From Candidatus Daviesbacteria bacterium (GTDB lineage Bacteria > Patescibacteriota > Microgenomatia > Daviesbacterales > UBA10151), in the NCBI GenBank assembly GCA_030699125.1, contig JAUYKM010000016.1, forward strand, positions 12,845 to 76,844: DNA of 64,000 nucleotides, read 5' to 3'. The position numbers and the translations under genes were made by a program. How positions within the stretch are numbered: position 1 is the first letter of the stretch; each line of letters opens with the position of its first letter. The notes under the pieces are model-generated. The model worked only from the letters and a program-made list of their open reading frames with translations, ran no database searches and was not told the origin of the DNA. Below, in pieces: positions 1 through 64,000 of the stretch.

Positions 1-927
1 CAATGATTTTGGCAGTTTTTAGATCCATCATTTTATTTAAAACAATCACCCCTCCAAAAGCAGACACTGGATCAGCTGCAATTGCCCGCTCCAAGGCTTG
101 TTTTGAATCTTTTCCAATGGCGACGCCACAAGGACTGTGGTGTTTAATGACACATGCCACAGGCTCCTTAAACATCCTGACAGTCTCGAGCCCGGCAAAA
201 ACATCTCCCATATTTGTCCCTGATAAATCTCTTCCCCATAAGTGTTTAAGTTTGGCAAAAGGCGAGTTAGTGTTAGGGCTCAGATAAAATGCCCCCTTCT
301 GATGAGGATTTTCGCCGTAGCGCAAAATTTCCACTCTTCTGAAGGGTACTGTCAGCTCAGGTGGAAATAGCTCATCGGAAAAATATTTGCCAATCTGGGA
401 ATCATATACTGAAAGATGATAAAAAGCCTTCGCAGCCAAATGCTTTCTTAATTTAACCCCCAAACTGTTCCTGGCTAAAACATCTGCTATCATCTCATAA
501 TCATTTGGGTCAATTACCACCAAGACAGATTCATAATTTTTGGCAGCAGCTCTTACCATTGTTGGGCCGCCAACATCAATATTTTCCACATTTGGCTTTT
601 TCTCAAATGGGTAAAGATTACATATAACAATATCTATTCCAGGGATTCCCAATCTTTGCGCCTGTTTTACATGATCTGATTTTTTTCTGTCATATAATAT
701 CCCGCCTGCTATTTGGAAGCTGATAGTTTTTATCCTACCGTCAAATAATTCTCTGGGATTTTTGGTAATTTGTTCAATGGGGGTCGCCTTTATTCCATTC
801 TCAATTAAAATTTTATAAGTTCCCCCTGTTGAAATAATTTCATAATTTAAAGACCTTAAAACTTTGGCAAACTTTACTATTCCTTCCTTATTATATACGG
901 AGATGAGAGCAATTTTTTTCGAATTCA
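1..927 (-). CDS. purH: Bifunctional AICAR transformylase / IMP cyclohydrolase PurH, 3'-truncated by window edge
   Basis: Reverse-strand translation from ATG at 925-927 reads MNSKKIALISVYNKEGIVKFAK...(MGS-like domain)...GVDIVICNLYPF...GGPTMVRAAAKN...HHSPCGVAIG and continues to position 1 without a stop. It is absent from the ORF track because no stop lies in the window. It sits next to other pur genes. Confidence 0.85.
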
Positions 928-939
928 TATCCAAAAAAA

Positions 940-2028
940 TTAAGTCAGAATTTTATCCAACTCTCCCTTCTGGAGGGCAAGCTTAATTTCCATTGCTACC
1001 CTTTTCCCCATTGATAAATTCTCCCCATATAAATATCCGCTATATGGGGTGGAAAAAATTCCGGGACTTCCCGGCATTCTGGGAGAAACATCAAAAACAA
1101 TAATTTCTTTTTTAGGTGGCCCGGGAATTATCATAGTCTGCAATCCGAATGGACCAATAACCGGGACCTTCATTCTCTTTGTTGCTTTCATAAATCTTTC
1201 TCCAATTGCAAATGCATCTTCCAGTAATGATTCCAGAATACTAACTGAAATATGACCTGCCTCTTCATATTTAATCCTTCCACCTATGTCATGAAATTCT
1301 TGCTGATATTCCGGAGAAAGTTTGGATAAACCTTCATGATTAGTTTGCCGTCTCGTATCTGTACCAATAAGTTCAAGTCTTTCATTTATTGGACTATAGA
1401 AAAAATTAAAGTTAACTTGAACCCCAACAATAAATTCTTCAATAATCCCATTTTTCAAATTATTTTCTGCAATTTCTCCTTTATCTATTCTTTGTCTTGA
1501 TTTCGCAATATATTCCTTATAACTATTTACTAGAAAGAATGCTCTTTCGAATCCCCTCTCCTTTTCCAAAACTTTAATAATACAAAGTCTATCTATGTCT
1601 TTAGGACTATTAAATTGTTTAGGGTATCTGATTTTTTCGCTATCCAGTAGATCATATTGATTTGGTTTAATTCCCCGCTCTTCATATTTTAATAAAAATC
1701 TATTTCCAAACATGGGCACTTTAAATTTTTTCTCAATGGCATTGTAATCATTTATATAAACTTCAAATGACCTATGCGGAATAAAAATTACATTTCTTTT
1801 TATTAATTCTTTTTGTATCTGAGGTTTTAATATATCTCTAAAGTTATTCAATAAAAGCACTTCATCTACACAACCTAATCCATCTTTTGAGGCGTAATAT
1901 TTTTGATAAGTTTTCTCTCTCCCTTTTTGACAGATCACTAGAGTTTTAAAACCCTCGTCTTTGGCTCCACGGCATACATCTAATGCAGAATGAGAACCCA
2001 AGACAGCAATTGTGCGTTGTTTATCCAT
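940..2028 (-). CDS. purP: Archaeal-type formate-dependent FAICAR synthetase PurP (ATP-grasp, DUF1246/DUF1297), paralog 1
   Basis: 362 aa; N-terminus TIAVLGSHSALDVCRGAKDEGFKTLVIC. Further motifs (IPHRSFEVY, KVPMFGNR, FFYSP, GTD.R.QTN, GPFGLQ, FDVSPRMPGSPG, MGKRVAMEIKLA) match my recollection of Methanocaldococcus PurP (MJ0136). Confidence 0.8.
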   Translation of the reverse strand: MDKQRTIAVLGSHSALDVCRGAKDEGFKTLVICQKGREKTYQKYYASKDGLGCVDEVLLLNNFRDILKPQIQKELIKRNVIFIPHRSFEVYINDYNAIEKKFKVPMFGNRFLLKYEERGIKPNQYDLLDSEKIRYPKQFNSPKDIDRLCIIKVLEKERGFERAFFLVNSYKEYIAKSRQRIDKGEIAENNLKNGIIEEFIVGVQVNFNFFYSPINERLELIGTDTRRQTNHEGLSKLSPEYQQEFHDIGGRIKYEEAGHISVSILESLLEDAFAIGERFMKATKRMKVPVIGPFGLQTMIIPGPPKKEIIVFDVSPRMPGSPGIFSTPYSGYLYGENLSMGKRVAMEIKLALQKGELDKILT

Positions 2029-3044
2029 TAATCTAGAACTTCCTTTAACTTATTTTTTTTGATGGCGTTTTTGATTTCTCTAGCTATACGACGCCCGGTA
2101 GACATTGGCTCATCATAAAGCAAATATGTATATGGCGATCCATCAATGAAACAATTAGTACCGGCCACAATTCTGGCTGATATTTCTATTGTAAAAATTT
2201 CCTCAGTTGAGGTAATAATTGTCTCCAGACAAAATGGACCAAATAATCCTTTGGGTGGCATTAATTTTTGAGATACATTAATCACCCGATCTGCCATTGA
2301 CATTGCCTCAGCCAACATTGACTCCCTAACAGCCATCGGGATATTGGCAACCACTTCAAAAGATGGCTCAATATTTAAACCTTGCTGATTTTTTGCAGGA
2401 ATTCGACCCAAAGAATCAACATTAGTTTCATATCGTTTATCAACACTCATTACTTCTAATTTTTTAGTTAAAGTTGAGTAGAAAAAATGAAAATAAACCG
2501 GAACTCCAATAACATATTCCTGGACGATGAACCGCGCTTCTTCAAAGGTTTTCAGCCGCTCATCAAGTTCCTTCTGGTTTTTAGCAACAAAGTATCCCTT
2601 GCCGCCGGCAGCTCCATATGATTTAACAATCACAGGCTTATCTATTCGATCACCCTTTCTATAACGGTGAGGTAGTTTTACCCCTGCCTCTTCCATCCAA
2701 AGCCTTTGCATTTTTCTATTTTCTTCCCAATCCAAAACTAATTTATTACCAAAATAAGGAACCTTCATTTGTTTGTTTTGATCAAGTCCCAAATAAGCCA
2801 CAAAAGAACCGTGGGGAATAATAATACAATTCTTCTTAAGTAGCTGGATTTCAAGTTTTGGAAAATCATCCCAGGATTCTATTTGAATTATTTCATCAAT
2901 GAATTTATCGTAGTATCTATAAAGTGTGGTTCTATCAGGAGTACAAATTACTAAAGTTTTAAACCCTTCATCTTTGGCGCCTTTTAAAATTTGCAAAGCG
3001 GAGTGAGAACCAAAAGTGGCAATTGTGTAATTTCTAAATCCCAT
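2028..3044 (-). CDS. purP: Archaeal-type FAICAR synthetase PurP, paralog 2
   Basis: 338 aa; IATFGSHSALQILKGAKDEGFKTLVIC, IPHGSFVAY, KVPYFGN, FHFFYS, MSVDKRYETNVD, IPAKNQ, GPFCLE, ISARIVAGTN, STGRRIAREIK. The stop/start codons overlap paralog 1 by one nucleotide (tandem). Confidence 0.8.
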   Translation of the reverse strand: MGFRNYTIATFGSHSALQILKGAKDEGFKTLVICTPDRTTLYRYYDKFIDEIIQIESWDDFPKLEIQLLKKNCIIIPHGSFVAYLGLDQNKQMKVPYFGNKLVLDWEENRKMQRLWMEEAGVKLPHRYRKGDRIDKPVIVKSYGAAGGKGYFVAKNQKELDERLKTFEEARFIVQEYVIGVPVYFHFFYSTLTKKLEVMSVDKRYETNVDSLGRIPAKNQQGLNIEPSFEVVANIPMAVRESMLAEAMSMADRVINVSQKLMPPKGLFGPFCLETIITSTEEIFTIEISARIVAGTNCFIDGSPYTYLLYDEPMSTGRRIAREIKNAIKKNKLKEVLD

Positions 3045-3065
3045 ATCGTATTATATTAAACATGA

Positions 3066-4346
<1,281 letters not shown>

Positions 4347-4361
4347 TAAAATACCTTCTGT

Positions 4362-4811
4362 ATGCAAAGTCATGAAAGACCAATTTTTACAGATCTTGCT
4401 AGTCAAGCATTAAATGCTCGCCCTGCTTTTCGTAATCTACCCCAAACTCTCCAACTAGAGGTAACCGACGGTGTTACTCAATTGATCACAGATTTGGATC
4501 GTATATGTAAAAGTAGTTGGAATAACGTAACCTTCTCAGGATGGAGAATCTTAGTTTTCAGTCATCCTTATGCAGGTGATACTAATTTAGCACAGTCATT
4601 AAGGCAACAAATAAAAGATTGTGGTATGCATCCCAAAACAGCTGCTGCTTTAGTCAATGGTTCTTTAAGAGACTCTGTCATGATGATCCAAAGCCATGTT
4701 ACAACCATGGAAGAGCTAAAACGTATTTTGGGAAAGTTTGAAAGAGGAAAAGCAGGGTCAGAAGGCAGAACTTTTCATAGTAATGAAGTAGGTCCTCCTG
4801 ATACTATTTGA
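4362..4811 (+). CDS. Hypothetical protein (149 aa), no recognisable family
   Basis: Intact ORF between purA and the guaA-3'-end remnant. No motif recognised. Possibly cargo of the adjacent cassette. Confidence 0.4.
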   Translation: MQSHERPIFTDLASQALNARPAFRNLPQTLQLEVTDGVTQLITDLDRICKSSWNNVTFSGWRILVFSHPYAGDTNLAQSLRQQIKDCGMHPKTAAALVNGSLRDSVMMIQSHVTTMEELKRILGKFERGKAGSEGRTFHSNEVGPPDTI

Positions 4812-4846
4812 ACTGGATTACGGAGTGGATATAGTGGGTATTAAAA

Positions 4847-4882
4847 TTATTCCCACTCCATAGTTGCTGGGGGTTTGGTGGT
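4847..4882. repeat. Degenerate duplicate of the guaA 3' terminus (encodes ...TTKPPATMEWE-stop on minus strand)
   Basis: 36 nt at 4847-4882 (TTATTCCCACTCCATAGTTGCTGGGGGTTTGGTGGT) match guaA's last codons plus stop at 5432-5467 (TTACTCCCATTCCATAGTTGCTGGAGGTTTAGTGGT) at 32/36 positions. The two copies flank the DUF4258/zinc-ribbon gene pair. Confidence 0.8.
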
Positions 4883-4886
4883 AAAT

Positions 4887-5120
4887 TTAGAATTGAACTA
4901 CTGGTACATCTATTCTTGTAACAGAGCTTTTTCTTTTTAAAACTTCTTGAATTCTTTGATCAATTTGATGACTAACTTTAGCATCAAAATATCTTTCTCC
5001 ACATTTAGTACAAATTAAACTAGGCACATCATTTAATGCAATCAGTTCCTTTCCCCAATATCGAGCAATATCCACATTTTCTCTTTTTAATTTTCCACCA
5101 CATTGATAGCATTTATTCAT
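4887..5120 (-). CDS. YgiT-type (MqsA-like) zinc-ribbon protein, putative antitoxin
   Basis: 77 aa; CYQCGGKLK...VPSLICTKCGERYFD. Two CxxC pairs with the spacing of YgiT/MqsA N-terminal zinc ribbons. Lies directly downstream of a DUF4258 gene. Confidence 0.65.
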   Translation of the reverse strand: MNKCYQCGGKLKRENVDIARYWGKELIALNDVPSLICTKCGERYFDAKVSHQIDQRIQEVLKRKSSVTRIDVPVVQF

Positions 5121-5123
5121 ATT

Positions 5124-5441
5124 TCACCTCTTTCTAATTGTACCACCAATCCATTCTACTTGGCTAGGTATATAATTGGTAACAATCACAGGTTTACCAA
5201 ATCTTAAACCAATTACTACGTGAACCAATCTACCATCGTTAGTTTTACCAGCAATTAGCCTACTTTCTCCTCTTGGATCATCCAGTCTTTCCTCTATTAC
5301 TCTACCAGATAACACTACTTTTTCCACCTCTTGGGCTGTTAAATTATCTTTGGTTCTTTCTTCATCAGCATGATCAGAAAATAAATAATCTTTTTTCTTT
5401 ATTCGTCTTTGAATTTCTTTAAAAGTCATTGTTACTCCCAT
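5124..5441 (-). CDS. DUF4258-family protein, putative toxin of a type II TA-like pair
   Basis: FSDHADEERTKDN...VLSGRVIEE...GESRLIAGKTNDGRLVHVVIG...PVIVTNY fits the DUF4258 pattern. The likely true start is Met at 5429 (MTFKEIQ...), 2 nt after the guaA stop. The track's longer start at 5441 overlaps guaA. Confidence 0.65.
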   Translation of the reverse strand: MGVTMTFKEIQRRIKKKDYLFSDHADEERTKDNLTAQEVEKVVLSGRVIEERLDDPRGESRLIAGKTNDGRLVHVVIGLRFGKPVIVTNYIPSQVEWIGGTIRKR

Positions 5442-6970
5442 TCCATAGTTGCTGGAGGTTTAGTGGTGATGTCATAAACTACCCTGGAAACTCCCGGGAC
5501 TTCATTGACAATTCTGGAGGAAATTTTTTGCAAAATTTCATAGGGGATTTTGGACCAAACTGTAGTCATCACATCTTTGGACTCAATAATTCTTATTGCC
5601 ATAACTTCCAAGTGAGAGCGCTCATCACCTTTGACTGCCGTACTTTTGGTATCAGTTAAAATGGCAAAACTCATATAAACTTTATCGTAAAGATTGGCTT
5701 TTGTTACTTCCTCAACCACTATTGCATCAGCCTGTTGTTGTCTTTCCAAACGCTCTTTTGTCACTTCCCCAATAATCCGAATGGCTTGTCCAGGTCCTGG
5801 AAAAACTTGCTTGGAGACTACTTCATTTGGTAACCCCAGTTTTTCCCCAATCAATCTCACTTCATCTTTATAAAAATTTCTCAAAGGTTCCAAAAGCACA
5901 AGACTCATCTCATCCGGCAATCCCCCAACATTATGATGAGATTTAATCTTATCTGCCTTTTTGGTTCCCCTACTTTCAATCACATCAGAATAAATTGTTC
6001 CCTGGGCTAAAAACTTTACTCCCTTTAACTTTTTGGCCTCTCTTTCGAATAGTTTAATATAAAGAGCACCAATGGTTTTTCTTTTTTGCTCCGGATCTGT
6101 AATATCTTTGAGGGCAGAGAGAAACTGCTTTTTGGCATCAACAATAATGGGATTTAACCTTAGATGTTTTTGGAAAATTTGTAAAACTTCCTCTTTGGTG
6201 CCAATTCTCATCAACCCGCTTTCAATATAAATAGGATATAAATTTTTACCAATGGCTTGACCAATCAAAGCTGCCGCCACTGTTGAATCCACCCCCCCGG
6301 AAACTGCACAGATAACTTTATTATTTCCCACCTTCTGTTCTATATTTTCAATAATGGCATTAACATTGATTGATTGCTTAACGATTTTTTCTCCACAAAT
6401 ATTTTGGGCAAAGTTAATAAGAATTTTTAAACCAAAGACAGTGTGCATAACTTCCGGATGGAACTGCACCCCAAAAATCTTATTTCTTAAATCTGCCACT
6501 GCTGCTGCTTTAACAGAATCTGTTTCTCCTAAATATGTAAAACCTTTGGGGATGATCACCACGCTGTCTCCGTGACTAACCCAAACAACAGAGTTATTTT
6601 CCACGCCGGAAAGAATACCCCCTTCATTTATTATGATCAGGTTGGCCGGTCCATATTCTTTATGTCCTGAAACTACTTTACCTCCCAAAAGACGGGCTGT
6701 TAGCTGCCAACCGTAACAGATTCCAAGAATTGGAATTCCCAAACTGAAAATTTTTTTATCAATCGTGGGAGCGCCTTTACTGTATACAGATGCCGGACCT
6801 CCTGAAAGAATAATTCCAGCCACTTCATCGTCATTCCCGCGAAGGCGGGAATCCATAATAAACTTAACAGCATCTTCCGGATCAACAATCTTTACCAAAA
6901 CACCATGATCCCGAAGTCTTCTTCCAATTAAATGTGCAGTTTGTGACCCAAAATCAACTAGAGTTATCAT
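5432..6970 (-). CDS. guaA: GMP synthase (glutamine-hydrolysing)
   Basis: 512 aa; GATase GICYGWQ, PP-loop VSGGVDSTV, C-terminal ...PPATMEWE. Carries an in-frame palindromic-repeat insertion encoding MDSRLRGNDDE near the N-terminus. Confidence 0.92.
   Translation of the reverse strand: MITLVDFGSQTAHLIGRRLRDHGVLVKIVDPEDAVKFIMDSRLRGNDDEVAGIILSGGPASVYSKGAPTIDKKIFSLGIPILGICYGWQLTARLLGGKVVSGHKEYGPANLIIINEGGILSGVENNSVVWVSHGDSVVIIPKGFTYLGETDSVKAAAVADLRNKIFGVQFHPEVMHTVFGLKILINFAQNICGEKIVKQSINVNAIIENIEQKVGNNKVICAVSGGVDSTVAAALIGQAIGKNLYPIYIESGLMRIGTKEEVLQIFQKHLRLNPIIVDAKKQFLSALKDITDPEQKRKTIGALYIKLFEREAKKLKGVKFLAQGTIYSDVIESRGTKKADKIKSHHNVGGLPDEMSLVLLEPLRNFYKDEVRLIGEKLGLPNEVVSKQVFPGPGQAIRIIGEVTKERLERQQQADAIVVEEVTKANLYDKVYMSFAILTDTKSTAVKGDERSHLEVMAIRIIESKDVMTTVWSKIPYEILQKISSRIVNEVPGVSRVVYDITTKPPATMEWE
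6830..6854. repeat. GC-rich palindromic hairpin element GTCATTCCCGCGAAGGCGGGAATCC inserted in-frame in guaA
   Basis: 8-bp arms (ATTCCCGC/GCGGGAAT) around a 4-nt loop. Encodes MDSRLRGNDDE at a position where E. coli GuaA has no corresponding residues. Same family as 23340-23363, 43748-43771, 59323-59397. Confidence 0.75.
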
Positions 6971-7776
6971 GAGTTTTCCTTAATATAATTTATCATCTCT
7001 TCAAATATAAATGCGCCATGGGGCTTTATGAGTTTTTCACGACGCCAATTAGGATATTGAGTAATATCCACAAATTTCTCAGGATGCGGCATTAATCCCA
7101 AAATTCTACCTGAAGGATCCGTCACTCCGGCTATTGCATTTAAGGATCCGTTTGGATTTTCAGGATAACTTTGTATAGGATTTCCGTCGCTATCAACATA
7201 CCTAAATACCACTAAGTTCTGTGTTTCTATCTTCTTCAACGTCTCTGCGTTCCCAAGGAATTTTCCTTCCCCATGATTAACAGCAAAATGCCCTACACCG
7301 TAGTCTCCTTTAAGAAATACACATTTGCTTTTTTCATTTTTTAAATCAACCCATCTGCACTCAAAATGTCCGCTATCATTAGGAGCCAGCGTTGCATCCA
7401 TTTTTCCCATATTCCCAAAAGGCAAAAGGCCACATCTTACAAGAACCTGAAATCCATTACAAATGCCAATAATCAGTCCCCCTCTTTTTCTAAAATTTTC
7501 TATCTCATCCCTTAAAAAACTTATCAGCTCAATGGCCCAAATCTTTCCAGATACTACATCATCTCCATAAGAAAATCCTCCCGGTAAAGCCAGGATACGG
7601 AAATCTTTGAGAGTTTTAGGTCTATTTCTTAACTCGTTAATATGAACAAATTGCGGATTTCCTCCGAATTTTTTGAAAGCATAAAAAAGCTCATTATCAC
7701 AATTGGTGCCATCAGATTGTAAAATGCAAACATTGACTTTTTTCATCCAAATACCTCCATCATTGGTCTTGACCAA
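6967..7776 (-). CDS. purQ: Phosphoribosylformylglycinamidine synthase, glutaminase subunit PurQ
   Basis: 269 aa; class I GATase with GICNGFQ catalytic Cys motif. 34-nt overlap with purL. Confidence 0.88.
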   Translation of the reverse strand: MVKTNDGGIWMKKVNVCILQSDGTNCDNELFYAFKKFGGNPQFVHINELRNRPKTLKDFRILALPGGFSYGDDVVSGKIWAIELISFLRDEIENFRKRGGLIIGICNGFQVLVRCGLLPFGNMGKMDATLAPNDSGHFECRWVDLKNEKSKCVFLKGDYGVGHFAVNHGEGKFLGNAETLKKIETQNLVVFRYVDSDGNPIQSYPENPNGSLNAIAGVTDPSGRILGLMPHPEKFVDITQYPNWRREKLIKPHGAFIFEEMINYIKENS

Positions 7777-10385
7777 GCTTTTTGTAACCTATCTATATCA
7801 GTTGTAAACAAATTTTCAACCATCAACTTTTCATCTTTAATAGTTTTTCCTAATATTTCATAGGGAATCCCCTTAAATAATTTTTTGGCAATTTCTTCAT
7901 TTTTCACTTCAACAATAAAACATCCTGCAGTTTCACTTAGCAACTTTTTACCATCGACTTTAATCTTTACTCCACAGTTTCCTCCCACACACATTTCAAA
8001 GATTGTCGTAATTGGCCCCCCTTCACTGACATCATGACACGCTAAAACTTGTCCCTCTTTAATTGCTTTATAAATTTTTTCTAAGACTTTCGGTAAAATT
8101 TTTATATCTATATATGAAATTTCATTTTCCAGATCTTGTTTTCCAACTAATACAATTGTTGAACCAATCTTTTTAAAATCGGATGAAATTGTTTTTTTAG
8201 CATCGGGAATCCTCCCAAAAACTGAAATGCAAAGAGTAGGTGGACTATGTAGAACAAATCCATTTGATCCGCGATACGTTGCAGACAGACTATCTTTTCC
8301 GGAAATAACCGGAATTTTAAGCGCTTTCATAAAATCGCAAACAGCATCAACACATCTGTCTAATTTCCCTAACCATTCCTCATCAGGAAAAGGCCAAATA
8401 TAATTATTAATCAAGGATGCATTTTTATAATCACCCCCAACTGCAACATAGTTTGAGATTGCCTCTGATGCTGCCCAAATACTTCCCCAATATGGATCAC
8501 TCATAGTAAAAGCTGGATTAAGCCCGTGAGAAACAATCAGTCCATAAGGCTTATCTAAAATTGGTTTAATAACTGCGGCATCATTAGGTCCATCCATTCC
8601 AACTCCAGTAAATGGATGCAGGGCATTTGTCCCCTGCACATTATGGTCATACATCCTAAGTATCGGCTCTTTAGAATTTATATTCCCATGACTTAAAATC
8701 TTTTCTAAATGGTTTATCCACCCCTTTTTTGTCTTTGGTATGTTCAGGTGCGACCTTGACCAAGGTGCAACCTTAACATTGGTTGCGTGCATAACACGTT
8801 GTGGCAGTCCTCCGTACAGAAACTTCATCTCCAAATCTCCTACTTTTTCTTTTCCATAAAATACTTGTAGCCTTTTGCTGCCATCAAATTCGCCAATTTC
8901 AGTTGTCTCCACATTATATTTTTTACAGATCTTTACAAATTCTTTAAGGTTTTTTTTAGGAAGAACTATTAACATTCTTTCCTGTGATTCGGATACCCAA
9001 ATTTCCCAAGGTGACAAACCCTGATATTTGAGTGGAGCTTTTTCCAGATGAACTGTTACCCCTACTTTTTCTCCCATTTCTCCAATAGCAGAAGATAAAC
9101 CACCTGCTCCCAAATCCTGTACTGCTCTTATTAAGTCTTTATCTCTTGCCTCAAGTATGGCATCAAAAGTTCTTTTCTCCTCTATAGCATTTCCTATTTG
9201 TACGGCTGTTGCATTAACTTTAACAGTTTTCTCGCTCATGACAGCAGATGAAAATGTAGCACCATGTATCCCGTCTCTTCCTGTTTTTCCTCCAATCACA
9301 ACTGCCAGATCAGCTATTTTGGGTTTACCCTTTTCCGCTTTATTTCTTGGCAAAATCCCATATGATCCAACCAAAACTATTGGCTTGGCTCTAAAATCTT
9401 CGTGAAAATGAAATGAACCGTTATTGGAAGGGATACCGATTCTATTTCCATAATCCCTCACAGCTGCCACCACTCTTTTCAATATATAGTCCGGAGGTAG
9501 CGTGCCGGCAGGTAATTTATTTTTTGGTGTGTTTGGTGGAGCCAAACAAAAGATATCAGTTGATATTAAACATTTTGCTCCCTGGCCTGTTGCCACAATA
9601 TCTCTAAAAACTCCGCCAGATCCGGTCATGGCACCACCATATGGTTCAATAGCTGAGGGAGCATTGTGAGTTTCTGCTTTTCCATTTATTGCCAGTCCAT
9701 CATAAAAATCCATTACTCCTGAATTATCGACAAAAGCTGAAACTATATTTTTTTTGTGTTTATATGCTTCTTTTTTTATTCTCTCAATTAGCGGCATCTT
9801 ATTTTTTCCATCAACGACCAATTTGGCTTTAAAGGTTTTATGGGCACAATGCTCGCTCCAAGTTTGAGCCAAAGTTTCCAGTTCCAAATCTGTGGGATCT
9901 CTTTTTATTTTTTGAAAATAATTTTGAATTGTTTTCATCTCTTCCAAATTTAAGAAAAGCTTATCTTTTGATAATAAAAGTAGTTCCTTATCTTCCATTT
10001 CTCTTATAGGAACAACTGCAGTTTTTCCTACCCTTTCTTTTATTAGAAGTGTTGTTGGTTCTTTTTTTACAATATTTTCTATTAGTGGATTGAAAGCGGG
10101 CGCTTTATTTAAGTATTCCTTTGAGGAATCACAAGCAATAAGATTTACTTTTAAATCTCTGGCAGCTTTAATAATTGAGGCGACCTCCGGATTCATTACC
10201 CCCATCTTATAGGCAATTTCAATTACATTGAAAAAAATCGATTTATTAATAGTATAGGTTTGATTTATGTTTTCACAGAATAGTTTTTCAGCCAAAATTT
10301 TTGCCTGTTTTTCTGTTATTCCCTCCAAACGGTAAACTTTTGCTGTTGGATTTTTATTTGTTCTAACTCTAACAGTCTGAATCAT
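7743..10385 (-). CDS. purL: FGAM synthase PurL with fused N-terminal PurS-like domain (PurS-PurL fusion, glutaminase domain separate)
   Basis: 880 aa. The ~90-aa N-terminal region is PurS-like; the rest is the FGAM synthetase (AIR-synthase-related) core. About 140 aa longer than stand-alone small PurL. Confidence 0.85.
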   Translation of the reverse strand: MIQTVRVRTNKNPTAKVYRLEGITEKQAKILAEKLFCENINQTYTINKSIFFNVIEIAYKMGVMNPEVASIIKAARDLKVNLIACDSSKEYLNKAPAFNPLIENIVKKEPTTLLIKERVGKTAVVPIREMEDKELLLLSKDKLFLNLEEMKTIQNYFQKIKRDPTDLELETLAQTWSEHCAHKTFKAKLVVDGKNKMPLIERIKKEAYKHKKNIVSAFVDNSGVMDFYDGLAINGKAETHNAPSAIEPYGGAMTGSGGVFRDIVATGQGAKCLISTDIFCLAPPNTPKNKLPAGTLPPDYILKRVVAAVRDYGNRIGIPSNNGSFHFHEDFRAKPIVLVGSYGILPRNKAEKGKPKIADLAVVIGGKTGRDGIHGATFSSAVMSEKTVKVNATAVQIGNAIEEKRTFDAILEARDKDLIRAVQDLGAGGLSSAIGEMGEKVGVTVHLEKAPLKYQGLSPWEIWVSESQERMLIVLPKKNLKEFVKICKKYNVETTEIGEFDGSKRLQVFYGKEKVGDLEMKFLYGGLPQRVMHATNVKVAPWSRSHLNIPKTKKGWINHLEKILSHGNINSKEPILRMYDHNVQGTNALHPFTGVGMDGPNDAAVIKPILDKPYGLIVSHGLNPAFTMSDPYWGSIWAASEAISNYVAVGGDYKNASLINNYIWPFPDEEWLGKLDRCVDAVCDFMKALKIPVISGKDSLSATYRGSNGFVLHSPPTLCISVFGRIPDAKKTISSDFKKIGSTIVLVGKQDLENEISYIDIKILPKVLEKIYKAIKEGQVLACHDVSEGGPITTIFEMCVGGNCGVKIKVDGKKLLSETAGCFIVEVKNEEIAKKLFKGIPYEILGKTIKDEKLMVENLFTTDIDRLQKAWSRPMMEVFG

Positions 10386-12280
10386 AATCTTTGAATATCT
10401 CTCCAGCCAATATCTTTTCTATAATGCAAATTATTTCCTTCAATATTTATTAAAGACATTGCATTATATACTTTTTTTTGAGTTTCCAAAACACCTTTGC
10501 CCTCTGCCATTAGATATAACACTCTTCCCCCATTCACTACATAATTTCCATTATTTTCTTTAATACCGGCTCCGAAAATTTTTATTTCAATTTTTTTTAA
10601 CTTTTCTATGCCAAAAATTTTCTTACCTTTAGTACCTGAGTAATCAACCGGGTAACCTCTAGAAGTTGCCGCCACAACAACTCTTACTTTCTCATCAATC
10701 TTTAATCTTAAATCATTAATCTTTCCGTTAAGTATGGCCATCCCCACTTCATAAAAATCATTTTGTATGGATGGAATAATTACTTCTGCTTCTGGATCTC
10801 CCCAGCGGGCATTAAATTCAATTACATAAACCTCGCTCCCAACCACCGTTCCACCTAAATAAAGAACTCCTTTATATGGTCTCTTTTCTTTTTTTAACCC
10901 GTTTATGGTTTTTCTAAAAATTTCTTTTACTTGTTTTTTTATATTTTGATTAACAACCAGGGGATTGGAAACACAACCCATCCCCCCGGTATTTGGACCG
11001 CGGTCTCCATCATTTGCTCTTTTATGATCTTGAGCATACCCCACCACTTTAAAATTTTTTCCATCGCAAAGTGCAAAGGCTGAAAACTCTTCGCCTTCTA
11101 ACCATTCCTCTATTAAATAAGTTCTCCCGCTTTTGCCAAATCTTTTCATCTCCTTTATAGCACTTATTGCTTCATTCAAACTGGTTACCGCTATTGCTCC
11201 TTTTCCCTCTGCAAGCCCTGATGCTTTGATGAACCATCTCTTTCCAGGATTTTTTTTAGCAAAATTTATACCATCTTTTTCATTATCAAATTTATAAAAT
11301 ACAGGAGAGGGAATTTGATACTTTTTCATAAATTTCCTAGCCCAGGCTTTATCCCACTCGATCTGTCCGGCATCTTTGGTGGACCCAACAGATGGAATAC
11401 CAATTTTAGTCAGCTTATTTACCAAACCTGCCTCCACTGCATTATCTTGGGCAACATCCACCAAATCAACTTTCTCCCTCTTACAAATTTCTAGGATTTC
11501 TTTAGTTGAGGTTGTTTTTAAATTGGGATAAATCATAACTTTTTTATTAGTATTAATTTGCATTAAGTCGTTTCCAGGTACTACTAAAATTCTGCCCACA
11601 TATTTACTCTGTCCATATTTATCCACCAGAACTGCCCCTCTTCCTCCGCCATCGATAACCATAATAGTTTTCCCATTTTCTTGACAAAGTCTTACTAAAA
11701 CATCATCATATAATTTATTTTCTTTTTTCTTCAGTCTCACGTAAAGTGATTCAACAGTATCTACTTTCTTGATTCTCTCAAAACATCTTCCCAGAACCTG
11801 ACCAAAATCAAATTCATGAGATAAAAAATTGACAGAGGAACCTGCATATGTTGCTTTAGAATCCAAAAAATTTTGTATAGCTTTTTGAGTAAATTTTCCT
11901 CTGTTCCACAGTCCGTCTGTGCCATCCGGATTTTTAACAACTCCATCCAAACTATCTGGTATTAACCCAGGATGAATATTTAAAATTTTATTTGGGAAAG
12001 TTCTTATCATTTTATCTGGAATAATTTGTTTCCAACCTGCCAGACAAATGTAATCAACACCTAAATTCTGAAGTAATTTTATTAGATTATCTCTCTTTTT
12101 TATGGTTTTGAATGATATATTGGCTTTTTTTGCTCTAATCAAGCCATATGCATTATCTGTATCTGATATTACAGAAATAATTTTGGCATTAATTTTGCCG
12201 AAGGAAATCCCATCTATAATTGCCTGTAGGTTGGTACCACTCCCTTTATTAGAAATTAAAACAACTAACTTTTTCATCAA
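10382..12280 (-). CDS. purD: Fused GAR transformylase (PurN, N-terminal ~195 aa) and GAR synthetase (PurD, C-terminal ~430 aa)
   Basis: N-terminal VLISNKGSGTNLQAII...NIHPGLIP (PurN motifs), then MVIDGGGRGAVLVDKY...ATP-grasp PurD. Single 632-aa ORF without an internal stop. Confidence 0.8.
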   Translation of the reverse strand: MMKKLVVLISNKGSGTNLQAIIDGISFGKINAKIISVISDTDNAYGLIRAKKANISFKTIKKRDNLIKLLQNLGVDYICLAGWKQIIPDKMIRTFPNKILNIHPGLIPDSLDGVVKNPDGTDGLWNRGKFTQKAIQNFLDSKATYAGSSVNFLSHEFDFGQVLGRCFERIKKVDTVESLYVRLKKKENKLYDDVLVRLCQENGKTIMVIDGGGRGAVLVDKYGQSKYVGRILVVPGNDLMQINTNKKVMIYPNLKTTSTKEILEICKREKVDLVDVAQDNAVEAGLVNKLTKIGIPSVGSTKDAGQIEWDKAWARKFMKKYQIPSPVFYKFDNEKDGINFAKKNPGKRWFIKASGLAEGKGAIAVTSLNEAISAIKEMKRFGKSGRTYLIEEWLEGEEFSAFALCDGKNFKVVGYAQDHKRANDGDRGPNTGGMGCVSNPLVVNQNIKKQVKEIFRKTINGLKKEKRPYKGVLYLGGTVVGSEVYVIEFNARWGDPEAEVIIPSIQNDFYEVGMAILNGKINDLRLKIDEKVRVVVAATSRGYPVDYSGTKGKKIFGIEKLKKIEIKIFGAGIKENNGNYVVNGGRVLYLMAEGKGVLETQKKVYNAMSLINIEGNNLHYRKDIGWRDIQRL

Positions 12281-13692
12281 ATTTTTGCATAAGAGGGATG
12301 GAAATTAATTTCCTTACTTCTTTCTCCAATATCGATTGGGTATTTACCTGTAAAACAGGACATGCAGAGTTTGCTCTCCGGAAGTCCAATGGCTTGAATC
12401 AATCCTTTATAGGAAAGATAATGCAGTGAATCAACCCCTATTTCTTTAGCAATAGCTCCATGACTTTTATAGGAAGCAATTAATTCTTTTTGATTTGGAG
12501 TATTAATGCCATAAAAATCCGGAAATCTCACCGGTGGAGAAGAAATCATTAAATGAACCGATTTTGCTCCTCCGTCTCTTACCATCTTAATAATCTGTCT
12601 GCAGGTAGTTCCCCTGACTATTGAGTCATCGACTACAATAATTCTTTTATTTTTCAAAATATGTTTCATCGGATTTAGCTTAAGTTGCACAATTCTATCT
12701 CTAGTATGTTCCTCGGGAGAAATAAAAGTCCTATGAACATAACGGTTTTTGATAATGCCTGGATAATAAGGTATTTGTGACTGGCGAGAAAAGCCAATGG
12801 CAGCAGGAATGGCAGAATCCGGTACAGGTATTACCAAATCTCCTTTTACTGTATGTTCTTTTGCTAATTGCTTACCTAAATTTTGTCTAATCTGATCGAC
12901 ACTTTTTCCTAAAATTATACTATCTGGTCTGGCAAAATAGACAAATTCAAATACATCTAATTTTTGATCTCCTTTTTCTACCTGTATGCTTCTTATACCC
13001 TTCTCATCTACCACCACCATTTCACCTGGTTTTACCTCTCTTAGGAATTTGGCTCCAATAATATCCAGAGCACATGATTCAGATGCAAAAATATACCCGC
13101 TATTTAGTTTTCCGATACACAAAGGTCTGATACCACATCTGTCCCTAGCTGCTACAATTTTTTTCTCATCCATTGCCAGGATACAAAAAGATCCGGTAAA
13201 GTAAGGCCACGATTTTCCTATAGCTTTTTCCAAACTATTATTTCCTTTGACAAAATATGAAATGATTTGAGTCATCATGTCAGAATCATTTAACCCTTTG
13301 GTAGAAATACTTTTTTTATCTAAAAAATTTTTAATTTTTTCAACTGAAGGCAGATTACCATTATGGGCAAGCGCGATAGATTTTTTGTTATTTATTTTTG
13401 CTATGATGGGTTGGGCGTGGGCATCAAAAAAATCTCCAGAGGTGGAATACCTATTTTGACCAATGGCAAGATGACCTGTCAATTTTTTTAGATCTTCTTC
13501 TGAATAGACATGGGCTACCAATCCAGGCCCTTTCTTAAATCTCAATTTTTTGCCATCTGATGCTGCAATACCTGAAGATTCTTGTCCTCTGTGTTGAAGA
13601 GCCCAGAGTCCGGGATGTACTAATCGGGCTGCCTTAAAATCCTTACCAAAGACTGCAAAAATACCGCATTTTTCTCTTAATTTACTTCTCAT
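12277..13692 (-). CDS. purF: Amidophosphoribosyltransferase
   Basis: 471 aa; N-terminal MxxKxREKCGIF (Ntn Cys), PRTase motif VVDDSIVRGTT. Confidence 0.9.
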   Translation of the reverse strand: MRSKLREKCGIFAVFGKDFKAARLVHPGLWALQHRGQESSGIAASDGKKLRFKKGPGLVAHVYSEEDLKKLTGHLAIGQNRYSTSGDFFDAHAQPIIAKINNKKSIALAHNGNLPSVEKIKNFLDKKSISTKGLNDSDMMTQIISYFVKGNNSLEKAIGKSWPYFTGSFCILAMDEKKIVAARDRCGIRPLCIGKLNSGYIFASESCALDIIGAKFLREVKPGEMVVVDEKGIRSIQVEKGDQKLDVFEFVYFARPDSIILGKSVDQIRQNLGKQLAKEHTVKGDLVIPVPDSAIPAAIGFSRQSQIPYYPGIIKNRYVHRTFISPEEHTRDRIVQLKLNPMKHILKNKRIIVVDDSIVRGTTCRQIIKMVRDGGAKSVHLMISSPPVRFPDFYGINTPNQKELIASYKSHGAIAKEIGVDSLHYLSYKGLIQAIGLPESKLCMSCFTGKYPIDIGERSKEINFHPSYAKI

Positions 13693-13708
13693 ATTACAAT
13701 ATAACCTG

Positions 13709-14107
13709 ATGGTATACGCAAGTCAATATCATAAATGGTATACTAAATTAATGGGTGGAAAGCAATTTCGAATTCTTTCGTTTAAGTATGCTTTTGAAGG
13801 GATCTGGTCCGCTTTAAAAAAAGAGCCAAATTTAAAATTTCATTTTATTGTCGGAGTGTTTGTTATTTTACTGGCATCTATCTTAAGAATTTCCCGGGAA
13901 GATTGGGCTATAACGTTACTTTTGATATCATTTGTTTTAGTTTTAGAATTGACTAATACAGCTATTGAAGCAGTAGTCGATGAGTTTACCAATAAGGAAC
14001 ATCCGGGGGCAAAACTGGCTAAAGATATTTCCGCCGGTGCAGTACTAATTGTGGCAATAACTTCTGTTATTATCGGCTTAATTATTTTCCTTCCTTATTT
14101 ATTTTAA
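13709..14107 (+). CDS. dgkA: Diacylglycerol/undecaprenol kinase (DgkA family)
   Basis: 132 aa, 3 TM; ...ELTNTAIEAVVD...AKD.SAGAVL motif of prokaryotic DAGK. Confidence 0.75.
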   Translation: MVYASQYHKWYTKLMGGKQFRILSFKYAFEGIWSALKKEPNLKFHFIVGVFVILLASILRISREDWAITLLLISFVLVLELTNTAIEAVVDEFTNKEHPGAKLAKDISAGAVLIVAITSVIIGLIIFLPYLF

Positions 14108-14108
14108 G

Positions 14109-14633
14109 ATGGGTAATGAATCATTATTTTTTATACTGTTTAGTTTAGGCGGAAAAAACATTTTTCTAGACTGGCTGATGATCTTTGGAGCAGAAGCGAT
14201 AATTTTTTTATCATATATTTTAATATTCATTCTGGCAATTTACGGTAGGGTAAAGGAGCGAAAAGCTTTAGTCTTAGCATTAATATCTTTCCCCATTCTG
14301 ATAATTATTATTAAGATTATTCATCTTTTTATATATAACCCGCGGCCGTTTATAGAATATGATATTGTTCCGCTGATTAACCATTATGCCGATGCTTCTT
14401 TTCCTTCAAGGCACACCACCATTATGTCATCATTTGCATTTTCATATATTTTAACTAAATCAAAGTGGGCCTCTCTATTCATTGTTATGACAATTTGGGT
14501 GGGACTAGGAAGAGTTTTTATAGGAATACATTATCCTGCTGATATTATTGGTGGAGTTCTGGTGGGATTTTTATCCGTGATTTTTGCTTTAAAAATTGCC
14601 AGGATTTTAAAATTCAAATTTTTCTTAAAATGA
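14109..14633 (+). CDS. PAP2-family membrane phosphatase (undecaprenyl-diphosphatase-like)
   Basis: 174 aa, TM-rich; PAP2 motifs NPRP, PSRH, GRVFIGIHYPADI. Confidence 0.7.
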   Translation: MGNESLFFILFSLGGKNIFLDWLMIFGAEAIIFLSYILIFILAIYGRVKERKALVLALISFPILIIIIKIIHLFIYNPRPFIEYDIVPLINHYADASFPSRHTTIMSSFAFSYILTKSKWASLFIVMTIWVGLGRVFIGIHYPADIIGGVLVGFLSVIFALKIARILKFKFFLK

Positions 14634-14636
14634 AAT

Positions 14637-15902
14637 TTAGGAATTGAGAATTTGAGAAAATTTATCAGACGATTTAAAGGGACCGATTATTTGCAGATTA
14701 TATTTATTTTTCTGAAATAATTCCTTGGCCACATTTTGTATTTCTTCTTTAGTCACTGCATCAATTTTTTCTAAATATTCCTCAAACGTTTCTATTTCCC
14801 TATCTAACACAAACTTTGTCCCAAAATATTGAGCTAAGAAATTTGTTGATTCTGAAGCTAGTGCAAGTCTCCCTCTAGCCATTTCTTTGCCTTTCTTAAG
14901 CTCATCATCAGTTACCAATTCTTTAGTAATTCTTTCAAGTTCAGCAATTATCACCTGCAGTCCCTCTTCTATTTTTTCCAATTTTAAACCAGCATAAACT
15001 GCAAAATATCCTGTATCAGCATAAGGGCCAAGATGAGATCCGACATGATATGCAAGTCCTCTTTTTTCCCTAATTTCCAAAAATAATCTGGAAGACATTC
15101 CTTCTCCTAAAATTGTTGCTAAAAGTCTTTCTGCATACCTCCTGTCATCATGTCTGTCAAAACTTTCCATACCTAATATTAAATTTACCTGATCTGTATC
15201 TTTATAAAAAACATTTAATTGGGGAGAGTTTTGTTTTGTTTTTTTATAAGGGGAATGTTTAAATTGTCCCCTTTTCGGTAAATTATTAAAATATTTTAAA
15301 GCTAAACTTTTAATATTTTTTGGGATTTTTCCCACATATACTAAGGTCATATTTTTTGGAGAATATAATGAATCCATATATTTAATAAAATCATCCTGAT
15401 TTAAACTTAAAATAATTTTTTCTTCACCGCCTATATCCCATCCCATAGGTTGATCACCAAACTGTAAGCCTTCATATAAATTCCAGACATATTGTGTAGG
15501 GTTATCCCTATACATTCTAAGCTCCTCAATTATCACTCCCTTTTCTTTTTCAATTTCTTCTTTTGAAAGAAGAGACTCCTTTATCATAGAGGAAAGAAGG
15601 TCTGTTGCAAGCTCTATATGAATTGAGGCAGATTTTATCCAATAAATTGTTACTTCTTTATCTGTGGATGCATTATTTACTGCTCCAATCCCATCAACAA
15701 TAGCGGCAATTTGTTCTGCAGTGGGATATTTCTCGGATCCCTTAAAAAACATGTGTTCCAAAAAGTGCGAAATGCCGTTTATTTTTTTGGTTTCATAACG
15801 GGATCCAGCCCCAACAGCCACAAGTGTGGTAACGGAATCAAGATGGGGTAAATCCACCGTGATTAAAGTCAACCCGTTTTTTAGTGTGGAGATCTTATGC
15901 AT
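14637..15902 (-). CDS. M16-family (pitrilysin-like) zinc peptidase
   Basis: 421 aa; inverted zincin motif HFLEHMFFKGS near N-terminus. Confidence 0.8.
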   Translation of the reverse strand: MHKISTLKNGLTLITVDLPHLDSVTTLVAVGAGSRYETKKINGISHFLEHMFFKGSEKYPTAEQIAAIVDGIGAVNNASTDKEVTIYWIKSASIHIELATDLLSSMIKESLLSKEEIEKEKGVIIEELRMYRDNPTQYVWNLYEGLQFGDQPMGWDIGGEEKIILSLNQDDFIKYMDSLYSPKNMTLVYVGKIPKNIKSLALKYFNNLPKRGQFKHSPYKKTKQNSPQLNVFYKDTDQVNLILGMESFDRHDDRRYAERLLATILGEGMSSRLFLEIREKRGLAYHVGSHLGPYADTGYFAVYAGLKLEKIEEGLQVIIAELERITKELVTDDELKKGKEMARGRLALASESTNFLAQYFGTKFVLDREIETFEEYLEKIDAVTKEEIQNVAKELFQKNKYNLQIIGPFKSSDKFSQILNS

Positions 15903-16557
15903 TCTGAATGTAGTCTAACATTCGATTAACTGTTTCTTCAACATTCAATTCGGTATTATCAATAACAATAGCATCTTCAGGTTTCCTCATGGGAGAAGCC
16001 TCTCTTTCTTGATCATGTCTATCCCTTTCCATCATATCCCTTAAAACATCTTCAAAATTTATGGCAGAATCTTTTTCTTTTAGCTGTTTAAATCTTCTAC
16101 TGGCTCTTTCTTCAACCGATGCAGTCAGCCAAAATTTGAAGCGGGCATCAGGAAAAATTTCCGAGCCAATATCTCTTCCTCCCATCACTACTTTAACCTT
16201 CTTGGCTATTTCTTTCTGGATTCCTCTGGTAACTTTTCTTACTTCCGGTTGGGCAGCAACTTCATGAACCAGCTGAGAGATTTGAGGTGTATGAAGTTTA
16301 TCTGTTACATCTTCTTCATCAAGAAACACTTTCCAGTTATCATTCATTTCAAACCTGATATTAAGATCCTTGTTTATTAGTAAAATTTTATTCAAATCGG
16401 TTGATAAGATACCTGATCTTGTCATTTTTAAACAGATGGCCCGATAGATCATACCCGTATCGATATATTTATAGCCCAATTTTTTGGCCAACAAAAATCC
16501 GACACTGTTTTTGCCGGATGAGGTGGGACCATCAATTGTTATAATATTATCTTCCAC
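15895..16557 (-). CDS. cmk: Cytidylate kinase
   Basis: 220 aa; ITIDGPTSSGKNSV P-loop, YIDTGMIYRA. Confidence 0.85.
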   Translation of the reverse strand: MEDNIITIDGPTSSGKNSVGFLLAKKLGYKYIDTGMIYRAICLKMTRSGILSTDLNKILLINKDLNIRFEMNDNWKVFLDEEDVTDKLHTPQISQLVHEVAAQPEVRKVTRGIQKEIAKKVKVVMGGRDIGSEIFPDARFKFWLTASVEERASRRFKQLKEKDSAINFEDVLRDMMERDRHDQEREASPMRKPEDAIVIDNTELNVEETVNRMLDYIQNA

Positions 16558-16585
16558 AAATATCTAGTTTATCATAATTATGAAC

Positions 16586-18394
16586 TTAGTTGTGATTCAT
16601 CATAATAGAAAGAAGTACAGGTTTCTTTCTAATGTAGGTAATAGTTAGGGGAAGATTCAAATCCCTTATTTCTGGATTTTCATCAAAGCGTACCTGAGGT
16701 CGTTTCCTCCCTTTGGCTTCTCTATTATAACTTTTTATAAATGATCTAACCTCTGAAATTTCATCTTTTTCTAATTTATAATCAGTAAATTGCATTCTTC
16801 CAAATAAAGCAGCTGCGTTCAAAAGAAGATAAAAAACACTTGTATCAAATTCTTCTCCCGCATTATTAATCACTAAATCATTATGACCATTAATTGTTCC
16901 GATTAAGGCTATTTTTTCAACATTAGAGTCCCCACCAATAGTTTTAGAATCAAAAATGCAGCTAACACTATCTCCTTCTTGTTGTATAGCTACCAATCCA
17001 AGACTACCTAATTTAGATAACGTATTACTTGATGGTAGTAGGTCTGGAATAACCACAATTGCTCTGGATCCTTTAGTATTTGTTGCGTATCCGGCAAGTA
17101 CATCCAAGGCTACATCTTGATTAATTCCAGATTCTGCTAACTTTTTATTTAAAACCTTAAGGAGCATTTCTAAATCTTCTCCAACCACTCCAATCTCGCC
17201 CCAAGTTTTGGATTGCAATGTTGTATCTGCAGTAATTCTCGACTCTTCTGGCTGTTTTCCCAAACCCTCTGTTTTTTGCTCTATTTGCTCAACCTTTGAG
17301 GTATATATTATTTTTACTCCCTGTTTTTTTTGTTCTGCAAGGAACTCATCTTTTATTTTGCCGAGGGGGATCAATCTTGCTCTAGCTTCAGCGTTTGAAT
17401 TCATATATAAAACACCTGGCTTAACATCTTTTAATACAGCTTGCTCATCGACAAAAGACTGAGGGGATGCTGATTGGCTAATTAGTTCTTGTAATTTTCC
17501 AGTAATAACTTCCGTAGCTGGATTTTGAGGATATTTAGCCAGAAAAAAACCTGCAGCAACTAACATTCTTCTGATAAATCTATCTTGCTGATTATGACTA
17601 TATCCACTAAATGGAATGGTTTCTAAAAACTCTGCATATCCATCAGCAGCATCAGGATAAGCATCGGGATTGAAGTAAAAGTAGCGGAATAAATTTTCCT
17701 TCTCAGTAACAACCGTTTTCCAAAAATCCATTTGTAATCTAGGATGGTCTAAAAAATATTTAACAAAGTCTTTTGAGGTGTGGGGGTAATTAGCCTTTGT
17801 TTCATTATCCAAATGAGCAGCAAATCCCCAACCAAACGACCAAATATTCATTTCTCTGGTACGACTAATTGCTGCACCAAACTTTCCTTCTAAAAGAAGT
17901 CTTGAAAAGCGGGGATCCTTCCAGATATTATCATCAGTAGCCCAAGTTAGCTTATCATGCCAAGCTCTTGATTGTGGACTGACTACCTCCGCCCAATATG
18001 AAGAATATTCTCTTTCCTGCCTGAGTAAGTTCTGCAGGGAGTAATCCATTTTTATTATAATTTCTGCCTCTTCATCTGTCTGCGGAGTTTTTGTCAAAAC
18101 ATTACCCAGCCATCCTTTAAACTCCTCAGTAGTATTTTTGGCTCCAAGATATGCTGTGTCATCCTCTGCAAGAGCATATGACTCAGTTCTTGCTACCTCA
18201 GCGTATAGTCTTTTCTTACCCCTCGCCAAACGATTCGCTCCCAGGTTGAATACATATCTTTTCTCTATAGGAAGGTTAGTTTGATAAATTAGCGTTTCCG
18301 CCAAAACCAAGGCGCGGAAAGATCTGCTTAGCGCTTCATCTGCAAAAGGACGCTCTGATAAAATTTCTTGTAGCATTTGCCAACCTAAAACCAA
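16586..18394 (-). CDS. Large hypothetical protein (602 aa), no recognisable family
   Basis: Long intact ORF with no TM segment or catalytic motif I can name. W/Y-rich N-terminal half (WGFAAHLD, NPDAYPDAADGY). Confidence 0.5.
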   Translation of the reverse strand: MVLGWQMLQEILSERPFADEALSRSFRALVLAETLIYQTNLPIEKRYVFNLGANRLARGKKRLYAEVARTESYALAEDDTAYLGAKNTTEEFKGWLGNVLTKTPQTDEEAEIIIKMDYSLQNLLRQEREYSSYWAEVVSPQSRAWHDKLTWATDDNIWKDPRFSRLLLEGKFGAAISRTREMNIWSFGWGFAAHLDNETKANYPHTSKDFVKYFLDHPRLQMDFWKTVVTEKENLFRYFYFNPDAYPDAADGYAEFLETIPFSGYSHNQQDRFIRRMLVAAGFFLAKYPQNPATEVITGKLQELISQSASPQSFVDEQAVLKDVKPGVLYMNSNAEARARLIPLGKIKDEFLAEQKKQGVKIIYTSKVEQIEQKTEGLGKQPEESRITADTTLQSKTWGEIGVVGEDLEMLLKVLNKKLAESGINQDVALDVLAGYATNTKGSRAIVVIPDLLPSSNTLSKLGSLGLVAIQQEGDSVSCIFDSKTIGGDSNVEKIALIGTINGHNDLVINNAGEEFDTSVFYLLLNAAALFGRMQFTDYKLEKDEISEVRSFIKSYNREAKGRKRPQVRFDENPEIRDLNLPLTITYIRKKPVLLSIMMNHN

Positions 18395-18660
18395 ATCCTG
18401 ACTTCTTGTTGGAAGTAATGTCTATGAACTAAAGCCCAAGAGTGCTTCTTTTCTATCTGATTCAACTTGTCCGTACAAAATCTTGGATAGAACTGTTTCT
18501 ATGGGTAGTTTTATTGAATCATTTACCGCAGGCGCTAATACAAAACTATTAGAGCGTCTTCTGACAACATCTAATTTGTTTTGTACTCTCTCTGAATTTC
18601 TGTTCATTTAGTAGCAGATTTTAACAAATTGAGGCTCAAAAAACAAATTCAACTTATCAC

Positions 18661-19833
18661 TTACTTTTGTGATTTTGGGATATAGTACTTTTTACCCTTA
18701 AGTTTTTCCGGTAGTAGATCTTCTTTTGTATATTTTTCATATCCTTTTCCATAATCCAACTCTTTCATTAACTTAGTTGGAGCATTTCTTAAATTTAGCG
18801 GAATAGGTAAGTTGCCATACTTTTTAACATCCTCTAAGGCTTTAAAGTACGCATCATACGAGGAGCGGTCTTTTTTCGCATTACAAAGATATATTACACC
18901 ATGAGCCAAATTTATCTGACACTCTGGATAACCTATTGTTTCACAAGCTCTAAATACTTCATTGGCCACGACCAAAGCTGTTGGTTGAGCTTGTCCGATA
19001 TCTTCTGAGGCAAATATCACCATCCTTCTGGCGATAAATAAAGCATCCTCCCCGGCAGATACCATCCGGGCTAAATAATATAAGGCACTATCCACATTTG
19101 AGGCTCTCATGGATTTTATAAAAGCGGAAATTGTATTGTAGTGTTCTTCACCTGCTTTATCATACATTAAAGCTTTTTTTTGAAATGCTTCTTCAACTTC
19201 CTCAACACTAATATTTTCATTTAGACCAGCAGCAATCTCTAAAGTATTCAACAGCACTCTGGCGTCCCCTCCTGAAAGTTCCATTAATAAATCTTTACTT
19301 TTCTTATCTATCTTTACCCCTAATTCTTTTAAACCCCTTTTTATAATTTCCGATAAATCATCTGCGGACAAAGGTTCTAAAACCAAAACCCGAGATCTGG
19401 AAAGCAAAGGCGCAATAATTTCAAATGAGGGATTTTCAGTGGTAGCACCAATCAGGATAATTTGACCTGTTTCAACAAGCGGCAAAAACGCATCCTGTTG
19501 GGCTTTATTAAACCTGTGGATCTCATCTATAAAAACAATTGGTGGTGGCAATAAGTTGTTTTGACGCGAAGTTTTAACATTATCGATGATCTTTTTAATA
19601 TCGGCAATCCCGGTATTTACTGCCGAAAACTCCAGAAATTCTGATTTAGTTTCGAAAGCAATAATCCTGGCAATGGTTGTTTTGCCAACTCCCGGAGGCC
19701 CCCATAAAATCATTGAGAAAATTTTATTATTTTTTAAAGACTGAAAGAGTAATTTATCGCTAGATAATAAATGTCTTTGTCCAACAAAATCTTTTAGAGT
19801 CTTTGGTCTTAACCTATCTGCAAGCGGAATCAT
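18661..19833 (-). CDS. rarA: Replication-associated recombination protein A (AAA+ ATPase)
   Basis: 390 aa; LWGPPGVGKTT Walker A, FIDEIHRFN Walker B, MgsA C-terminal region. Confidence 0.88.
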   Translation of the reverse strand: MIPLADRLRPKTLKDFVGQRHLLSSDKLLFQSLKNNKIFSMILWGPPGVGKTTIARIIAFETKSEFLEFSAVNTGIADIKKIIDNVKTSRQNNLLPPPIVFIDEIHRFNKAQQDAFLPLVETGQIILIGATTENPSFEIIAPLLSRSRVLVLEPLSADDLSEIIKRGLKELGVKIDKKSKDLLMELSGGDARVLLNTLEIAAGLNENISVEEVEEAFQKKALMYDKAGEEHYNTISAFIKSMRASNVDSALYYLARMVSAGEDALFIARRMVIFASEDIGQAQPTALVVANEVFRACETIGYPECQINLAHGVIYLCNAKKDRSSYDAYFKALEDVKKYGNLPIPLNLRNAPTKLMKELDYGKGYEKYTKEDLLPEKLKGKKYYIPKSQK

Positions 19834-19876
19834 ATTAAGTTAATATATCCAAACTTTTTCCGAAGATCAAGATCGT

Positions 19877-20500
19877 TTAACTTTTTCTTACTCGTCTAAG
19901 TACAAACATATCACTACTAGTATGATCATACCCACTCCGGGTAGATAGAGCACCCGAATAATTTTCTGCCACTAAATTTCGCGTGGGGCTATCATAAGCT
20001 CCAAAGGGATAACTAAAAAAGATAACATCCTTCCCGGTAATATCCTGAAGTCTAGTTTTTGATTCCACTATCTCCGCAGCCCAGGCACCAGGGTTACGTA
20101 GCCGCAGATTAACTAAATTAGCATGGTTAACTGTATGGGAAATCACCTCCATTCCAGCCTCACTAAATTCCCTCACGTTACTGTCACTTACATACCTGTG
20201 GGAAGTTCCATCTCCAGTCCAACCCGGCATTACGCAAAAAGCTGCCGGAATACTCCAATCCAACAAAAAGGGGAAAGCATTATTCCTTTGAGATAAGTAA
20301 CCATCATCAAATGTTAAAACAAAAGGCTGTTTTCCATCCGGCCAGCATATTTCTCCAGTCTGCAAGAATTTTGACAAACCTGATAGTGCAATTGGATGCC
20401 CCCCTTTATCCATTAAATCAATGACGTAATCAGGAAAGCTTATAGATACTTCATGCCAAAAGTAAACCGGACAATCTATACTCTCTTGAGAGAATAGCAA
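19877..20500 (-). CDS. Polysaccharide deacetylase (NodB-homology domain)
   Basis: 207 aa; TFDDG motif, HTVNH. The ORF-track start is a TTG, so the true start is uncertain. Confidence 0.7.
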   Translation of the reverse strand: MLFSQESIDCPVYFWHEVSISFPDYVIDLMDKGGHPIALSGLSKFLQTGEICWPDGKQPFVLTFDDGYLSQRNNAFPFLLDWSIPAAFCVMPGWTGDGTSHRYVSDSNVREFSEAGMEVISHTVNHANLVNLRLRNPGAWAAEIVESKTRLQDITGKDVIFFSYPFGAYDSPTRNLVAENYSGALSTRSGYDHTSSDMFVLRRVRKS

Positions 20501-20593
20501 TTTAAATCCATCCTCAAGAAACCGTCGTCTCCCCCCCCTGTTGATCTAAAAAGGATTCTAATCTTTCTGCCCTATGAAAAACTTCTATAAGAT

Positions 20594-21955
20594 TCATATC
20601 CTTTTAACCCTTGGGCCCTCTGGAGTATCTTCAATATCGTATCCTAACTTTTTAATCTTATGTCTTAGTTTATCCGATTTTTTAAAATCTCCTGATTTTC
20701 TAATGGATTCGCGTTCTGTTACTAGTCTACTTACATTTGCCGGCACCTCAATCGGTTTGCCTAAATATTTATCCAACCCAAGTCCCAAAACTTTATCCAT
20801 TTTCAAAAGCGTTTGATACTTACTAGTTGTTGGGGTATTTGAGCGGACCATTTCCCAGACAACCGCAACAGCTTGCGGTATATTAAGGTCATTATTAGCA
20901 ACATCAAGAAACCTCTGCCAGAATTGATCTGTACTACCTTTAGGTTGTTCTGATAGTCCAATCTCTTCATTCCATCCCCTAATTTCTTCTCTTAAATTAT
21001 TTAAAGCATTCTGAGCAGCTTGCAAAGACGCCCAGGTAAAATTTAATCTTTCTCTGTAATGGGCAGTTAAACAAAGGTATCTAAATGCCAATGGATCAAA
21101 GTTCCTCTCTTCTAGATCTTTCAATTTATAAAAATTGCCTGCTGATTTTGCCATTTTTTGTCCGCCAACCAAAAGATGTTCTCCTTCCATAAAGAAATTG
21201 ACGAATTTTTTTCCTGTTTTTCCCTCTGATTGGGCAATCTCATTTTCGTGGTGAGGAAATATTAAATCCACCGCCCCTGCATGAATATCAAAAGTATCTC
21301 CCAAATACTGCTGGCTCATTACAGAACACTCAATATGCCAACCAGGTCTACCTCTTCCCCATGGAGAATTATATCCCACTTCATCTGCCTGAACTGATTT
21401 CCATAAAGCAAAATCCTGCGCATCATCTTTGCTATACTCATCAGATAGGATTCTTGTTCCGCTTTTTAGCTCCCTTTTATCCAGTCCAGATAGTTTTCCA
21501 TACTCAGGAAATTTAGAAATATCAAAGTAAACCGAGCCATCTTTTTCTACATAAGAGAGTTTTTTCCTTATAAGTTCCTCAATATATTTGATCATATGAT
21601 CAACATATTCTGTGGCTTTGGGGAAAATATTAGCATATTTAATATTCAGCTTGGCAAGATCCATCATAAAAGCACGTTCAAAAGGAGCGGAAAATTCACT
21701 AATCCCTATACCTTTTTCCTTTGCTCCTTTTATTATTTTGTCATCAATATCAGTTATATTCATTACCCTTTTTATCTCATATCCACTAATTTCTAGGACC
21801 CGCTGCAAAATATCTTCAAAAATAAAAGTTCTCAAATTCCCAATATGTACAAAGTCATAAGTAGTTGGTCCGCAAGTATACATGCCAACATGAGGTGGAT
21901 TTATGGAAGTAAAATTTTCTACTTTTTTGGATAAGGTGTTATAAAATTTGAGCAT
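20594..21955 (-). CDS. cysS: Cysteinyl-tRNA synthetase
   Basis: 453 aa; MYTCGPTTYDFVHIGNLRT (HIGH-like), KMAKSAGN (KMSKS). Confidence 0.92.
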   Translation of the reverse strand: MLKFYNTLSKKVENFTSINPPHVGMYTCGPTTYDFVHIGNLRTFIFEDILQRVLEISGYEIKRVMNITDIDDKIIKGAKEKGIGISEFSAPFERAFMMDLAKLNIKYANIFPKATEYVDHMIKYIEELIRKKLSYVEKDGSVYFDISKFPEYGKLSGLDKRELKSGTRILSDEYSKDDAQDFALWKSVQADEVGYNSPWGRGRPGWHIECSVMSQQYLGDTFDIHAGAVDLIFPHHENEIAQSEGKTGKKFVNFFMEGEHLLVGGQKMAKSAGNFYKLKDLEERNFDPLAFRYLCLTAHYRERLNFTWASLQAAQNALNNLREEIRGWNEEIGLSEQPKGSTDQFWQRFLDVANNDLNIPQAVAVVWEMVRSNTPTTSKYQTLLKMDKVLGLGLDKYLGKPIEVPANVSRLVTERESIRKSGDFKKSDKLRHKIKKLGYDIEDTPEGPRVKRI

Positions 21956-21969
21956 GAGGATTATTTATA

Positions 21970-22395
21970 TTAGGCAGCCATTTTACTTTTATTTTCAATA
22001 CTAGATGTAGGAGTAGGTGCTAACACAGTTTGCTTTTTCTGTTTTTGTTCAAAAAACTTAAATCTCCCATCCTGTTTTTTATTTTCTGTTTGTTGCAGTC
22101 TTTGTTCCTCTTTTTGTTTCATTTCTTGCCTGACTTTAAGTTGTTCTTCTTGTGTCTTTTTCCAAAAGGCAATTTTTCTTCTGGCTTCTGCTAATTTTTT
22201 CTGATCTTCCAGTTGTTTTTGTTTACCCTGAGTGGAGTCGAAGGGCTGCAGTTGTTGAGCAGTTGGGGTACCGGCTGCAGATTGAGCTGCCTGTTCCAGA
22301 GAACGTCCTACTTCATCTTTTAAATCCTGAGCCACTTCTCCCACTGTCTGGCCCATCTCATCTGTAAATTGCTTAACTCCTCCTGAATCAGCCAT
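21970..22395 (-). CDS. Hypothetical K/E/Q-rich coiled-coil protein
   Basis: 141 aa low-complexity ORF with no family motif. Confidence 0.35.
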   Translation of the reverse strand: MADSGGVKQFTDEMGQTVGEVAQDLKDEVGRSLEQAAQSAAGTPTAQQLQPFDSTQGKQKQLEDQKKLAEARRKIAFWKKTQEEQLKVRQEMKQKEEQRLQQTENKKQDGRFKFFEQKQKKQTVLAPTPTSSIENKSKMAA

Positions 22396-22413
22396 GATTA
22401 AATCATAACATAT

Positions 22414-23010
22414 CTAATATTCTTTTCTGCCCTCCAATGCTCTGGATAATGTTGTTTCATCTGCATACTCTAAATCAGCCCCAACAGGCAAACCTCTGGC
22501 AATTCTGGTTATTTTTATCCCTAGAGAAGAAAGCAATCTTTGAATATACATGGCTGTGGCTTCTCCCTCCATGGTTGGGTTGGTAGCTAGAATTATTTCT
22601 TTAACTGATCCCTCTTTTAGTCGCGGCAGAAGTTCTCTTATATGAAGCTCATCTGGCCCGATATTATCCATTGGTGATATGACTCCATGCAAAACATGAT
22701 ATAGTCCTTTAAAATTGGCTTTCTCCAGAGCAATTACATCTAGAGGATTCTCCACCACCATAATTATAGTTTTATCGCGGGAGTCATCTGAACAAATATT
22801 ACATGGATCTTCTTCTCCAATATTAAAACAAATAGAGCAGATTTTGGTTTTATCTTTCATCTCTAAAGCTGCTTCTGCTAATGCTTTTGATTCCTCTTTT
22901 GGGGCATGCAGAAGATAATAAGTTAATCTTTCCGCAGTTTTGGGACCAATCCCAGGTAATCTTTCAAATGCCTCTATTAAATTTTGTATTGGTTTTGGAA
23001 TAGTTGCCAT
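22414..23010 (-). CDS. recR: Recombination protein RecR
   Basis: 198 aa; LPGIGPKTAERL HhH, C4 zinc finger CxxC...CxxC, Toprim region. Confidence 0.9.
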   Translation of the reverse strand: MATIPKPIQNLIEAFERLPGIGPKTAERLTYYLLHAPKEESKALAEAALEMKDKTKICSICFNIGEEDPCNICSDDSRDKTIIMVVENPLDVIALEKANFKGLYHVLHGVISPMDNIGPDELHIRELLPRLKEGSVKEIILATNPTMEGEATAMYIQRLLSSLGIKITRIARGLPVGADLEYADETTLSRALEGRKEY

Positions 23011-23040
23011 TTCGAAGCTAATTGTAGCACACCAGCGCAG

Positions 23041-23319
23041 TTATGCTCCAGGAAGTCCCATTCCACCCATTAAAGGTCTCATTTCCTCAGCTGCTACTTT
23101 TTGAGACTGCTTAAGCGATTCATTAACAGCTTCTGTTACCTTTTGCGGATCCATATCACCGGAAATAGATACGACTTTTTGATCAGCTGTCATCACCACT
23201 GTTACTCCTTTATGTTCCACTGTGATCTTTATCCCGGCAAGTTTTTTTTGTACTTCCATAGCCTGATCTCTCATTTTTTTAAGATCACCAAGCTGTTTTA
23301 AATTATCCATTAAACCCAT
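23041..23319 (-). CDS. ybaB: Nucleoid-associated protein YbaB/EbfC
   Basis: 92 aa; typical YbaB length and MxxLxKQAQ...MxGMxLPG termini. Confidence 0.85.
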   Translation of the reverse strand: MGLMDNLKQLGDLKKMRDQAMEVQKKLAGIKITVEHKGVTVVMTADQKVVSISGDMDPQKVTEAVNESLKQSQKVAAEEMRPLMGGMGLPGA

Positions 23320-23339
23320 ATGTGGATTATATCTTATTT

Positions 23340-23423
23340 GTCATTCCCGCGAAAGCGGGAATCTATATTTTATGGATCCCGCATCAAGTGCGGGATGACA
23401 GAGATCGTTGAGACGCCTCTGTC
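23340..23423. repeat. Cluster of three GC-rich hairpin repeats (GTCATTCCCGCGAAAGCGGGAATC; GGATCCCGCATCAAGTGCGGGATGAC; GACAGAG-N13-CTCTGTC) between ybaB and folD, overlapping the folD 3' end
   Basis: Perfect stems read directly. The last two units encode the folD C-terminal tail ...VTEASQRSLSSRT and span its stop codon (23384-23386). Confidence 0.75.
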
Positions 23424-24232
23424 ACATTTCTCAAAAGACATGCAATTGTTAAGGGACCAATTCCCCCAATAGTTGGACAATATAATTTGGCTTTTTGGGA
23501 AACTTCCTCTTCATTAATATCCCCATAAATTCTGGGCTGCTCATCTATTATCTCTTTCCCAACTCCAACTCCTATAACATATGCCCCATTTTTTATGTTA
23601 GATCCATTAATAATGTTTTTCTTTCCAGTTGCAGAGATAACAACACCAGCATTCTTGATAATTTTATTAGGATTTTCTGTCTTTGAATCTATCACAGTTA
23701 TACTGATTCCCTTATCTTTTAATAAATTTATTGTCGGCCCTCCTGCAGTTTTTCCTTTTCCCAAGATGACCACTTTTTTCCCTTTTAAAAAGTCTTTAGC
23801 GTTTTTAAAACTTTCATGTACTGCAAATGCTCCAATCATTTCCCACACCGCCAAGGCAGTTGCTCCTTTAAATGGTGAGTTTCCCAAAAATCCATCTACA
23901 TCTTTAGAGATAGTCACTTTTGATGAAATCTCATCAAAATCCCAGCCCTGATAGAGCGGATATTGGACAATGATTCCGTAAACTGATGCATCTCTATTTA
24001 AATTACTAACAGTTTCTAGGCATTTTTTTTCTTGATTAGAAGAAAATTCATAAAGTTTTGCCTTGATACCAATTTTTTCAGCAGTTTTTATTTTATTGTT
24101 CACATAAACTCTCGAGGATGGATTATCACCTGCCAAAATTATGGCTAAAGAGGGTTTTAAATTTTTCTTTTCTATTTCCTCTTTAAGTTTATTTAGTATG
24201 TTATCAGCAACTTCTCTTCCGGAAACTTTCAT
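23384..24232 (-). CDS. folD: Methylene-THF dehydrogenase / methenyl-THF cyclohydrolase
   Basis: 282 aa; KDVDGF motif, Rossmann GxGxxxG. C-terminal ~13 aa encoded by palindromic repeats. Confidence 0.88.
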   Translation of the reverse strand: MKVSGREVADNILNKLKEEIEKKNLKPSLAIILAGDNPSSRVYVNNKIKTAEKIGIKAKLYEFSSNQEKKCLETVSNLNRDASVYGIIVQYPLYQGWDFDEISSKVTISKDVDGFLGNSPFKGATALAVWEMIGAFAVHESFKNAKDFLKGKKVVILGKGKTAGGPTINLLKDKGISITVIDSKTENPNKIIKNAGVVISATGKKNIINGSNIKNGAYVIGVGVGKEIIDEQPRIYGDINEEEVSQKAKLYCPTIGGIGPLTIACLLRNVTEASQRSLSSRT

Positions 24233-24256
24233 GAAGAATACTATATCATAAAGAAA

Positions 24257-25555
24257 CTAATCAATCCCAGGCACTGGAAATCTTCCAGCAAATTTTTCTA
24301 CTTCTCTTCTGATTTGTATTAAATTTTTATTCTGATGTAATTTAATTTTGGCCATTTTTAGAAAATCTTTTCTTTTATCTTGCTCTTTAGGTAAATCCAA
24401 TCCTATTATTTCTTCTAGTGCTCTTTTAATCCAGCTTGCCACCTTAATCATATCCTTTTCATCCATCCCACGGGTAGTAAGAGCTGGTGTTCCCAATCTT
24501 ATTCCCGAGGGATAAAAAGCTGATGCTGGCTCACCAGGAATGGTATTTCTATTAACAGTAATCCCTACCTCCTCTAGGGCATATTGAGCTTGATAACCCA
24601 TTCCATACCCATACCTTATCAAGGATAGAAGTATCAGATGAGTTTCAGAAATTGTTCCTAACTCCTTTGCTAAAAAAGAAGCATTCTTAGCAACTTGCTG
24701 AGCATATTTTTTAAATGAAGGCTTCAATGCTTCTTCTAAACAAACAGCAATAGCTGCTGTTTGATGATTATGTGGTCCACCTTGAGCACCAGGAATAATG
24801 GCTTTTTCTATTTTAGATTTTATGTCCGGATCTTTTTTTAAACCTCTCTCAGTTACCAAAATCATTGCTCCCCTTGGTCCCCTCAAAGTTTTGTGAGTGG
24901 TAGTCATAATAATATCCACATATGGGACAGGTGATTCATGCACTCCTGCTATTATTAGACCAGTTATATGAGAGCAATCCGCAACTAAAGTTGCCTCAAC
25001 TTCATCGGCAATTTTTCTAAATCTTCTGTAATCTAGTTTATATGGGTAAGCTGTTGTCCCTGCCCAGATTAATTTTGGCTTATGAATTTTTGCAAGTTTT
25101 TCCAATTCTTCAAAATCTATTTTCCAATCTTTACCAACATTATAATTAACAGCTTTATAAAAAATTGAAGAAAAACTCAAGTTGGCTCCATGAGTGAGAT
25201 GTCCACCAGATGCTATAGATAATCCCATCACTACATCCCCAGGATTACAAACGGCCATGGTAATAATTAAATTAGCAGGTGACCCTGAATATGGTTGGAC
25301 TAGAGCAACAGGTACCTTGAATAATTTTTTTGCCAAGTCAGAAGCATAATTTTCAATCTTATCTATTACTTCATTACCACCGTAATACCTTCTACCAGGA
25401 AAACCTTCTGAATATTTATTGGTGAGGATTGATCCTAAGGCTTTTAAAACATCTTCCGAGACATAATTTTCCGAAGGAATCATCTCCAGCCCATATTTTT
25501 GTCTGTGAGCCTCTTCTGCAATTAATGGAAAAACCTGTGATGCCATAGAAATCAC
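24257..25555 (-). CDS. glyA: Serine hydroxymethyltransferase
   Basis: 432 aa; PLP-lysine motif TTTHKTLRGPRG. Confidence 0.92.
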   Translation of the reverse strand: MISMASQVFPLIAEEAHRQKYGLEMIPSENYVSEDVLKALGSILTNKYSEGFPGRRYYGGNEVIDKIENYASDLAKKLFKVPVALVQPYSGSPANLIITMAVCNPGDVVMGLSIASGGHLTHGANLSFSSIFYKAVNYNVGKDWKIDFEELEKLAKIHKPKLIWAGTTAYPYKLDYRRFRKIADEVEATLVADCSHITGLIIAGVHESPVPYVDIIMTTTHKTLRGPRGAMILVTERGLKKDPDIKSKIEKAIIPGAQGGPHNHQTAAIAVCLEEALKPSFKKYAQQVAKNASFLAKELGTISETHLILLSLIRYGYGMGYQAQYALEEVGITVNRNTIPGEPASAFYPSGIRLGTPALTTRGMDEKDMIKVASWIKRALEEIIGLDLPKEQDKRKDFLKMAKIKLHQNKNLIQIRREVEKFAGRFPVPGID

Positions 25556-25595
25556 ATGCTACATGGAAAAAGACACAGGTGTCAAGGTACATCAA

Positions 25596-25622
25596 GGTAC
25601 AATCAGTTCACATGATTGTACC
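25596..25622 (-). terminator. Hairpin (GGTACAATC-N9-GATTGTACC) downstream of dnaX stop / upstream of glyA start
   Basis: Perfect 9-bp stem. A T-run on the minus strand appears only ~25 nt later, so function (terminator vs. regulatory) is uncertain. Confidence 0.3.
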
Positions 25623-25631
25623 AAGAAGATA

Positions 25632-27248
25632 TTAATTTACAGTATCAGAGTTAAAAATTTCTGCTGCGGCGCGGATAATTTCATCATCCGCTGCTATCTC
25701 AATATTGGCTACATCCTCACTTCTTGCCGGCCTACTTCCCAAAATAACAGATACTTTAATTGATCTTCCTAAAATATCAGACAAAATTGATTCTAAAAGA
25801 TCTCGATTTTTGGGAGCCTCCATTATTCTCTGATGAAATGAATATGGCACCTCAATTATAACTTGAGAATCCGTACAATCGGAAATACTGATAGATCTAA
25901 GGAGAGCTTCCAATGAAAAATTATAAGGCCTGATAGTTTCCAAAACAAAAGTCCATTTTTCTTTAAGTTTTAATATATCAGGGGAATCAGAATTTGACGG
26001 TGGATGATGGATAGTGGGAGATGGTTCTTTGATGATAGAAGGTTGAGAATGGATTTGCTCTTCTTCTATTTTCGATTCTCTATCTTCTACCACTACCTTC
26101 AACTCTCTAAGATCGTTAGATTGCAGGCTTTGCTTATTTTCTACTGTCTCAATTGACTCTGGACTACAGATCTCCACAACTGCCAATTCTAGCGGTAAGG
26201 AAGGAATGGAGGTGAATTTTGATTTCTCATAAGCCTTCTGTAGAATATCTAGAATTTTTATTAGCGTTTGGTTGGAAAAATTGGCCGATAATTCAACCAA
26301 ACTCTGATAGTTCTCATTGCTTAAGTGTGGCTCAACTAGTAGAGCTCCCAGACCGTTTTTAATCAAGACCAAATATCTTAAGTTTTCCATCAGTAGTAGA
26401 TTCAACTGTTTAAAATCAACACCCTTTTGGGCAAAATTTGACAGAATTGTTAACCCTGCCGTAGTATCTTTTTGTAATAGACAGTTTATCAATTTAAAAA
26501 TCTCACCAAAGCCACTTTCCTGGAAAATATTTTCTATTACTTCTTTGGTAATTTTTTTATCAAGACTGGCTATCTGATCTAATAGCTTAACCCCGTCTCT
26601 AAAACTACCTTCGGCCTTTTTTACCAGAGATTTTATGGCATCTTCTTCTATATCTATTTTTTCCTGCTTGATAATTTTTGATAAAGTCTCTTCTAATTCC
26701 TGGGGCGAGGCCAATTTAAAATCCAGTCTCTGAACTCGCGATAAAATAGTTTTTGGCATTTTGGAAACATCAGTGGTGGCCAAAATAAATAAAGCGTGAG
26801 AGGGAGGTTCTTCCAAAGTTTTCAGTAGAGCATTAAAAGCTTCGGTGGTCAGCATATGTACTTCATCAATAATGTAGACCTTTTTTTTACTACTGGTGGG
26901 AGAAAGCTTAATTTTCTCCCTCAAAGATCTAATGTCTTCAATCCCTCTATTGGAAGCGGCATCTATCTCAATAAGATCTAAGTTACTTCCATCAGTTATA
27001 GATAAACATGTTGTACACCTATTACAAGGAGAGTCCTTTTCTTCACAATTGACCATTTTGGCCAGAATTCTGGCAGTTGAAGTTTTACCAGTTCCCCGAG
27101 GCCCCACGAAGAGATAAGCGTGAGATAATTTATTGGCAGAGTAAGCAGATTGCAGAGTTTTTTTAACAGATTCTTGTCCAACTAGATCTTTAAGTGTCTG
27201 TGGACGATATTTCAAATAGAAAACCCCCATTAAACTTTGTTCTGCCAT
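25632..27248 (-). CDS. dnaX: DNA polymerase III subunit gamma/tau
   Basis: 538 aa; FVGPRGTGKTSTARILAK Walker A, zinc module CEEKDSPCNRCTTC, DEVHML. Confidence 0.92.
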   Translation of the reverse strand: MAEQSLMGVFYLKYRPQTLKDLVGQESVKKTLQSAYSANKLSHAYLFVGPRGTGKTSTARILAKMVNCEEKDSPCNRCTTCLSITDGSNLDLIEIDAASNRGIEDIRSLREKIKLSPTSSKKKVYIIDEVHMLTTEAFNALLKTLEEPPSHALFILATTDVSKMPKTILSRVQRLDFKLASPQELEETLSKIIKQEKIDIEEDAIKSLVKKAEGSFRDGVKLLDQIASLDKKITKEVIENIFQESGFGEIFKLINCLLQKDTTAGLTILSNFAQKGVDFKQLNLLLMENLRYLVLIKNGLGALLVEPHLSNENYQSLVELSANFSNQTLIKILDILQKAYEKSKFTSIPSLPLELAVVEICSPESIETVENKQSLQSNDLRELKVVVEDRESKIEEEQIHSQPSIIKEPSPTIHHPPSNSDSPDILKLKEKWTFVLETIRPYNFSLEALLRSISISDCTDSQVIIEVPYSFHQRIMEAPKNRDLLESILSDILGRSIKVSVILGSRPARSEDVANIEIAADDEIIRAAAEIFNSDTVN

Positions 27249-27271
27249 AATAAAAATTGCAAAGATAAATT

Positions 27272-27688
27272 TTAAGAACTATGATGAACTCCCAAAAGGT
27301 GATTTACCCCGTGTTCCACAAGATTACGGATCTCTTCATCAACTGATATTCCATCAAGTCCGGCATCTTCAATTGCCTGTGGATAGGAGATGAGGATATC
27401 GCCCAACCGCAACCATGAATCCGGAGCTGCCACAAATCCCACCCTGGGAATATGTTGCAGATTGCTGGGAGTTGATTCCTCCAGGGCAAAAGATAGAATA
27501 TCTGTAGTAGAATCAATACCCCTATATCTCTTATTGAGTTCGTGCATTTTCCGATCGCCTACAATATTGACTCCCAGTTCTATTTTTCCCAAAATATGAT
27601 GTCTTTGTAAAGCAGTTAAAACTGCAGCCCTTATGGCTGCTTTGTTGATTCTATATCTTGGGTCAGATGAAACAATTATATTAATCAT
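27272..27688 (-). CDS. ybeY: Endoribonuclease YbeY
   Basis: 138 aa; HGVNHLLGVHH (H3xH5xH) metal motif. Confidence 0.85.
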   Translation of the reverse strand: MINIIVSSDPRYRINKAAIRAAVLTALQRHHILGKIELGVNIVGDRKMHELNKRYRGIDSTTDILSFALEESTPSNLQHIPRVGFVAAPDSWLRLGDILISYPQAIEDAGLDGISVDEEIRNLVEHGVNHLLGVHHSS

Positions 27689-28152
27689 AAATTTTCAATT
27701 TTTAATTTCTCCTTAACGATACTACTTACAATATTCCCATCAACCCGGCCCGCCACTTTACTCATTACCTTCCCTATCACACTCCCCATTTCAGATACAC
27801 TTTTGGCTCCTAATTCATTTATAGTATCTTCTACCACTTTAGTCAATTCCTCAATTTCAAGCTGAGCAGGCAAATAGAAACTAAGTATCTGAGCCTCAGC
27901 TTCTTCCTTTAGAGCCTGATCTTCCCGGTTTCCCTGTCTAAAACCTACTGAGGCTTCTTTTCTTTTCTTAACCTCTTTTTGCATTACACTGACTATTTCC
28001 TCATCCGAGAGCGCCTCACCTTTTACAATCTGCGCATTTTTTATTTCTGATAGAAGCAGTCTTAGAGTGGAGACTTTCACTCCATCGCGAGCCAGTTGAG
28101 CTTGCTTTAAATCTGAATTTAGCTGATCAATCAACATATTCTCAATTGCCAA
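27685..28152 (-). CDS. GatB/YqeY-domain protein
   Basis: 155 aa; typical YqeY length and helical repeat pattern. Confidence 0.7.
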   Translation of the reverse strand: MAIENMLIDQLNSDLKQAQLARDGVKVSTLRLLLSEIKNAQIVKGEALSDEEIVSVMQKEVKKRKEASVGFRQGNREDQALKEEAEAQILSFYLPAQLEIEELTKVVEDTINELGAKSVSEMGSVIGKVMSKVAGRVDGNIVSSIVKEKLKIENL

Positions 28153-28348
28153 ATCTTTTGGCTCTCATAATTTTTCGACGCTTTTCAGCCAGATACTCTT
28201 GCCTTAATTCTGAAGGCTTTCTATAAACAGATCTTTGTCTAATTTCCTGTACATGTCCCTCTTCAACAATCTTTTTCTGGAATTTTCTAATCAAGGAATC
28301 GGAACTATCTCCCGGTCCCGCCTTTACAATTATACTCAAATAAAACAC
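28142..28348 (-). CDS. rpsU: 30S ribosomal protein S21
   Basis: 68 aa; basic tail YRKPSE.RQ...RRK..RAKRFGN. Confidence 0.85.
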   Translation of the reverse strand: MFYLSIIVKAGPGDSSDSLIRKFQKKIVEEGHVQEIRQRSVYRKPSELRQEYLAEKRRKIMRAKRFGN

Positions 28349-28354
28349 CTCCTT

Positions 28355-28687
28355 TTAAACTATTTTCTTCCATTTTCCGCCTAAAAAGTGAAAATGTAAA
28401 TGGGGAATATGTTGTGCTTTACCCCCATTTACTACCACTCTATATAAATTTTCCTTTAAGTTGTTTTCTGAAACCAGTTTATTGACCACCTCATACACAT
28501 GGACCAATAAATCACGATCATCATTTCCAATTTCCTCCATCCCCTTAATATGTTTTTTTGGCACCATAAGAAGATGTATCTCTGCTGAAGGATTGATATC
28601 AGGAAAAACTACCAATGATTCGGTCTCCAGATTAAATTCTTTTGGAATCTCTTTGTTGATTATTTTGCAGAAAAGACAGTCATTCAT
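28355..28687 (-). CDS. HIT-family (Hint-like) protein
   Basis: 110 aa; histidine triad HIPHLHFHFLGG. Confidence 0.85.
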   Translation of the reverse strand: MNDCLFCKIINKEIPKEFNLETESLVVFPDINPSAEIHLLMVPKKHIKGMEEIGNDDRDLLVHVYEVVNKLVSENNLKENLYRVVVNGGKAQHIPHLHFHFLGGKWKKIV

Positions 28688-29823
28688 GACCCTCCCACCA
28701 TCTTTTTCAGAAGATCCAGGGTTCTGGTTTGCCTTAAAGCATGTCTTAACTGAAGCTTAGGCTCTTGAGCACTAAATTGTTGCTTGACTCTTTGGTCTTG
28801 AATTTTATCTATTTCAGCCTGCAATTCTTGATCTGTGATTGAGACATTCTCTTGTCTGGCAATTTCAGCCAAACCTAATTCCATCCTGACATTTTTTTCT
28901 GCTTGTGGCCGCCATTCCGATTTGATTTGTTCCAAAGTTTTTCCCTGGCCCTTTAGATAATCCTCAAGAAGTAGTCCCATATCTGCCACCCTTCTTTGCA
29001 AAGAAACCAGCATTCTATTTAGCTCATCCTGGATTAATACATCAGGAATTTCTACGGTGGTGATTTTTTCCACTTCCTGTAAAATGGCTTCTTCGAAGTC
29101 AAGTTCATTATTGTATGAAACATTTGATTCTAGATCTTTTCTGACCTTACCGAGTAGATCCATCAAGTTATTGGCCCCCATGGCTTTGGCAAAAGTATCA
29201 TCCGGTCCTTCTGTTTTACCGTTAGTAGGAGCAGCTTGTGTTTGTCCTCCTTGAAAATTTATTGATCCGGTTTGTGATTGCTGACCCGCTGATCCACCGA
29301 CTTGCTGACCTACTGAACTTGGCTGTCTGCTTTTCCACCTTTTAAAAAGATCATCAATTACTTTATTGACATCTTCATCTGTGACAGTTTTAGGAGTAGG
29401 TCTTGCGGCCTTAATTGTTTTGTAATTTCCCACGCTGACCTGTGGTCTGTTGGTGATCGCGGCCTTAAATTGTAATTGTTGCCCTTTGACAAAAGAGATT
29501 AGATCATATTTTGGGTAGTCAATTGGCACAATATCAGATCCTTGCAGAGCCTGAATTAAAAAATTGGGCATGGCCTGCTTTAAAACTTCATCCTGGAGTT
29601 TAGTTCCTAAATTTTGCTCCACCATCAGAGTGGGGGCTGCCCCTTTTCTAAATCCCGGCAGTTCCAGATCCTGGGCCATTTTCTGCAATGTCTGATCCCA
29701 CAGGGCTTGCATATCTGCCCATGGCACAGTTATAGTCACCTCAACCGAAGATTTAGGTAATTTGTTAATTGTTTTAGAAATCATGCTGGGAAGTATTGTA
29801 TTAGAAATGAGCCTTAAAATCAA
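28684..29823 (-). CDS. tig: Trigger factor, with Q/G-rich low-complexity segment in place of the PPIase region
   Basis: 379 aa; N-terminal ribosome-binding signature LPGFRKGAAP. Central ~60 aa SVGQQVGGSAGQQSQTGSINFQGGQTQAAPTNG is low complexity. Confidence 0.75.
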   Translation of the reverse strand: MILRLISNTILPSMISKTINKLPKSSVEVTITVPWADMQALWDQTLQKMAQDLELPGFRKGAAPTLMVEQNLGTKLQDEVLKQAMPNFLIQALQGSDIVPIDYPKYDLISFVKGQQLQFKAAITNRPQVSVGNYKTIKAARPTPKTVTDEDVNKVIDDLFKRWKSRQPSSVGQQVGGSAGQQSQTGSINFQGGQTQAAPTNGKTEGPDDTFAKAMGANNLMDLLGKVRKDLESNVSYNNELDFEEAILQEVEKITTVEIPDVLIQDELNRMLVSLQRRVADMGLLLEDYLKGQGKTLEQIKSEWRPQAEKNVRMELGLAEIARQENVSITDQELQAEIDKIQDQRVKQQFSAQEPKLQLRHALRQTRTLDLLKKMVGGS

Positions 29824-31073
29824 TTAGAAGCTGTAATTTTTATTAATTCAGGGAGAGTAATGAACTTAATTTCTTTCTCTGATCTTTTTTTAATTTCTAA
29901 TTTATCTTCAGTTTTTTTGGAAATTACTACTCTGTATGGAATTCCAATTAAATCACAATCCGCAAATTTTTCACCTGCTGAGGTATTTTCTCTATCATCA
30001 AATAACACTTCAATTTTTTCTTTTTGAAGCTCAGCATAGACTTTTTCAGCGTGATCCTTTACATCAGGATTTTCCAAATCCAATCCCACCAGATGAACTT
30101 GGAATGGTGCTACAGACTCAGGCCAAATAATCCCGCGCTCGTCATGGTGTACTTCCACAATGGTACCCATTAGTCTACTGATCCCAATCCCATAACAACC
30201 CATTACTACCAATTGATCCTTGCCATTTTTATCTTTGAAAGTCAGATCAAAAGCCTCTGAGAAACGGGTCTTCAAGGGAAAAATATTCCCCACCTCTATT
30301 ACTTTGACTTTTTTTAAGGGGCCGTGACCTAAGTCACACTCTTTTCCTTCTTTAACTTCAGTTATTTCCACATTCTCACTAAAATCTCCTCCCGGACAAT
30401 AGATAATTTCATCTTCACCAGCCTCAGCTATGACTTGATATTCGTGAGAAAATTTGGAAAAACTACCTCCTCCTGCTTTTGTTTCTATAGCATCAAGACC
30501 GCACCTTTTAAAAACTTCCCGGTAAGTTTTTTTCATAACCTTATAATATTTATCAAAGTCTCCTTCATCGCTGTGGAATGAGTAGAGATCTTTCATCAAA
30601 AACTCCCGTCCTCTTAAGATGCCGGATTTGGCCCTTGGTTCATCTCGGAATTTGGTCTGGATTTGATAAAGAGATAAGGGTAAGTCTTTATAAGAACTTA
30701 TTAGTTGTTTTACCAAGGGCACCAAAACTTCTTCATGTGTAGGACCTAGGGCATATTCTGCCTCATATCTGGACTCCACCTTAAAAAGTGCATCAAATGA
30801 ATCCCATCTTCCGGTCTTCTGCCAGTTTGATTTATTTTGCAAAGCAGTCAAAAGTATCTCCTGTCCTCCGGCATTATTCATTTCCTCTCTAACAATATTT
30901 GCTATTTTAGTCAGTACAATTAGGCCCAGCGGCAAAAAATTATAAACCCCTGCTACCTCTTTTCTGATAAACCCACCGCGCATCAACAGTTTGGCATTTA
31001 CTGACACTTCATCTTTAGGATCTGTTTTAGAAGTTTTTCCAAAAAGTTTAGAATATTTCATTAATGATCCCAT
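29820..31073 (-). CDS. proS: Prolyl-tRNA synthetase (short form)
   Basis: 417 aa; class II motifs LGPTHEEV, FRDEPRAKSGILRGREFLMKDLYSF. Confidence 0.8.
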   Translation of the reverse strand: MGSLMKYSKLFGKTSKTDPKDEVSVNAKLLMRGGFIRKEVAGVYNFLPLGLIVLTKIANIVREEMNNAGGQEILLTALQNKSNWQKTGRWDSFDALFKVESRYEAEYALGPTHEEVLVPLVKQLISSYKDLPLSLYQIQTKFRDEPRAKSGILRGREFLMKDLYSFHSDEGDFDKYYKVMKKTYREVFKRCGLDAIETKAGGGSFSKFSHEYQVIAEAGEDEIIYCPGGDFSENVEITEVKEGKECDLGHGPLKKVKVIEVGNIFPLKTRFSEAFDLTFKDKNGKDQLVVMGCYGIGISRLMGTIVEVHHDERGIIWPESVAPFQVHLVGLDLENPDVKDHAEKVYAELQKEKIEVLFDDRENTSAGEKFADCDLIGIPYRVVISKKTEDKLEIKKRSEKEIKFITLPELIKITASN

Positions 31074-31103
31074 TGTACTTTTTTTAAGAAAATTTGTGAA
31101 GAG

Positions 31104-32186
31104 TCAGGGGATGATTTTTTTGATATCTGAGAAAGCTACCAGAATTGACAAACCAATTAAAATAACAAAACCAACTGTATGAATAATTCTTTCTATTTCC
31201 GGATGAACTTTTCTTCTAGTTACTGCCTCTATAATAAGGAAGAAAAGTCTGCCTCCATCTAAGGCCGGAATGGGCAATACATTAAAAATTGCCAAAGTTA
31301 AAGATATTACTCCGGTAAACCAAATGTATGGCAGAACTGCTCCCACACTAATAAAGCTATCTGTGATTCTCGCCAAACCAACTGGTCCTGCCACCTGCTG
31401 GGAGGCTTTTTCCACATTACCTGAGGCAACATCACCTATCAATCTTCCTAAGCCCGTGAAAGTTATTCTGGTTAAATCATAAGAATAACTAATTCCGGAA
31501 AAAATTTTCTCCGGTAGAGTTTGATAGATTTTAATGCCGATGGGAGAAAAAACAACCCCGATTAATTTTTCTCCATCTTCTGTTTCTTGAGGGCTAACTG
31601 TCACTTCTCTCTTGAAATTTCCATCCAGATCAGCAATCTGCAAGGTTAGTGGTTGTCCATCCTTTTCCTTAATGACGGAAACAGCCTGTTCAATATCTTC
31701 CATTTTCTTTCCATCAATTGATAAAATCCGATCTCCAACTAGTATACCTGCACCTTGAGCCGGGAATCCTTCTTCTACTCTGGCAATGGATACAATCGGA
31801 TCAGGTGTGGGATAAATAATTCTAAAATTTTGATTAATGATAACTGTATAAAATAAGACCCAGGAAAGAACCAAATTCATGACTACTCCTGTTACAACCA
31901 CTATCATTCTTTTATTAACATGGGCCCTGGCAAAAGACCTCGAATCATTTAATTTATCTTTATCTGTCTCATCCTCACCTGTGAGTTTGACAAAACCTCC
32001 CAGAGGTAACCAGTTTAAAGACCAGACAGTTTCTCCTATTTTTTTGCCAAAAATTCTCGGGGGGATGCCAAAACCGAATTCTTCTACTCTAATGCCAAAT
32101 CTTTTGGCCATGATAAAATGACCAAATTCATGGATAACAACAAGAATTAAGAGGGTTATTATAAAAATTATAACGCTGATAACCAT
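31104..32186 (-). CDS. rseP: Site-2 protease RseP (M50 family)
   Basis: 360 aa; HEFGHFIMAKRFGI (HExxH) in TM1, PDZ domain, LPIPALDGGR. Confidence 0.88.
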   Translation of the reverse strand: MVISVIIFIITLLILVVIHEFGHFIMAKRFGIRVEEFGFGIPPRIFGKKIGETVWSLNWLPLGGFVKLTGEDETDKDKLNDSRSFARAHVNKRMIVVVTGVVMNLVLSWVLFYTVIINQNFRIIYPTPDPIVSIARVEEGFPAQGAGILVGDRILSIDGKKMEDIEQAVSVIKEKDGQPLTLQIADLDGNFKREVTVSPQETEDGEKLIGVVFSPIGIKIYQTLPEKIFSGISYSYDLTRITFTGLGRLIGDVASGNVEKASQQVAGPVGLARITDSFISVGAVLPYIWFTGVISLTLAIFNVLPIPALDGGRLFFLIIEAVTRRKVHPEIERIIHTVGFVILIGLSILVAFSDIKKIIP

Positions 32187-32740
32187 TATATTTGTGTTAA
32201 TTCCTCTTCCTTTGCTTTCCCCAAACTTTCTATTTCCACTATGGCTTTATCTACCAATTCCTGCAGGAGTTTTTCCCTTCTGAAAAACTCGTCTTCACTA
32301 AACTCTCCGTCTTCTTGTGAAGCTTTCCATAAATTTCTAAAATCCTGCCTGACTTGTCTTATTTCAACTCTTGCCTCTTCTATTTTTTGATGCAAAATTT
32401 TAGTAAACTCTTCCCTTCTTTCTGCAGTTAAAGGCGGTATAGGGAGTCTAATTAAAGTCCCTTCATTAGATGGATTCAATCCTAGGTTTGCTTCCTGAAT
32501 AGCTTTTATGACATTTTGTAAAATGGCTGCATCCCAAATTTGGATTGTTAAAAGAGAAGGCTGCGGAGCAGAAATATTCCCTAACTCGATCAGTTTCATT
32601 TTCCCTCCATATGCTTCAACTGCAACATTTTCAATTAAACCTGGATTTGCTCTACCGGCCCTGATAGATGCAATTTCCATTTTATAATGATGTAAAGCAG
32701 CCTCTATTTTTTGGTTTGGTGCAGTCAGCACTGGTTCCAT
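32186..32740 (-). CDS. frr: Ribosome recycling factor
   Basis: 184 aa; RIPIPPLTAERR motif. Confidence 0.9.
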   Translation of the reverse strand: MEPVLTAPNQKIEAALHHYKMEIASIRAGRANPGLIENVAVEAYGGKMKLIELGNISAPQPSLLTIQIWDAAILQNVIKAIQEANLGLNPSNEGTLIRLPIPPLTAERREEFTKILHQKIEEARVEIRQVRQDFRNLWKASQEDGEFSEDEFFRREKLLQELVDKAIVEIESLGKAKEEELTQI

Positions 32741-32743
32741 GAT

Positions 32744-33193
32744 TTATTCTCCCAATGCAATTCTTTCAAATCTGCCTACCTGGATATTTTCTCCCAATTT
32801 GCCACTAATTGATCTAACCAACTGATCCACAGTCTGAGAATTATCTCTAATATATTCTTGTTTAAGTAGCTCTTCAACAGATGATGGATTCATAGAGGCA
32901 ATTTGTAAGGCCAGCTCATGAGCTAAATTTTTAAAATCCTCTAGTCTCGCTACAAAATCTGTTTCACACAAGACTTCTACCAAAACGCCCACTTTCCCAT
33001 TATGTGAGTAAACATCCACCATTCCCGTCCTTACTTCTCTGTCTCCTTTTTTGGCTCCCTTTTCAAACCCTTTTTTCTTTAAATACTCCTTGGCTTTTTC
33101 CATATCTCCAACAGATTCAGAGAGGGCCTCCTTACAATCAGCAATGCCGGCCCCTGTCTGTTCACGCAGTTGTTTTACGAATTGAATATCCAT
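32744..33193 (-). CDS. tsf: Elongation factor Ts (short form)
   Basis: 149 aa; N-terminal LREQTGAGIADCKEAL UBA-like. Confidence 0.85.
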   Translation of the reverse strand: MDIQFVKQLREQTGAGIADCKEALSESVGDMEKAKEYLKKKGFEKGAKKGDREVRTGMVDVYSHNGKVGVLVEVLCETDFVARLEDFKNLAHELALQIASMNPSSVEELLKQEYIRDNSQTVDQLVRSISGKLGENIQVGRFERIALGE

Positions 33194-33252
33194 ATATTTC
33201 TACCGTGTTTCTACTGTATATACTACCAAGATATTCATTGCTTCAAAACTTT

Positions 33253-34092
33253 TTATTCTATAATCCTTTCTGCTTCTTTAACAGCTTCCTTCTCCACCTT
33301 TTCTTCTGCTGCTTCTACTTCTGCTGCTATTTCTCCCTTAACCTCCATCTCATCCTTAACTCTCTGCTTTTCTTCTTTTTTCTCTGCTGCTAATTTTATT
33401 TTACCAGCTTCTTTTTTACCTTCTCCATAAGCAGATGAAATTGTGTCAACCAAAATTTTAATTGATTTAATGGCATCATCATTGCCGGGAATTGGATAAT
33501 CAATTTCCACTGGGTTGGAGTTGGAATCAGCAATGGAGACCACTGTAATTCCCATTCTTCTTGCTTCTCTTATGGCAATATTATCTGAAACTGCATCTAC
33601 TACAAATAGAACATCCGGTAAAGTCTCAAAATCGACTACCCCTTTATAATCTCTTTCTAAATTGGCAATTTTTCTATCAATCAACAGTTGTTCTTTTTTA
33701 GTATATTTTTTAAGTTCTCCCTTTTCTTTTTGCTGCTTTAAATCTTTTAATTTTTTGATATTTTTTAAGACTTCATCAAAATTGGTCAAATATCCTCCCA
33801 CCCATCTTTCAGTAAAGTATGGGACTTCTAGTGATTCGGCTGCTTCCTCTACAATACTTCTGGCCTGTTTTTTAGTTCCCACAAAAAGCAGACTTTTGCC
33901 CATCTTTCCCAGGTTATAAACAAAGTCACAAGCCTCTTTTAAAAATTGGTCAGATTTGGTTAGATCAATAATGTGGACCCCATCCCTGGCACCATAAATA
34001 TATGGCTTCATCCTAGGATGGCCGCGTCTAACCTGGTGTCCAAAATGAACACCAGCTTCTAACAATTCCTGTAAGGTAGGAGTTTTCAACAT
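33253..34092 (-). CDS. rpsB: 30S ribosomal protein S2 with K/E-rich C-terminal extension
   Basis: 279 aa; LLEAGVHFGHQVRR... Confidence 0.92.
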   Translation of the reverse strand: MLKTPTLQELLEAGVHFGHQVRRGHPRMKPYIYGARDGVHIIDLTKSDQFLKEACDFVYNLGKMGKSLLFVGTKKQARSIVEEAAESLEVPYFTERWVGGYLTNFDEVLKNIKKLKDLKQQKEKGELKKYTKKEQLLIDRKIANLERDYKGVVDFETLPDVLFVVDAVSDNIAIREARRMGITVVSIADSNSNPVEIDYPIPGNDDAIKSIKILVDTISSAYGEGKKEAGKIKLAAEKKEEKQRVKDEMEVKGEIAAEVEAAEEKVEKEAVKEAERIIE

Positions 34093-34247
34093 AGTCTCTT
34101 ATCCTCCTCATAGCCAATATGGCTTGCCCCGTACCGAATGGTACTGGGGTCAGAGACTAAAAAGCTATGAGTGTGTAATAGAATATATTCTACAAATTAC
34201 ACTCTTAAAAGTCAATTTAATTGCAAATTGGCCACAAACAACTTATC
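34093..34247 (-). promoter_or_regulatory. Structured rpsB 5' leader (candidate S2 autoregulatory element)
   Basis: 155-nt untranslated region upstream of rpsB. It contains the imperfect hairpin GCCCCGTACC-GAAT-GGTACTGGGGTC and a longer inverted pair GTCTCTTATCC...GGTCAGAGAC. Confidence 0.45.
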
Positions 34248-34688
34248 TTATCTCTTTATTTTAAAGATAATACTATCTAGATGGTCAATCGCTCTCAAGT
34301 ATCCTTCTCTTAATTCTTTTGGTGTTTGACCGTTTAACTCGGTAAGGCTATCCTGAAACATCATCAGTAGTCTTAAAAATTGTCGCTCCTGCATGTCTCT
34401 TATTTGTGGATCAGGGCTTTTTGGATAATCATATGCAATATAATCGGATAATCCGATAAGACCCTGTTGCCTATATCTACTTAGCTTCATCCTGTCCACT
34501 AATTGGTGATCTCTTATACATAGACGAGCAAAATTTTCCTGACTCTTTACGATTGTTGATAAAACTAATCTATGATCTTTACCAGTTTTAACAGGAATAA
34601 TATGATCTCTAGTTAGGGGATTACTCGTATAATCAGTATTTTCCGGGCAGACTAGACATCTTTCAATGCTTCCTAAAAATATTTCCAT
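34248..34688 (-). CDS. HNH-endonuclease-like protein
   Basis: 146 aa; CLVCPE...LTRDHIIPVKTG...N...LCIRDH is a CxxC / DH-I-x-P / N / C..DH HNH-type arrangement. The C-terminal half is unassigned. Sits between rpsB and folA, interrupting the housekeeping context. Confidence 0.5.
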   Translation of the reverse strand: MEIFLGSIERCLVCPENTDYTSNPLTRDHIIPVKTGKDHRLVLSTIVKSQENFARLCIRDHQLVDRMKLSRYRQQGLIGLSDYIAYDYPKSPDPQIRDMQERQFLRLLMMFQDSLTELNGQTPKELREGYLRAIDHLDSIIFKIKR

Positions 34689-34692
34689 GCTT

Positions 34693-35184
34693 TTATCGCT
34701 CCAAATCTAAAAATTTATATTTCAATCCGTCACTTTCATGTTTTTCTTCAAACACCACTTTTTTAAAATCAGAATAATCCGGGAAAAAGGTGTCTGCCTG
34801 GGGATTTCCTTTCACAATAGTTAAGTACAATTTATTAGCTCTTTTAATTGCCTGCTGATAAATCTGGCCCCCACCGATGATGAACACTTCTCCGCCGGCT
34901 GGCGGCTTCTCTTTTTCTTTGACCATCTTCATTGCCTCATCTAAAGAATGTACTGCTAGTACCCCCTCCACATAATAATCTAGATCTCTGGTAATAATAA
35001 TGTTCGTTCTATTTGGTAAAGGATGTCCGATGGATTCAAAAGTTTTTCTGCCCATGATAATCACATGACCCTCTGTTAACTTTCTAAATCTTTTTAAATC
35101 ATCCGGAATACGATAAATTAGTTTATTATTTTTCCCAAGTGCTTTATTGCCAGAGGCAATCACCGCAATCAAGGATATTTTCAT
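34693..35184 (-). CDS. folA: Dihydrofolate reductase
   Basis: 163 aa; IAVIASGNKALGKNN.LIYRIPDDLKRFR..T.GH.IIMGRKTFESIG. Confidence 0.9.
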   Translation of the reverse strand: MKISLIAVIASGNKALGKNNKLIYRIPDDLKRFRKLTEGHVIIMGRKTFESIGHPLPNRTNIIITRDLDYYVEGVLAVHSLDEAMKMVKEKEKPPAGGEVFIIGGGQIYQQAIKRANKLYLTIVKGNPQADTFFPDYSDFKKVVFEEKHESDGLKYKFLDLER

Positions 35185-36143
35185 TAAAAACCTCCAACAA
35201 CAGTCACTTCACCCTTGATGGGTGGGTAGGGATCATATCCTTCCAAAGTAAAATCCTCAAATTTGAAATCATCAATATTTTTAACTTTAGGATTTATCTT
35301 CATTTTTGGAAAAGGTCTTGGCTTCCTTTTCAATTGCTCTTTAACCTGGTTAAAATGGTTACTATAAATATGCACATCACCGAAGGTAAGAATAAACTCT
35401 CCGATTTTTAATCCCACAATTTGAGCAATCATCATTGTAAAGAGTGCATATGAGGCAATATTGAATGGTACCCCCAAGAATAAATCTGCGCTTCTCATAT
35501 AAAGCTGTAAAGATAATCTATTTTTCCGAGTATTTAACTGATAAATAGTATGACAGGGAGGCAGAGCCATTGATTTTCCGGGAGCTGCCATCTCATATAT
35601 AAATTCCGGATTCCAGGCAGAAACGACAATTGATTTTCGAAAAGGCGTGGTTTTCAATTCATCAAGAGCCCAGGCCAATTGATCTATCACCCTGCCATCC
35701 GAAGTTTTCCATCTCCTCCACTGAACCCCATAAACATTTCCCAAATCCCCCCACTTTTTAACAAAAGGATGATTAACTGGCAATTCTTTCATTTTCTGTA
35801 TGAATTCTTCATGTGTTAAACTTTTCACTTTTCCCTTCGCACTTTGCACTTTATATGATTTATAAGCCCACTCATCCCAGATATGTACATCCTGATCCAC
35901 CAAGTATTTAATGTTTGATTCCCCTTTTAAAAACCAAAGTAGTTCATGAATAATCCCTCTTAAAAAGACTTTTTTGGTGGTTAAAAGCGGAAAACCTTTT
36001 GACAAATCAAATCTAAATTGCCTTCCAAAAACAGATCTAATATGTACACCTGGATTATTAAAAACCGGTTTGTTAGTACCATTTTTTAAGATGTCTTTTA
36101 AAAGATCCAAATATTGGTATTCTTCGTGTCTTTGTTTTGCCAT
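35184..36143 (-). CDS. thyA: Thymidylate synthase
   Basis: 319 aa; active-site PPCH (LPPCHTIYQ), [18 protein letters not shown]. Confidence 0.9.
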
Positions 36144-36144
36144 A

Positions 36145-36729
36145 TCAAACCTGCCTTTCTACTTTTTTTGGGGAAACCCTTCCACCCTGATGTTGTCCTC
36201 TGTATCTAGTAGTTTTTCCCTCTATCTTATGGAAGATTATATTACAAATTCTGGCTCCAAGTTGTAATTTTACAGGAAAAGGTGAAAGATTGGTAAGCCC
36301 CATTGTCAGTTTTCCTACATACCCGGGGTCTGTTTTGGAATTTAGGAGCAGTAACCCGGATCTAAAAAGTGAAGTCCTTGGGTGCAAGATAGGCATCAGG
36401 TCAGAAGGTGTATTTACTTCCTCAAAGGTTTGCACCAAGTAGTATTCTCCTGGTTTTATAGTAACCCAAACTTGATCTTCATTTTCCTCATCAAACTTAG
36501 CAACCTCTTTTGTCTCCACTCCTTTCCTTTTACCATAGCCTGCTTGTCCTGAGCTTGTCGAAGGGTCCACTTCTATATAAGCCCCGCCTTTGATAATTTT
36601 ATGTATTGATCCAAGTCTTAAATCTATACCCACCCCTTCCGGGTTTTTAAGTTCTCTCTTACCTAAATTTTTAATAAGAGAATGCTTCTTTATTCTTTTA
36701 TGAATTTCGTTTATTCCTAGAACGGACAT
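36145..36729 (-). CDS. dCTP deaminase / dUTPase-family paralog (second copy)
   Basis: [32 protein letters not shown]. The ORF-track start (36867) overlaps the upstream dcd by 170 nt. Internal Met at 36729 ([10 protein letters not shown]...) gives a ~195-aa protein of normal size. Contains an in-frame half-element GTCCTGAGCTTGTCGAAGGGTCC (36546-36568) encoding STSSGQAG. Confidence 0.65.
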
Positions 36730-37357
36730 TTTTTCTTTTCCCCCTGATATTTGATACTTCCGGTAATCTGGAACCACCATATCTATTGTTGGGTGAATTT
36801 TTGTATGACCTTTCAACAGAAGAAGATAATTTTTCAAATGAAAAAGCACAGATTGGGGATCCTTCATAAATAACCAATTTTTTTCCCTTTAGAAAAGTGC
36901 CAAATTCCAAAACCGGATGTCCATCCCAACCAGGGTCAAACCTGGCTGCAGTGGAGTGCACTACCACTCCCAGTCTGGCCAGAGAAGATTTTCCATGCAG
37001 ATGTCCTACAATATCATTTGGCAAAGTTAATCTTTCTTTGGTGGTGGCTATCACAAAATCGTGTTCTGTTAAAATAAATGGTTGGCCCATCTTTAGTTCC
37101 ACTAGTCTCATCATTGATTCCATATCTTCTTTGGTGGCAAATTTAGTATCAATGGTATTTAAACCTTCATCTGTAAAAACTCTTAATTTATTTCCCAAAT
37201 GAAAATCTATAGTAACTTCATCAACCTGACTTTCCCAATTCTTGGGAAGGGGATCAATTTTTATCAGTCCTTTCTTGATATGTTCTCTAATTGACCAATC
37301 AGGAAGAGTTCCTGAAATATCGGCAGTATTTTTTTTAGAGGTTTTTTTCCTTGCCAT
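36698..37357 (-). CDS. dcd: dCTP deaminase
   Basis: DWSIREHIKKG...IDP, TIDFHLG, GKSSLARLGVVVHSTAARFDPGW, C-terminal ...NNRYGG resemble E. coli Dcd. N-terminal ~20 aa of the track ORF may be an over-extension. Confidence 0.75.
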   Translation of the reverse strand: MARKKTSKKNTADISGTLPDWSIREHIKKGLIKIDPLPKNWESQVDEVTIDFHLGNKLRVFTDEGLNTIDTKFATKEDMESMMRLVELKMGQPFILTEHDFVIATTKERLTLPNDIVGHLHGKSSLARLGVVVHSTAARFDPGWDGHPVLEFGTFLKGKKLVIYEGSPICAFSFEKLSSSVERSYKNSPNNRYGGSRLPEVSNIRGKRKNVRSRNKRNS

Positions 37358-37399
37358 AATTTTTATGCTTACCCAATTTAACGATTTGAGTTATTTTTT

Positions 37400-38056
37400 T
37401 CAAGAGGGCAGTTTTTTTGATATGACTTTTATCAATTCTCGAAAAATATCATTTTTATTTCTCAAGTTACCATCTCTCATACAATTTATTACTTCCCAAT
37501 TTTTTTCATCTTGAGATAATTTAAGATAAATTTTTGCAGCTTTTCCTTCATGAACAAGATTTTCTTCATGGATATCTTTCAGATGATCCTTTATGGCATT
37601 TTGCTGACCTACTTTCGCGTCAAGTTTTAAGAGAATTGTTAAATTTGGTTTTGGCATTCCATTTGTCTGATATTCCAGTTCCTCTAACCACTTAAGGAAA
37701 TTTTCTCTTTCTTTATCAACTAAATTGGCTCCCTGGTGAGCCTTATTAGAAGAAATATACCTATTGGCAATCACCAATTTCCCCTGATCTAACCACCCTC
37801 TAATAAGATCTCTAGCCGTTAATCTATCATTGGCATAAAGTTTGGCAATTGAGTATGGATCCAAATCTTCAGTCAGACCCATTTTTCCTTCTAAATATCT
37901 TTTAATTTGTACAGTATATTTATTTTTACCATACTGAGGAAAAGAAATAATTTCAAAAGGAATATTTTTTTGTTTTAAATATTGGGAAAGCAAGTCAATT
38001 TGGGTGGTCTTACCAGACCCATCTATCCCATCTATAACAATCAGCTTACCTTTCAT
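37400..38056 (-). CDS. tmk: Thymidylate kinase
   Basis: 218 aa; LIVIDGIDGSGKTTQ P-loop. Confidence 0.9.
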   Translation of the reverse strand: MKGKLIVIDGIDGSGKTTQIDLLSQYLKQKNIPFEIISFPQYGKNKYTVQIKRYLEGKMGLTEDLDPYSIAKLYANDRLTARDLIRGWLDQGKLVIANRYISSNKAHQGANLVDKERENFLKWLEELEYQTNGMPKPNLTILLKLDAKVGQQNAIKDHLKDIHEENLVHEGKAAKIYLKLSQDEKNWEVINCMRDGNLRNKNDIFRELIKVISKKLPS

Positions 38057-39663
38057 AACTTCACTTTTGATGCAGCTTTGACAAAGCCTACGAATAATGG
38101 GTGAGGCGCGAGAGGTCTGGATTTTAATTCCGGATGAAATTGAGTGCCTATAAAAAACGGGTGATTTTTAAGCTCAATCACTTCCACTAATTTTCCATCA
38201 GGAGTTGTTCCCGAAACCATAAATCCTTTTTTCTCCAACTCATCTTTGAATTTATTATTAAACTCATATCTGTGTCGGTGTCTCTCGGAAATATCTTTTT
38301 TCCCATAAAGAGAGCAAGCTATACTTCCCTCCTTTAATACACAATCCCATGCCCCGAGTCTCATTGTAGCTCCATAGTTTCTCTCCAACAGCTTTTTCTC
38401 CTGATCCGGCATAATATGGATCACTGGATAGGCAGTTTTGGGATCGATCTCTGTGGTGTTGGCATCTTTGTATCCTAAAACATTTCTGGCAAATTCCACC
38501 GTGGCAAGCTGCATGCCGTAACATAAACCAAAATAAGGAATCTGATTTTCTCTGCAATATTTTATGGTAACAATTTTTCCTTCAATATCACGCGATCCAA
38601 AACCACCCGGTACTATAATCCCCTGAAAACCTTTTAGGATACTACCATCTTTCAAAACTTTCCCTGCATCAACCCAGTGGATCTCCGGCTTTAACCCTTG
38701 CGTCCAGGAAGCATGTTTAATTGCCTCAATTACTGATACGTATGCATCAGCCAGGGTATAATCCCCTGTTGCAAAATATTTACCAACAATGCCAATTTTT
38801 ACCACTTTCTTTGAATTATCAATTTTGGCAACGAAATCTTTCCAATCTTTTAGATCCTTTTGACTTTTCTTTAATTTTAATTTGCCTAAAATTTTCTGAA
38901 CTAAATTTTGCTCTTCATATCCTAAGGGAACTTTATAAATGCTGTCTACATCCGGGGCTGAAATTATGTATTCAGGATCCAAACCGGAGGAAACAGCCAA
39001 TTTTTTGCGTCTGAATTCATCTATTGGTTTTTCAGCTCGGGCTAAAATAATATCCGGTTGAATCCCTACCGCATTTAAATCTCTAACAGACATCTGAGCC
39101 GGCTTTGATTTTAATTCTCCAATTGAGGGAGGCACTGGTAAATAAGTTATATGAACATGAATCACATCATCGTGTTTTTTAAGTTTTAAAAGCCTGTTTG
39201 CCTCTAAAAATAACATATTTTGATACTCGCCTGCTGTTCCCCCAATCTCTACTAATACAACATCTGCATTCCTCATCTTTCCGGCTTGATGAATCCTTTC
39301 TATTATCTCCTCAGTCACATGATTAATATCCACAAATTCTCCGTCATATTCCAAATTTCTTTCTTTTTGTAAAACTGTCAGATAAATTGAACCTTGAGTA
39401 GCAATATTATTTTTATCCAAAGATTCATTTAGGAATCTTTCATAATGACCCAAGTCCTGGTCTGTTTCTATACCATCATCCAAGACAAACACCTCACCGT
39501 GTTCTATTGGGTTCATAGTGCCGGCATCAACATTTAAGTAGGGATCCATTTTTAAGGGAGAGACTTTAAATCCTGCTGATTTTAAAAGAAGGGCAATTGA
39601 GGCAGTAGCAATACCTTTACCAATTCCACTAATAACACCACCACTGACAAATATGTATTTCAT
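38053..39663 (-). CDS. pyrG: CTP synthase
   Basis: 536 aa; N-terminal IFVSGGVISGIGKGI, GATase GLCYGMQ. Confidence 0.92.
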   Translation of the reverse strand: MKYIFVSGGVISGIGKGIATASIALLLKSAGFKVSPLKMDPYLNVDAGTMNPIEHGEVFVLDDGIETDQDLGHYERFLNESLDKNNIATQGSIYLTVLQKERNLEYDGEFVDINHVTEEIIERIHQAGKMRNADVVLVEIGGTAGEYQNMLFLEANRLLKLKKHDDVIHVHITYLPVPPSIGELKSKPAQMSVRDLNAVGIQPDIILARAEKPIDEFRRKKLAVSSGLDPEYIISAPDVDSIYKVPLGYEEQNLVQKILGKLKLKKSQKDLKDWKDFVAKIDNSKKVVKIGIVGKYFATGDYTLADAYVSVIEAIKHASWTQGLKPEIHWVDAGKVLKDGSILKGFQGIIVPGGFGSRDIEGKIVTIKYCRENQIPYFGLCYGMQLATVEFARNVLGYKDANTTEIDPKTAYPVIHIMPDQEKKLLERNYGATMRLGAWDCVLKEGSIACSLYGKKDISERHRHRYEFNNKFKDELEKKGFMVSGTTPDGKLVEVIELKNHPFFIGTQFHPELKSRPLAPHPLFVGFVKAASKVKL

Positions 39664-39727
39664 TTATTTTGGGGAATCCGTCTAAATATGAGGTATTTTC
39701 GAGGCCCTCAATATAATACTAAATTCC

Positions 39728-39749
39728 GTTGATACTTGCAAGTATCAAC
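39728..39749. promoter_or_regulatory. Perfect 22-bp palindrome GTTGATACTTG|CAAGTATCAAC upstream of pyrG
   Basis: Read directly. Lies 65-86 nt upstream of the pyrG start codon and 14 nt downstream of the preceding gene's stop. Candidate operator or terminator hairpin. Confidence 0.45.
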
Positions 39750-39762
39750 TCCAGGTTACAGT

Positions 39763-40140
39763 TTAAATTTCATAACCAATCTTATTTCCCTCTAAGTGAT
39801 CTCTCAATGCTAATTCTCTTCCTGATCTAACGAAACTGGTACGAACTTCAAATGGTAGCCCAAATCCTGCTACTTCTTCTCTTAATTCTCTAGCGTATTG
39901 ACTAACCTTCCGAAGAGTGGGTTTTTCTAAGCCTTCTTCACTGGCTTCCTCAGTAAGTACACTCCATACAAAAACCCCAAAGGTTCCTTCTTTTTTTCCT
40001 CTTATAAAACCTTCGCTTATATATGTCTTCCGCGCTATTCCTAAATCTTCAACTTTCAATCCGTATGCTGATGTAGCTATTAAAAGACTCCATCCTGTTT
40101 TTGGTGGGTCTTCTCTTGCAGCTTCTAAATTAATTCCCAT
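39763..40140 (-). CDS. Hypothetical protein (125 aa)
   Basis: Intact ORF, no family recognised. Adjacent to the topA-3'-end remnant; possible cassette cargo. Confidence 0.4.
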   Translation of the reverse strand: MGINLEAAREDPPKTGWSLLIATSAYGLKVEDLGIARKTYISEGFIRGKKEGTFGVFVWSVLTEEASEEGLEKPTLRKVSQYARELREEVAGFGLPFEVRTSFVRSGRELALRDHLEGNKIGYEI

Positions 40141-40164
40141 AATTGCATTATATCACACTTCTTT

Positions 40165-40264
40165 AAAGTTGCGTACCCACACCCGGTGTGTGGTAGGTAG
40201 ACACCTCAGGTACAGTTACACCTTTAGGTTTCGTCCAGGAAGCAAATTTGCAGGTTGGCCTGTT
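40165..40264 (-). pseudogene. Remnant/duplicate of the topA 3' region (zinc-ribbon segment)
   Basis: 40224-40264 is about 85% identical (35/41) to topA 40851-40891. Minus-strand reading gives ...NRPTCKFASWTKPKG... versus TopA ...NWPVCKFASWTKPKS.... Also contains hairpin CCACAC-CCGG-TGTGTGG. Confidence 0.7.
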
Positions 40265-40544
40265 AACGAATTCTGTGAGAAATGGTAACTGATTGAACAG
40301 ACTCACCAGTTCTTCTTACACCTAATTTAGAGCCTAAAACCTGAGAGGCATTAAAAATTTCTATCCCTAAAAGTTCTCCCTTTTCGCCAAGCTCTAAACT
40401 AATATCAGGAGTAATCCCTCTGTGTTCCTCCTCAACACCACTTTTAATATTAAGCCACAAAATATCATGTTTTTTATCGTAATATACTTTTTGCTTAGTC
40501 TTCTTCATTTTTTGCCCACCTTCCTCTTTTAAGTTTATTTTCAA
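40263..40544 (-). CDS. DUF2283-family protein, putative antitoxin partner of DUF4258
   Basis: 93 aa; DILWLNIK...ELGEKGELLGIEIFNAS matches the DUF2283 signature. Confidence 0.6.
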   Translation of the reverse strand: MKINLKEEGGQKMKKTKQKVYYDKKHDILWLNIKSGVEEEHRGITPDISLELGEKGELLGIEIFNASQVLGSKLGVRRTGESVQSVTISHRIR

Positions 40545-40785
40545 TCTCTTGCCTGGAAGTAGGATAAATAGTAACAGCTTGAATCTCTAACTCCATTATA
40601 GCATAGGCCACAACCATTGGACGAAGCTTTCCATTATATTCCATGTTTTTTACAACAATATCATAACCAGTATCCAGATCTTTATATTTTTCTTCAGAAT
40701 TCTGAATAATAACTTTAGGATAACTTTGTGGGATTTTTCTTTCTTTAAGACGAATTTTAAGATGAGGTATTAAAACAATTTTCAT
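40495..40785 (-). CDS. DUF4258-family protein, putative toxin (second locus)
   Basis: Likely start at internal Met 40785 (MKIVLIPHLKIRLKERKI...), 13 nt after the topA stop. The track's longer ORF (to 40872) overlaps topA. H..R...R.I ... VV pattern of DUF4258. Overlaps the DUF2283 gene by 50 nt. Confidence 0.55.
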   Translation of the reverse strand: MKIVLIPHLKIRLKERKIPQSYPKVIIQNSEEKYKDLDTGYDIVVKNMEYNGKLRPMVVAYAIMELEIQAVTIYPTSRQEIENKLKRGRWAKNEED

Positions 40786-40798
40786 TTTATTAATGAGG

Positions 40799-42943
40799 TT
40801 ACTTCTCCCCTCCGGGGCTCGCAATGACAAGTTCTTCTGGTTTATCAGACTTAGGCTTTGTCCAAGAAGCAAACTTGCAGACTGGCCAGTTTTTGCAGCC
40901 GTAAAAAGTTTTACCCCTTCTGGTATGTCTGACTACAATATCCCCACCATCTTGCGGACACTTAACATCAATTATTTCCTCTAAAGCTTCTGTATGACGG
41001 CATTTGGGAAAAGTGGAACAGGCCAGAAATTTACCAAACTTCCCTATCCTTATCACTAATTCATTACCACACTCCGGACATTTTTTACCAGCCAGTTGGG
41101 GTTCTATTTTCATTTTTTCTGCTTCTTTAAATGTTAACTCCAATTTTTTCTCAAATGGCTGGTAAAATTGTCTAACGGTGGGACGCCACTGTCTTTCCCC
41201 ATTGGCTATCTCATCCAGTTCATCCTCCATCTGGGCAGTAAAAGAATAATCAACAATATCCGGAAAATATTCCACTATAAAATCATTAACAGTAAAACCT
41301 AATTCTGTTGGAATAAATCTTCTTTCCATTCGCTCAACATAAAATCTTTCTTGAATGGTAGAAATAATGGGAGCATAGGTGGAAGGCCTACCAATTCCCA
41401 ACTCTTCTAATTTTTTAATAAGTGATGCTTCATTATACCGGGGTAGTGGTTCGGTAAAATGTTGATCAGGTAAAAGTTGAATTAAATTTAGAGAATCATT
41501 TTCCAAAAGTTTTGGCAATATTTTTTGACCGGTATCTTTCTCTCCCGCTTCGCCCACGCCTTCAGCGTCGCTCTGCGCGAAGCGAGGCGAGTCATCTTCC
41601 AGTTTTTCTTTTTCATAAAGTTTTAGCCAACCATTAAATTTGATTACTGAACCAGTTGCTCGAAGAAGATAACTATCAGCAGTCACGTCAATTGTGGTTT
41701 GGTCTAAAATTGCCTCATTCATTTGACAGGCCACAAATCTTTTCCAAATTAATTCATATAACCTGATATGATCCTTATTAAATCCATTTCTGGTCCTTAG
41801 ATCCTCACTCCTGACTCCAACATCAGTCACCCTGATTGCCTCATGTGCTTCTTGAGCATTTTTGGATTTTGATTTATAAATCCTGGGTTTGGTAGGTAAA
41901 TATGATCGGCCCAAAAAATCTGCAATGAATTTGCGGACAGCAAGAATGGCCGAGGAAGATAAATTAACTGAATCAGTTCTCATATAAGTTATCAGTCCTT
42001 GTTCATATAAATTTTGCGCCACCATCATGGTTTTTTTAGCAGACATACCCAATCTGTTGGAAGCAGCTTGTTGCAGGGTAGAGGTAATAAAAGGCGGATA
42101 AGGGAAACGGCGAACTTCTTTCTGAGTGATTTTGGAAACCACATACTGAGCTTTTTCCAGATTTTTAACATGCCCATCTACCTCCTCCTTATTCTTAATT
42201 TCCAGCTTCTTGCTATTTTGTTCTATTAGGATAGCAACAAAGTGATTTTTGTCATTCTGAGGCGAAGCCGAAGAATCTCTCAACTTGTTTGAGTCTCGCA
42301 TTCGCGAGAGATCCTTCACTTCGTTCAGGATGACACTTTGTGTCAATTCCGCCTCAATACTCCAATACTCTTGCGCTTTAAAAGCCTTAACTTCCCTTTC
42401 TCTTTCCACAATCAACCGCAAAGCCACTGACTGAACCCTACCAGCAGAAAGTCCTTTTTTAATTTTTTGCCAAAGCAGGGGGGATAATTTATAACCAACT
42501 AACCGATCCAAAACTCTTCTGGCCACCTGGGCATCCACTAATTTCAGATCTATTTGACGGGGTTGATTAAAGGCCTCTCTTATAGCTTCTTCGGTAATCT
42601 CATGAAAAACAACACGCTTTATGTCTTCACTTTTCACTTTTCCCTTATCACTTATCACTTGTTCCAAATGCCAGGCAATTGCCTCACCTTCCCGGTCAGG
42701 GTCGGTGGCAAGCCACAATGTATCTGCACCCTCCATCTCTTTTTTCATCTCATTAACTCTTTTTCTTTTATCTCTGGGGATAACATATTGGGGTTCAAAA
42801 TCATGCTCTATATCTACCCCAAGCTCTGATTTTGGCAAATCCCTCACATGTCCCATTGAGGCCTCAATAGTGTATTTATCCCCCAAAAATTTTTGCAAGG
42901 TCCTGGCTTTGGTAGGTGATTCCACGATTACTAAATTATTCAT
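40799..42943 (-). CDS. topA: DNA topoisomerase I
   Basis: Toprim VIVESPTKARTLQKFLG, catalytic and C-terminal CxxC zinc ribbons. The true start is probably Met at 42943 (MNNLVIVESP...). The track ORF starts at a TTG (43000) and reads through an upstream palindromic repeat (ILRYTQNDREK). Two in-frame repeat insertions at 42251-42334 and 41540-41593. Confidence 0.9.
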   Translation of the reverse strand: MNNLVIVESPTKARTLQKFLGDKYTIEASMGHVRDLPKSELGVDIEHDFEPQYVIPRDKRKRVNEMKKEMEGADTLWLATDPDREGEAIAWHLEQVISDKGKVKSEDIKRVVFHEITEEAIREAFNQPRQIDLKLVDAQVARRVLDRLVGYKLSPLLWQKIKKGLSAGRVQSVALRLIVEREREVKAFKAQEYWSIEAELTQSVILNEVKDLSRMRDSNKLRDSSASPQNDKNHFVAILIEQNSKKLEIKNKEEVDGHVKNLEKAQYVVSKITQKEVRRFPYPPFITSTLQQAASNRLGMSAKKTMMVAQNLYEQGLITYMRTDSVNLSSSAILAVRKFIADFLGRSYLPTKPRIYKSKSKNAQEAHEAIRVTDVGVRSEDLRTRNGFNKDHIRLYELIWKRFVACQMNEAILDQTTIDVTADSYLLRATGSVIKFNGWLKLYEKEKLEDDSPRFAQSDAEGVGEAGEKDTGQKILPKLLENDSLNLIQLLPDQHFTEPLPRYNEASLIKKLEELGIGRPSTYAPIISTIQERFYVERMERRFIPTELGFTVNDFIVEYFPDIVDYSFTAQMEDELDEIANGERQWRPTVRQFYQPFEKKLELTFKEAEKMKIEPQLAGKKCPECGNELVIRIGKFGKFLACSTFPKCRHTEALEEIIDVKCPQDGGDIVVRHTRRGKTFYGCKNWPVCKFASWTKPKSDKPEELVIASPGGEK
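41540..41593. repeat. GC-rich imperfect hairpin inserted in-frame in topA (encodes DDSPRFAQSDAEGVGEAGEKDTG)
   Basis: CTCTCCCGCTTCGC...GCGAAGCGAGGCGAGTC. Local GC far above the AT-rich flanks; arms CGCTTCGC/GCGAAGCG. Confidence 0.55.
42251..42334. repeat. Composite ~84-nt long-arm palindromic element inserted in-frame in topA
   Basis: Left arm GTCATTCTGAGGCGAAGCCGAAGAATCTC pairs with the reverse complement of right arm GAGATCCTTCACTTCGTTCAGGATGAC. Central small palindrome TCTCGC-ATTC-GCGAGA. 28 codons encoding ...SVILNEVKDLSRMRDSNKLRDSSASPQNDKNH. Confidence 0.75.
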
Positions 42944-42961
42944 ATTAATTATCTTTTCTCT

Positions 42962-43005
42962 GTCATTCTGAGTGTAACGAAGAATCTCTTGCGAATGCAA
43001 GAATC
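42962..43005. repeat. Half-copy of the long-arm element plus small palindrome (GTCATTCTGAGTGTAACGAAGAATCTC TTGCGAATGCAAGAATC) in the topA 5' region
   Basis: Sequence similarity to the 42251 element left arm; TTGC-GAAT-GCAA hairpin. Confidence 0.65.
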
Positions 43006-43033
43006 ATTATACAGAAGAAGTCAAATTTTTTAG

Positions 43034-43288
43034 TCATTCAAAATCCGAATCCAAAACCTGGGGATTAACTTTTTCTAACTCTTGCTTTAAATCAGTTGAT
43101 GAGTCAAACTGAAAAGTTTTGGGAGCATTCGGGGTGGGGATTGGCGTAGGATTAGAATTTATTTCACTTTGATTATTTGAAGAACTTTCAGGACTAACTA
43201 ATTGTTTAGCTTGATTTCGCAAAGGCCCAAATACAACTAACCCTATTCCTACTATTATTATAATACTTATAATTATTATCTTTTTCAT
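43034..43288 (-). CDS. Hypothetical small membrane-anchored protein
   Basis: 84 aa; N-terminal hydrophobic helix (IIIISIIIIVGIGLVVF) then S/N/P-rich tail. Confidence 0.4.
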   Translation of the reverse strand: MKKIIIISIIIIVGIGLVVFGPLRNQAKQLVSPESSSNNQSEINSNPTPIPTPNAPKTFQFDSSTDLKQELEKVNPQVLDSDFE

Positions 43289-43310
43289 CCTTAATCTTAG
43301 CTCCTAGTTC

Positions 43311-43679
43311 CTAGTTCTCCAATGCTTTTTCCACTTCCCCTTTAGCTCTTAACACTTTTCCCTTTAAAACTACCAAACTATTTCTTAATTTATTTTCAGA
43401 AGAAAAATTTTGCGCCCGCTGGAAGGCAATTGCCTCAGCAGTATAGGTGATCCAATAATCAGCAGTTTCAATAGTTGTATCCACGTTGCCAAAAGCCACC
43501 CTAGTTTCCTGTATTCCCTGCCTTGTTCTTAATTCCTCCATTATTGCAGCCATCCGGGAAACATCCTCCTCAAACCTAGTGCAAATCTTCTGATTCACCT
43601 CACCTAAAGATGGTACCGCATAAACCGTAATAGGGAAAAATACCGCTAATAAAGAAAGTGCAAAAATTAAACCTCTCAT
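43311..43679 (-). CDS. Hypothetical secreted protein
   Basis: 122 aa; signal-peptide-like N-terminus MRGLIFALSLLAVFFPITVYA. Confidence 0.4.
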   Translation of the reverse strand: MRGLIFALSLLAVFFPITVYAVPSLGEVNQKICTRFEEDVSRMAAIMEELRTRQGIQETRVAFGNVDTTIETADYWITYTAEAIAFQRAQNFSSENKLRNSLVVLKGKVLRAKGEVEKALEN

Positions 43680-43724
43680 TATTAAAACTTTACCACAATT
43701 GACTGACTGACATTACCACACTTT

Positions 43725-43771
43725 GTCATCCCGACGATTGATAATTAGATTCCTGCATTTGCAGGAATGAC
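43725..43771. repeat. Palindromic repeat pair (degenerate GTCATCCCGACGATTGATAAT + GATTCCTGCATTTGCAGGAATGAC) in the intergenic region downstream of the clp-like gene
   Basis: Second unit is a perfect hairpin (ATTCCTGC / GCAGGAAT). Same family as 59373-59397. Confidence 0.7.
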
Positions 43772-43773
43772 GT

Positions 43774-46284
43774 TTATGAAACTACCAACTCCACCCCAAC
43801 TTTAAATGTCTGACCTTTAACTAATTTATTTTCCAAAATCATCCTAGAAAGATTGGCTTCTAAAGTATCTTGAATCAATCTTCGAAGAGGTCTTGCTCCA
43901 AGTACTGGGTCAAAACCTCTTTTTGCCAATTCTCCCACCAACTCAGGAGAAAATTCCATCAAATATCCTTTTTCTTTCATCTGATTTTGCAATTGATTCA
44001 GTTTCAGTCTGACAATTTTTTGCAAATCTTCTTGTGAAAGCGGTTTAAACAACACCACATCATCAAAGCGATTTATCAGTTCCGGTTTGAAAACTTGCAA
44101 TATCTCATCATTTACCTGTTTATCCAAACTTTCTAAGGTTTGTCCTGTTTCCAAACCTTTGGCAATTGTTAAAGAAGCCGCATTAGAGGTGGCAATAATA
44201 ATGGTATTGGTAAAATCAATTGTCCTACCTGCCCCATCAGTTAATCTGCCATCTTCCAAAACTTGTAAAAATAAAGTTAAAATTTTAGGGTCTGCTTTCT
44301 CAAACTCATCCAAAAGAAGCAATGCATATGGTTTACTTCTAATGGCCTCCGTTAATAATCCACCTCCTTCCGATCCACCGATTAACCGACTCACCGACTC
44401 ACTGGATTGATATTCCGACATATCAAAACGGATAAAAGCTCCTTCTGTTTTAAAGTAAACTTCGGATAATGCTTTAGCTACCTCAGTTTTCCCTACACCG
44501 GTTGGACCCACAAATAAAAATGACCCGATTGGTCTTTTTTCTTCCCTTAATCCTGTGGCTGATCTTCTTAAACTATCAGAAATAACTTTAACTGCCTGCT
44601 CCTGATCTATAATCTTTTGATGTAAATCCTGCTCCAAATTAAGCAGTTTGCTATTATCCGCATTACCTATTTCTACAATGGGCACTTTGACCCGCTCAGA
44701 AATAATTTTAGTCACCACCTTTTTTGTGATCCAGCCATTTTGAGCTTGAGTCTGAGCCTCTTTTAAAATGCTCATAGCTGAATCAGGCAGAACTCGATCA
44801 TGGACCATTTTGGCGGATAGTTCAGCTACACTTTTTATGGCAAGGTATGTGGTTTTGATCTTACTATTCTTAGCAAAATTAATCGATCTGGATTCCAAAA
44901 TATTAATGGTATCATCTATTGATGCAGGAGATAATTCAACTTTAATAAATAGTCTGGCAAAAGCCCCATTTTTTTCCAAAATTTTGCTGTAGTTTTCCGG
45001 CTCAGTGGTGCCAATAAATTGAAATTTGTCGGATTCCAGATATGGAAGAATTAATGAGTAAAGATTTAAGCTTAATCCTGCTTCTCCCATCCCTAAATTG
45101 TGAATTTCCTCCACAGCCAGGATGACATTTTGAGCAAACTCCACCTCCTCAAAAATATCTTTAATCTTTTCAGCCAATTCTCCCTGAGTTTTAATACCGG
45201 ATAAGAGTTTGGTTAAATCCAAAAGCATTAACCTTTTAATAGCTAGAGCCTCCGGCGCATCCCCTCTGACAATTAGTCTGGCCAGGTGTCTCACCAGGGC
45301 GGATTTACCTGCTCCAGGTTCTGCCACCACCACTACATTTTTACCAGTTTGTTGAGATAAGATATTTACAATGTGTTCCACCACCCCATTGGTTCTGATG
45401 AAATTGATACTTCCTTGAGTGGCAGCGGTTTTGGTCAAATCTTCCCCAGACCTATCCAAATTGGGAGTTGGTGTTCCCAACCAACCTCGATTAATACCTT
45501 TGAGATGATGTATGAAGAAATCATCATTCCAAATCCACACCTTTTTCCATTGATTTCTTTTTTTCTCCAGATAAAAGAGAGTTTGGCGGAAATCCTCCAA
45601 GGCAAGATTATATTTTATTAACTCATTTTCAATATGAGGAATATTAAAAAGCGCTGCCACAAAAAAATGTGAAGCCCTGATATATTCACTTCCTCCATCC
45701 TTAGCCAACTGATATGCCAGATACCCCACCCCTTGCCAATCCTCAATATCAGAATTCGAGATCATTTCTGGTTTTATTTCCAGAAAAGTTAAGAAATAAT
45801 TAATCTGAGAACTTTTTAAAAGTTTATTAAAATTTAGATCCTTTTTTTTAATTTCCGCACATTGCCAAAATTCCTCTCTTGACTTTATTTGCCAGACTTT
45901 TTTGTGAGGATGTAAAGAAACATGGAGAATAAATAACCCCACTCCTGCCAAAAATAAAACAGCACTAACAATAAACGGAATATTTATAATTGCTAGGATT
46001 GGTAGCAAAAACCAGTAAATGGATATCGCCAAAATCAGCACAGTTGCCAAAAGATAAGCAAATAGCCCAATGATAATTCTTGTGAACCTAAACAGAAAAC
46101 TTAAAATTCTTCCCACAATTGAGGAGTCATGAAAAAGAGGAGTAAATATCAATCTCCACATCAGTCCTACGGTCAAATCTTCCTCCAAAAGCAGGATGAG
46201 ATTCCTCCAAGTTCTGATAAAAGTATCCAAGCCCTCTATATACCAGAAACGTACAAGGTGAATTGGCAGGTATAAGTATTTCAT
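43774..46284 (-). CDS. Membrane-anchored Hsp100/Clp-family double AAA+ ATPase (ClpB/ClpC-like lacking the usual N-domain)
   Basis: 836 aa. First ~125 aa contain about 4 hydrophobic helices. D1 VVVVAEPGAGKSALVRHLARLIVRGDAPEAL; D2 FLFVGPTGVGKTEVAKAL...LLLDEFEKA...GARPLRRLIQ. No long coiled-coil M-domain and no clear IGF loop seen. Confidence 0.75.
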   Translation of the reverse strand: MKYLYLPIHLVRFWYIEGLDTFIRTWRNLILLLEEDLTVGLMWRLIFTPLFHDSSIVGRILSFLFRFTRIIIGLFAYLLATVLILAISIYWFLLPILAIINIPFIVSAVLFLAGVGLFILHVSLHPHKKVWQIKSREEFWQCAEIKKKDLNFNKLLKSSQINYFLTFLEIKPEMISNSDIEDWQGVGYLAYQLAKDGGSEYIRASHFFVAALFNIPHIENELIKYNLALEDFRQTLFYLEKKRNQWKKVWIWNDDFFIHHLKGINRGWLGTPTPNLDRSGEDLTKTAATQGSINFIRTNGVVEHIVNILSQQTGKNVVVVAEPGAGKSALVRHLARLIVRGDAPEALAIKRLMLLDLTKLLSGIKTQGELAEKIKDIFEEVEFAQNVILAVEEIHNLGMGEAGLSLNLYSLILPYLESDKFQFIGTTEPENYSKILEKNGAFARLFIKVELSPASIDDTINILESRSINFAKNSKIKTTYLAIKSVAELSAKMVHDRVLPDSAMSILKEAQTQAQNGWITKKVVTKIISERVKVPIVEIGNADNSKLLNLEQDLHQKIIDQEQAVKVISDSLRRSATGLREEKRPIGSFLFVGPTGVGKTEVAKALSEVYFKTEGAFIRFDMSEYQSSESVSRLIGGSEGGGLLTEAIRSKPYALLLLDEFEKADPKILTLFLQVLEDGRLTDGAGRTIDFTNTIIIATSNAASLTIAKGLETGQTLESLDKQVNDEILQVFKPELINRFDDVVLFKPLSQEDLQKIVRLKLNQLQNQMKEKGYLMEFSPELVGELAKRGFDPVLGARPLRRLIQDTLEANLSRMILENKLVKGQTFKVGVELVVS

Positions 46285-46345
46285 GTTAGTCGTCAGCTGT
46301 CAGCTTTCAGTCGTCAGACAATTTATAATTTTTCTTATAGCTGAT
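46285..46345. promoter_or_regulatory. Direct/inverted repeat cluster (GTCGTCAGC TGTCAGC ... GTCGTCAGAC ... AGCTGATGACTGATAGCT) immediately upstream of the clp-like gene start
   Basis: Reiterated CTGACGAC/CTGACAGC units on the minus strand within 40 nt of the ATG. Candidate operator; identity unknown. Confidence 0.35.
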
Positions 46346-46354
46346 GACTGATAG

Positions 46355-46753
46355 CTATCTCACTCTTACTAAATTTCCATTCAGGTCTAATTCAACAAAA
46401 TGTTCAGCTCTGCCTTCTCGAAAAGCCGCGCACTGATTTTGATCTAAATCATCTATGTCCTGACGAGGCTCGTGGACCATATCCACCACCCAGTCTGGCA
46501 TCAGAGCATTTGTTAAGCAAGGTCCCTCAGAAAAATTTAGCCCTTCTTCTTTTCTTAGTTGATATAAATACCTGGCCTGATTTACGGCCGTACTAATTTC
46601 ATCTTTGGTAATATAGTCTTTTTGAAAATCTACATTAAGTATTAAGGTTAAGGCTGCCACGAGTATTACAAAGGTTAAGGTTAAGATTAAAAACACAAAT
46701 TTGGGAATTGTCTTCATCATAAACATTATCTCATCAATCCTCACACTCGACAA
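46355..46753 (-). CDS. Hypothetical membrane-anchored protein
   Basis: 132 aa; one N-terminal TM helix (FVFLILTLTFVILVAALTLIL). Confidence 0.4.
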   Translation of the reverse strand: MSSVRIDEIMFMMKTIPKFVFLILTLTFVILVAALTLILNVDFQKDYITKDEISTAVNQARYLYQLRKEEGLNFSEGPCLTNALMPDWVVDMVHEPRQDIDDLDQNQCAAFREGRAEHFVELDLNGNLVRVR

Positions 46754-47820
46754 TAGTTGCCGCTACCCAAGTTTTGGACCAGACCGAAGATCTCCATTTT
46801 CAGGAGGTTGGCAGAGATTGTGGCTGCCGACAGATTTAGCATTCTTGAAATTTCATCAATATGCAACGTTTCATTTTCCAAACATTCCAAGATTCTTTTT
46901 TCTTCTTCTGTTATTTCCCTTAATTCTTGATTCTTAATTCTTAATTCTTTCTTTAATCCCATCTCATCCAAAATCTCACCGGCATCAAAAACCGCCTTTG
47001 CCCCTGTTTTTATTAAATCTATCGGCCCTCTTGATAAACTAGAGGTAACCGGGCCAGGCACGGCAAAAACTTCCTTGCCCCCCTCAACTGCTAATCTGGC
47101 AGTGATTAATGATCCTGAATCGGAGGCTGCCTCGGTGACCAGAATTGCCTTCGATAAACCGGCGATAATTCTATTCCTGGAGGGAAAATTACCCGGGAGG
47201 GAGGGGTAAGAAGGAGGAAATTCAGACATCACTGCCCCAAAACCTTCACTGATTTTTCTGGCCAAATCACGATTTTCCGGAGGAAAAATGTTGTTTAACC
47301 CCCCTCCTAAAACTGCCAGAGTCCTGCCACGATTTTCAATGGCAGTCTGGTGTGCCATTCCATCTACGCCTCTGGCCAGACCTGATACAATTGTTAATCC
47401 GGCTGAGACCAAATCTTGAACAAATTGTTTGGTCACGGCCCGACCATAACCGGTAATCTTTCTGGTTCCCACCACCCCGATGGCATTTTCATCTTGGGGT
47501 TTAATCTCTCCTTTGTAATATAAAACAATTGGCGGATCGTAAATCTCTTTTAAAAGTCTAGGGTAGCTTTCATCATAAATGGTCAGCCATTTAATACCTG
47601 ATTTTTGGATTGAATCTGCATAAGTTTCCAGGTCTAATTTCTGACGCGTTTGAACCAACAATTCCGCCACATTTTGGGGAATCCCAATCTTTCTTATTTC
47701 CCCAATATCCGCTTCCCAAGCCAATTTTGGATCTTTAAAATAATCCAAAATTGCTTTTAGCCTAATCGGCCCCAGGCCATCGATGCTATGTAAAGCCATC
47801 AGGTATGGAATATTATTCAT
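46741..47820 (-). CDS. dprA: DNA processing protein DprA (SMF family)
   Basis: 359 aa; Rossmann-like DprA core GVVGTRKITGYGR..., GLARGVDGMAHQ, C-terminal wHTH. Confidence 0.88.
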   Translation of the reverse strand: MNNIPYLMALHSIDGLGPIRLKAILDYFKDPKLAWEADIGEIRKIGIPQNVAELLVQTRQKLDLETYADSIQKSGIKWLTIYDESYPRLLKEIYDPPIVLYYKGEIKPQDENAIGVVGTRKITGYGRAVTKQFVQDLVSAGLTIVSGLARGVDGMAHQTAIENRGRTLAVLGGGLNNIFPPENRDLARKISEGFGAVMSEFPPSYPSLPGNFPSRNRIIAGLSKAILVTEAASDSGSLITARLAVEGGKEVFAVPGPVTSSLSRGPIDLIKTGAKAVFDAGEILDEMGLKKELRIKNQELREITEEEKRILECLENETLHIDEISRMLNLSAATISANLLKMEIFGLVQNLGSGNYCRV

Positions 47821-49703
47821 TCTCCTAAAGTCCTCCCTGAATCTGTGGCTGGGGTATAAACATCCTTTATTAAATTATTTTTATCTTCAGAAAAATACCA
47901 CCTGAAAGCTTCTTTCACTATTGGAGCTGCCACAGAGGACCCTTCTCCTCCGCCCTCTATTAAAACTGTCATAGCAATTTTCGGATTGTCTGAAGGTCCA
48001 TAAGCTGTATACCAGGCATGAGTTTTATCATCAGGATCTCCATATTCTGCAGTTCCTGTTTTACCTGCTGTGGCAATTGGAAAAGTGAAAAAGGGCCAGG
48101 CAGTACCGCCTGAGGCTGGTACTTGCTCCAATCCTTCTTGAATAGTTTTAATGTGATTTTCTGAAATTAATTTGGACGTCAAAATTTGCGGGTCAAAATC
48201 TCTGGCTAAGAAGTCTCTACTTTCAATTTTATCAAGCAGTTGGGGTTTATAAAGCTCACCATTGGCAGCGATATATGATGTTATTCCCAAAATCTGCAGC
48301 GGGGTACTCAAGACAAAACCCTGTCCAATTGCCATATGCAGGGTATCTCCTGGATACCAGATAGTATCAAAAGTTTTTATTTTCCACTCCTCATCCGGCA
48401 CCAATCCTTCTACCTCTGTCGGCAAATCTATTCCCAATTTCTTTCCCAAATATAATTTTTTGGCCCAATCTATAATTGGCTCTTTACCAATCTTTATGCT
48501 GGCTTCATAAAAATAAATGTCGTTAGAGCGCCTTAGTGCCTTAACCAAATTAACTGCTCCCTCGGTCCTACCGTACTGATTAAAATACCAATTGGAAAAT
48601 TTAAAGGTTCCTAAATATAATACTCCGTTATCCAAAAATGTGGTCTCCGGTGTAATTTTGCCTGAATCCAGTGCTGCCAATGAAGAGACAATCTTAAAAG
48701 TAGATCCGGGCGGATAGGTACCGCCAGTGACTCTATTTAGAATGGGAAAATTTGGGTCACTCAGAACTCCGGCAATCTTATCTTCATATTCAGACTTTGT
48801 AAAAAAATTGGGATTGAAAGAGGGAAATGAAGCCAAAGCCAGAATCTGACCGCTATTGGGATCAGAAACTACAACCGCACCACAACAGCCCCCTGATTCT
48901 TTTAAATAATTATCCATCAGCTCATAAATTTTTTTTTGCAAATCGCTATCAATTGTGAGGTAAATATTTTGACCGGGGATGGGAGAATTTTTCCTCAAGG
49001 TTCTCACCTTTTTCCCTGTTGAATCAACTTCAATAATTTCGCCGCCATCTTTGCCTCTTAGGTATCTCTCGTACTGTGCTTCAATGCCCTCCTGCCCAAC
49101 TCTGTCTCCCAATCGATAATCTGAATAACTTTCACTTAATAGCTGCTGGGGAGAAATTTCTCCCACATAGCCTATGACATGGGCCATCATCTCACTCATC
49201 GGATATGTTCTGACATTATCTACCTCCAAATGCTGAGCTCTGGGATCATTTTTGACTTCCAACTCCAAAGCTTGCTCCCTGGAAATTAATCTTGATTTTT
49301 TTCCGTCGGCGGGCGGATCCTCATCAATCAATCTAAAGGCAGGTGAGGCGGCTGCCAGAATTTTGCCATTTCGATCAAAAATCACCCCCCTGGGAGCATG
49401 GGTAATTTTAATTTGAATTCTATTACCATCTGCCAATTCTTTATTTATTTTGCCAGAAACTATTTGCAGATGAAAAATTCTCACAAAAAGCATAAAGAAA
49501 ATAACAAGCAATACAGTCTGAACTGTGGTAATTTTCCAGGGATTGATTTCTGAACCTTCCTGAGAATGCTCGGAATCAAAATTGGGAATTAACTGCTCTT
49601 TCCAGTCATCTTCCTGATCGTTCTTATAAGATTTAGTTTTTAGATTAATCTTTTGGACTGAATCAGAAAAAACAAATCCCAAAGATCTTTTTTTTCTTTT
49701 CAT
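47817..49703 (-). CDS. mrdA: Penicillin-binding protein 2 (elongasome transpeptidase)
   Basis: 628 aa; N-terminal TM anchor, STFK (SxxK), SND-like and KTGTA motifs. Immediately follows mreC-mreD. Confidence 0.85.
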   Translation of the reverse strand: MKRKKRSLGFVFSDSVQKINLKTKSYKNDQEDDWKEQLIPNFDSEHSQEGSEINPWKITTVQTVLLVIFFMLFVRIFHLQIVSGKINKELADGNRIQIKITHAPRGVIFDRNGKILAAASPAFRLIDEDPPADGKKSRLISREQALELEVKNDPRAQHLEVDNVRTYPMSEMMAHVIGYVGEISPQQLLSESYSDYRLGDRVGQEGIEAQYERYLRGKDGGEIIEVDSTGKKVRTLRKNSPIPGQNIYLTIDSDLQKKIYELMDNYLKESGGCCGAVVVSDPNSGQILALASFPSFNPNFFTKSEYEDKIAGVLSDPNFPILNRVTGGTYPPGSTFKIVSSLAALDSGKITPETTFLDNGVLYLGTFKFSNWYFNQYGRTEGAVNLVKALRRSNDIYFYEASIKIGKEPIIDWAKKLYLGKKLGIDLPTEVEGLVPDEEWKIKTFDTIWYPGDTLHMAIGQGFVLSTPLQILGITSYIAANGELYKPQLLDKIESRDFLARDFDPQILTSKLISENHIKTIQEGLEQVPASGGTAWPFFTFPIATAGKTGTAEYGDPDDKTHAWYTAYGPSDNPKIAMTVLIEGGGEGSSVAAPIVKEAFRWYFSEDKNNLIKDVYTPATDSGRTLGE

Positions 49704-50152
49704 GGATTAATTTTAAGCTTAATTTCTTTTTTAACTATAAATCTTTCTTCCCATATTCTTAAAACAAAATAAACAGGTAAGGTAACGGCAGTTTCTATAA
49801 TAATTATCCATGATAGAGAAATTGCCTTATTAGTAATTAGGGAGATTAATATCTGCTCAAATAAAAGCATCGTCAAAGTTAAGGGAATGATTAATAAAAA
49901 ATGTTTGGCTAATCGGCTGTGAGATAGCAAATGAACCAATTCAATAATGACTAAATAAACAATACTCAAAAGCCCCAATGGCAAAAGGCTCAAGTGAGAA
50001 ATCAATAAACCAAAGATAAATCCTAAATAGAGATTATTTCTCTCCTCTTTTATAAAAGCCCTGGCAATCAGTATTATTAGAACTAGGTTAAACGGCACAA
50101 TTGTTGTTTGCAAAAACGATAAGAATAATAAAACACTTACTAAAATTTTCAT
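49700..50152 (-). CDS. mreD: Rod shape-determining protein MreD
   Basis: 150 aa polytopic membrane protein positioned between mreC and mrdA. Confidence 0.6.
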   Translation of the reverse strand: MKILVSVLLFLSFLQTTIVPFNLVLIILIARAFIKEERNNLYLGFIFGLLISHLSLLPLGLLSIVYLVIIELVHLLSHSRLAKHFLLIIPLTLTMLLFEQILISLITNKAISLSWIIIIETAVTLPVYFVLRIWEERFIVKKEIKLKINP

Positions 50153-50154
50153 CT

Positions 50155-50979
50155 TTATTGATTAATTACAAAAACCAACTCCAGATCTCCGATGTCAAAA
50201 ACATACTTCACCTTAGCTTGTTTAAAAACTTCATTTTCGTTTTCCAAAATTTGGGTCACCTGGCCCAAAATTAACCCTCTGGGAATAAAACTTTCTGTCC
50301 CTTCCGAATAAACCAGGTCACCTATTTTAACTGGTTCTTCATGTAAAATTTTATCCAAAATAAGCTCTGTACCAAATTGTCCCAATAAGACCCCTTTAGC
50401 TTTTCCTTCCAAGCTTTGGGTAAAGGCTGCTACTTTGGAATCCGGGTCGGATAGAAGCTCTATATTTGAGCTATTTTGATTAATCTGAATAATTTTACCA
50501 ATATAATTATCTTTAAAAATAACTGGTTGTCCTAAATTTAGTCCGGCATTTAATCCCTGATCTATTTTAAGATATCTACCTAATCCAATGGGTCTGGCAG
50601 GCAGAAGATTATAAGTTCTACGATCAATACTTTCCTGCTGAGTTAGAAGCGCTTTGGATTCTGCCAATTCTTTTCTAAGAGATGCATTTTCTGAAAGTAG
50701 TTGTCCAATTTGTTCTTTAAGGGCCAAATTTTGCTGTCCTGCTTCTCTGGCAGAGAAAATAAAATAAAATTGCCTGTCAATATTCTGATAACTCCTATAA
50801 ATCCCAAATGAAATGGGATTGGTTACAAAAGATACCATTCTTTGAGGGATAGCAAATAATCTGAAGGAGTCCAAAAGAAGAATTACCAGGGAAAACAATA
50901 CTAAAATCAGGAAAAGCTGTAAATGAGGAGTGGACTTTATCATCCGCACCAATATATCATAGGATTCAGTTATTGACAA
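50155..50979 (-). CDS. mreC: Rod shape-determining protein MreC
   Basis: 274 aa; N-terminal TM, coiled-coil (LKEQIGQLLSENASLRKELAESK), beta-rich C-terminal domain. Confidence 0.75.
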   Translation of the reverse strand: MSITESYDILVRMIKSTPHLQLFLILVLFSLVILLLDSFRLFAIPQRMVSFVTNPISFGIYRSYQNIDRQFYFIFSAREAGQQNLALKEQIGQLLSENASLRKELAESKALLTQQESIDRRTYNLLPARPIGLGRYLKIDQGLNAGLNLGQPVIFKDNYIGKIIQINQNSSNIELLSDPDSKVAAFTQSLEGKAKGVLLGQFGTELILDKILHEEPVKIGDLVYSEGTESFIPRGLILGQVTQILENENEVFKQAKVKYVFDIGDLELVFVINQ

Positions 50980-51012
50980 AGATTTGAATAGGGATTATAT
51001 TCTTAGGAAATT

Positions 51013-51993
51013 GTGCCCAAAAAGAAAATGCCGGAAAGACCACCATTTATAGAACAACTCAAGGCCAAATGGGATGAGGGAAAATTCGTCTGCGTGGGTC
51101 TTGATGCTGATTATGAAAAAATACCCCAACATATAGTTGCAAAGTCACGAGAGACTCTTTATAGCCGCGAGCAGATAGAAGTTTTTTCGCGGGTCACCTT
51201 TTTGAAAGAGATTGTGAATGCCACAGGAGATTTAGTCAGCGCATTTAAACCAAACAGTGCTTTTTTTGAAGATAGTCCTGAAGGGGAGGAGGCTTTAGCT
51301 GAAATTATCGAACATATCCATTTGCGTTTTCCAGGAGTACCAGTAATTGGTGATGTTAAAAGAGCAGATATTGGCGATAGTAATAGAGGTTATGCCAAAA
51401 TGGCTTTTGAAAGATATGAATTTGATGCCGTCACCACCAACCCATATTTCGGCCATGATACATATGAACCATTTTTAAAATATCCTGGTAGAGGTTTACT
51501 TATACTTTGTAAAACCACCAATAGAGATGCCGGCATGTATCAAGATGCACCAGTTAATCTCCCAGATTATCAAGAAACAGAAAAACTCAATGGTATCCCT
51601 CTTTCAGATGAGGAATATGAGTTGGCCCGCCAGGTTGCTAAAAGAGATATCGTACTCCCTCTATACTATTTGGTGGCCTTAAGGACTGCCACGCTGGCAA
51701 AGGAAAACCCCAATATTGGACTGGTGGTCGGGGCAACTCATCCGGAGGCTTTTGCACCGGTGAGAAAATTAGCACCTGATTTACCCTTCTTAATTCCGGG
51801 TATTGGGAAACAAGGGGGAGATCTGGAAAAGACCTTAAAATATGCTCCGGACAGCAAAGGTCAAGGGGTGATTATCAACTCAGGTAGCGCTATTATCTAC
51901 GCCTCATCTGGTGAAGATTTTGCGGAAGCAGCCAGAGCAGCTACTTTAAAACTCCATAATCAGATTACAGAGCTTCGTGCTAAAAATGGATAA
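51013..51993 (+). CDS. pyrF: Orotidine-5'-phosphate decarboxylase, type 2 (long form)
   Basis: 326 aa; VGLDADYEKIP, GDVKRADIGDSN (DxKRxDIG motif). Confidence 0.8.
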   Translation: MPKKKMPERPPFIEQLKAKWDEGKFVCVGLDADYEKIPQHIVAKSRETLYSREQIEVFSRVTFLKEIVNATGDLVSAFKPNSAFFEDSPEGEEALAEIIEHIHLRFPGVPVIGDVKRADIGDSNRGYAKMAFERYEFDAVTTNPYFGHDTYEPFLKYPGRGLLILCKTTNRDAGMYQDAPVNLPDYQETEKLNGIPLSDEEYELARQVAKRDIVLPLYYLVALRTATLAKENPNIGLVVGATHPEAFAPVRKLAPDLPFLIPGIGKQGGDLEKTLKYAPDSKGQGVIINSGSAIIYASSGEDFAEAARAATLKLHNQITELRAKNG

Positions 51994-52630
51994 AACATCT
52001 CAGAAAGTAGCTAAAATTTTACTTTCTATAAAAGCAGTTTCTTTAAGCCCCAAAAAACCATTTAAATATTCATCCGGTATTTTGTCCCCTGTTTATACAG
52101 ATTGTAGAATTTTGATGGCATATCCTAAAGAAAGAAAAATTATCAGGGATTTATATATCAAAGAAATTGCAAAATTGGGCAGTATAGACCTTATTGCCGC
52201 CACCGCCACAGCCGGTATTCCCCATGCTGCTTGGATTGCGGATAAACTCAACCTGCCCATGGTTTATGTCAGAGGCTCTGCCAAAGATCACGGGAAGGGA
52301 AATCAAATAGAGGGAATTGTCAAAAAAGGACAGAAAGCAGTTGTGGTAGAAGATCTCATTTCCACTGGAGAAAGCGCAGCAACCACGGCTAACGCCACCA
52401 GGGGTGCCGGCGCAAAAATTTCCCACATTATTGCCATTATTACTTATGGCATGAAAAAATCACAAAATAATTTTACAGCCAATAAACTCAAATTAATTAC
52501 TTTGACCACTTTTCAGGATGTAGTGGAAGTGGCCCAGAAAATGGGTTATATAAATAAGGAAGAAATGCCCATTATTTTAGAATGGACCAAAGACCCGCCT
52601 ACCTGGGGTAAAAATCAGGGATTTGAATGA
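51977..52630 (+). CDS. pyrE: Orotate phosphoribosyltransferase
   Basis: 217 aa; PRTase motif VVVEDLISTGESA. Confidence 0.85.
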   Translation: MLKMDKTSQKVAKILLSIKAVSLSPKKPFKYSSGILSPVYTDCRILMAYPKERKIIRDLYIKEIAKLGSIDLIAATATAGIPHAAWIADKLNLPMVYVRGSAKDHGKGNQIEGIVKKGQKAVVVEDLISTGESAATTANATRGAGAKISHIIAIITYGMKKSQNNFTANKLKLITLTTFQDVVEVAQKMGYINKEEMPIILEWTKDPPTWGKNQGFE

Positions 52631-53739
52631 TTACACTTCCAGGTTTAATTGATACCCATGTCCATTTAAGAGAACCTGGGGCAACTCAAAAGGAGGATTT
52701 TGAAACAGGGACTAAGGCTGCTATTGCCGGAGGATATACTTGCATTTTGGATATGCCTAACAACCCTGAGCCTACTATAACACCTGAAGCACTCGATAAA
52801 AAAATCTCGTTGGCAGAGGAAAGAATTTATTGTGACGTTGGATTTCATTTTGGGGCTACTTTAGATTCCACTCAACATTTTAAACAGGCTAAGGATAAGC
52901 AAAGCTTGTCGCTTCGCGATAAAATTTTTGGATTAAAAGTTTATATGAACCATACCACTGGTACCTTACTCCAAGAAGATCCGCAAATTTTGCAGACTAT
53001 CTTTGAGTCTTGGCCCAAAGATAAAGTATTAATGGTTCACGCAGAAGGACCAACTTTAGAAAAGGCTATCCAACTTGCTAAGAATAACGGTAATAGGCTT
53101 CATGTTTGTCATGTCAGCTTGGCCCAAGAAGTAACCATGATTAAAAAGGCAAAATCAGATGGTTTACCTATTACCTGTGAGGTTACCTGTCATCATCTTT
53201 TTTTAACAGATGAGGATGCAAAAAAATTGGGCCCATTCGGAATGATGAGACCACCATTACCTAACAAAGAAGATCAGCAAGCTTTGTGGAATGGAATTTC
53301 AGATGGCACAGTGGATACAATTGCCTCTGATCATGCTCCCCATACCAAAGAAGAAAAAAATCCGCCAGCAGGCGGATCAATCCCAAATGGTATTCCTGGT
53401 TTGGAAACTACTCTTCCATTATTATTAACAGCTGTTAATGAAGGGAAAATAACTGTCGAAAAAGTAATTGAATTAACCAACACCAACGTAAGAAAAATTT
53501 TTAATGTCCCTCAGCAATTTGATACTGTAGTGGAAGTTGACCCAACTAAACACTATACACTAGACGCTAGACGCTTATATACTAAATGCGGCTGGACCCC
53601 ATTTGAAGAAATGAAAGTTACAGGAAAAATTAAAAGGGTTGTCTTAAGGGGACAAGTAGTTTTTGAAAATACGGAAATTGTTAATCCCCCTAAGGGTAAT
53701 GTCATCTATCCTGAAAAAATTAAACAGCAGCCGGACTAA
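52627..53739 (+). CDS. pyrC: Dihydroorotase
   Basis: 370 aa; LIDTHVHLREPG, DHAPH metal ligands. Confidence 0.85.
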   Translation: MITLPGLIDTHVHLREPGATQKEDFETGTKAAIAGGYTCILDMPNNPEPTITPEALDKKISLAEERIYCDVGFHFGATLDSTQHFKQAKDKQSLSLRDKIFGLKVYMNHTTGTLLQEDPQILQTIFESWPKDKVLMVHAEGPTLEKAIQLAKNNGNRLHVCHVSLAQEVTMIKKAKSDGLPITCEVTCHHLFLTDEDAKKLGPFGMMRPPLPNKEDQQALWNGISDGTVDTIASDHAPHTKEEKNPPAGGSIPNGIPGLETTLPLLLTAVNEGKITVEKVIELTNTNVRKIFNVPQQFDTVVEVDPTKHYTLDARRLYTKCGWTPFEEMKVTGKIKRVVLRGQVVFENTEIVNPPKGNVIYPEKIKQQPD

Positions 53740-54859
53740 ATTGAGATATGATTTCTTCTTTGGTTTTTTCCTTTTGTCTAATCTGTTGCGCAAGTTTAGG
53801 ATTCCACATTGCTCCTGTTGCTGATTGGACCACATCAGCACCTGCTGCCCTATACTCCAGATAATCTTCCACATCCATTACTCCGCCTACTCCAATTATG
53901 GCAAAATCAGCATTAAGTTTTTTCTTAATTTGTTTTAACCTTTTAACCATATCCAGTCCTGCCCATTTTATAGATGCTCCACAAATTCCTGCAGTTAGCC
54001 TGCCTTCTCCCGGCAAAGCCTGATTACCATCCGCATCTAAAACTTTAGCAGGAATGGTGTTTATGGCAGAAATACCGGAAATGTAGGGCAAAATACTTTT
54101 GATAATGCCCTCCAGAAGTTCTTGTTGTTCTTTTGAAAAGTAACCAATCTTGATTAAAAGCGGTATCTCACCTATCTTCTCTTTTGTTTTTTTACAAATA
54201 TTTAAAACTGCACCCGGGGAATAACAGACAATTCCCTCATTTGCCACATTTGGACAAGACAAATTTAACTCAATTACCTTTGCTCCAGCTTCCATAGCAA
54301 ATTGTGCTGTTTTAGCAAAATCTTTATGATAATCATCATCTCTAAATCCTGCCTGGATAGTTCCTACCACAGAGGCAATCAGAAGTTGACCATTGCCTGC
54401 TGACTCGATGGCCTTTTTCATATCTTCCATCCAAACTTGCGCTTGGGGTGAGGGATTACCAAACGAGTTAGTGATACTAAAATCCTTAGCATCCTTTTCA
54501 GTATTTTTACTGGCTATTAAAGGTTTTTTTGCTCTTTGCAAAGTTAGATCTCCCTCCACATCAACAAATAAAACATTGGGGTGTTTATTGGAAGGAAACT
54601 CTATTGATCTTCTGGTTTTATAGTGGATTACATCAAAACCTTTTTCAAAGGCAGCTTTACAAAATTTGGAGTTAAGTAGCGGTCCGGATGGGATGCCAAA
54701 AGGAGTATTAATTTTAAATCCCAAAAAATTATATTTAGGCCTGTCCTGAGCGTAGTCGAAGGACTCTCTTAAATCCACTCCATCTGCCAAATCACCAAAA
54801 GGACCTTGTTCATAATTTTCATCATAACTTTTTTCAGGATCATAAAAAGGCTTATTCAT
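53720..54859 (-). CDS. pyrD: Dihydroorotate dehydrogenase (class 1-like) with N-terminal extension
   Basis: 379 aa; ELNLSCPN, GVGGV. N-terminal ~50 aa carry an in-frame half-element GTCCTGAGCGTAGTCGAAGGACTCTC (54743-54768) encoding RESFDYAQDRP. Confidence 0.8.
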   Translation of the reverse strand: MNKPFYDPEKSYDENYEQGPFGDLADGVDLRESFDYAQDRPKYNFLGFKINTPFGIPSGPLLNSKFCKAAFEKGFDVIHYKTRRSIEFPSNKHPNVLFVDVEGDLTLQRAKKPLIASKNTEKDAKDFSITNSFGNPSPQAQVWMEDMKKAIESAGNGQLLIASVVGTIQAGFRDDDYHKDFAKTAQFAMEAGAKVIELNLSCPNVANEGIVCYSPGAVLNICKKTKEKIGEIPLLIKIGYFSKEQQELLEGIIKSILPYISGISAINTIPAKVLDADGNQALPGEGRLTAGICGASIKWAGLDMVKRLKQIKKKLNADFAIIGVGGVMDVEDYLEYRAAGADVVQSATGAMWNPKLAQQIRQKEKTKEEIISQFSPAAV

Positions 54860-54877
54860 GACAGATATTTTAACATA

Positions 54878-55948
54878 TTATCGTAACCCTCCTGTCACTT
54901 TTACTTTTCCTAATAAATCCAAATTTTCCAATACCTCCCCACAGCCTCTGACCACTGTGGTGAGCGGATCATCTGAGATATAAACCGGAATTTTAGTTTC
55001 TTCCGCAATCTTTCTATCCAGGCCCCGAATCAAACTACCACCCCCTGCCAAATAAATACCTCTTTCTACAATATCTGTTAAAAGCTCCGGTGGAGTTTCT
55101 TCTAATACTTCATGAATAACATTAATTATTTCTGAAATCGTAGGTGATATAGCTTCTCTAATTTCCGCTGTAGTCACTTTTAGAGACTTAGGTAATCCGG
55201 TTGATAAATCCCTTCCTCTAACTACTGTGGCTAGATTATCCTCCTTACCTTCACCTAAGGGAAAGGCTGATCCGATTTCAATTTTGACATCCTCGGCAGT
55301 TTTTTCTCCAATAAGCATGCCATATCTCATCCTCATATAAGAGATAACTGCCTCATCTAACTCATCCCCTGCCACCCTTAAAGATTTATTAATCACCATA
55401 CCCCCCAGTGATATAACTGCAATCTCAGTTGTCCCTCCGCCTATATCAACTACCATTACTCCTTCCGGATCCTCAATGGGCAGTTTTGCTCCAATCGCGG
55501 CAGCCATTGGCTCTTCAATAAGATAAGCTTCCCTTGCTCCTGCTGAAATGCAGGCATCCTGGACAGCCCGTCTTTCCACCTCAGTCACTCCGGAGGGAAT
55601 CCCTATCACAATTCTGGGTCGGGGGATTTTTGGTAAGGAAAAGGTTCCCTGGGAAGGAGTCTCGTGAACTTTATGGATAAAGTAGCGAAGCATGGCCTCG
55701 GTGGTTTCAAAATCAGAGATGACCCCATCTCTTAGGGGTCTGACAGCCTCAATAGCCGCAGGGGTTCTTCCTATCATCCTTTTGGCCTCAGTTCCAATTG
55801 CCAGAATTTGTCTGGTTTTTTTATGAAGAGCTACAACAGTGGGTTCCCTAATTAAAATCCCTTTACCTTTGACTAGGACCAGAGTGTTAACAGTACCTAA
55901 ATCTATACCAATATCATGAGAGAATATTTGCCAGAGCTTTCCAAACAT
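54878..55948 (-). CDS. mreB: Rod shape-determining protein MreB
   Basis: 356 aa; actin-fold IGIDLGTVNT, VVDIGGGTTE. Confidence 0.92.
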   Translation of the reverse strand: MFGKLWQIFSHDIGIDLGTVNTLVLVKGKGILIREPTVVALHKKTRQILAIGTEAKRMIGRTPAAIEAVRPLRDGVISDFETTEAMLRYFIHKVHETPSQGTFSLPKIPRPRIVIGIPSGVTEVERRAVQDACISAGAREAYLIEEPMAAAIGAKLPIEDPEGVMVVDIGGGTTEIAVISLGGMVINKSLRVAGDELDEAVISYMRMRYGMLIGEKTAEDVKIEIGSAFPLGEGKEDNLATVVRGRDLSTGLPKSLKVTTAEIREAISPTISEIINVIHEVLEETPPELLTDIVERGIYLAGGGSLIRGLDRKIAEETKIPVYISDDPLTTVVRGCGEVLENLDLLGKVKVTGGLR

Positions 55949-56003
55949 GATGGGAGTTTAACATACTCTTGATTTAAAATTAAGATAAGAGTATAAACAA
56001 AAT

Positions 56004-56462
56004 ATGACAAACGGATTAGAAACAGCAAGAAATTATTTAGGTTCAGTTGTAGAAAGAACTGTAGGGTGGGCTGGCTATCAAAGAGAGCATCATTTAGAAT
56101 CTATTTCTCATCCCATTACCAATCAATCATCCCCAGTAGAGATAAAGCACAATCAAAGTCAAGCTGTGCTTACAGGTTTAACTGTAGGTTTCTTGACTCA
56201 GATTTCAGCACCTATAACTTATGAAGGCTTTAAACGATTTGCTAATATGGACACTCTACCTCTTGTGCTTATGGGTACAGGTGCAGTTGATACTTTGTCA
56301 ACAATTCCTGCTGTTATTTTTTTGAGCTATGGTCATCCAGCTGAAGCTATTCTTGTAAAACTTGCTGCCAACGCTGCAATTCATGTGGGTTTGGATCTTA
56401 TAAGAGCTGCCGCCCGTAGAATAAAAACCTTCAGACCCCCTGCAGATATTTTAGCTGTATAA
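56004..56462 (+). CDS. Hypothetical protein (152 aa)
   Basis: Intact ORF, A/G/L-rich C-terminal half, no family recognised. Confidence 0.35.
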   Translation: MTNGLETARNYLGSVVERTVGWAGYQREHHLESISHPITNQSSPVEIKHNQSQAVLTGLTVGFLTQISAPITYEGFKRFANMDTLPLVLMGTGAVDTLSTIPAVIFLSYGHPAEAILVKLAANAAIHVGLDLIRAAARRIKTFRPPADILAV

Positions 56463-56565
56463 ATTGCCGTCTAAATTTTTGCAATCCTTTTGCAATCCCC
56501 ATGTATATAAACTCCATACCTCTATACAATTTGCCTACGGCCGTTATATTTTTGTATACTAACTT

Positions 56566-57060
56566 CTATCTTCCTAAATTTTCTGATTCCAAAACTATCA
56601 CCCAATCCTCTATCCCTACGCTTTTAATAAAATTCCTTAAAGATTCTACGCAATCTTTTTTGGTGGCCCAAACGCTTTGCTGCCAAGGGACAAAACCCCA
56701 ATTTTTAAGACTTGCCCTTAGTAAATTCCTAAGCACTCTTCTTTTTTCCGGAACATCAAAAACAACCACCCTCCATTTTCCATCCCATTTTTTGTTATCT
56801 AACTTGATACTCTCCCAAACCGCTTTCTGTCTTCCTTTGTCAGTTAATCTGTATGCTAATCTTTTATCATCTACAAAATCAATTAAACCTCTTTCCCTAA
56901 GTCTTTTTAAGGTTTGAGATAAAGATGATTTTTTAAGATCCGGATAACCATAATGGTAACGATAATGATGATAAGCAAAATCTTCAAATCTAACATATCC
57001 ATCTACACTTTTTTCTAAGGCTAAAAGGATAAAATTCCCTATACTCTTTTTTGTCCTCAT
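56566..57060 (-). CDS. Putative transcriptional regulator: N-terminal wHTH plus Cas2-like/PaaX-C-like domain
   Basis: 164 aa; N-terminal helical DNA-binding-like region. C-terminal WRVVVFDVPEKRRVLRNLLRASLKNWGFVPWQQSVWA resembles the Cas2 / PaaX C-terminal fold signature. Confidence 0.55.
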   Translation of the reverse strand: MRTKKSIGNFILLALEKSVDGYVRFEDFAYHHYRYHYGYPDLKKSSLSQTLKRLRERGLIDFVDDKRLAYRLTDKGRQKAVWESIKLDNKKWDGKWRVVVFDVPEKRRVLRNLLRASLKNWGFVPWQQSVWATKKDCVESLRNFIKSVGIEDWVIVLESENLGR

Positions 57061-57063
57061 ATA

Positions 57064-57095
57064 GACATTTTTACTACGGCCGTAGTAAAAATGTC
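57064..57095. promoter_or_regulatory. Perfect 32-bp palindrome GACATTTTTACTACGG|CCGTAGTAAAAATGTC abutting the regulator start codon
   Basis: Read directly. 3 nt from the ATG (57058-57060) of the regulator gene. Core CTACGGCCGT recurs at 56535-56544 just downstream of the same gene. Confidence 0.6.
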
Positions 57096-57144
57096 AATTG
57101 GCCTAATCAGGCTTTTCTGTGTAAACTTAACCCTAACCACGACA

Positions 57145-57173
57145 CTTGTAAATCAGCTTAACTGTTAATATAA
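57145..57173 (+). promoter_or_regulatory. Sigma70-like promoter (TTGTAA-17-TATAAT) for the 57182 gene, implying a near-leaderless mRNA
   Basis: -35 TTGTAA at 57145-57150, 17-nt spacer, -10 TATAAT at 57168-57173. The ATG at 57182 is only ~8 nt past the -10. Confidence 0.5.
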
Positions 57174-57181
57174 TCCACCCT

Positions 57182-58552
57182 ATGACTAGTAACCAAAATC
57201 CTGAATCATTACAACTTACCCCTTTAACTTCTTTATCAGAATTTATGACTGCTAATCTGCAGATTGATGAAGAAAAAAGAGAAGGAATCAGCCCGGTTGG
57301 TATTATTCTTTATGCTGACAAAAGTAAAATGGTACTAATTGGTTCCCGCACTAATGAAAAGTTTAAGGGAGCTTTAGTTTGTAGCTATCAAGACACCCCT
57401 GAAGGATTTGATCCAAGTCTGGTAATTGATGGAAAAAACAGAATTATAGATTTGAGTGATTACCATGAATTAAAAGTAGCACAAGTCACTTTTGGTGGTG
57501 CTGATATAAATACCTATCGATCAATTCGTACCCTACCCTCAGTGATAGTCAGAATGCATACCCAAAATCCCATGACTAATCAGGAAGAAATTGTTAATGT
57601 AGATGAGGAAGAATTATTAAGAATTTTTACAGGTGAGGCAGGTGGAATTGCTGTTTTTTCCGGAGCCAGTTTAACAGAAGAAAATGCTTTGGTGGTTGAC
57701 AAAGATACACAGGATAAAAAATCGGGTTTAGTTTTTTTTATGCATCCTGATACTGACCCTACTACAGGATTTGATTCTGTGGCAGGATTATATTCTTTTC
57801 TTAGAAACTTAAACAAAGAATTTATTGATACCCCTCGATATCCTTTGCAAGCGCAATCTTTACATGCTTTTGATTTTGGTTTGAAAGATGGTTTGTATGA
57901 TTTTGGCGGCATAGAAGTCAGGGAAGAGCTTTTTAGGACCCAAGTTATTGCCAATACCAGGCTGGCTGCCAGATTGCACCAACCGCGATATCAGGAATTT
58001 TTAAATTCACATTTGCCGGATGTGAATACACCTGCTTGGGCCAGCTTTGTCAGAAGAATTTTAATGATAATTGGTATAAAAGATACGGATTTTAAACAAC
58101 TAGCTAACAGGTCAATTGATAGACTAATCTTAGGAGAGGACGTTCCAGATGAAACTTTACTTCTCCCTGAACCAAAGCAACAAAAAGATAATAATTTTTT
58201 CCTAAAACTTAGAACTACTAAAGCTAGGGATATCTGGCAACAAATAGGTGATAAATATACCAATTATTGGTATAGTCGGAGTTTTATTGCAAATTTAGTC
58301 GATTTGATTGCTGAAGCTGAATCCTTATATGAAATTGAGGATGGAATAATTTCTTTACAAAGATTAGGGGATTCAAGCTTTAAAAATATTAATTTTGGAT
58401 ATAAATTAGATATACACGCAAAGGAAAAAAGAATTAAATGGAGTGACGCTTATTCTAATGAACATAAAGGTGAAGAACTACTCCAATACCTAATGGCAGA
58501 GGCTTTGGAAAAGAAAAAACAAATTGAAGCGTCAATTCCAATGACATTCTGA
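57182..58552 (+). CDS. Hypothetical soluble protein (456 aa), no recognisable family
   Basis: Long intact ORF divergent from the regulator. No TM segment, no nucleotide-binding or catalytic motif recognised. Confidence 0.5.
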   Translation: MTSNQNPESLQLTPLTSLSEFMTANLQIDEEKREGISPVGIILYADKSKMVLIGSRTNEKFKGALVCSYQDTPEGFDPSLVIDGKNRIIDLSDYHELKVAQVTFGGADINTYRSIRTLPSVIVRMHTQNPMTNQEEIVNVDEEELLRIFTGEAGGIAVFSGASLTEENALVVDKDTQDKKSGLVFFMHPDTDPTTGFDSVAGLYSFLRNLNKEFIDTPRYPLQAQSLHAFDFGLKDGLYDFGGIEVREELFRTQVIANTRLAARLHQPRYQEFLNSHLPDVNTPAWASFVRRILMIIGIKDTDFKQLANRSIDRLILGEDVPDETLLLPEPKQQKDNNFFLKLRTTKARDIWQQIGDKYTNYWYSRSFIANLVDLIAEAESLYEIEDGIISLQRLGDSSFKNINFGYKLDIHAKEKRIKWSDAYSNEHKGEELLQYLMAEALEKKKQIEASIPMTF

Positions 58553-58595
58553 CCTATACAATATCTTTTCCCCAATGTTAAAATAAGAACAACTT

Positions 58596-60641
58596 ATGCT
58601 TGAGAGAATTATTCCTTACTGCTTTTATGTCCTATTTTTTCTGACCCCTCTTTTTTGGACTTCGAAAAATTATGAACTTTTTGAGTTTAATAAAATGCTT
58701 TTGGTTTATAGTTTTACGGTAATAATTGTGGGTGTATGGATTCTCAAAATGATCCAGCAAAAATCCTTTATTTTTAAAAGAACTCCCCTGGATCTTCCTC
58801 TGCTTTTATTTTTATTAGCGAACATTTTAGCAACTATTTTTTCCATTGATAAACATGTCTCAATTTGGGGCTATTATTCCAGATTAAACGGCGGACTCAT
58901 ATCCATCATTTCCTACCTATTATTATACTGGGCCTATTGTTCCAATTTTGATGGCAAAAATATCAAAAAATTATTTTATTTTGCTTTTGCCTCCGGTACC
59001 ATCATTTCCCTCTGGGGAATTTTGGAGCATTTTGGTGTCTCCCCTTCCTGTATTATTTTAAGAGGAGAACTCAATGCCTCCTGTTGGGTGCAAGATGTTC
59101 AAGCAAGAGTTTTTGCCACCTTAGGTCAACCCAATTGGATGGCTGGATATTTAGCCATGCTAATCTTCCCTGCTCTGTACTTTTTGCTCACTGCCAAAAC
59201 TAAGGTTCAACAAGTTAGCAGTTACTTGTTACTTGTTACTTTCTATCTGGCTTTCACCTTCACCTACTCCCGGGGTCCCACATTGGGTCTGATTGGAGGA
59301 TTTATTGTTTTTATTCTACTGTCATCCCCGCGTAGGCGGGGATCCAATTCCGAATCTAGCTACTTTAATTGGATTCCTGCATTCGCAGGAATGACAAAAG
59401 GGATAATAGTTATTTTGTTATCCTTTCTAGCCATAAATCTCCTTTTTGGTTCTGCCCTCACAAACTTCAAATTGGTCTCCCAGTTTGCAGCACCCACAAG
59501 ACCCACTATCTCTTTACCACCATCTTCCGTAACTCAGCTGGAACAAGGAGGCACAGAATCAGGACAAATTAGATTTATTGTCTGGCGGGGAGCTTTGGAT
59601 ATTTTCCGCCATTACCCCATCTTTGGCTCAGGATTAGAAACCTTTGCCTATGCTTACTACCAGTTTAGACCGGTTGAGCATAACCTAACTTCGGAGTGGG
59701 ATTTTCTTTATAACAAAGCTCATAATGAGTATTTAAATTACTTGGCTACTACTGGTTTAATAGGATTTTTGACTTACATGGGAGTAATCGGAACTTTTGT
59801 AATATGGTGTGTTAAGGGAATAATGAATAAAGAATTAAGAATTAAGCTTAATTCATCATTCTTAATTCTTACCGCTCTATTTGCCTCCTACATCTCCTAC
59901 CTAATTTACAACTTCTTCCTTTTTTCCGTTGTCATTATTGCTCTCTTTTTCTATATTTTTCCTGCCATTGCTTTTGTGGCAACTGATTCCACAAAACAAC
60001 TGAAGTTTCCAAAAAAACTTTTCACTTCTTTTATATACCGTCGTCCTGCCTATACAAAAGCAACTCAAGTTATTATTGTCGTTTCCATCTTCTATCTTCT
60101 ATTCTCCATCTTCCAACTTTGGTATACAGATACCTTATTTGCCCAAGGACAAAGAGCCTCTGATGCCGGCAATCCTGGTAGGGCATATAATCTTCTCACC
60201 ACTGCTCATGAGATAAGAGGTGATGAGCCTTTTTATCAATCTGAACTTAGCCTTGCTGCTGCTTCGGCTGCCGTGGCTTTAGCCGAAATAGGTGATGCTT
60301 CCTCCTCAGCCACATTAAAAAATGAAGCTATTTCTACTATTGAACATGTTCTAAAAAACAATCCTAATAATGTCTCATATATGCGAGCTGGTATTAGAAC
60401 CTATTTTGAGCTCTCAAGCATAGATGAAAGTTTTATTGATGATACACTTACGGTCATCGACCAGGCGATTCAGCTTGCTCCCACTGATCCAAAGCTTTAT
60501 TACAATAAGGCCTTGATCTTACAGCTGAATGGAAAGGATGCAGAGGCCATTGAGACTTTACAGAAAGCCATTGAGCTTAAACCAAATTATGTCCAGGCTA
60601 TTGATCAACTAAATGAAGCCACTGCCTCAGCCAGACCATGA
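58596..60641 (+). CDS. O-antigen-ligase-like (Wzy_C) polytopic membrane protein with C-terminal TPR repeats
   Basis: 681 aa, about 12 TM; YNKAHNEYLNYLATTGLIGF (O-antigen ligase motif); C-terminal TPR-like NPNNVSYMRAG...YYNKALILQLNGKDAEAIETLQKAIELKPNY. Two in-frame palindromic repeats at 59323-59397. Confidence 0.75.
   Translation: MLERIIPYCFYVLFFLTPLFWTSKNYELFEFNKMLLVYSFTVIIVGVWILKMIQQKSFIFKRTPLDLPLLLFLLANILATIFSIDKHVSIWGYYSRLNGGLISIISYLLLYWAYCSNFDGKNIKKLFYFAFASGTIISLWGILEHFGVSPSCIILRGELNASCWVQDVQARVFATLGQPNWMAGYLAMLIFPALYFLLTAKTKVQQVSSYLLLVTFYLAFTFTYSRGPTLGLIGGFIVFILLSSPRRRGSNSESSYFNWIPAFAGMTKGIIVILLSFLAINLLFGSALTNFKLVSQFAAPTRPTISLPPSSVTQLEQGGTESGQIRFIVWRGALDIFRHYPIFGSGLETFAYAYYQFRPVEHNLTSEWDFLYNKAHNEYLNYLATTGLIGFLTYMGVIGTFVIWCVKGIMNKELRIKLNSSFLILTALFASYISYLIYNFFLFSVVIIALFFYIFPAIAFVATDSTKQLKFPKKLFTSFIYRRPAYTKATQVIIVVSIFYLLFSIFQLWYTDTLFAQGQRASDAGNPGRAYNLLTTAHEIRGDEPFYQSELSLAAASAAVALAEIGDASSSATLKNEAISTIEHVLKNNPNNVSYMRAGIRTYFELSSIDESFIDDTLTVIDQAIQLAPTDPKLYYNKALILQLNGKDAEAIETLQKAIELKPNYVQAIDQLNEATASARP
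59323..59397. repeat. Two palindromic hairpin elements (GTCATCCCCGCGTAGGCGGGGATCC and GGATTCCTGCATTCGCAGGAATGAC) inserted in-frame in the O-antigen-ligase-like gene
   Basis: Perfect 8-9 bp arms. Encode SSPRRRGSNSESSYFNWIPAFAGMTKG within a loop region. Confidence 0.75.
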
Positions 60642-60904
60642 AGAAAATTGGCAAAATCATTGCCGAGACTCACTTTAAGGACCGTCCTAAAAATATTGCT
60701 TATGAGTTTCAAGAGTTTGGAGTCTTTTTAGCAGAAAGCTTGAATGATACCAAACGTTATAGTCTCTACATTAAAATGGCCAAGGAATTGCCCAGGCCAA
60801 TACTGGAAGAAGCCTTAAACTTCACCAAAGGTTATTATGGAGCCAAAAATAAAGCCAAAGTATTTATGTGGAAGCTTAAGGAATTAAGATTGCAAAAGTT
60901 GTAA
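60638..60904 (+). CDS. Hypothetical protein (88 aa)
   Basis: Intact ORF overlapping the upstream stop by 4 nt; no family recognised. Confidence 0.35.
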   Translation: MKKIGKIIAETHFKDRPKNIAYEFQEFGVFLAESLNDTKRYSLYIKMAKELPRPILEEALNFTKGYYGAKNKAKVFMWKLKELRLQKL

Positions 60905-60915
60905 AATATAGGGGG

Positions 60916-61254
60916 ATGGATAATACTGAAATCGAAGGAACAATATTTGCCGAGGCTTCTCATAAATTGGATTCATTCCTAGAAGAATTAAACTCGCCGG
61001 AAACACCAGATTATATTCGACCAAATTGGATCATGAAACGTCTTCCCTACATAAGTAGGTATGATCTTTATAAATGGGTAAAAAGCGGTTTTATCCCTGA
61101 CGAAATGATTCAGAAAAAGAACAAACGATCTTTTTTTGCCCATGATGGAGCGGAATTAGCTGGTTATATTGGTTTTTTTAGAGTAGAGGGTGCCCCATTA
61201 GAAAAGTCAGTATCAATGGCACAAAGACATTTAAAAGGTGAGCGACCTTTTTAA
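60916..61254 (+). CDS. Hypothetical protein (112 aa)
   Basis: Intact ORF; no family recognised. Confidence 0.35.
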   Translation: MDNTEIEGTIFAEASHKLDSFLEELNSPETPDYIRPNWIMKRLPYISRYDLYKWVKSGFIPDEMIQKKNKRSFFAHDGAELAGYIGFFRVEGAPLEKSVSMAQRHLKGERPF

Positions 61255-61289
61255 TTGCTCCAATTTAGCCTAAATGCTACAATTCCCCT

Positions 61290-61823
61290 ATGCAAATAGT
61301 TTATGCACCTGATCCCAGGCTGAGAATTCAAGCTAAAAAAGTTAAAAAAATTACCCCTGCCCTTTTGCAAACTTTAAAAGAGATGATTAAACTTACCAAA
61401 ACCTTTCATGATCCTGAAGGAGTGGGTTTAGCCTCCACTCAAATAGGAATGGATGCGGCCTTTTTTGTAGCCAAAAATGTGAATGCCAAAGGAAGATCTG
61501 GGGGATTTCTCTCTGTAATAAATCCCAAAATCCTAAAATGGGGAAAAAGAACCAAAAAATATTTTGAGGGTTGTTTGTCTACCCCCAATATTTGGGGTGA
61601 GGTCAAAAGATATACTAACATTAGGATTTTATACCAAGATATAAACGGCAAAACTATCAACAAATCCTTAAAAGGGGTTTCTGCCTGGATATTTCAACAC
61701 GAAGTTGATCATCTTAATGGTATTCTCTTCCAGGATCGGGTTTTGGAACAAAAGGGTAAGTTTTATAAATATACTGGTAAAGATAAAGCAGGAACGGATA
61801 TATTTGAGGAGGTGACCATTTAA
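61290..61823 (+). CDS. def: Peptide deformylase
   Basis: 177 aa; GVGLASTQIG, EGCLS, HEVDHLNG metal motifs. Confidence 0.9.
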   Translation: MQIVYAPDPRLRIQAKKVKKITPALLQTLKEMIKLTKTFHDPEGVGLASTQIGMDAAFFVAKNVNAKGRSGGFLSVINPKILKWGKRTKKYFEGCLSTPNIWGEVKRYTNIRILYQDINGKTINKSLKGVSAWIFQHEVDHLNGILFQDRVLEQKGKFYKYTGKDKAGTDIFEEVTI

Positions 61824-61835
61824 GGTCATGACATT

Positions 61836-62543
61836 ATGAAGAAATTAAAAGTTGCTTTCTTGGGCACACCATTATTCGTTCAGCCAATTAAAAAAGAATT
61901 GGCAAAATACTTTACCTCAGCAGAATCATTAAACGAAGCAGATCTGGCAGTAGTTGCAGCCTATGGCAAGATTTTAACCAAAGATGAGCTGGAAACCCCA
62001 AAATTTGGCTGTATTAATGTTCATCCATCGCTCTTACCCAAATATAGAGGCCCTTCACCTATCCAGCAAACCATTTTAAATGGAGATAAAGTAACCGGCA
62101 TTACCATTATCAAAATGGATGATAGAGTAGATCACGGACCCATTATTTATCAAGAGCAATTAGAGCTTGCTGACATTGATAATTTTGCTACTTTGAGTAA
62201 GAAAGTGTTTCAACGTTCAGCTGAGATTTTACCCAAAATTATTGAGGATTTTAGTACAGGAAGGATAAAAACCATACCACAAAATCACAATCAAGCTACA
62301 TATTGTGACAAACTAACCAGGGAAAGCGGCTATTTTGCTATTGATCATCCCCCGTCCACGGATAAATTGGAGAAAATGATCAGAGCCTACTATCCTTGGC
62401 CGGGAGTTTGGACTAAATGGAACGGGAAAATAGTCAAATTCCTCCCAGAAGATAGAATCCAAATGGAAGGCAAAAGGCCAATATCCAAAAAGGACTTCTT
62501 AAACGGCTATCCTAATTTCCCTATGAATAATACTCATAATTGA
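61836..62543 (+). CDS. fmt: Methionyl-tRNA formyltransferase (short form)
   Basis: 235 aa; INVHPSLLPKYRGPSPIQ formyltransferase motif. The C-terminal domain is shorter than in canonical ~310-aa Fmt. Confidence 0.8.
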   Translation: MKKLKVAFLGTPLFVQPIKKELAKYFTSAESLNEADLAVVAAYGKILTKDELETPKFGCINVHPSLLPKYRGPSPIQQTILNGDKVTGITIIKMDDRVDHGPIIYQEQLELADIDNFATLSKKVFQRSAEILPKIIEDFSTGRIKTIPQNHNQATYCDKLTRESGYFAIDHPPSTDKLEKMIRAYYPWPGVWTKWNGKIVKFLPEDRIQMEGKRPISKKDFLNGYPNFPMNNTHN

Positions 62544-62547
62544 ATTT

Positions 62548-62928
62548 TTGCAATTAAATTGTATAATCCTAACTTATATTATGTCTGGTCATCCTGAATC
62601 AACGCAATCAATGGATTTTAGAGATAAATTTAAACAGCTTCGTCAAAGAGTAGGAGTTGAACAAAAAACCATAGCCAAGGTAATCGACATACGCCGTGAA
62701 ACCTATAATAGGTGGGAGCGAGGAAAAGGAGATTCTTTAGTAAACGAGAAAATTATACTTTTGGCCGGTTTTATTCTCACTAAACTACAAACAGAGCCAG
62801 ACAGAGAAATACTTATTCAGGCAATTAAAGATGAAATACCCCGACCGCAAGTCCTTCAACTAAGAAAATCTTTACGAGGCAACTTATCCTTAATCAACCA
62901 ATTAAATAATAAATTATCTCATACTTAA
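62548..62928 (+). CDS. XRE-family HTH protein
   Basis: QKTIAKVIDIRRETYNRWERGK helix-turn-helix. The true start may be the internal Met at 62581. Confidence 0.5.
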   Translation: MQLNCIILTYIMSGHPESTQSMDFRDKFKQLRQRVGVEQKTIAKVIDIRRETYNRWERGKGDSLVNEKIILLAGFILTKLQTEPDREILIQAIKDEIPRPQVLQLRKSLRGNLSLINQLNNKLSHT

Positions 62929-62935
62929 ACCGATT

Positions 62936-63211
62936 CTACGATTTTCCATTATCTTCTGACATACCCAGCTGATCCAACCTGAAAATTTTTGACCTACCAT
63001 CTACATTTACTATACCTTGATAACCCATTGGCTGCCTTCTCTTTCTTGTTGAAGGACCAGACAAATAGTACGGTAGTAGTCTCGTAGTTTCCTCCTCAGA
63101 TAAAACTTGTAAGATAGGTTCTATGTCTCTAAAAATATGGCCGTCGGGAAGGATTTTTATAAATCCCGATTTATCTCCGTTGGTATTCCTAGTTTCTAAT
63201 CTATCAACCAT
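62936..63211 (-). CDS. Hypothetical protein (91 aa)
   Basis: Intact ORF convergent with the HTH gene; no family recognised. Confidence 0.3.
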   Translation of the reverse strand: MVDRLETRNTNGDKSGFIKILPDGHIFRDIEPILQVLSEEETTRLLPYYLSGPSTRKRRQPMGYQGIVNVDGRSKIFRLDQLGMSEDNGKS

Positions 63212-63326
63212 TTCGTTGTTATTCTATACCAGATAGAGGCTTAATTTCAATCTTAAACTTCCTAACCGGCTACCCCAATTTTCCTTTGATTTCTCTTTCC
63301 TAATAAAATTTATTATAATTTAAATC

Positions 63327-64000
63327 ATGCAAGCTGAACAAAAACCAAATTTTTTAGAAAGAGTAGCGGTTAAAGGGCTATTATTTTTAGAAGACCATCT
63401 TGAGAAGAAACCTTCTCCCCCAGTTGACTGGGCAGAAAGAAGACAACTTTTACAGGAAGTGGGTGGAAGTTTCTTGCTAGTCGGAACAGCAGCCATTGCT
63501 GGAACAGCTTTAAGATTTATATGGGAGCATTATCAGAATGAACAAATTGCCCGAAAAAGAGATGCTTACTTACAAGCATTAAAAGAAAGGGAAGATTATT
63601 ATGGAATCAGTTGGCAAAGTTCTCCTGATGTACAACTGGCTATAAAAAAGGCGAACGAGGATCCCAACCTAAAAGTATTAGGATTAAATAAACTTGGTAT
63701 TCGTATTTATTCACAAGGTAATACCTTCTTCTATCAATCATCTAATATGGCTGTGTTGGCAGTTGATAAAAAAGCTTTAGATAGTTTTTTACGAGAGAAT
63801 GAAAAAACAAAAGAAACACTTGCTTTTATCATAAGTGATCAGCAGACTCCAGCACCAAATATCTCAGGTATTAATAACTTTAGATTGGAACTCAAAATCG
63901 AAAAGCAACCACCTACTATAACTCTGAATACTTCCCCTAAGCAAATTGTAGGAATAAATCTTTCTTCCAATGTTGCTGCCATTTATGAATCTTATCAAAA
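63327..64000 (+). CDS. Hypothetical protein, 3'-truncated by window edge
   Basis: ATG at 63327. I translated it through to position 64000 without a stop (MQAEQKPNFLERVAVKGLLFLEDHLEKK...). One predicted TM segment (SFLLVGTAAIAGTAL). Confidence 0.45.
   Translation, partial: MQAEQKPNFLERVAVKGLLFLEDHLEKKPSPPVDWAERRQLLQEVGGSFLLVGTAAIAGTALRFIWEHYQNEQIARKRDAYLQALKEREDYYGISWQSSPDVQLAIKKANEDPNLKVLGLNKLGIRIYSQGNTFFYQSSNMAVLAVDKKALDSFLRENEKTKETLAFIISDQQTPAPNISGINNFRLELKIEKQPPTITLNTSPKQIVGINLSSNVAAIYESYQ

Follow-up and report, generated by a model that had tools for sequence, protein, structure and literature searches.

A conserved pair of archaeal-type PurP homologues, of classes II and III, in Candidatus Daviesbacteria: a probable two-subunit AICAR-formylating system beside PurH

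PurP has been regarded as a signature gene of archaea. The most recent survey, covering 1,403 complete genomes, recorded no bacterial PurP (PMC6486802), and FAICAR synthetase activity (EC 6.3.4.23) has been demonstrated only for the class I protein MJ0136 (PMC6486802). Classes II and III co-occur in 61 of the 61 archaeal OTUs that have them, and 37 archaeal OTUs carry only PurP II and III, without PurO, PurJ or PurH (PMC6486802). The Pyrococcus furiosus proteins PF1517 and PF0421 are inactive as FAICAR synthetases in vitro, as cited in PMC3261824 and PMC6486802; PF1517 binds ATP and AICAR and shows no formate-dependent activity, for which Zhang et al. proposed another formyl source, again as cited in PMC6486802. 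[quoted passage not shown] What class II and III proteins do, and what serves as IMP cyclohydrolase in archaea with only these genes, is a question dating from 2008–2011, and the only such proteins assayed so far come from a hyperthermophile and were inactive. Our literature search found no paper describing PurP in Patescibacteria, and the class II plus class III pair has so far been described only in archaea.

Here we describe such a pair in a 64,000-nucleotide stretch of a Ca. Daviesbacteria contig (hereafter, the window). The features on which the argument draws are listed below, where "copy A" and "copy B" denote the two purP homologues.

1–928, minus strand: 5' part of purH, 309 codons, truncated at the window edge; holds the MGS/IMP cyclohydrolase domain and the initial ~60% of the AICAR transformylase domain
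940–2028, minus strand: copy A, purP class III / cluster II homologue, 362 aa, downstream gene of the pair
2028–3044, minus strand: copy B, purP class II / cluster Ib homologue, 338 aa, upstream gene of the pair
3050–3078, minus strand: sigma-70-like promoter match TTGACG-17-TATAAT (11/12), a consensus match only
3078–4346, plus strand: purA (adenylosuccinate synthetase; Pfam Adenylsucc_synt, E 2e-170), divergent from the purP-purP-purH unit
5432–13692, minus strand: guaA, purQ, purL, a purN-purD fusion and purF (Pfam), upstream part of the same-strand purine cluster
23384–24232, minus strand: folD (Pfam THF_DHG_CYH)
24257–25555, minus strand: glyA (Pfam SHMT)
34693–36143: folA and thyA
61836–62543: fmt

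By profile and structure-database matches, copies A and B are full-length PurP-family ATP-grasp proteins of archaeal type. Both carry DUF1246 followed, N-to-C, by DUF1297 (Pfam; E range 1e-42 to 1e-66), at 146.8 and 186.4 bits in copy A and 143.4 and 222.6 bits in copy B, with gathering thresholds of 25 and 23.8, respectively. In a PDB search, residues 7–337 of copy B align with residues 4–333 of 2r84 (PF1517; E 1e-102) and residues 4–361 of copy A with residues 18–360 of 2r7k (E 7e-63). The two tandem purP ORFs of the original prediction are thus present at the exact coordinates and strand given above, with end-to-end matches, and the check that it proposed against other ATP-grasp families returned DUF1246 plus DUF1297, i.e., the PurP family. 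Because both proteins fall below the NCBIfam equivalog cut-offs for formate--phosphoribosylaminoimidazolecarboxamide ligase (copy B 397.8 vs. 580, copy A 267.9 vs. 556), NCBI labels them "DUF1297 domain-containing protein." Copy B is joined to copy A by a 1-base overlap (TAATG), and the two are only 33% identical.

The low identity has a counterpart in the active sites (residues in M. jannaschii numbering). Copy B has a canonical ATP-grasp with P-loop GAAGGKG, Asn258, His27 and Arg314; classes I and II are marked by (K/R)GG(K/R)G together with Asn258, and we counted copy B among them even though its loop, A-GG-K-G, begins with Ala. Copy A has neither this P-loop nor Asn258. In place of the P-loop stands LEKERGFERAFF—17 residues vs. 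15, the glycines gone, ending in ERAFF—and GH at 258 with a gap near position 325 gives the class III indel pattern, distinct from that of classes I/II/IV; it has the class-specific residues His258, Arg93, Asn208, Gln230, Glu255 and Asp310, and retains Lys156, His27, Arg228, Glu265, Ser266 and Arg314. On general ATP-grasp grounds, we take Glu297 and Glu310 to be metal ligands and the loop lost from copy A to be the ATP loop. [quoted passage not shown] According to Brown et al. (2011, PMC3261824), Asn258 contacts the AICAR carboxamide in PurP, His27 and Arg314 contact the formyl group, and Ser94 and Ser266 the 5'-phosphate.

These differences are class-wide. Among 68 full-length family representatives, His258 accompanies the longer ER(A/G)FF loop and Asn258 accompanies GAxGGxGYF without exception, copy A sorting with the former and copy B with the latter, and a neighbor-joining (NJ) tree splits classes II and III at 100/100 bootstrap, with PF1517 and copy B grouped together. 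Nine positions in the active-site region are fixed differently between the two classes; Lys156, Glu200, Arg228, Glu265, Ser266, His27 and Arg314 are common to both. In Microgenomates sequences (78 of copy B, 81 of copy A) the class-specific residues are all invariant, and His27, Arg314, Ser94 and Ser266, present in both window proteins, are invariant or nearly so. On these residues and the tree, copies A and B are different, non-interchangeable PurP classes, not redundant copies. We discarded the reading of copy A as a pseudogene or a gene in decay, since none of the residues specific to its class varies across 81 sequences.

The window is bacterial and belongs to Ca. Daviesbacteria: the contig bears genes for trigger factor, RRF, S2, DprA, PBP2, MreC, MreB, pol III tau, RecR and TopA, a protein match to a Ca. 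Daviesbacteria MAG is 100%, and no compositional or GC anomaly marks the purP region. The same PurP II/III pair lies inside a pur operon in at least 80 species-level Microgenomates genomes (GTDB species loci) and is common to at least six Microgenomates candidate phyla. A PurP pair is also carried by contigs of 62–67% GC (L085, L086). In every related locus with upstream room (77, from the 80 GTDB species loci), copy B lies upstream of copy A at a distance of no more than 2.5 kb, but purA or purH stands between the two purP genes in Curtissbacteria-type and Levybacteria-type operons, so that tight coupling is not universal. Both purP genes are among the best conserved of the cluster and strongly selected, median identity to the window over 33 Daviesbacteria-type loci being 80% for copy B, 73% for copy A, 67% for PurH, 71% for PurA and 55% for GuaA. 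In ~40% of loci with enough flank (31/73), the pair fills the purQ–purB slot and purH is not found nearby. Contigs with such a purH-less pur operon include CAWBPL010000002.1 (1.22 Mb, Gottesmanbacteria), JBAZVK010000001.1 (547 kb) and MFBU01000014.1 (235 kb, Curtissbacteria). Within the flanks of these 31 operons purH, purO-like and purJ-like genes are absent, every other step being present, and a search for a hidden cyclohydrolase among the unassigned ORFs of purH-less operons gave only purK, HAD hydrolases, a sortase, an EamA transporter and pyrG.

Horizontal origin of the pair from archaea is the simplest reading. As the original prediction had proposed to check by phylogeny, the copies fall in archaeal classes II and III, and among their closest relatives outside the CPR are Micrarchaeota, Aenigmatarchaeota and an archaeal genome with a tandem pair of its own. 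Copy A sequences from Microgenomates form a monophyletic clade (94/100). The NJ tree singles out no donor lineage, the bootstrap being 6/100 for placing the group containing Aenigmatarchaeota as sister and 45/100 for PF1517-type sequences. The suggested horizontal acquisition therefore survives as an archaeal origin, but not as a recent or genome-specific event, considering that at least six Microgenomates phyla share the pair and that its composition is unremarkable.

The purH start lies 12 nt past the copy A stop codon. The window holds its MGS domain and positions 1–186 of the 311-position AICARFT_IMPCHas profile (Pfam), the C-terminal ~200 residues lying outside; the translated part has no stop codons and contains GRIKT, NLYPF, IDVGGP, AAAKN, LRYGENPHQ and IKHHSPCG, with the KH dyad in place. 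We read the IMP cyclohydrolase (IMPCH) catalytic Lys, Tyr, Asp and Lys, presumably equivalent to human ATIC K66, Y104, D125 and K137, onto the first four of these motifs. An exact-sequence search of contigs gave no hit with copy A and just a 5-kb contig with copy B, so the missing part was judged from syntenic relatives, where purH at the same position is full-length (511–518 aa) with SNAV, GQTSR and SDSFFPF intact, and where one PurH aligns full-length to PDB 4ehi and 3zzm (E 1e-94). PurH motifs are conserved across 44 Microgenomates sequences, in which KTISFQ replaces the usual KTLHPK throughout this lineage. PurH is thus intact-looking in this genome. An apparently full-length purH directly beside purP had been predicted; the adjacency holds, whereas full length is unreadable from the window because the gene runs off its start at 309 codons, and, for the proposed integrity check, the window part shows the IMPCH residues and KH dyad, the C-terminal motifs being seen in relatives only.

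Beyond the purP-purP-purH unit, the guaA/purQ/purL/purN-purD/purF order is the same in relatives. The promoter match lies in the 33-bp divergent purA/purP spacer and stops 5 nt short of the copy B start codon; sigma-70-like matches in the region do not exceed the shuffle expectation in total count. The expected folD and glyA are both in the window, and the folate one-carbon genes are intact; the folD and glyA products supply 10-formyl-THF and 5,10-methylene-THF, so a folate-dependent route is available. Scanning the window against Rfam and for tRNAs gave no hits.

Taken together, we favor, with somewhat better than even confidence, a two-subunit, formate/ATP-dependent AICAR-formylating system of archaeal origin, acquired long ago, which would work alongside folate-dependent PurH. 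Copies A and B would be bacterial orthologues of archaeal PurP class III and class II, which a Microgenomates (CPR/Patescibacteria) ancestor obtained jointly from an archaeon and which have since been retained as a co-transcribed, translationally coupled unit inside the purine operon. They would most likely form one system, probably a hetero-oligomer, converting AICAR to FAICAR with formate and ATP, independently of folate. Specifically, the class II subunit (2028–3044), with its full ATP-grasp catalytic equipment, would activate formate, and the class III subunit (940–2028), with a re-tooled but strictly conserved active site (i.e., no glycine P-loop, and His replacing the Asn that touches the AICAR carboxamide), would be an obligatory nucleotide-binding partner. 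The adjacent PurH would provide IMP cyclohydrolase and a parallel folate-dependent transformylase, comparable to the PurN/PurT duality at step 3.

We treat copies A and B as one functional unit because of their 1-base overlap, the constant proximity of copy B, the archaeal co-occurrence and the inactivity of either P. furiosus protein alone, and we place them at steps 9/10 because the pair is always in the pur operon and takes the purQ-purB slot in 31/73 loci. We infer the heteromer from co-occurrence and operon structure; the formate/ATP chemistry and the division of labor between the copies are likewise proposals. Several observations sit less comfortably with this two-subunit formylating system. 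No class II/III PurP activity is on record in the sources as cited, PF1517 and PF0421 being inactive in vitro (PMC3261824; PMC6486802), and in an organism that has purN, purH, folD and glyA nothing obvious calls for a route independent of folate. In addition, purA or purH intervenes between the purP genes in Curtissbacteria-type and Levybacteria-type operons, and both copies lie below every NCBIfam PurP equivalog cut-off.

An alternative that we consider unlikely is that the pair carries AICAR through to IMP, class II formylating and class III (or the complex) closing the ring, with PurH a later and dispensable addition. The 31/73 pur operons with the pair and no purH, purO-like or purJ-like gene within the flanks fit this, as do the 37 archaeal OTUs with PurP II and III only (PMC6486802), the earlier suggestion of Brown et al. 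(PMC3261824), a class III protein lacking an ATP P-loop as expected of an ATP-independent reaction, and invariant class III changes at or beside ligand contacts (His258 for Asn; Glu255 and Gln230; Arg93 beside Ser94). Between Daviesbacteria and Levybacteria types, moreover, PurH is only 41% identical vs. 60–62% for the PurP proteins, and the position of purH relative to the purP genes differs. However, purQ and purL differ just as much between these types, so the low identity of PurH is not specific, and the KTISFQ motif in both PurH types argues for one old PurH. The window also keeps an intact-looking IMPCH domain, the archaeal phyletic pattern is imperfect (Brown et al., PMC3261824), and the absence of purH is established for operon flanks only. 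The fuller claim—that the pair, not PurH, was the ancestral and sufficient AICAR-to-IMP route in Microgenomates, with class III or the hetero-complex as cyclohydrolase and the Daviesbacteria and Levybacteria purH secondary—is slightly harder still to credit; if true, it would explain, via a mesophilic bacterial model, the "missing IMP cyclohydrolase" in Crenarchaeota and in Pyrococcus.

More doubtful again is a role other than AICAR formylation, such as a different ligation carried out on a purine intermediate, reliance on another one-carbon donor, or AICAR/ZMP salvage or detoxification. Such a role would accommodate PF1517 binding ATP and AICAR without formate-dependent activity (as cited in PMC6486802), the K. 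cryptofilum pair without de novo purine synthesis (PMC3261824), and a PurH that already covers the canonical step. It is at odds with the invariance of the formyl-contacting His27 and Arg314 and of the phosphate-contacting serines, with the pair standing in for purH in many pur operons that are complete in other respects, and with formate incorporation from ZMP to IMP by S. solfataricus extracts (PMC3261824).

That each PurP is its own formate-dependent FAICAR synthetase, so that step 9 is encoded three times as originally predicted, appears improbable. Both proteins are of the PurP family and have His27, Arg314, Ser94, Ser266 and Lys156, but they fall in separate classes (100/100) that differ in the P-loop and at nine fixed active-site-region positions, and share 33% identity vs. 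47–50% with their archaeal class counterparts. Redundancy does not predict the strict co-occurrence in 61 archaeal OTUs and 77 bacterial loci, nor the inactivity of each P. furiosus protein alone, as cited (PMC6486802; PMC3261824). PurP II and PurP III are better counted as one system. Finally, an artefact in which archaeal DNA entered a bacterial contig through mis-assembly or mis-binning would fit archaeal-type purP genes from a metagenome-assembled genome but can be set aside with near certainty, the genes being flanked on a single contig by bacterial purH and by bacterial purA/guaA, without GC anomaly, and an assembly chimera was rejected because the same synteny recurs in 80 independent species-level assemblies as well as in several closed or megabase contigs.

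Across a large bacterial radiation, the complete class II plus class III pair is thus a stable part of the purine operon under strong selection, and would be a clear case of ancient archaea-to-CPR transfer of a two-gene unit. Microgenomates offer mesophilic versions and a natural comparison (purH after the pair, purH between the genes, no purH), which makes E. coli complementation and comparative genomics practical, and conservation of the pair across the group means that these mesophilic bacteria could be used to test its role.

Among described systems, the closest to copy B is P. furiosus PF1517 (class II / cluster Ib; PDB 2R84–2R87), 49.6% identical over the full length, with the same P-loop type, Asn258, His27 and Arg314, and likewise with a class III paralogue in the genome. 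Copy B differs in its host, a mesophilic CPR bacterium rather than a hyperthermophilic archaeon, in a P-loop that starts with Ala instead of Lys/Arg, and in scoring 398 vs. 580 bits at the NCBIfam equivalog. Copy A shows every published signature of archaeal class III / cluster II (e.g., P. furiosus PF0421), with which it groups at 100/100, and is 47% identical to the archaeal class III protein P0122, encoded in tandem with a class II gene (locus L084). To our knowledge, archaeal class III has neither a structure nor a known activity. Copy A is set apart by being bacterial, translationally coupled to class II and directly followed by purH, and the Arg264 common in archaeal class III is Leu in all Microgenomates. 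Class I MJ0136 of Methanocaldococcus jannaschii (PDB 2R7K) shares the fold and family, with 41.5% identity to copy B and 37% to copy A and its formyl- and phosphate-contact residues in both, but works alone, with PurO as partner, in genomes that have neither a second PurP nor PurH. The PurN/PurT pair of E. coli at GAR formylation is a functional analogy only, setting a folate-dependent transformylase beside a formate/ATP-dependent ATP-grasp enzyme, at another step and with a single-subunit PurT that has no class III-like partner. The trio of purP II, purP III and purH alongside purN and folates is found in Methanosarcinales and the 10 archaeal OTUs that combine these genes, and it raises there, as here, the question of what two routes side by side are for; these are archaea, whereas the Daviesbacteria window has the trio as one operon unit.

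The two purP homologues lie head to tail, with purH beyond them:

2028..3044, minus strand: copy B, a class II (cluster Ib) purP homologue; ORF of 338 aa
940..2028, minus strand: copy A, a class III (cluster II) purP homologue; ORF of 362 aa

The copy B stop and copy A start share one base (TAATG), and purH begins at 928, twelve bases past the copy A stop, before running off the start of the window. Pfam places DUF1246 and DUF1297 on both copies (E 1e-42 to 1e-66), so the coordinates and family call of the original prediction were right; both copies fall under every NCBIfam PurP equivalog cut-off. The "apparently full-length" purH it described is not visible in the window, where 309 stop-free translated codons cover MGS and the first 186 of 311 AICARFT_IMPCHas positions. 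Between the divergent start codons of purA and purP there are only 33 bp (3045..3077), and the best sigma-70-like match there (11/12) stops 5 nt short of the purP ATG; a purP transcript from this candidate promoter would be leaderless or near-leaderless.

By sequence, copies A and B are different PurP classes and not duplicates. Copy B shares 49.6% identity with the P. furiosus class II protein PF1517 (PDB 2R84; E 1e-102), and copy A 47% with an archaeal class III protein and only 33% with copy B. Clusters Ia/b (i.e., classes I/II of Zhang 2008 and Cruz 2019) are marked by a (K/R)GG(K/R)G P-loop and Asn258, a contact to the AICAR carboxamide, and cluster II (class III) by a glycine-free loop two residues longer and His at 258, with His27 and Arg314 kept in all clusters (Brown et al., 2011, PMC3261824; M. 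jannaschii numbering). An exhaustive search gave 619 family members at 50% clustering; in an alignment of 68 full-length representatives, loop type and residue 258 correlate perfectly, copy B having GAAGGKGYF with Asn258 and copy A LEKERGFERAFF with His258, and neighbor-joining bootstraps support the class split at 100/100. Nine positions are fixed differently by class (copy B type/copy A type: 93 G/R, 163 G/E, 199 Q/E, 208 Y/N, 230 E/Q, 255 V/E, 258 N/H, 310 E/D, 317 A/G), and Lys156, Glu200, Arg228, Glu265, Ser266, His27 and Arg314 are common to both.

Copy A has 198 relatives among GTDB species representatives, and the best 80 of these, viewed by lineage, are all Microgenomates-type (Davies-, Levy-, Curtiss-, Roizman-, Woese- and Gottesmanbacteria), some under placeholder or unusual record names; copy B was also found at each copy A locus with room upstream. 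The class-specific residues are invariant in all 78 copy B-type and 81 copy A-type sequences, and median identity to the window across 33 Daviesbacteria-type loci is 80% for copy B and 73% for copy A, set against 71% for PurA, 67% for PurH and 55% for GuaA. Given this invariance and an identity above that of its neighbours, copy A as a decaying duplicate is ruled out; these alignments mark the pair as a lineage trait under strong selection. A class II plus class III pair also occurs on high-GC contigs (L086, 7332..11143, and L087, from a JGI soil metagenome, 67% GC; L085, 62% GC) with bacterial-looking neighbours (fused guaA, MarR), in the order purB, purC, purL, purQ, orf154, purP-II, orf383, purP-III; orf383 had no Pfam or PDB match, and its N-terminus is signal-peptide-like.

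Proteins from Micrarchaeota and Aenigmatarchaeota are among the nearest relatives outside the CPR, as is an archaeal genome (family B polymerase, Pus10, split guaA) that has a class III and a class II gene in tandem. The Microgenomates sequences are monophyletic for copy A (94/100), and for copy B (87/100) when one unplaced high-GC contig is counted in. Together with GC that stays flat over the purP genes (~0.36), these relationships point to a single ancient transfer that brought in both genes.

The host is bacterial: copy A matches a Candidatus Daviesbacteria MAG protein at 100% identity, and the window carries trigger factor, RRF, S2, DprA, PBP2, MreB/C, pol III tau, RecR and bacterial topoisomerase I. 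Its nucleotide-metabolism region holds purF, purN-purD, purL, purQ, guaA, purA, cmk, folA, thyA, dcd, tmk, pyrG, pyrF/E/D, def and fmt, along with folD and glyA as had been claimed, a density of purine, pyrimidine, thymidylate and folate genes unusual for a CPR genome. The minus strand encodes nearly all genes from 940 to about 51000, and the whole window (1..64000) has negative GC skew. The purN-purD fusion (10382..12280, minus) encodes one 632-aa protein (Formyl_trans_N + GARS_N/A/C); the two genes are separate in relative L003, and purF-purN and purC-purM fusions occur in other relatives (L088). Wedged between guaA and purA within the purine cluster, a toxin-antitoxin-like pair (4887..5441, minus; a 105-aa DUF4258 protein beside a 77-aa CxxC...CxxC zinc-ribbon ORF) is present in the near-identical contig L001 and not at the same position in L002 or L003. 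No Pfam match was found for ORFs 4362..4811 (plus, 149 aa, also called as a gene on L001), 16586..18394 (minus, 602 aa) and 57182..58552 (plus, 456 aa). The fmt-like ORF (61836..62543, plus) is short (235 aa), its Formyl_trans_N match beginning at profile position 77; possible causes are a start codon misplaced by the ORF rule and truncation of the gene.

The purH noted beside the pair retains several motifs over the window's 309 codons: GRIKT, NLYPF, IDVGGP and AAAKN, which correspond to human ATIC's four catalytic IMPCH residues, and also LRYGENPHQ and IKHHSPCG, the latter containing the Lys-His dyad. In one relative, PurH (511 aa) can be aligned over its whole length to the bacterial structures 4ehi and 3zzm (E 1e-94) with C-terminal motifs intact, and no pseudogene signs were seen in either sequence. 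KTLHPK, a near-universal motif of the IMP cyclohydrolase domain, is replaced by KTISFQ in 41 of 44 Microgenomates PurH sequences (loci L002-L059 and the window), which mostly have KHLSPCG and not KHxNPCG; KTISFQ and KHLSPCG are variants specific to this lineage. Levybacteria-type PurH, only 41% identical to the Daviesbacteria type, retains KHTNPCG.

Gene order around the pair defines four operon types:

Daviesbacteria type (the window's own): guaA, purA(-), B, A, [HAD], purH, purB, purE, purC, prs
Levybacteria type: purL, purQ, B, purH, (purA), A, purB, and so on
Curtissbacteria type: purM, B, purA, A, purB, purE, purC, guaA; no purH
Woese-/Gottesman-/Roizmanbacteria type: purN-D, purL, purQ, B, A, purB, purE, purC, purM; no purH

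The flank includes purH at 42 of the 73 loci with enough room, and one related contig has purH without PurP. The otherwise unassigned ORFs of purH-less operons turned out to be purK, HAD hydrolases or unrelated genes, none of them PurO-like or PurJ-like. In some Daviesbacteria-type operons (L004, L028, L033, L035, L037, L003), and not in the window, a HAD-family hydrolase of ~250 aa, which may be a nucleotidase, lies between copy A and purH or purB.

Published class II/III facts, taken with bacterial conservation and synteny, favour a two-subunit formate/ATP-dependent AICAR-formylating system as the probable reading. Class II (copy B) would be the subunit that uses ATP and class III (copy A), its site re-tooled, an obligatory partner; the system would operate alongside PurH in the window's genome. 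The main rival, that class III or the II/III complex also closes the ring and leaves PurH dispensable, we consider unlikely. Plain threefold redundancy, the same step encoded three times as the original prediction held, is very improbable, as copies A and B fall on opposite sides of a 100/100 class split.

The published facts come from archaea. Classes II and III occur together in all 61 archaeal OTUs having them, ten of which also have purH, and a heterohexamer has been proposed; PF1517 binds ATP and AICAR, and neither it nor the class III protein PF0421 makes FAICAR alone (PMC6486802, PMC3261824). To this the bacterial loci add translational coupling, universal co-occurrence, conservation above neighbour genes and many operons in which the pair replaces purH. 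While the gene kind is already known, and some CPR proteins are already labelled PurP in public annotation, we found no description of a conserved purP pair in bacteria in the literature searched; such a pair contradicts the statement that purP is found "only in Archaea" (PMC6486802).

Follow-up and report, generated by a model that had tools for sequence, protein, structure and literature searches.

The toxin-antitoxin (TA) cassette found immediately downstream of guaA in the DNA analysed here, a stretch of 64,000 nucleotides from a Candidatus Daviesbacteria bacterium (hereafter, the window), appears from sequence comparisons to be one member of a population of recombinase-less cassettes located at the 3' ends of conserved genes. 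Most of these cassettes carry TA pairs and the others a Trp-repressor-like gene or a DUF6899 gene; they are present singly or in arrays at guaA, dnaJ, uvrB and other genes.

The features of the locus are collected in Table 1. The last 36 nt of guaA (proximal copy, TTACTCCCATTCCATAGTTGCTGGAGGTTTAGTGGT) recur as a direct repeat with 32/36 identity on the far side of the cassette (distal copy, TTATTCCCACTCCATAGTTGCTGGGGGTTTGGTGGT), with a start-to-start spacing of 585 nt, so that direct comparison confirmed the duplication in the same orientation that had been described in an earlier note on this DNA. Translated from the minus strand, both copies read TTKPPATMEWE*, and the four differences between them are all synonymous T/C or A/G changes at third codon positions, a point that the earlier note had overlooked. 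The sequence GAGTGGGA is contained in the distal copy. No further copies with at least 24 of 36 matches were detected on either strand of the 64-kb window. The similarity of the distal copy to guaA is confined to 36-38 nt, with none further upstream, and ends beside the stop codon of the zinc-ribbon gene; therefore, a degraded second guaA paralogue, which the earlier note had considered as a possible source of this copy, was ruled out.

Table 1. Coordinates of the features of the guaA-purA locus in the window
Feature	Position	Strand	Remarks
purA (adenylosuccinate synthase), convergent with guaA and directly adjoining it in empty sites	3078..4346	+	
Lineage-specific ORF, 149 aa, between the distal copy and purA	4362..4811	+	
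guaA terminus, distal copy	4847..4882	-	32/36, synonymous changes only
YgiT-type zinc-ribbon gene, 77 aa, putative antitoxin	4887..5120	-	TIGR03831 43.4 bits (cut-off 20.2)
DUF4258 gene, 101 aa, putative RNase toxin	5124..5429	-	PF14076 E 1.3e-16, 61 bits (cut-off 25)
guaA terminus, proximal copy	5432..5467	-	Last 11 functional codons and stop (TTKPPATMEWE*)
GGGAG, Shine-Dalgarno-like, in the last codons of guaA	5435..5439	-	Read from the sequence; putative function
guaA (GMP synthase, 512 aa), intact target gene	5432..6970	-	Pfam GATase E 3e-39, GMP_synt_C E 4.5e-35

Folding of the repeat was no better than that of shuffled sequences on either strand (z-scores +0.7 to +1.1), and no terminator-like sites were found between positions 4200 and 5800, thus ruling out an attC-like hairpin or a terminator in the repeat. 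Rfam and tRNA scans of the window gave no matches, so that it contains no tRNA or tmRNA att site. The window derives from a MAG and CPR genomes are rich in DGRs, but it is hardly credible that the repeat is the product of chance, of a metagenome assembly artefact or of a DGR template/variable repeat pair. Shuffling the sequence 100 times never produced a match with three or fewer mismatches, and a scan asking whether the last 30-33 nt of an ORF reappear downstream returned 10 and 21 matches vs. none in reversed and inverted controls. The same junctions, with sequence divergence, are present in more than 10 independent assemblies. The DGR pair was rejected because the third-position T/C and A/G mismatches show no adenine specificity and the repeats have no reverse transcriptase beside them.

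Between both copies lie exactly two genes, a DUF4258 gene and a YgiT-type zinc-ribbon gene, as the earlier note had stated, on the same strand and 3 nt apart, and the products of both scored above the cut-offs of their respective profiles. The pair is kept in 12 of the 14 loci in which both positions are readable, and a zinc-ribbon gene without a DUF4258 gene upstream is found in L087 and L089. The AlphaFold model of the DUF4258 protein (pLDDT 87) had its best fold matches in the PDB with BrnT (3u97; TM 0.53/0.66), HigB2 and further toxins of the RelE family (HP0892 and YafQ), with weak E-values of 0.03-1, and sequence searches of the PDB revealed nothing significant for the DUF4258 or the zinc-ribbon protein. 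According to this model, the DUF4258 protein is a putative toxin with a predicted BrnT/RelE-like fold. The zinc-ribbon protein was below the cut-offs of the full MqsA models (TIGR03830, 26 vs. 61.8; PF15731, 22 vs. 30) and of the Pfam YokU model, and has no HTH domain, in contrast to the MqsA-type arrangement of a zinc ribbon followed by a C-terminal HTH. The segment 4883-5431 can be described as a putative promoter-less two-gene TA cassette, with presumed toxicity and expression, placed at the guaA stop codon between the convergent genes guaA and purA of a Daviesbacteria-like (Microgenomates, CPR) chromosome.

The ATG of the DUF4258 gene is 2 nt past the guaA stop and the zinc-ribbon stop is 4 nt short of the distal copy, both distances being as previously annotated; an alternative ATG at 5441 overlaps guaA and would yield a product of 105 aa. 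The GGGAG motif sits 5 nt upstream of the ATG at 5429, with the same arrangement in L043 and L051, and GGGAA instead in L081 and L103 t3. Read-through of the cassette from guaA, also proposed in the earlier note, is plausible from the sequence, given the short gap of 2 nt, the lack of any recognisable terminator-like site and the GGGAG motif ahead of the ATG. The window guaA shares 83% identity with that of L001, and an exact look-up of its protein found no match on record. On the other side of the cassette, the 149-aa ORF has no Pfam or NCBIfam match, was absent from all the compared loci by tblastn and is not accompanied by a duplication of the purA terminus; L092, the closest relative, in which purA was recognised by an Adenylsucc_synt match, has a DUF6899 gene at this place. 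The window also encodes dprA, a mediator for transforming DNA.

Comparison with related guaA-purA loci supported the earlier claim that the segment is an insertion at the guaA 3' end. Nine syntenic genomes with the order purQ-guaA-><-purA (L031, L032, L035, L038, L041, L042, L052, L059 and L067) have empty sites, with a single terminus and the purA stop 2-20 nt from the guaA stop, whereas 11 contigs from related Microgenomates (CPR) have filled sites, with a duplicated terminus and varied cargo. When the filled L051 was aligned with the empty L052, the single terminus of the latter was used twice; the same pair was uninformative as to which terminus copy is host-derived, as the pattern was chimeric. 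The DUF4258/zinc-ribbon pair is present at guaA in the window, L092, L043, L051, L081 and L103, and L027 has a toxin-deleted derivative of it. The L083 contig is cut at the zinc-ribbon gene, so the status of the toxin is not readable there, and carries DUF6899 cargo. Trp_repressor-like cargo was detected in L001, L019 and L103, and VapBC-type cargo in L001 (MazE+PIN) and L103 (Phd+PIN), the two loci in which arrays of three to four guaA termini were found.

Duplicated dnaJ ends enclose the same TA cassette in L084, L085, L091, L093 and L102, and duplicated uvrB ends of 74-85 nt enclose it, in antisense orientation, in L097 and L099. Ends of other genes are repeated in L036 and in L089, the latter with three copies that bracket a Gp49/HTH/zinc-ribbon cassette and a RelB/YafQ cassette. 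Instead of one fixed att site per element family, guaA, dnaJ or uvrB termini flank the same cassette, and the three kinds of repeats have no sequence in common. Repeat length over all the targets is 22-113 nt; in the guaA repeats, the left boundary varies (30, 34-38, around 40, around 45 and 113 nt) and the right boundary is always at the start of the cassette. At the three targets the ends of the TA cassette are equally tight, lying at -2/-7 on the side of the start codon and at +3/+8 on the side of the stop.

The differences between repeat copies were also informative regarding their origin. At guaA, 38 synonymous vs. 6 non-synonymous differences were counted (neutral synonymous fraction 0.20-0.24, P < 1e-8), and 32 vs. 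13 at the other targets, with 9/9 synonymous differences between uvrB copies at 12% divergence. Because about 80% of the pooled differences are synonymous (70:19), these sequences point to a descent of the copies from two functional alleles, donor and recipient, and not to an in-situ duplication of the target.

Mosaicism is apparent around the same site. The window and L092 are collinear at 84% identity up to the outer end of the distal copy, then unrelated and then only 75% identical, and both terminus copies have changed in parallel between them. In the sister genomes L092 and L001, the cargo differs exactly between the guaA stop and purA, and guaA of the window, L092 and L001 is xenologous to its flanks. 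In L083, a fragment of the purA end lies beside a 113-nt fragment of the guaA end. In the host tree, genomes with filled sites are scattered among those with empty ones. In the cassette trees, which are too short to resolve the number of insertion events, guaA-associated cassettes largely cluster together, and these trees are compatible with only a few old insertions that were then inherited vertically and lost in places.

No recombinase is encoded within the 585 bp, in agreement with the earlier note. A phmmer screen of the window and of DNA near the repeat or cassette in around 100 loci, made with approximate single-sequence XerD and resolvase queries and of limited sensitivity, detected no tyrosine or serine recombinase, and hence no tyrosine-recombinase homologue that could represent IntI; Pfam searches revealed none among 20 window ORFs of 240-681 aa. 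No integrase was found between the repeats or beside any of the 11 guaA-repeat loci, nor any integrase-bearing element sharing the att site in 80 guaA loci or 23 cassette loci. Searches of IMG/VR with the guaA terminus pattern and the DUF4258 protein gave no matches, and a phage or viral origin was rejected on these grounds. The decayed integrative element suggested in the earlier note stands in so far as an integrase-less unit is located at the guaA 3' end, but it is unlikely to be the whole story, as the same cassette is found at dnaJ and uvrB, the repeats vary between 22 and 113 nt and no integrase was detected beside around 100 loci. The other suggestion of that note, a mobilisation mode of a new kind for TA cassettes, is possible.

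As a tentative explanation, to which we would assign slightly less than an even chance, recombination inside the duplicated gene termini may add, exchange and remove recombinase-less cassettes at a hot spot, and read-through may express them; the enzymes, the route of DNA entry, the toxicity and the expression in this model are those that we infer. The 36-nt repeat would be the insertion junction, with a copy of the last 36 nt or so of the target accompanying the cassette. Through the proximal copy guaA would stay intact, and a second copy would be left on the far side. Cassette-bearing DNA would be acquired from relatives, and the first duplication at a new target would involve one homologous exchange anchored in the conserved gene and one illegitimate join, in a Campbell-type or template-switch geometry. 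For later moves, ordinary recombination between terminus copies would suffice, and no element-encoded or target-specific integrase would be required. Two kinds of selection would act on the products: in compact genomes only junctions inside the end of the upstream gene would be viable, and TA addiction would keep repeat-flanked TA cassettes from excision. Expression would take place by read-through and translational coupling from guaA.

The empty and filled sites, the recurrence at guaA with different cargo and at other targets, the variable left boundary of the repeats, the synonymous signature, the mosaicism, the presence of dprA in the window, the lack of significant secondary structure in the repeat and the failure to find a recombinase were counted in favour of this recombination model. 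Against it, a 36-nt repeat with four mismatches is a poor RecA substrate, and duplication would need a complex geometry (two chromatids, template switching or a circle) because simple single-strand replacement in transformation gives none. Moreover, the equally tight ends of the cassette at three targets hint at a defined mobile unit and not at random joins, guaA repeats around several kinds of cargo have similar lengths of 34-45 nt, and the guaA 3' end, with the core GAGTGGGA, is elsewhere a proven att site of tyrosine integrases. The narrow coverage of the recombinase screen and the cassette trees also weigh against the model. A weaker rival, which ranks below recombination by the host and which we consider unlikely, is a CIME-like decayed integrative element. 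A tyrosine-integrase element specific for the guaA 3' end would have integrated here with a surrogate terminus and later lost its integrase and other genes, or the cassette would be moved in trans by an integrase encoded elsewhere. Such att sites at guaA are established in several phyla (ATE-1, IncP island and GIsul2), the GIsul2 core lies inside the distal copy and the GIsul2 integrase moves an integrase-less sub-unit via an internal att copy; the tandem arrays of L001 and L103 also match CIME accretion, and an element-borne terminus under coding constraint fits the synonymous-only differences. However, no integrase was found in or beside the 11 guaA-repeat loci, in the surroundings of 80 guaA genes or in those window ORFs that were scanned, and the guaA repeats range between 30 and 113 nt. 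Moreover, none of the viral contigs searched has the terminus pattern or the toxin, and several different integrases would be needed because dnaJ and uvrB termini also enclose this cassette.

It is quite improbable that the cassette is just an immobile scar of one old guaA insertion, followed by vertical descent and repeated loss, in which the repeat plays no role today. The identities of the cassette proteins (68-82%) are similar to those of purA and orf338 (70-81%), and the clustering of guaA-associated cassettes in the trees is as expected for such a scar, but the host tree has filled genomes scattered among empty ones, the cargo differs between sister genomes, homology breaks exactly at the termini, distal copies keep a coding signature without decay and both copies changed in parallel between the window and L092. 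More doubtful still is a target-site duplication in situ, through a transposition-like or replicative insertion of a defined cassette that duplicates 20-110 nt, for which staggered cuts, long variable repeats of the IS1634 type, Cas1-like integration or double template switching are possible analogues. Identical, ORF-tight cassette ends at three targets and in both orientations, the variable length of the repeats and the lack of a common sequence among those of guaA, dnaJ and uvrB would be accounted for in this way, and IS1634 and IS1549 make long direct repeats of variable length. Nevertheless, copies identical at birth followed by neutral drift of the distal one would be expected, vs. the observed 70:19 excess of synonymous changes; no terminal inverted repeats were apparent at the cassette ends by inspection, no transposase is nearby and the cassette ends fall in coding sequence.

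On a wider scale, it is conceivable, albeit rather less than probable, that Microgenomates (CPR) maintain an integron-like cassette economy without an integron, in which gene ends serve as portable attachment sequences. The last 20-110 nt of housekeeping genes (guaA, dnaJ, uvrB and others) would travel with the cassettes, whose insertion, stacking, swapping and excision would be carried out by host recombination or by a not-yet-recognised recombinase, and read-through would express the ones that share the orientation of the upstream gene. If true, this would be a general and so far undescribed route for the movement of chromosomal TA modules. No published account of TA cassettes lying between duplicated gene termini was found in literature searches; a case in Microcystis concerns 152-bp intergenic repeats, different from gene-terminus repeats (PMC7935541), and according to a 2026 study in Photorhabdus the integration and persistence of minimal chromosomal TA modules remain unclear. 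The locus and its relatives provide natural TA cassettes that are ORF-tight and have exact empty and filled counterparts, a readable junction and several targets, making the movement of TA cassettes testable through excised or circular forms, a requirement for RecA or DprA, and alleles of donor and recipient origin. They also bear on how ultra-compact CPR genomes, with convergent genes 2-20 nt apart, gain genes without breaking their neighbours. For annotation, short guaA, dnaJ and uvrB pseudo-termini downstream of cassettes would be junction scars and not pseudogenes, and for phylogeny, guaA itself appears to be exchanged with cassettes at this hot spot.

Regarding its content, the window cassette resembles the type II TA systems BrnT/BrnA, HigBA and MqsRA in having two small genes that overlap or abut, the putative toxin gene coming first; the model of this toxin resembles the RelE/BrnT fold, albeit with weak E-values, and its partner carries a YgiT/MqsA-type zinc ribbon. 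In contrast to MqsA, this partner has only 77 aa and no HTH, and at the sequence level the DUF4258 protein is not detectably similar to any toxin of solved structure.

Regarding its location, the integrative elements GIsul2, ATE-1 and the IncP island also insert at the guaA 3' end, leaving guaA intact and flanked by direct repeats in which the E-W-E codons are contained (core GAGTGGGA), and the CR2-sul2 unit is likewise an integrase-less sub-unit bounded by att copies. However, those elements are of 10-15 kb or larger and have a tyrosine integrase next to attL and one fixed att site, whereas the units described here have 0.3-1 kb, no integrase found near and repeats of variable length, and the same cargo is also present at dnaJ and uvrB ends. 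Streptococcal CIMEs are similar in the absence of integration genes, in the target-gene-end repeats that act as attL and attR and in their tandem arrays, but they accompany related integrase-bearing ICEs or IMEs, for which no counterpart could be found among the 80 guaA loci.

Integron cassettes and CALINs are also small, mostly promoter-less, often TA-encoding and arrayed, each one ending with a repeat, and, as in them, most of the cassettes described here are co-directional with an upstream gene whose transcription could serve them. In contrast to integrons, no IntI was found, the repeat is the coding end of a host gene and not a folded imperfect palindrome (attC), and the orientation can be reversed, as at uvrB. 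The orphan toxin/immunity arrays downstream of rhs and cdiA, in which each module has a repeated fragment of the 3' region of the conserved upstream gene, have been attributed to homologous recombination in which older modules are pushed downstream and no dedicated recombinase takes part. There, the repeat continues in frame into a new toxin domain, whereas here it ends with the stop codon of the host gene, and a separate cytoplasmic TA pair beside a housekeeping gene forms the cargo.

The last 36 nt of guaA (5432-5467) and a distal copy at 4847-4882 form a direct repeat, 32/36 identical and 585 nt apart, as described in the earlier note, and minus-strand translation of either copy gives TTKPPATMEWE followed by a stop. 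The four mismatches are all synonymous and at third positions (ACT/ACC, CCT/CCC, GAA/GAG and GAG/GAA). No further copy matching at 24/36 or better was found in the 64-kb window, and shuffled controls gave zero matches with up to three mismatches. The earlier note had also allowed that the distal copy might be the end of a degraded guaA paralogue; this was ruled out because similarity to guaA stops there and does not continue upstream. Chance, an assembly artefact and a DGR pair were rejected as sources of the repeat, as was its attC-like folding. The interval between the copies holds just two genes, one for a DUF4258 protein and one for a zinc-ribbon protein, and the spacings had been read correctly too: DUF4258 lies 2 nt past the guaA stop and the zinc-ribbon stop 4 nt before the distal copy.

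Coordinates and cargo at the window locus and at relatives' loci (L numbers), each in its own numbering
Locus	Feature	Position	Strand	Detail
Window	DUF4258 gene	5124-5429	-	PF14076, E 1.3e-16
Window	Zinc-ribbon gene, 77 aa	4887-5120	-	NCBIfam TIGR03831 (YgiT finger), 43.4 bits (cut-off 20.2)
Window	guaA	5432-6970		
Window	149-aa ORF	4362-4811	+	between distal terminus and purA; no Pfam/NCBIfam match
Window	dprA	46741-47820	-	DNA_processg_A + DprA_WH
Window	GTCATTCCCGCGAAGGCGGGAATC, 24-nt GC-rich palindrome	6824-6853		in guaA, within ..MDSRLRGNDDEVAG..
Window	Near-identical palindrome copies	~23340-23365; ~59320-59345		one intergenic, one in 681-aa Wzy_C/TPR ORF (58596-60641)
Window, L092, L043, L051, L081, L103	guaA cargo: same TA pair			spacing 585-588 nt
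L027 (=L082)	guaA cargo: derivative of pair			toxin gene lost except its last ~40 nt
L083	guaA cargo: zinc-ribbon gene, DUF6899 cassette next			contig cut at zinc-ribbon gene, toxin not readable
L001, L019, L103	guaA cargo: Trp_repressor-like gene			
L001	guaA cargo: MazE+PIN			
L103	guaA cargo: Phd+PIN			
L017	guaA cargo: bare 39-nt hairpin	7524-7593		only 39 nt between two termini
L103	guaA-terminus array	1550-4086		termini ending at 1550, 2314, 3498, 4086
L103	TTATTCGAATAA palindrome	2890-2935, 3396-3420, 4140-4185		
L001	TTATTCGAATAA palindrome	8055-8079		
L019	TTATTCGAATAA palindrome	8040-8064		
L001	223-aa ORF	8891-9562	-	
L102	NTP_transf_2/HepT and HicB/HicA pairs	522-2529		between dnaK and dnaJ
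L048	3.7-kb insert in guaA-purA gap	7569-11334		

The order purQ-like gene, guaA, convergent purA, ATP-grasp gene is common to a clade of 22 genomes, and nine syntenic genomes have a single terminus, with the guaA stop 2-20 nt from the purA stop. When a filled site (L051) was aligned with an empty one adjacent to it in the host tree (L052), ..-7533 corresponded to ..-7533 and 8086-.. to 7499-.., and therefore the single terminus of L052 matches both copies of L051. This comparison of related guaA-purA loci, proposed in the earlier note, identifies 4883-5431, together with one of the terminus copies, as inserted DNA. The gap was also filled without a duplicated terminus in L033, L039/L055, L049, L058, L062, L048 and L101, the last having the TA pair and lacking the distal copy. 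The insert of L048 holds two ORFs, one of 302 aa resembling a transposase and one of 355 aa resembling a reverse transcriptase, both named by eye from translations.

Duplicated guaA termini were found on 11 distinct contigs with varied cargo. L001 has three termini and L103 four, and these are therefore cassette arrays. The termini of L103 bracket, in order, Phd+PIN, HAD(-) with the Trp-repressor-like gene, and DUF4258 with the zinc ribbon; the third is degenerate in its left half only and the fourth is perfect. The palindrome TTATTCGAATAA is conserved in the Trp-repressor-like cassettes, where its surroundings are promoter-like (TTGACA), and one more copy lies past the last terminus of L103; the palindrome is probably an autoregulatory operator. 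The L017 segment contains a perfect 8-bp GC hairpin (CCCGCACC GCCT GGTGCGGG), and 7/7 differences between its termini are synonymous. The last codons of the 223-aa ORF in L001 run antisense through the third terminus copy, which has thus been absorbed into a neighbouring reading frame.

Terminus duplication also occurs at genes other than guaA. Duplicated dnaJ ends enclose the same TA cassette in L084 (=L086), L085, L091, L093 and L102, the repeats measuring 22 nt to >100 nt. In L097 and L099 it lies between duplicated 74-85-nt uvrB ends, reading antisense to uvrB, and uvrA adjoins the distal copy. In L089 the end of a 638-aa ORF occurs three times, with a Gp49/HTH/zinc-ribbon cassette and a RelB/YafQ cassette between the copies, and in L036 a 346-aa ORF is bracketed by another gene's end. 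A blind scan of all sequence collected gave 21 downstream terminus copies and none in each of two controls. L102, with its DUF4258 cassette after dnaJ, also has two further TA pairs between dnaK and dnaJ, and no dnaK-end duplicate was detected there.

The relatives of the guaA protein are Microgenomates (CPR) MAGs (L001 83%, L002 74%, the rest 45-63%), and the database entry of the toxin itself carries the name Candidatus Daviesbacteria. Pfam scanning of 20 window ORFs of 240-681 aa gave housekeeping genes, dprA among them, and one ORF without a match; no integrase was found among these 20, and neither tRNA nor Rfam matches in the window. DprA is the mediator that loads RecA onto transforming DNA, and its gene is consistent with natural competence. 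The stretch of guaA that bears GTCATTCCCGCGAAGGCGGGAATC has 7 aa more than its counterpart in L092 and L001 (protein lengths 512 vs 505 aa), and the palindrome looks like a small dispersed element tolerating in-frame insertion.

The closest relative of the window locus, L092, has a 96% identical toxin and is 84% collinear from purQ through the final base of the distal copy; past it the two are unrelated (149-aa ORF vs DUF6899), with just 75% identity from purA on. No relative of the 149-aa ORF was found in the loci compared. In the purA+orf338 tree L092 is the sister of L001, and the segment in which their cargo differs runs exactly from the guaA stop to purA. The guaA genes of the window, L092 and L001 cluster with non-syntenic Microgenomates, not with the Daviesbacteria-type guaA of syntenic relatives. 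Identity of the lineage's guaA (also compared in L002-L004) to the latter is ~55%, and that of purA and the ATP-grasp gene to the same genomes is 70-83%; by these comparisons guaA is xenologous to its neighbours. Both distal termini of L001 are of the Daviesbacteria TNK type, the gene itself being TTK. In L083, a 25-nt purA-end fragment lies beside a 113-nt guaA-end fragment 94% identical to L027 guaA; a compound junction of this kind is what off-register recombination involving two alleles of the locus would be expected to leave. Comparison of the window with L092 shows parallel change of the two copies at the Pro-Ala codons (CCA GCA vs CCT GCC), with the GAA/GAG difference between copies retained in both genomes, which implies that the copies exchanged short patches once the insertion was in place.

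Differences within guaA repeat pairs were 38 synonymous vs 6 non-synonymous, against a neutral expectation of 20-24% synonymous (P ~1e-8 even with one copy under full selection); other targets gave 32 vs 13, and in the L097 uvrB repeat 9/9 were synonymous at 12% divergence. A long target duplication made in situ would fit the tight cassette ends but does not fit this excess: its two copies begin as identical sequences, and the non-coding one is then free to drift. The copies instead resemble the termini of a donor and a recipient allele, both functional, or a terminus reused repeatedly as a real gene end. An inert ancient scar conflicts with the preserved coding signature, the patchy distribution and the cargo swaps.

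The main rival is a guaA-specific integrase moving the cassette in trans, as in a CIME. Use of the guaA 3' end as an att site is proven, the core of that site, GAGTGGGA, is present in the distal copy, and the GIsul2 integrase mobilises an integrase-less unit; however, one cassette uses several targets, repeats differ in length and none of the neighbourhoods examined showed an integrase. Of the integration into a gene 3' end put forward in the earlier note, the insertion, the replacement terminus and the lack of a recombinase stand, whereas a decayed guaA-specific island is improbable given the several targets and variable repeats. The wider pattern, as read from the sequences, is that in CPR bacteria arrays of cassettes without a recombinase occupy the duplicated ends of several housekeeping genes, and a literature search found no published description of such arrays.

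The observations to be explained are a recurrent insertion that duplicates a gene end, several targets, variable repeat length, allelic-type divergence and breakpoints at the repeats, with no recombinase found near the cassettes in the neighbourhoods examined. The initial duplication at a target may have taken two events, an exchange with its anchor in the conserved gene and an illegitimate join within the recipient gene's end. Only duplicating joins would survive, because in these genomes a join farther downstream would cut the abutting neighbour. Homology-facilitated illegitimate recombination is documented as a one-sided process (PMC3240628), and duplication would require a circle (Campbell) or template-switch geometry. 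Once flanked by termini, a cassette could be transferred, stacked or excised through recombination between the copies; TA enrichment among repeat-flanked cassettes would follow because such cargo would withstand excision.

In every context the cassette is tight around its ORFs, starting 2-7 nt before the start codon and ending 3-8 nt after the stop. The read-through from guaA suggested earlier is probable: no terminator-like site was found, promoter-like sites are no commoner than in shuffles, and a GGGAG within guaA's final codons lies 5 nt ahead of the DUF4258 ATG. The nearest folds to the DUF4258 structure model (pLDDT 87) are BrnT, HigB2 and other RelE-family RNase toxins, with weak scores. 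The partner protein consists of a YgiT zinc ribbon alone, lacks an HTH domain and scores under the cut-offs of the full MqsA and YokU models, and the pair does not fall within the MqsRA family. Describing the pair as TA-like is nevertheless reasonable from these predictions, and it shares its toxin-first gene order with BrnTA, HigBA and MqsRA.

Follow-up and report, generated by a model that had tools for sequence, protein, structure and literature searches.

The analysed window is a 64-kb stretch of a contig from Candidatus Daviesbacteria, a member of the CPR, and all window counts given below refer to these 64 kb. It harbors tagged GC-rich hairpins at 10 loci, comprising about 13 arms against a chance expectation of about 0, and the copies of the short and long types listed in an earlier note on this DNA are all present in the sequence. 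Six of the 10 loci fall within coding sequence or overlap it. Each arm consists of an unpaired GTC tag, a GC-rich hairpin with a stem beginning with AT and a C-rich tail, and ATGAC/GTCAT is found in every arm. The arms are mostly paired with their tags facing outward, forming units of 47-84 bp (23340-23399, 42251-42334, 43725-43771 and 59321-59395), and these dimers fold as single-stranded DNA with z-scores between -3.9 and -5.8. All copies in the window differ from each other; the insertions may accordingly be old, and the system may have died out in the Daviesbacteria genome.

The short type is represented by six perfect 8-bp hairpins, located at 6830-6854, 23340-23363 and 59321-59345 on the plus strand and at 23374-23399, 43748-43771 and 59372-59395 on the minus strand, which are distributed over two complete dimers, a degenerate one and a singlet. 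The previously given coordinates hold for four of them, but are about 2 nt off for 59321-59345 and 59372-59395. All six follow the form ATyCCyGC-N4/5-GCrGGrAT with GTC on one side; their stems start with AT, and the loop measures 4 nt in five copies and 5 nt in one. The GTC upstream of the palindrome and the C after it are invariant, with the unpaired tag reading CGTC in two copies and TGTC in four, and the tail reading CCA in four and CTA in two. Compensated changes on both sides of the stem are seen in two of the eight pairs. The pattern GTCATYCCYGC-N4-GCRGGRAT has 5 matches in the window vs. 0.00 expected from 100 dinucleotide shuffles, and the published regular expression for Ssn-related motifs (SRM) matches 3 window copies vs. 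0.1 expected, the variants with a CCTGC stem falling outside it. In a window scan, a covariance model trained on these copies returned the six at 33-47 bits, and a formal repeat search likewise groups them (D1 and I2), in agreement with the family proposed in the earlier note. The next best hit (17.7 bits, E 0.016) is weak and may be a degenerate AT-rich copy (GTC-ATTC..GAAT-CCA, 43030..43055, plus strand), which overlaps the stop of an ORF at 43034-43288. A typical short arm can be read without stops in five of its six frames (54 of 72 arm-frames overall), and the hairpin is identical at 30 of 30 positions to a Sphingomonas plasmid site and at 29 of 29 to Neisseria gonorrhoeae.

The singlet, a CGTC-1/NTS-like hairpin of the composition cGTC-ATTCCCGC-GAAG-GCGGGAAT-CCA (6829..6856, plus strand), lies inside guaA and shares 27 of the 28 positions of the NTS consensus CGTCATTCCCGCGMAVGCGGGAATCYRG. 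As guaA is encoded on the minus strand, the hairpin is translated as MDSRLRGND, and the claimed in-frame insertion is borne out by an excess of seven amino acids over 57 of 59 other aligned orthologs. Solved GuaA structures show a gap at the position of the insert, which is placed at a helix end and in a loop by the AF2 model (pLDDT of 70 for the block vs. 85-95 in the flanks). L001, assembled independently from a different run, contains the same insertion. Comparison of filled and empty sites shows 39 nt in place of 18 nt of host codons and no target duplication. Another relative (L002) carries the long type at exactly the guaA site that is occupied by the short type in the window; the presence of two hairpin types at one exact site is an observation that counts against the explanation preferred below.

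The remaining short arms are associated with folD, a ClpB-like gene and a Wzy-like gene. A tag-outward dimer at 23339..23400 (left arm 23340-23363, plus; right arm 23374-23399, minus; z -5.3) is located at the 3' end of folD (23384-24232, minus strand), where the right arm provides the last five codons (LSSRT) and the TGA stop, as had been suggested for the C-terminal tail; the Pfam FolD domain stops at residue 276 of 282. A degenerate dimer (43725..43771, z -3.9), in which GTCATCCCGACG (plus) is all that remains of the left arm and the right arm (43748-43771, minus) is an intact short-type copy, follows the stop codon of the ClpB-like gene at a distance of 2 nt. A third, 75-bp tag-outward dimer (59321..59395; arms 59321-59345, plus, and 59372-59395, minus; z -5.8) lies within a Wzy_C/O-antigen-ligase-like gene and is read as SSPRRRGS...WIPAFAGMT. 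This dimer is in frame, as had been noted. That it is an insertion is only weakly supported, the gaps of 11-16 residues in distant orthologs (33-42% identity) not being decisive.

Long-type arms (GTCATTCTGAG..CGAAGAATC), which have an internal loop as well as an auxiliary hairpin and belong to none of the four published CGTC families, are found at topA; the corresponding pattern, written after seeing the copies, has 3 window matches vs. 0 expected. An 84-bp tag-outward dimer inside the gene (42251..42334; arms 42251-42281, plus, and 42306-42334, minus; z -5.0) is read as SVILNEVKDLSRMRDSNKLRDSSASPQNDKNH and lengthens TopA in frame by about 27-32 amino acids relative to orthologs, as had been proposed; 10 residues of Escherichia coli TopA stand opposite 37 of the window protein. 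Most TopA orthologs in Daviesbacteria lack this dimer; it is shared by P0123, P0124 and L128, and other element types occur at the same loop, an insertion hot spot across Daviesbacteria. A single arm, GTCATTGCGAGCCCCGGAGGGGAGAAGTAACC (40797..40828, minus strand; 1 match vs. 0 expected), which was absent from the earlier list, lies at the topA 3' end, where it encodes the final VIASPGGEK together with the TAA stop, and belongs to the same subtype as the arms flanking the ssn-like gene of the relative L151 described below. Another single arm with a small auxiliary hairpin, TCTTGCGAATGCAAGA (42962..43005, plus strand), is located upstream of topA, at 18 nt from its ATG (42943). The over-extension of topA from a TTG start (ILRYTQNDREK) ascribed to these elements runs through this arm and arises in naive ORF calling only, the deposited protein (P0121, 714 amino acids) starting at the ATG.

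Two further loci contain remnants. An internally deleted one, GTCCTGAGCGTAGTCGAAGGAC (54743..54768, plus strand), is read as ESFDYAQDRP inside a pyrD-like gene, where orthologs confirm an in-frame gain of five amino acids; the site is empty in a 94%-identical ortholog (L126), while a full 51-nt element occupies the same position in L127. Filled sites contain 27 or 51 nt replacing 12 nt of host codons, again with no target duplication. This replacement of host codons at guaA and pyrD is not predicted by a simple insertion model. The second remnant, GTCCTGAGC..TCGAAGG (36546..36568, plus strand), derives from a relative of the long type and is read as PSTSSGQAG inside a dCTP-deaminase-like gene, adding five amino acids in frame when compared with its closest representative, P0361 (76% identity), and with 10 others. 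Both had been described as half-elements and are indeed lineage-specific insertions, but they do not fold as hairpins (z about 0). Orthologs from unrelated bacteria were checked and do not carry the same residues at the insert positions.

As judged from their sequences, the window hairpins are CGTC/TGTC-tagged REP-like elements of the superfamily that includes Neisseria dRS3/NTS, SRM and Rickettsia RPE-4, -6 and -7. The kind of element is therefore already known, and what is new is the host lineage, CPR Daviesbacteria, together with the target genes. The short type shows all features that define CGTC-1 REPs, namely the CGTC/TGTC tag, the 8-bp stem starting with AT, the 4-nt loop, the CCA tail and the predominance of inverted dimers, and CGTC-1 copies also adjoin the 3' ends of genes or lie inside ORFs; however, the five phyla in which they were found do not include CPR (PMC3733652), and the window seems to have a high share of intragenic copies by comparison. 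A similar difference applies to the NTS, only 2% of which lie inside genes in N. meningitidis (PMC11893778). Di Nocera et al. (2013) equate CGTC-1 with R. conorii RPE-6 and Neisseria dRS3, and RPE-4 with CGTC-4 (PMC3733652), and RPE-4, -6 and -7 have an ATGAC signature and may occupy one locus with different element groups in orthologs (PMC3767692). By this chain of equivalences, the short type of the window would correspond to RPE-6 (PMC3733652, PMC3767692). The RPE-like behavior suggested in the earlier note thus holds more literally than proposed, extending to the CGTC-1 features, the ATGAC signature and the different element groups per locus, which recur here in GuaA, PyrD and TopA. Rickettsia RPEs are likewise found in frame in exposed regions of housekeeping proteins, with an O-antigen-ligase gene among their targets (PMC3767692), whereas the host of the window elements is a free-living or episymbiotic CPR bacterium outside the Rickettsiales and the units are shorter (47-84 bp vs. 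roughly 70-190 bp). RPE-1 to RPE-3 are unrelated to the window elements.

The earlier note proposed no mobilising enzyme; the likely partner, as deduced from sequence comparison, is the small GIY-YIG single-strand nuclease Ssn. A search of the 64-kb window found no GIY-YIG gene, but the syntenic relative L151 (63% identity for PBP2, 67% for DprA, 63% for TopA) contains a 98-amino-acid GIY-YIG ORF (Pfam PF01541, 1.2e-16), a putative ssn whose product is 51% identical to an NTS-flanked GIY-YIG protein of Methylotenera. The ORF is located between tag-outward hairpins (CGTCATTGCGAG..CGAAGCAATCC), reproducing the hairpin-ssn-hairpin cassette of Neisseria (PMC11893778), although the flanking hairpins are of the long TGC-stem type and not canonical NTS. 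The dimer beside this gene is nearly identical to a dimer inside topA of L151, with an identical 46-nt right arm, and the long arms of the window align with the ssn-flanking hairpins. The L151 cassette adjoins dprA; the PBP2/DprA junction of the window is empty, with a 4-nt gene overlap. Cleavage and binding by Neisseria SsnA depend most on the GTC upstream of the palindrome and the C after it, and SsnA and NTS modulate transformation (PMC11893778). The Daviesbacteria genome presumably encodes, or once encoded, an Ssn, by which the elements would be mobilised. In 1.09 Mb of Microgenomates DNA, 78 tagged hairpins were counted, compared with 16 for a Markov control. Long ORFs contain 45 of these 78 matches, some of which are clearly due to chance. 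Their distribution among relatives is patchy, with tagged hairpins lacking in 51 of 88 sequences (87 loci plus the window).

Taken together, we consider it probable that the CGTC/TGTC-tagged REP-like hairpins are small non-autonomous selfish units with Ssn as likely partner. A single-domain GIY-YIG Ssn of roughly 100 amino acids would bind the hairpin in single-stranded DNA and nick it at the tag, and the nick would give rise to new copies, probably via a repair or copy process rather than by classical cut-and-paste. Given the very little intergenic space, many insertions would fall inside genes, and the survivors would be stop-free, frame-preserving copies in permissive surface loops or at termini, resulting in added peptides (MDSRLRGND, VILNEVKDL...QNDK and others) or in new stop codons at 3' ends; the inserts are presumably translated and tolerated. 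Ssn nucleases are not known to transpose DNA in any organism, nor are GIY-YIG enzymes known to join strands, and both points weigh against the mechanism.

The elements might instead be host-useful hairpins maintained by selection, a view that is compatible with the preferred explanation and to which we give a small chance. They might serve as 3'-end or stability signals of transcripts or, in the way suggested for the NTS of Neisseria, control recombination and incoming single-stranded DNA in an Ssn-dependent manner; the intergenic copies within a few nt of gene 3' ends (folD, the ClpB-like gene, ORF 43034-43288 and topA), as in REPs, the two-sided stem changes, the effect of SsnA/NTS on Neisseria transformation and the ssn cassette beside dprA in L151 are in line with this. 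However, a role as 3'-end signal is impossible for the copies inside guaA, topA, pyrD and the dcd-like gene, presence and absence differ among close relatives down to 94%-identical PyrD, the pyrD and dcd remnants lack a fold, and 51 of 88 sequences contain no copy. A slightly smaller chance is assigned to mobilisation by a REP-associated tyrosine (RAYT) transposase of the HUH/Y1 type instead of Ssn. GTAG REPs and REPINs share the tagged hairpins, the inverted-dimer architecture, the lack of target duplication and one cognate small nuclease gene flanked by repeats; Bertels and Rainey link the Neisseria 21-mer ATTCCCGCGCAGGCGGGAATC, which they treat as a REPIN, to a Group-2 RAYT, and Y1 transposases do occur in the lineage (L154, 4406-5095, Pfam Y1_Tnp, 1.1e-7). 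Yet the tag is CGTC/TGTC, not GTAG, the RAYT-like gene of L154 is flanked by another palindrome, GTACACCTGAGAGGTGTAC, which the window lacks, and a homology search with only two queries detected no Y1 transposase in the window. Moreover, RAYT genes flanked by CGTC repeats were found in no species by Di Nocera et al. (PMC3733652).

Classical MITEs, i.e., deletion derivatives of IS elements that are recognised by a DDE transposase via terminal inverted repeats, would fit the inverted ends (GTCAT...ATGAC) and the unit length, and ORF-entering examples from Coxiella burnetii (PMC5896051) or of the Correia/NEMIS type are also small, non-autonomous and able to extend or alter proteins and to create spurious ORFs. 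In such MITEs the terminal inverted repeats are longer, and target duplications as well as an origin from DDE transposases are typical; none of this is seen in the window: filled guaA and pyrD sites show no duplication relative to their empty counterparts, single arms are common, and the scanned window ORFs contain no transposase. What looks like an inverted repeat is in each case a hairpin of its own that bears an unpaired tag, the signature of REPs (PMC3733652). A MITE origin is considered very unlikely. An identical 24-30-mer in unrelated phyla may finally raise the suspicion of a technical sequence, but chance similarity, misassembly or contamination is hardly conceivable in view of the zero matches expected from shuffles, the repeated guaA insertion in an independent assembly, the motif in isolate genomes (Neisseria, Sphingomonas, Povalibacter) and the intact frames across the inserts.

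As far as sequence matching can tell, the element family is not special to the Daviesbacteria lineage: the exact 24-nt pattern is also found in many viral contigs, in the MAG of a DPANN archaeon and in some twenty additional phyla, and the 24-30-nt hairpin is 97-100% identical between CPR and Proteobacteria. We only tentatively suggest that an Ssn-hairpin selfish system is or was recently active in CPR and reshapes surface loops of essential proteins, with TopA and GuaA as recurrent landing sites. The high identity and the spread over phyla would imply repeated inter-phylum transfer of a nuclease of roughly 100 amino acids together with its hairpin. If this is true, the transfer may have been mediated by phages, and few known lineages of mobile DNA would be spread as widely as these elements.

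The hairpin copies listed in the earlier note are all present in the window sequence, and those of the short type cluster under a formal repeat finder (as family D1 and the pair I2). Perfect GC-rich hairpins were searched for blind in this DNA of 34-40% G+C; six have the form ATyCCyGC-N4/5-GCrGGrAT, with a GTC that is present on just one side. The degenerate pattern of the short type yields five matches in the window versus 0.00 in 100 dinucleotide shuffles. Alignment of the short copies from the tag onward shows no variation at GTC, at AT, at the central CC/GG, or at the C that follows the stem. The cells of the stem are paired in 94.6% of the cases, as compared to 20-52% with the 3' partners slid, and at two of the eight pairs both bases differ between copies (T-A to C-G and C-G to T-A). 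A covariance model built from the copies recovers the six short ones at 33-47 bits when run on the window; the best remaining score is 17.7 bits, so the window contains no more good short copies. This top non-training match, an AT-rich hairpin GTC-ATTC..GAAT-CCA at 43030-43055 (+) lying across the stop of the ORF 43034-43288, may be a decayed short-type copy. Another tagged-hairpin match at 18148-18182, AT-rich and at chance level (0.3 expected per window), was left uncounted.

The pattern of the long type, GTCATyCTGAr...GAAGrATC, which was drafted after viewing the copies, occurs three times in the window versus 0 expected, and a fourth long arm belonging to a sister subtype (GTCATTGCGAG..GAAGTAACC), absent from the earlier list, is located at 40797-40828 (-). 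Most arms are members of inverted pairs with the tags pointing outward, as observed at 23340-23399, 42251-42334, 59321-59395, and 43725-43771, the left arm of the latter being decayed. As single-stranded DNA, these paired units fold well above shuffles, with z values of -3.9 to -5.8. The pyrD and dcd-like half-elements have GTCCTGAGC..TCGAAGG in common with the long type, yet show no folding (z about 0), and were initially suspected of chance similarity. This is ruled out by the comparison with orthologs, which identifies them as real insertions and reveals a full element at the same pyrD site in a relative.

The relevant papers were located by full-text search with the element sequence. CGTC-1 repeats are defined by a CGTC or TGTC tag, an 8-bp stem starting with AT, a 4-nt loop, and a CCA tail; they occur mainly as dimers, with some copies within ORFs, and correspond to Neisseria dRS3 and to RPE-6 of R. 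conorii, while CGTC-4 corresponds to RPE-4 (Di Nocera et al., 2013; PMC3733652). Each feature listed for CGTC-1 is displayed by the short type of the window. The 28-nt NTS is an extended dRS3 and, in single-stranded form, a substrate of SsnA, a small GIY-YIG nuclease, with cleavage being set by the three bases upstream of the palindrome and binding by the C after it, and ssn genes across bacteria are typically flanked by such motifs (2025; PMC11893778). The guaA copy matches 27 of the 28 NTS positions. The published regular expression for Ssn-related motifs (SRM) finds three copies in the window versus 0.1 expected, but it misses the other three short copies and every long one, and is therefore too narrow for this lineage. 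The behavior like that of Rickettsia palindromic elements, as proposed in the earlier note, holds for RPE-4, -6, and -7, which share an ATGAC signature, occur as different groups per locus in orthologs, and have an O-antigen ligase among their targets (R. japonica; PMC3767692); signature, mixed element groups at one locus, and O-antigen-ligase target are all mirrored here, and by the published definitions both belong to a shared CGTC/SRM superfamily.

Several other kinds of repeats were considered. The elements represent neither a known RNA family nor a tRNA-derived repeat, given the lack of Rfam matches at gathering thresholds and of any tRNA or tmRNA. A CRISPR array would contain direct repeats, while the copies here are irregularly spaced and occur singly or as inverted pairs, which rules it out. 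The elements are also not of the GTAG class of REPs, and they differ from DDE-type MITEs, for which a target-site duplication is expected: at the guaA and pyrD sites, host codons are replaced without target duplication. The literature search turned up no report of such elements in CPR/Patescibacteria. What is new is the CPR host lineage, the targets (GuaA, the TopA hot spots, PyrD, and the Dcd-like protein), the long-arm subtypes, and the ssn cassette in a CPR relative.

The host genes had been named from sequence alone as guaA, folD, topA, pyrD, a dcd paralog, and an O-antigen-ligase-like gene, and Pfam agrees in assigning GuaA, FolD, TopA, DHO_dh (PyrD-like), a dCTP-deaminase-like protein, and a Wzy_C/O-antigen-ligase-like protein with TPR repeats. 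Alignment with orthologs confirmed lineage-specific extra residues in GuaA, TopA, PyrD, and the Dcd-like protein. The GuaA insert, reading IMDSR[LI]RGND..VAG, is shared by the window and the 85% identical ortholog P0003; another ortholog, P0002, has RSFGLRPQDD at this position, and the loop is seven residues shorter in the 57 other aligned orthologs (up to 84% identical). The corresponding DNA comprises 39 nt in the window versus 18 nt at the empty sites of the related loci L003 and L004, and guaA of the relative L002 contains a long-type arm (GTCATCCTGAGGGCGAAGCCCGAAGGATC) whose tag occupies exactly the position of that of the window short arm. Solved GMP synthases show a gap at the insert position. 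In an AlphaFold2 model of GuaA (mean pLDDT 85), the insert forms the end of helix 31-43 and the coil preceding strand 52-56, with a pLDDT of 70 for the insert block versus 85-95 in the flanking blocks. Note that locus L004 also carries a long-type dimer (7419-7528) in frame in the gene for FGAM synthase (PurL, 957 aa; HSERSEESL...LRDSSLIARNDK), the window PurL (7743-10385) being shorter at 880 aa.

PyrD of the window reads ESFDYAQDRP versus IAEEP in a 94% identical ortholog, while the ortholog P0287 shows ESFDSLDSTRDKSAQDRP at the same site; at the DNA level, the window copy consists of both ends of the 51-nt element of the P0287 type, with the centre deleted. Five other PyrD orthologs (P0260, P0289, P0293, P0298, and P0304) start with MLKTPFYDRRSQKGSxLKEPFYDP, an insert of about 15 aa between a PFY..PFY duplication, which may be another small element with target duplication. 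The Dcd-like protein is five residues longer at its insert, with PSTSSGQAG where the nearest representative, of 76% identity, has GEVQ. Its ORF at 36145-36867 (-), of 240 aa, is over-extended at the 5' end, as all homologs begin at M47 (36729), which leaves 194 aa. The conserved domain of FolD ends at residue 276 of 282 according to Pfam, and the right arm of the folD dimer is the source of LSSRT and the TGA stop, with TGA coming from the arm loop. Read-through of this dimer also gives a spurious 50-aa ORF at 23320-23472 (+; MWIISYLSFPRKRESIFYGSRIKCGMTEIV..., SFPRKRES...GMT). The 75-bp dimer in the Wzy-like gene lies in frame, as had been claimed, within a 681-aa ORF and is spanned by the Wzy_C match; its status as an insertion is less clear, because the gaps of 11-16 residues occur in orthologs of 33-42% identity with ambiguous alignment and are suggestive only.

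TopA presents a loop of 37 residues in the window versus 10 in E. coli TopA, and the short loop (EAELE-x-F.ATLIE) is found in most of the best 70 of 120 aligned orthologs. The window element is common to the orthologs P0123 and P0124, and other palindrome-derived peptides reside in the same loop (VIASEAKQS..PRNDK, VILGRSKATTPES..GQARMT, and HLRGET..HLGGE), which shows many independent or successive occupations. In the related loci L149, L151, L156, and L157, there is also an occupied second TopA site, following T(I/V)DV. At the 3' end of topA, VIASPGGEK and the TAA stop come from the arm ending at 40828. The over-extension of topA from a TTG start through the element at 42962-43005 is indeed seen in longest-ORF calling, but the deposited TopA of 714 aa begins at ATG 42943, and the TTG-start ORF is an artefact of that calling.

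Neither a GIY-YIG nuclease nor a Y1 transposase turned up in the window, for which the host genes and 20 small ORFs were searched with Pfam and further searches were made with an Ssn profile and with approximate GIY-YIG and IS200/RAYT queries. In the Microgenomates DNA surrounding topA orthologs, about 1 Mb in total, one contig, that of the syntenic relative L151, contains a 98-aa GIY-YIG ORF that matches the Ssn profile at 1e-35 and Pfam GIY-YIG at 1.2e-16. This ORF shares 51% identity with a GIY-YIG protein of Methylotenera whose gene is bounded by exact NTS motifs. It is flanked on both sides by tag-outward CGTCATTGCGAG..CGAAGCAATCC hairpins, after which comes a dimer of this hairpin type. 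The dimer in topA of L151 has nearly the same sequence as this ssn-adjacent one, with an identical right arm of 46 nt, pointing to recent copying within a single genome. L151 and the window share the order PBP2, DprA, a small ORF, a ClpB-like gene, and TopA; at the PBP2/DprA junction, the genes overlap by 4 nt in the window (47817-47820) versus a 540-bp hairpin-ssn-hairpin cassette plus dimer in L151 (2110-2652). The cassette adjoins dprA, a gene for uptake of single-stranded DNA. The long arms of the window align with those of L151, with GTCAT, GAr, and GAAG in common and complementary stem triplets.

A second, unrelated hairpin-repeat system of Microgenomates is found in the relative L154, where a Y1_Tnp/RAYT-like ORF (4406-5095) has the perfect palindrome GTACACCTGAGAGGTGTAC on both sides (4378-5132), a sequence not present in the window. 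As this RAYT has its own palindrome, the CGTC type goes with Ssn in this lineage. The HLRGET..HLGGE peptides in the TopA loop (P0129, P0133, P0167, and P0189) look like translations of the RAYT palindrome, judging from codons such as CAC CTG AGA GGT for HLRG. More distant relatives carry a different small GIY-YIG ORF of 106 aa (L178, 6975-7292; L179, 99-416) with a Pfam GIY-YIG match at 7e-18 and a weak T5orf172 match.

Among species-representative genomes, at least 120 stretches contain the exact pattern GTCATTCCCGC-N4-GCGGGAATC, often in inverted pairs 30-110 bp apart, with hosts including Bacteroidota, Chloroflexota, Planctomycetota, Nitrospirota, Acidobacteriota, Verrucomicrobiota, Elusimicrobia, several CPR groups, and one Nanoarchaeota MAG (L092). 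It is further represented in plasmids, with a 30/30 identity to one from Sphingomonas, by 16 places in Microcystis phage MaAM05 (H40), and by at least 120 viral stretches of IMG/VR (including L208-L287), some with arrays of up to 13 copies; viruses may be carriers of the hairpins between hosts. A scan for tagged hairpins gave 78 copies in 1.09 Mb of Microgenomates DNA versus 16 in a Markov control, and 45 of the 78 lie inside long ORFs, some clearly by chance. The distribution is patchy, with none in 51 of the 88 scanned sequences (87 loci and the window).

Nicking by Ssn would be the step that drives copying of the hairpins, and the genome of the window would have, or once have had, an Ssn; the manner in which host codons are replaced without target duplication is likewise a matter of inference. 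A typical short arm has no stop in five of its six frames, which accounts for in-frame survivors being common.

For genome annotation, the hairpins give rise to starts placed too far upstream (the topA TTG ORF), to spurious small ORFs, and to C-termini and stops derived from the elements (folD, topA). The ORF 23320-23472 exemplifies a false "hypothetical protein" made by hairpins, and masking or modelling them is advisable in CPR genome pipelines. Ssn nucleases are under development as site-specific cutters of single-stranded DNA, and CPR offers new pairs of enzyme and motif, for example of the long-arm types. The mechanism by which CGTC-type REPs and RPEs spread has been a question since 2000, and L151, with a hairpin-flanked ssn and a near-identical dimer within topA of the same contig, provides a compact pair that is directly testable in vitro. 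With respect to protein evolution, a near absence of intergenic space combined with a hairpin free of stops in five of six frames leads to steady insertion of short loops into core enzymes.
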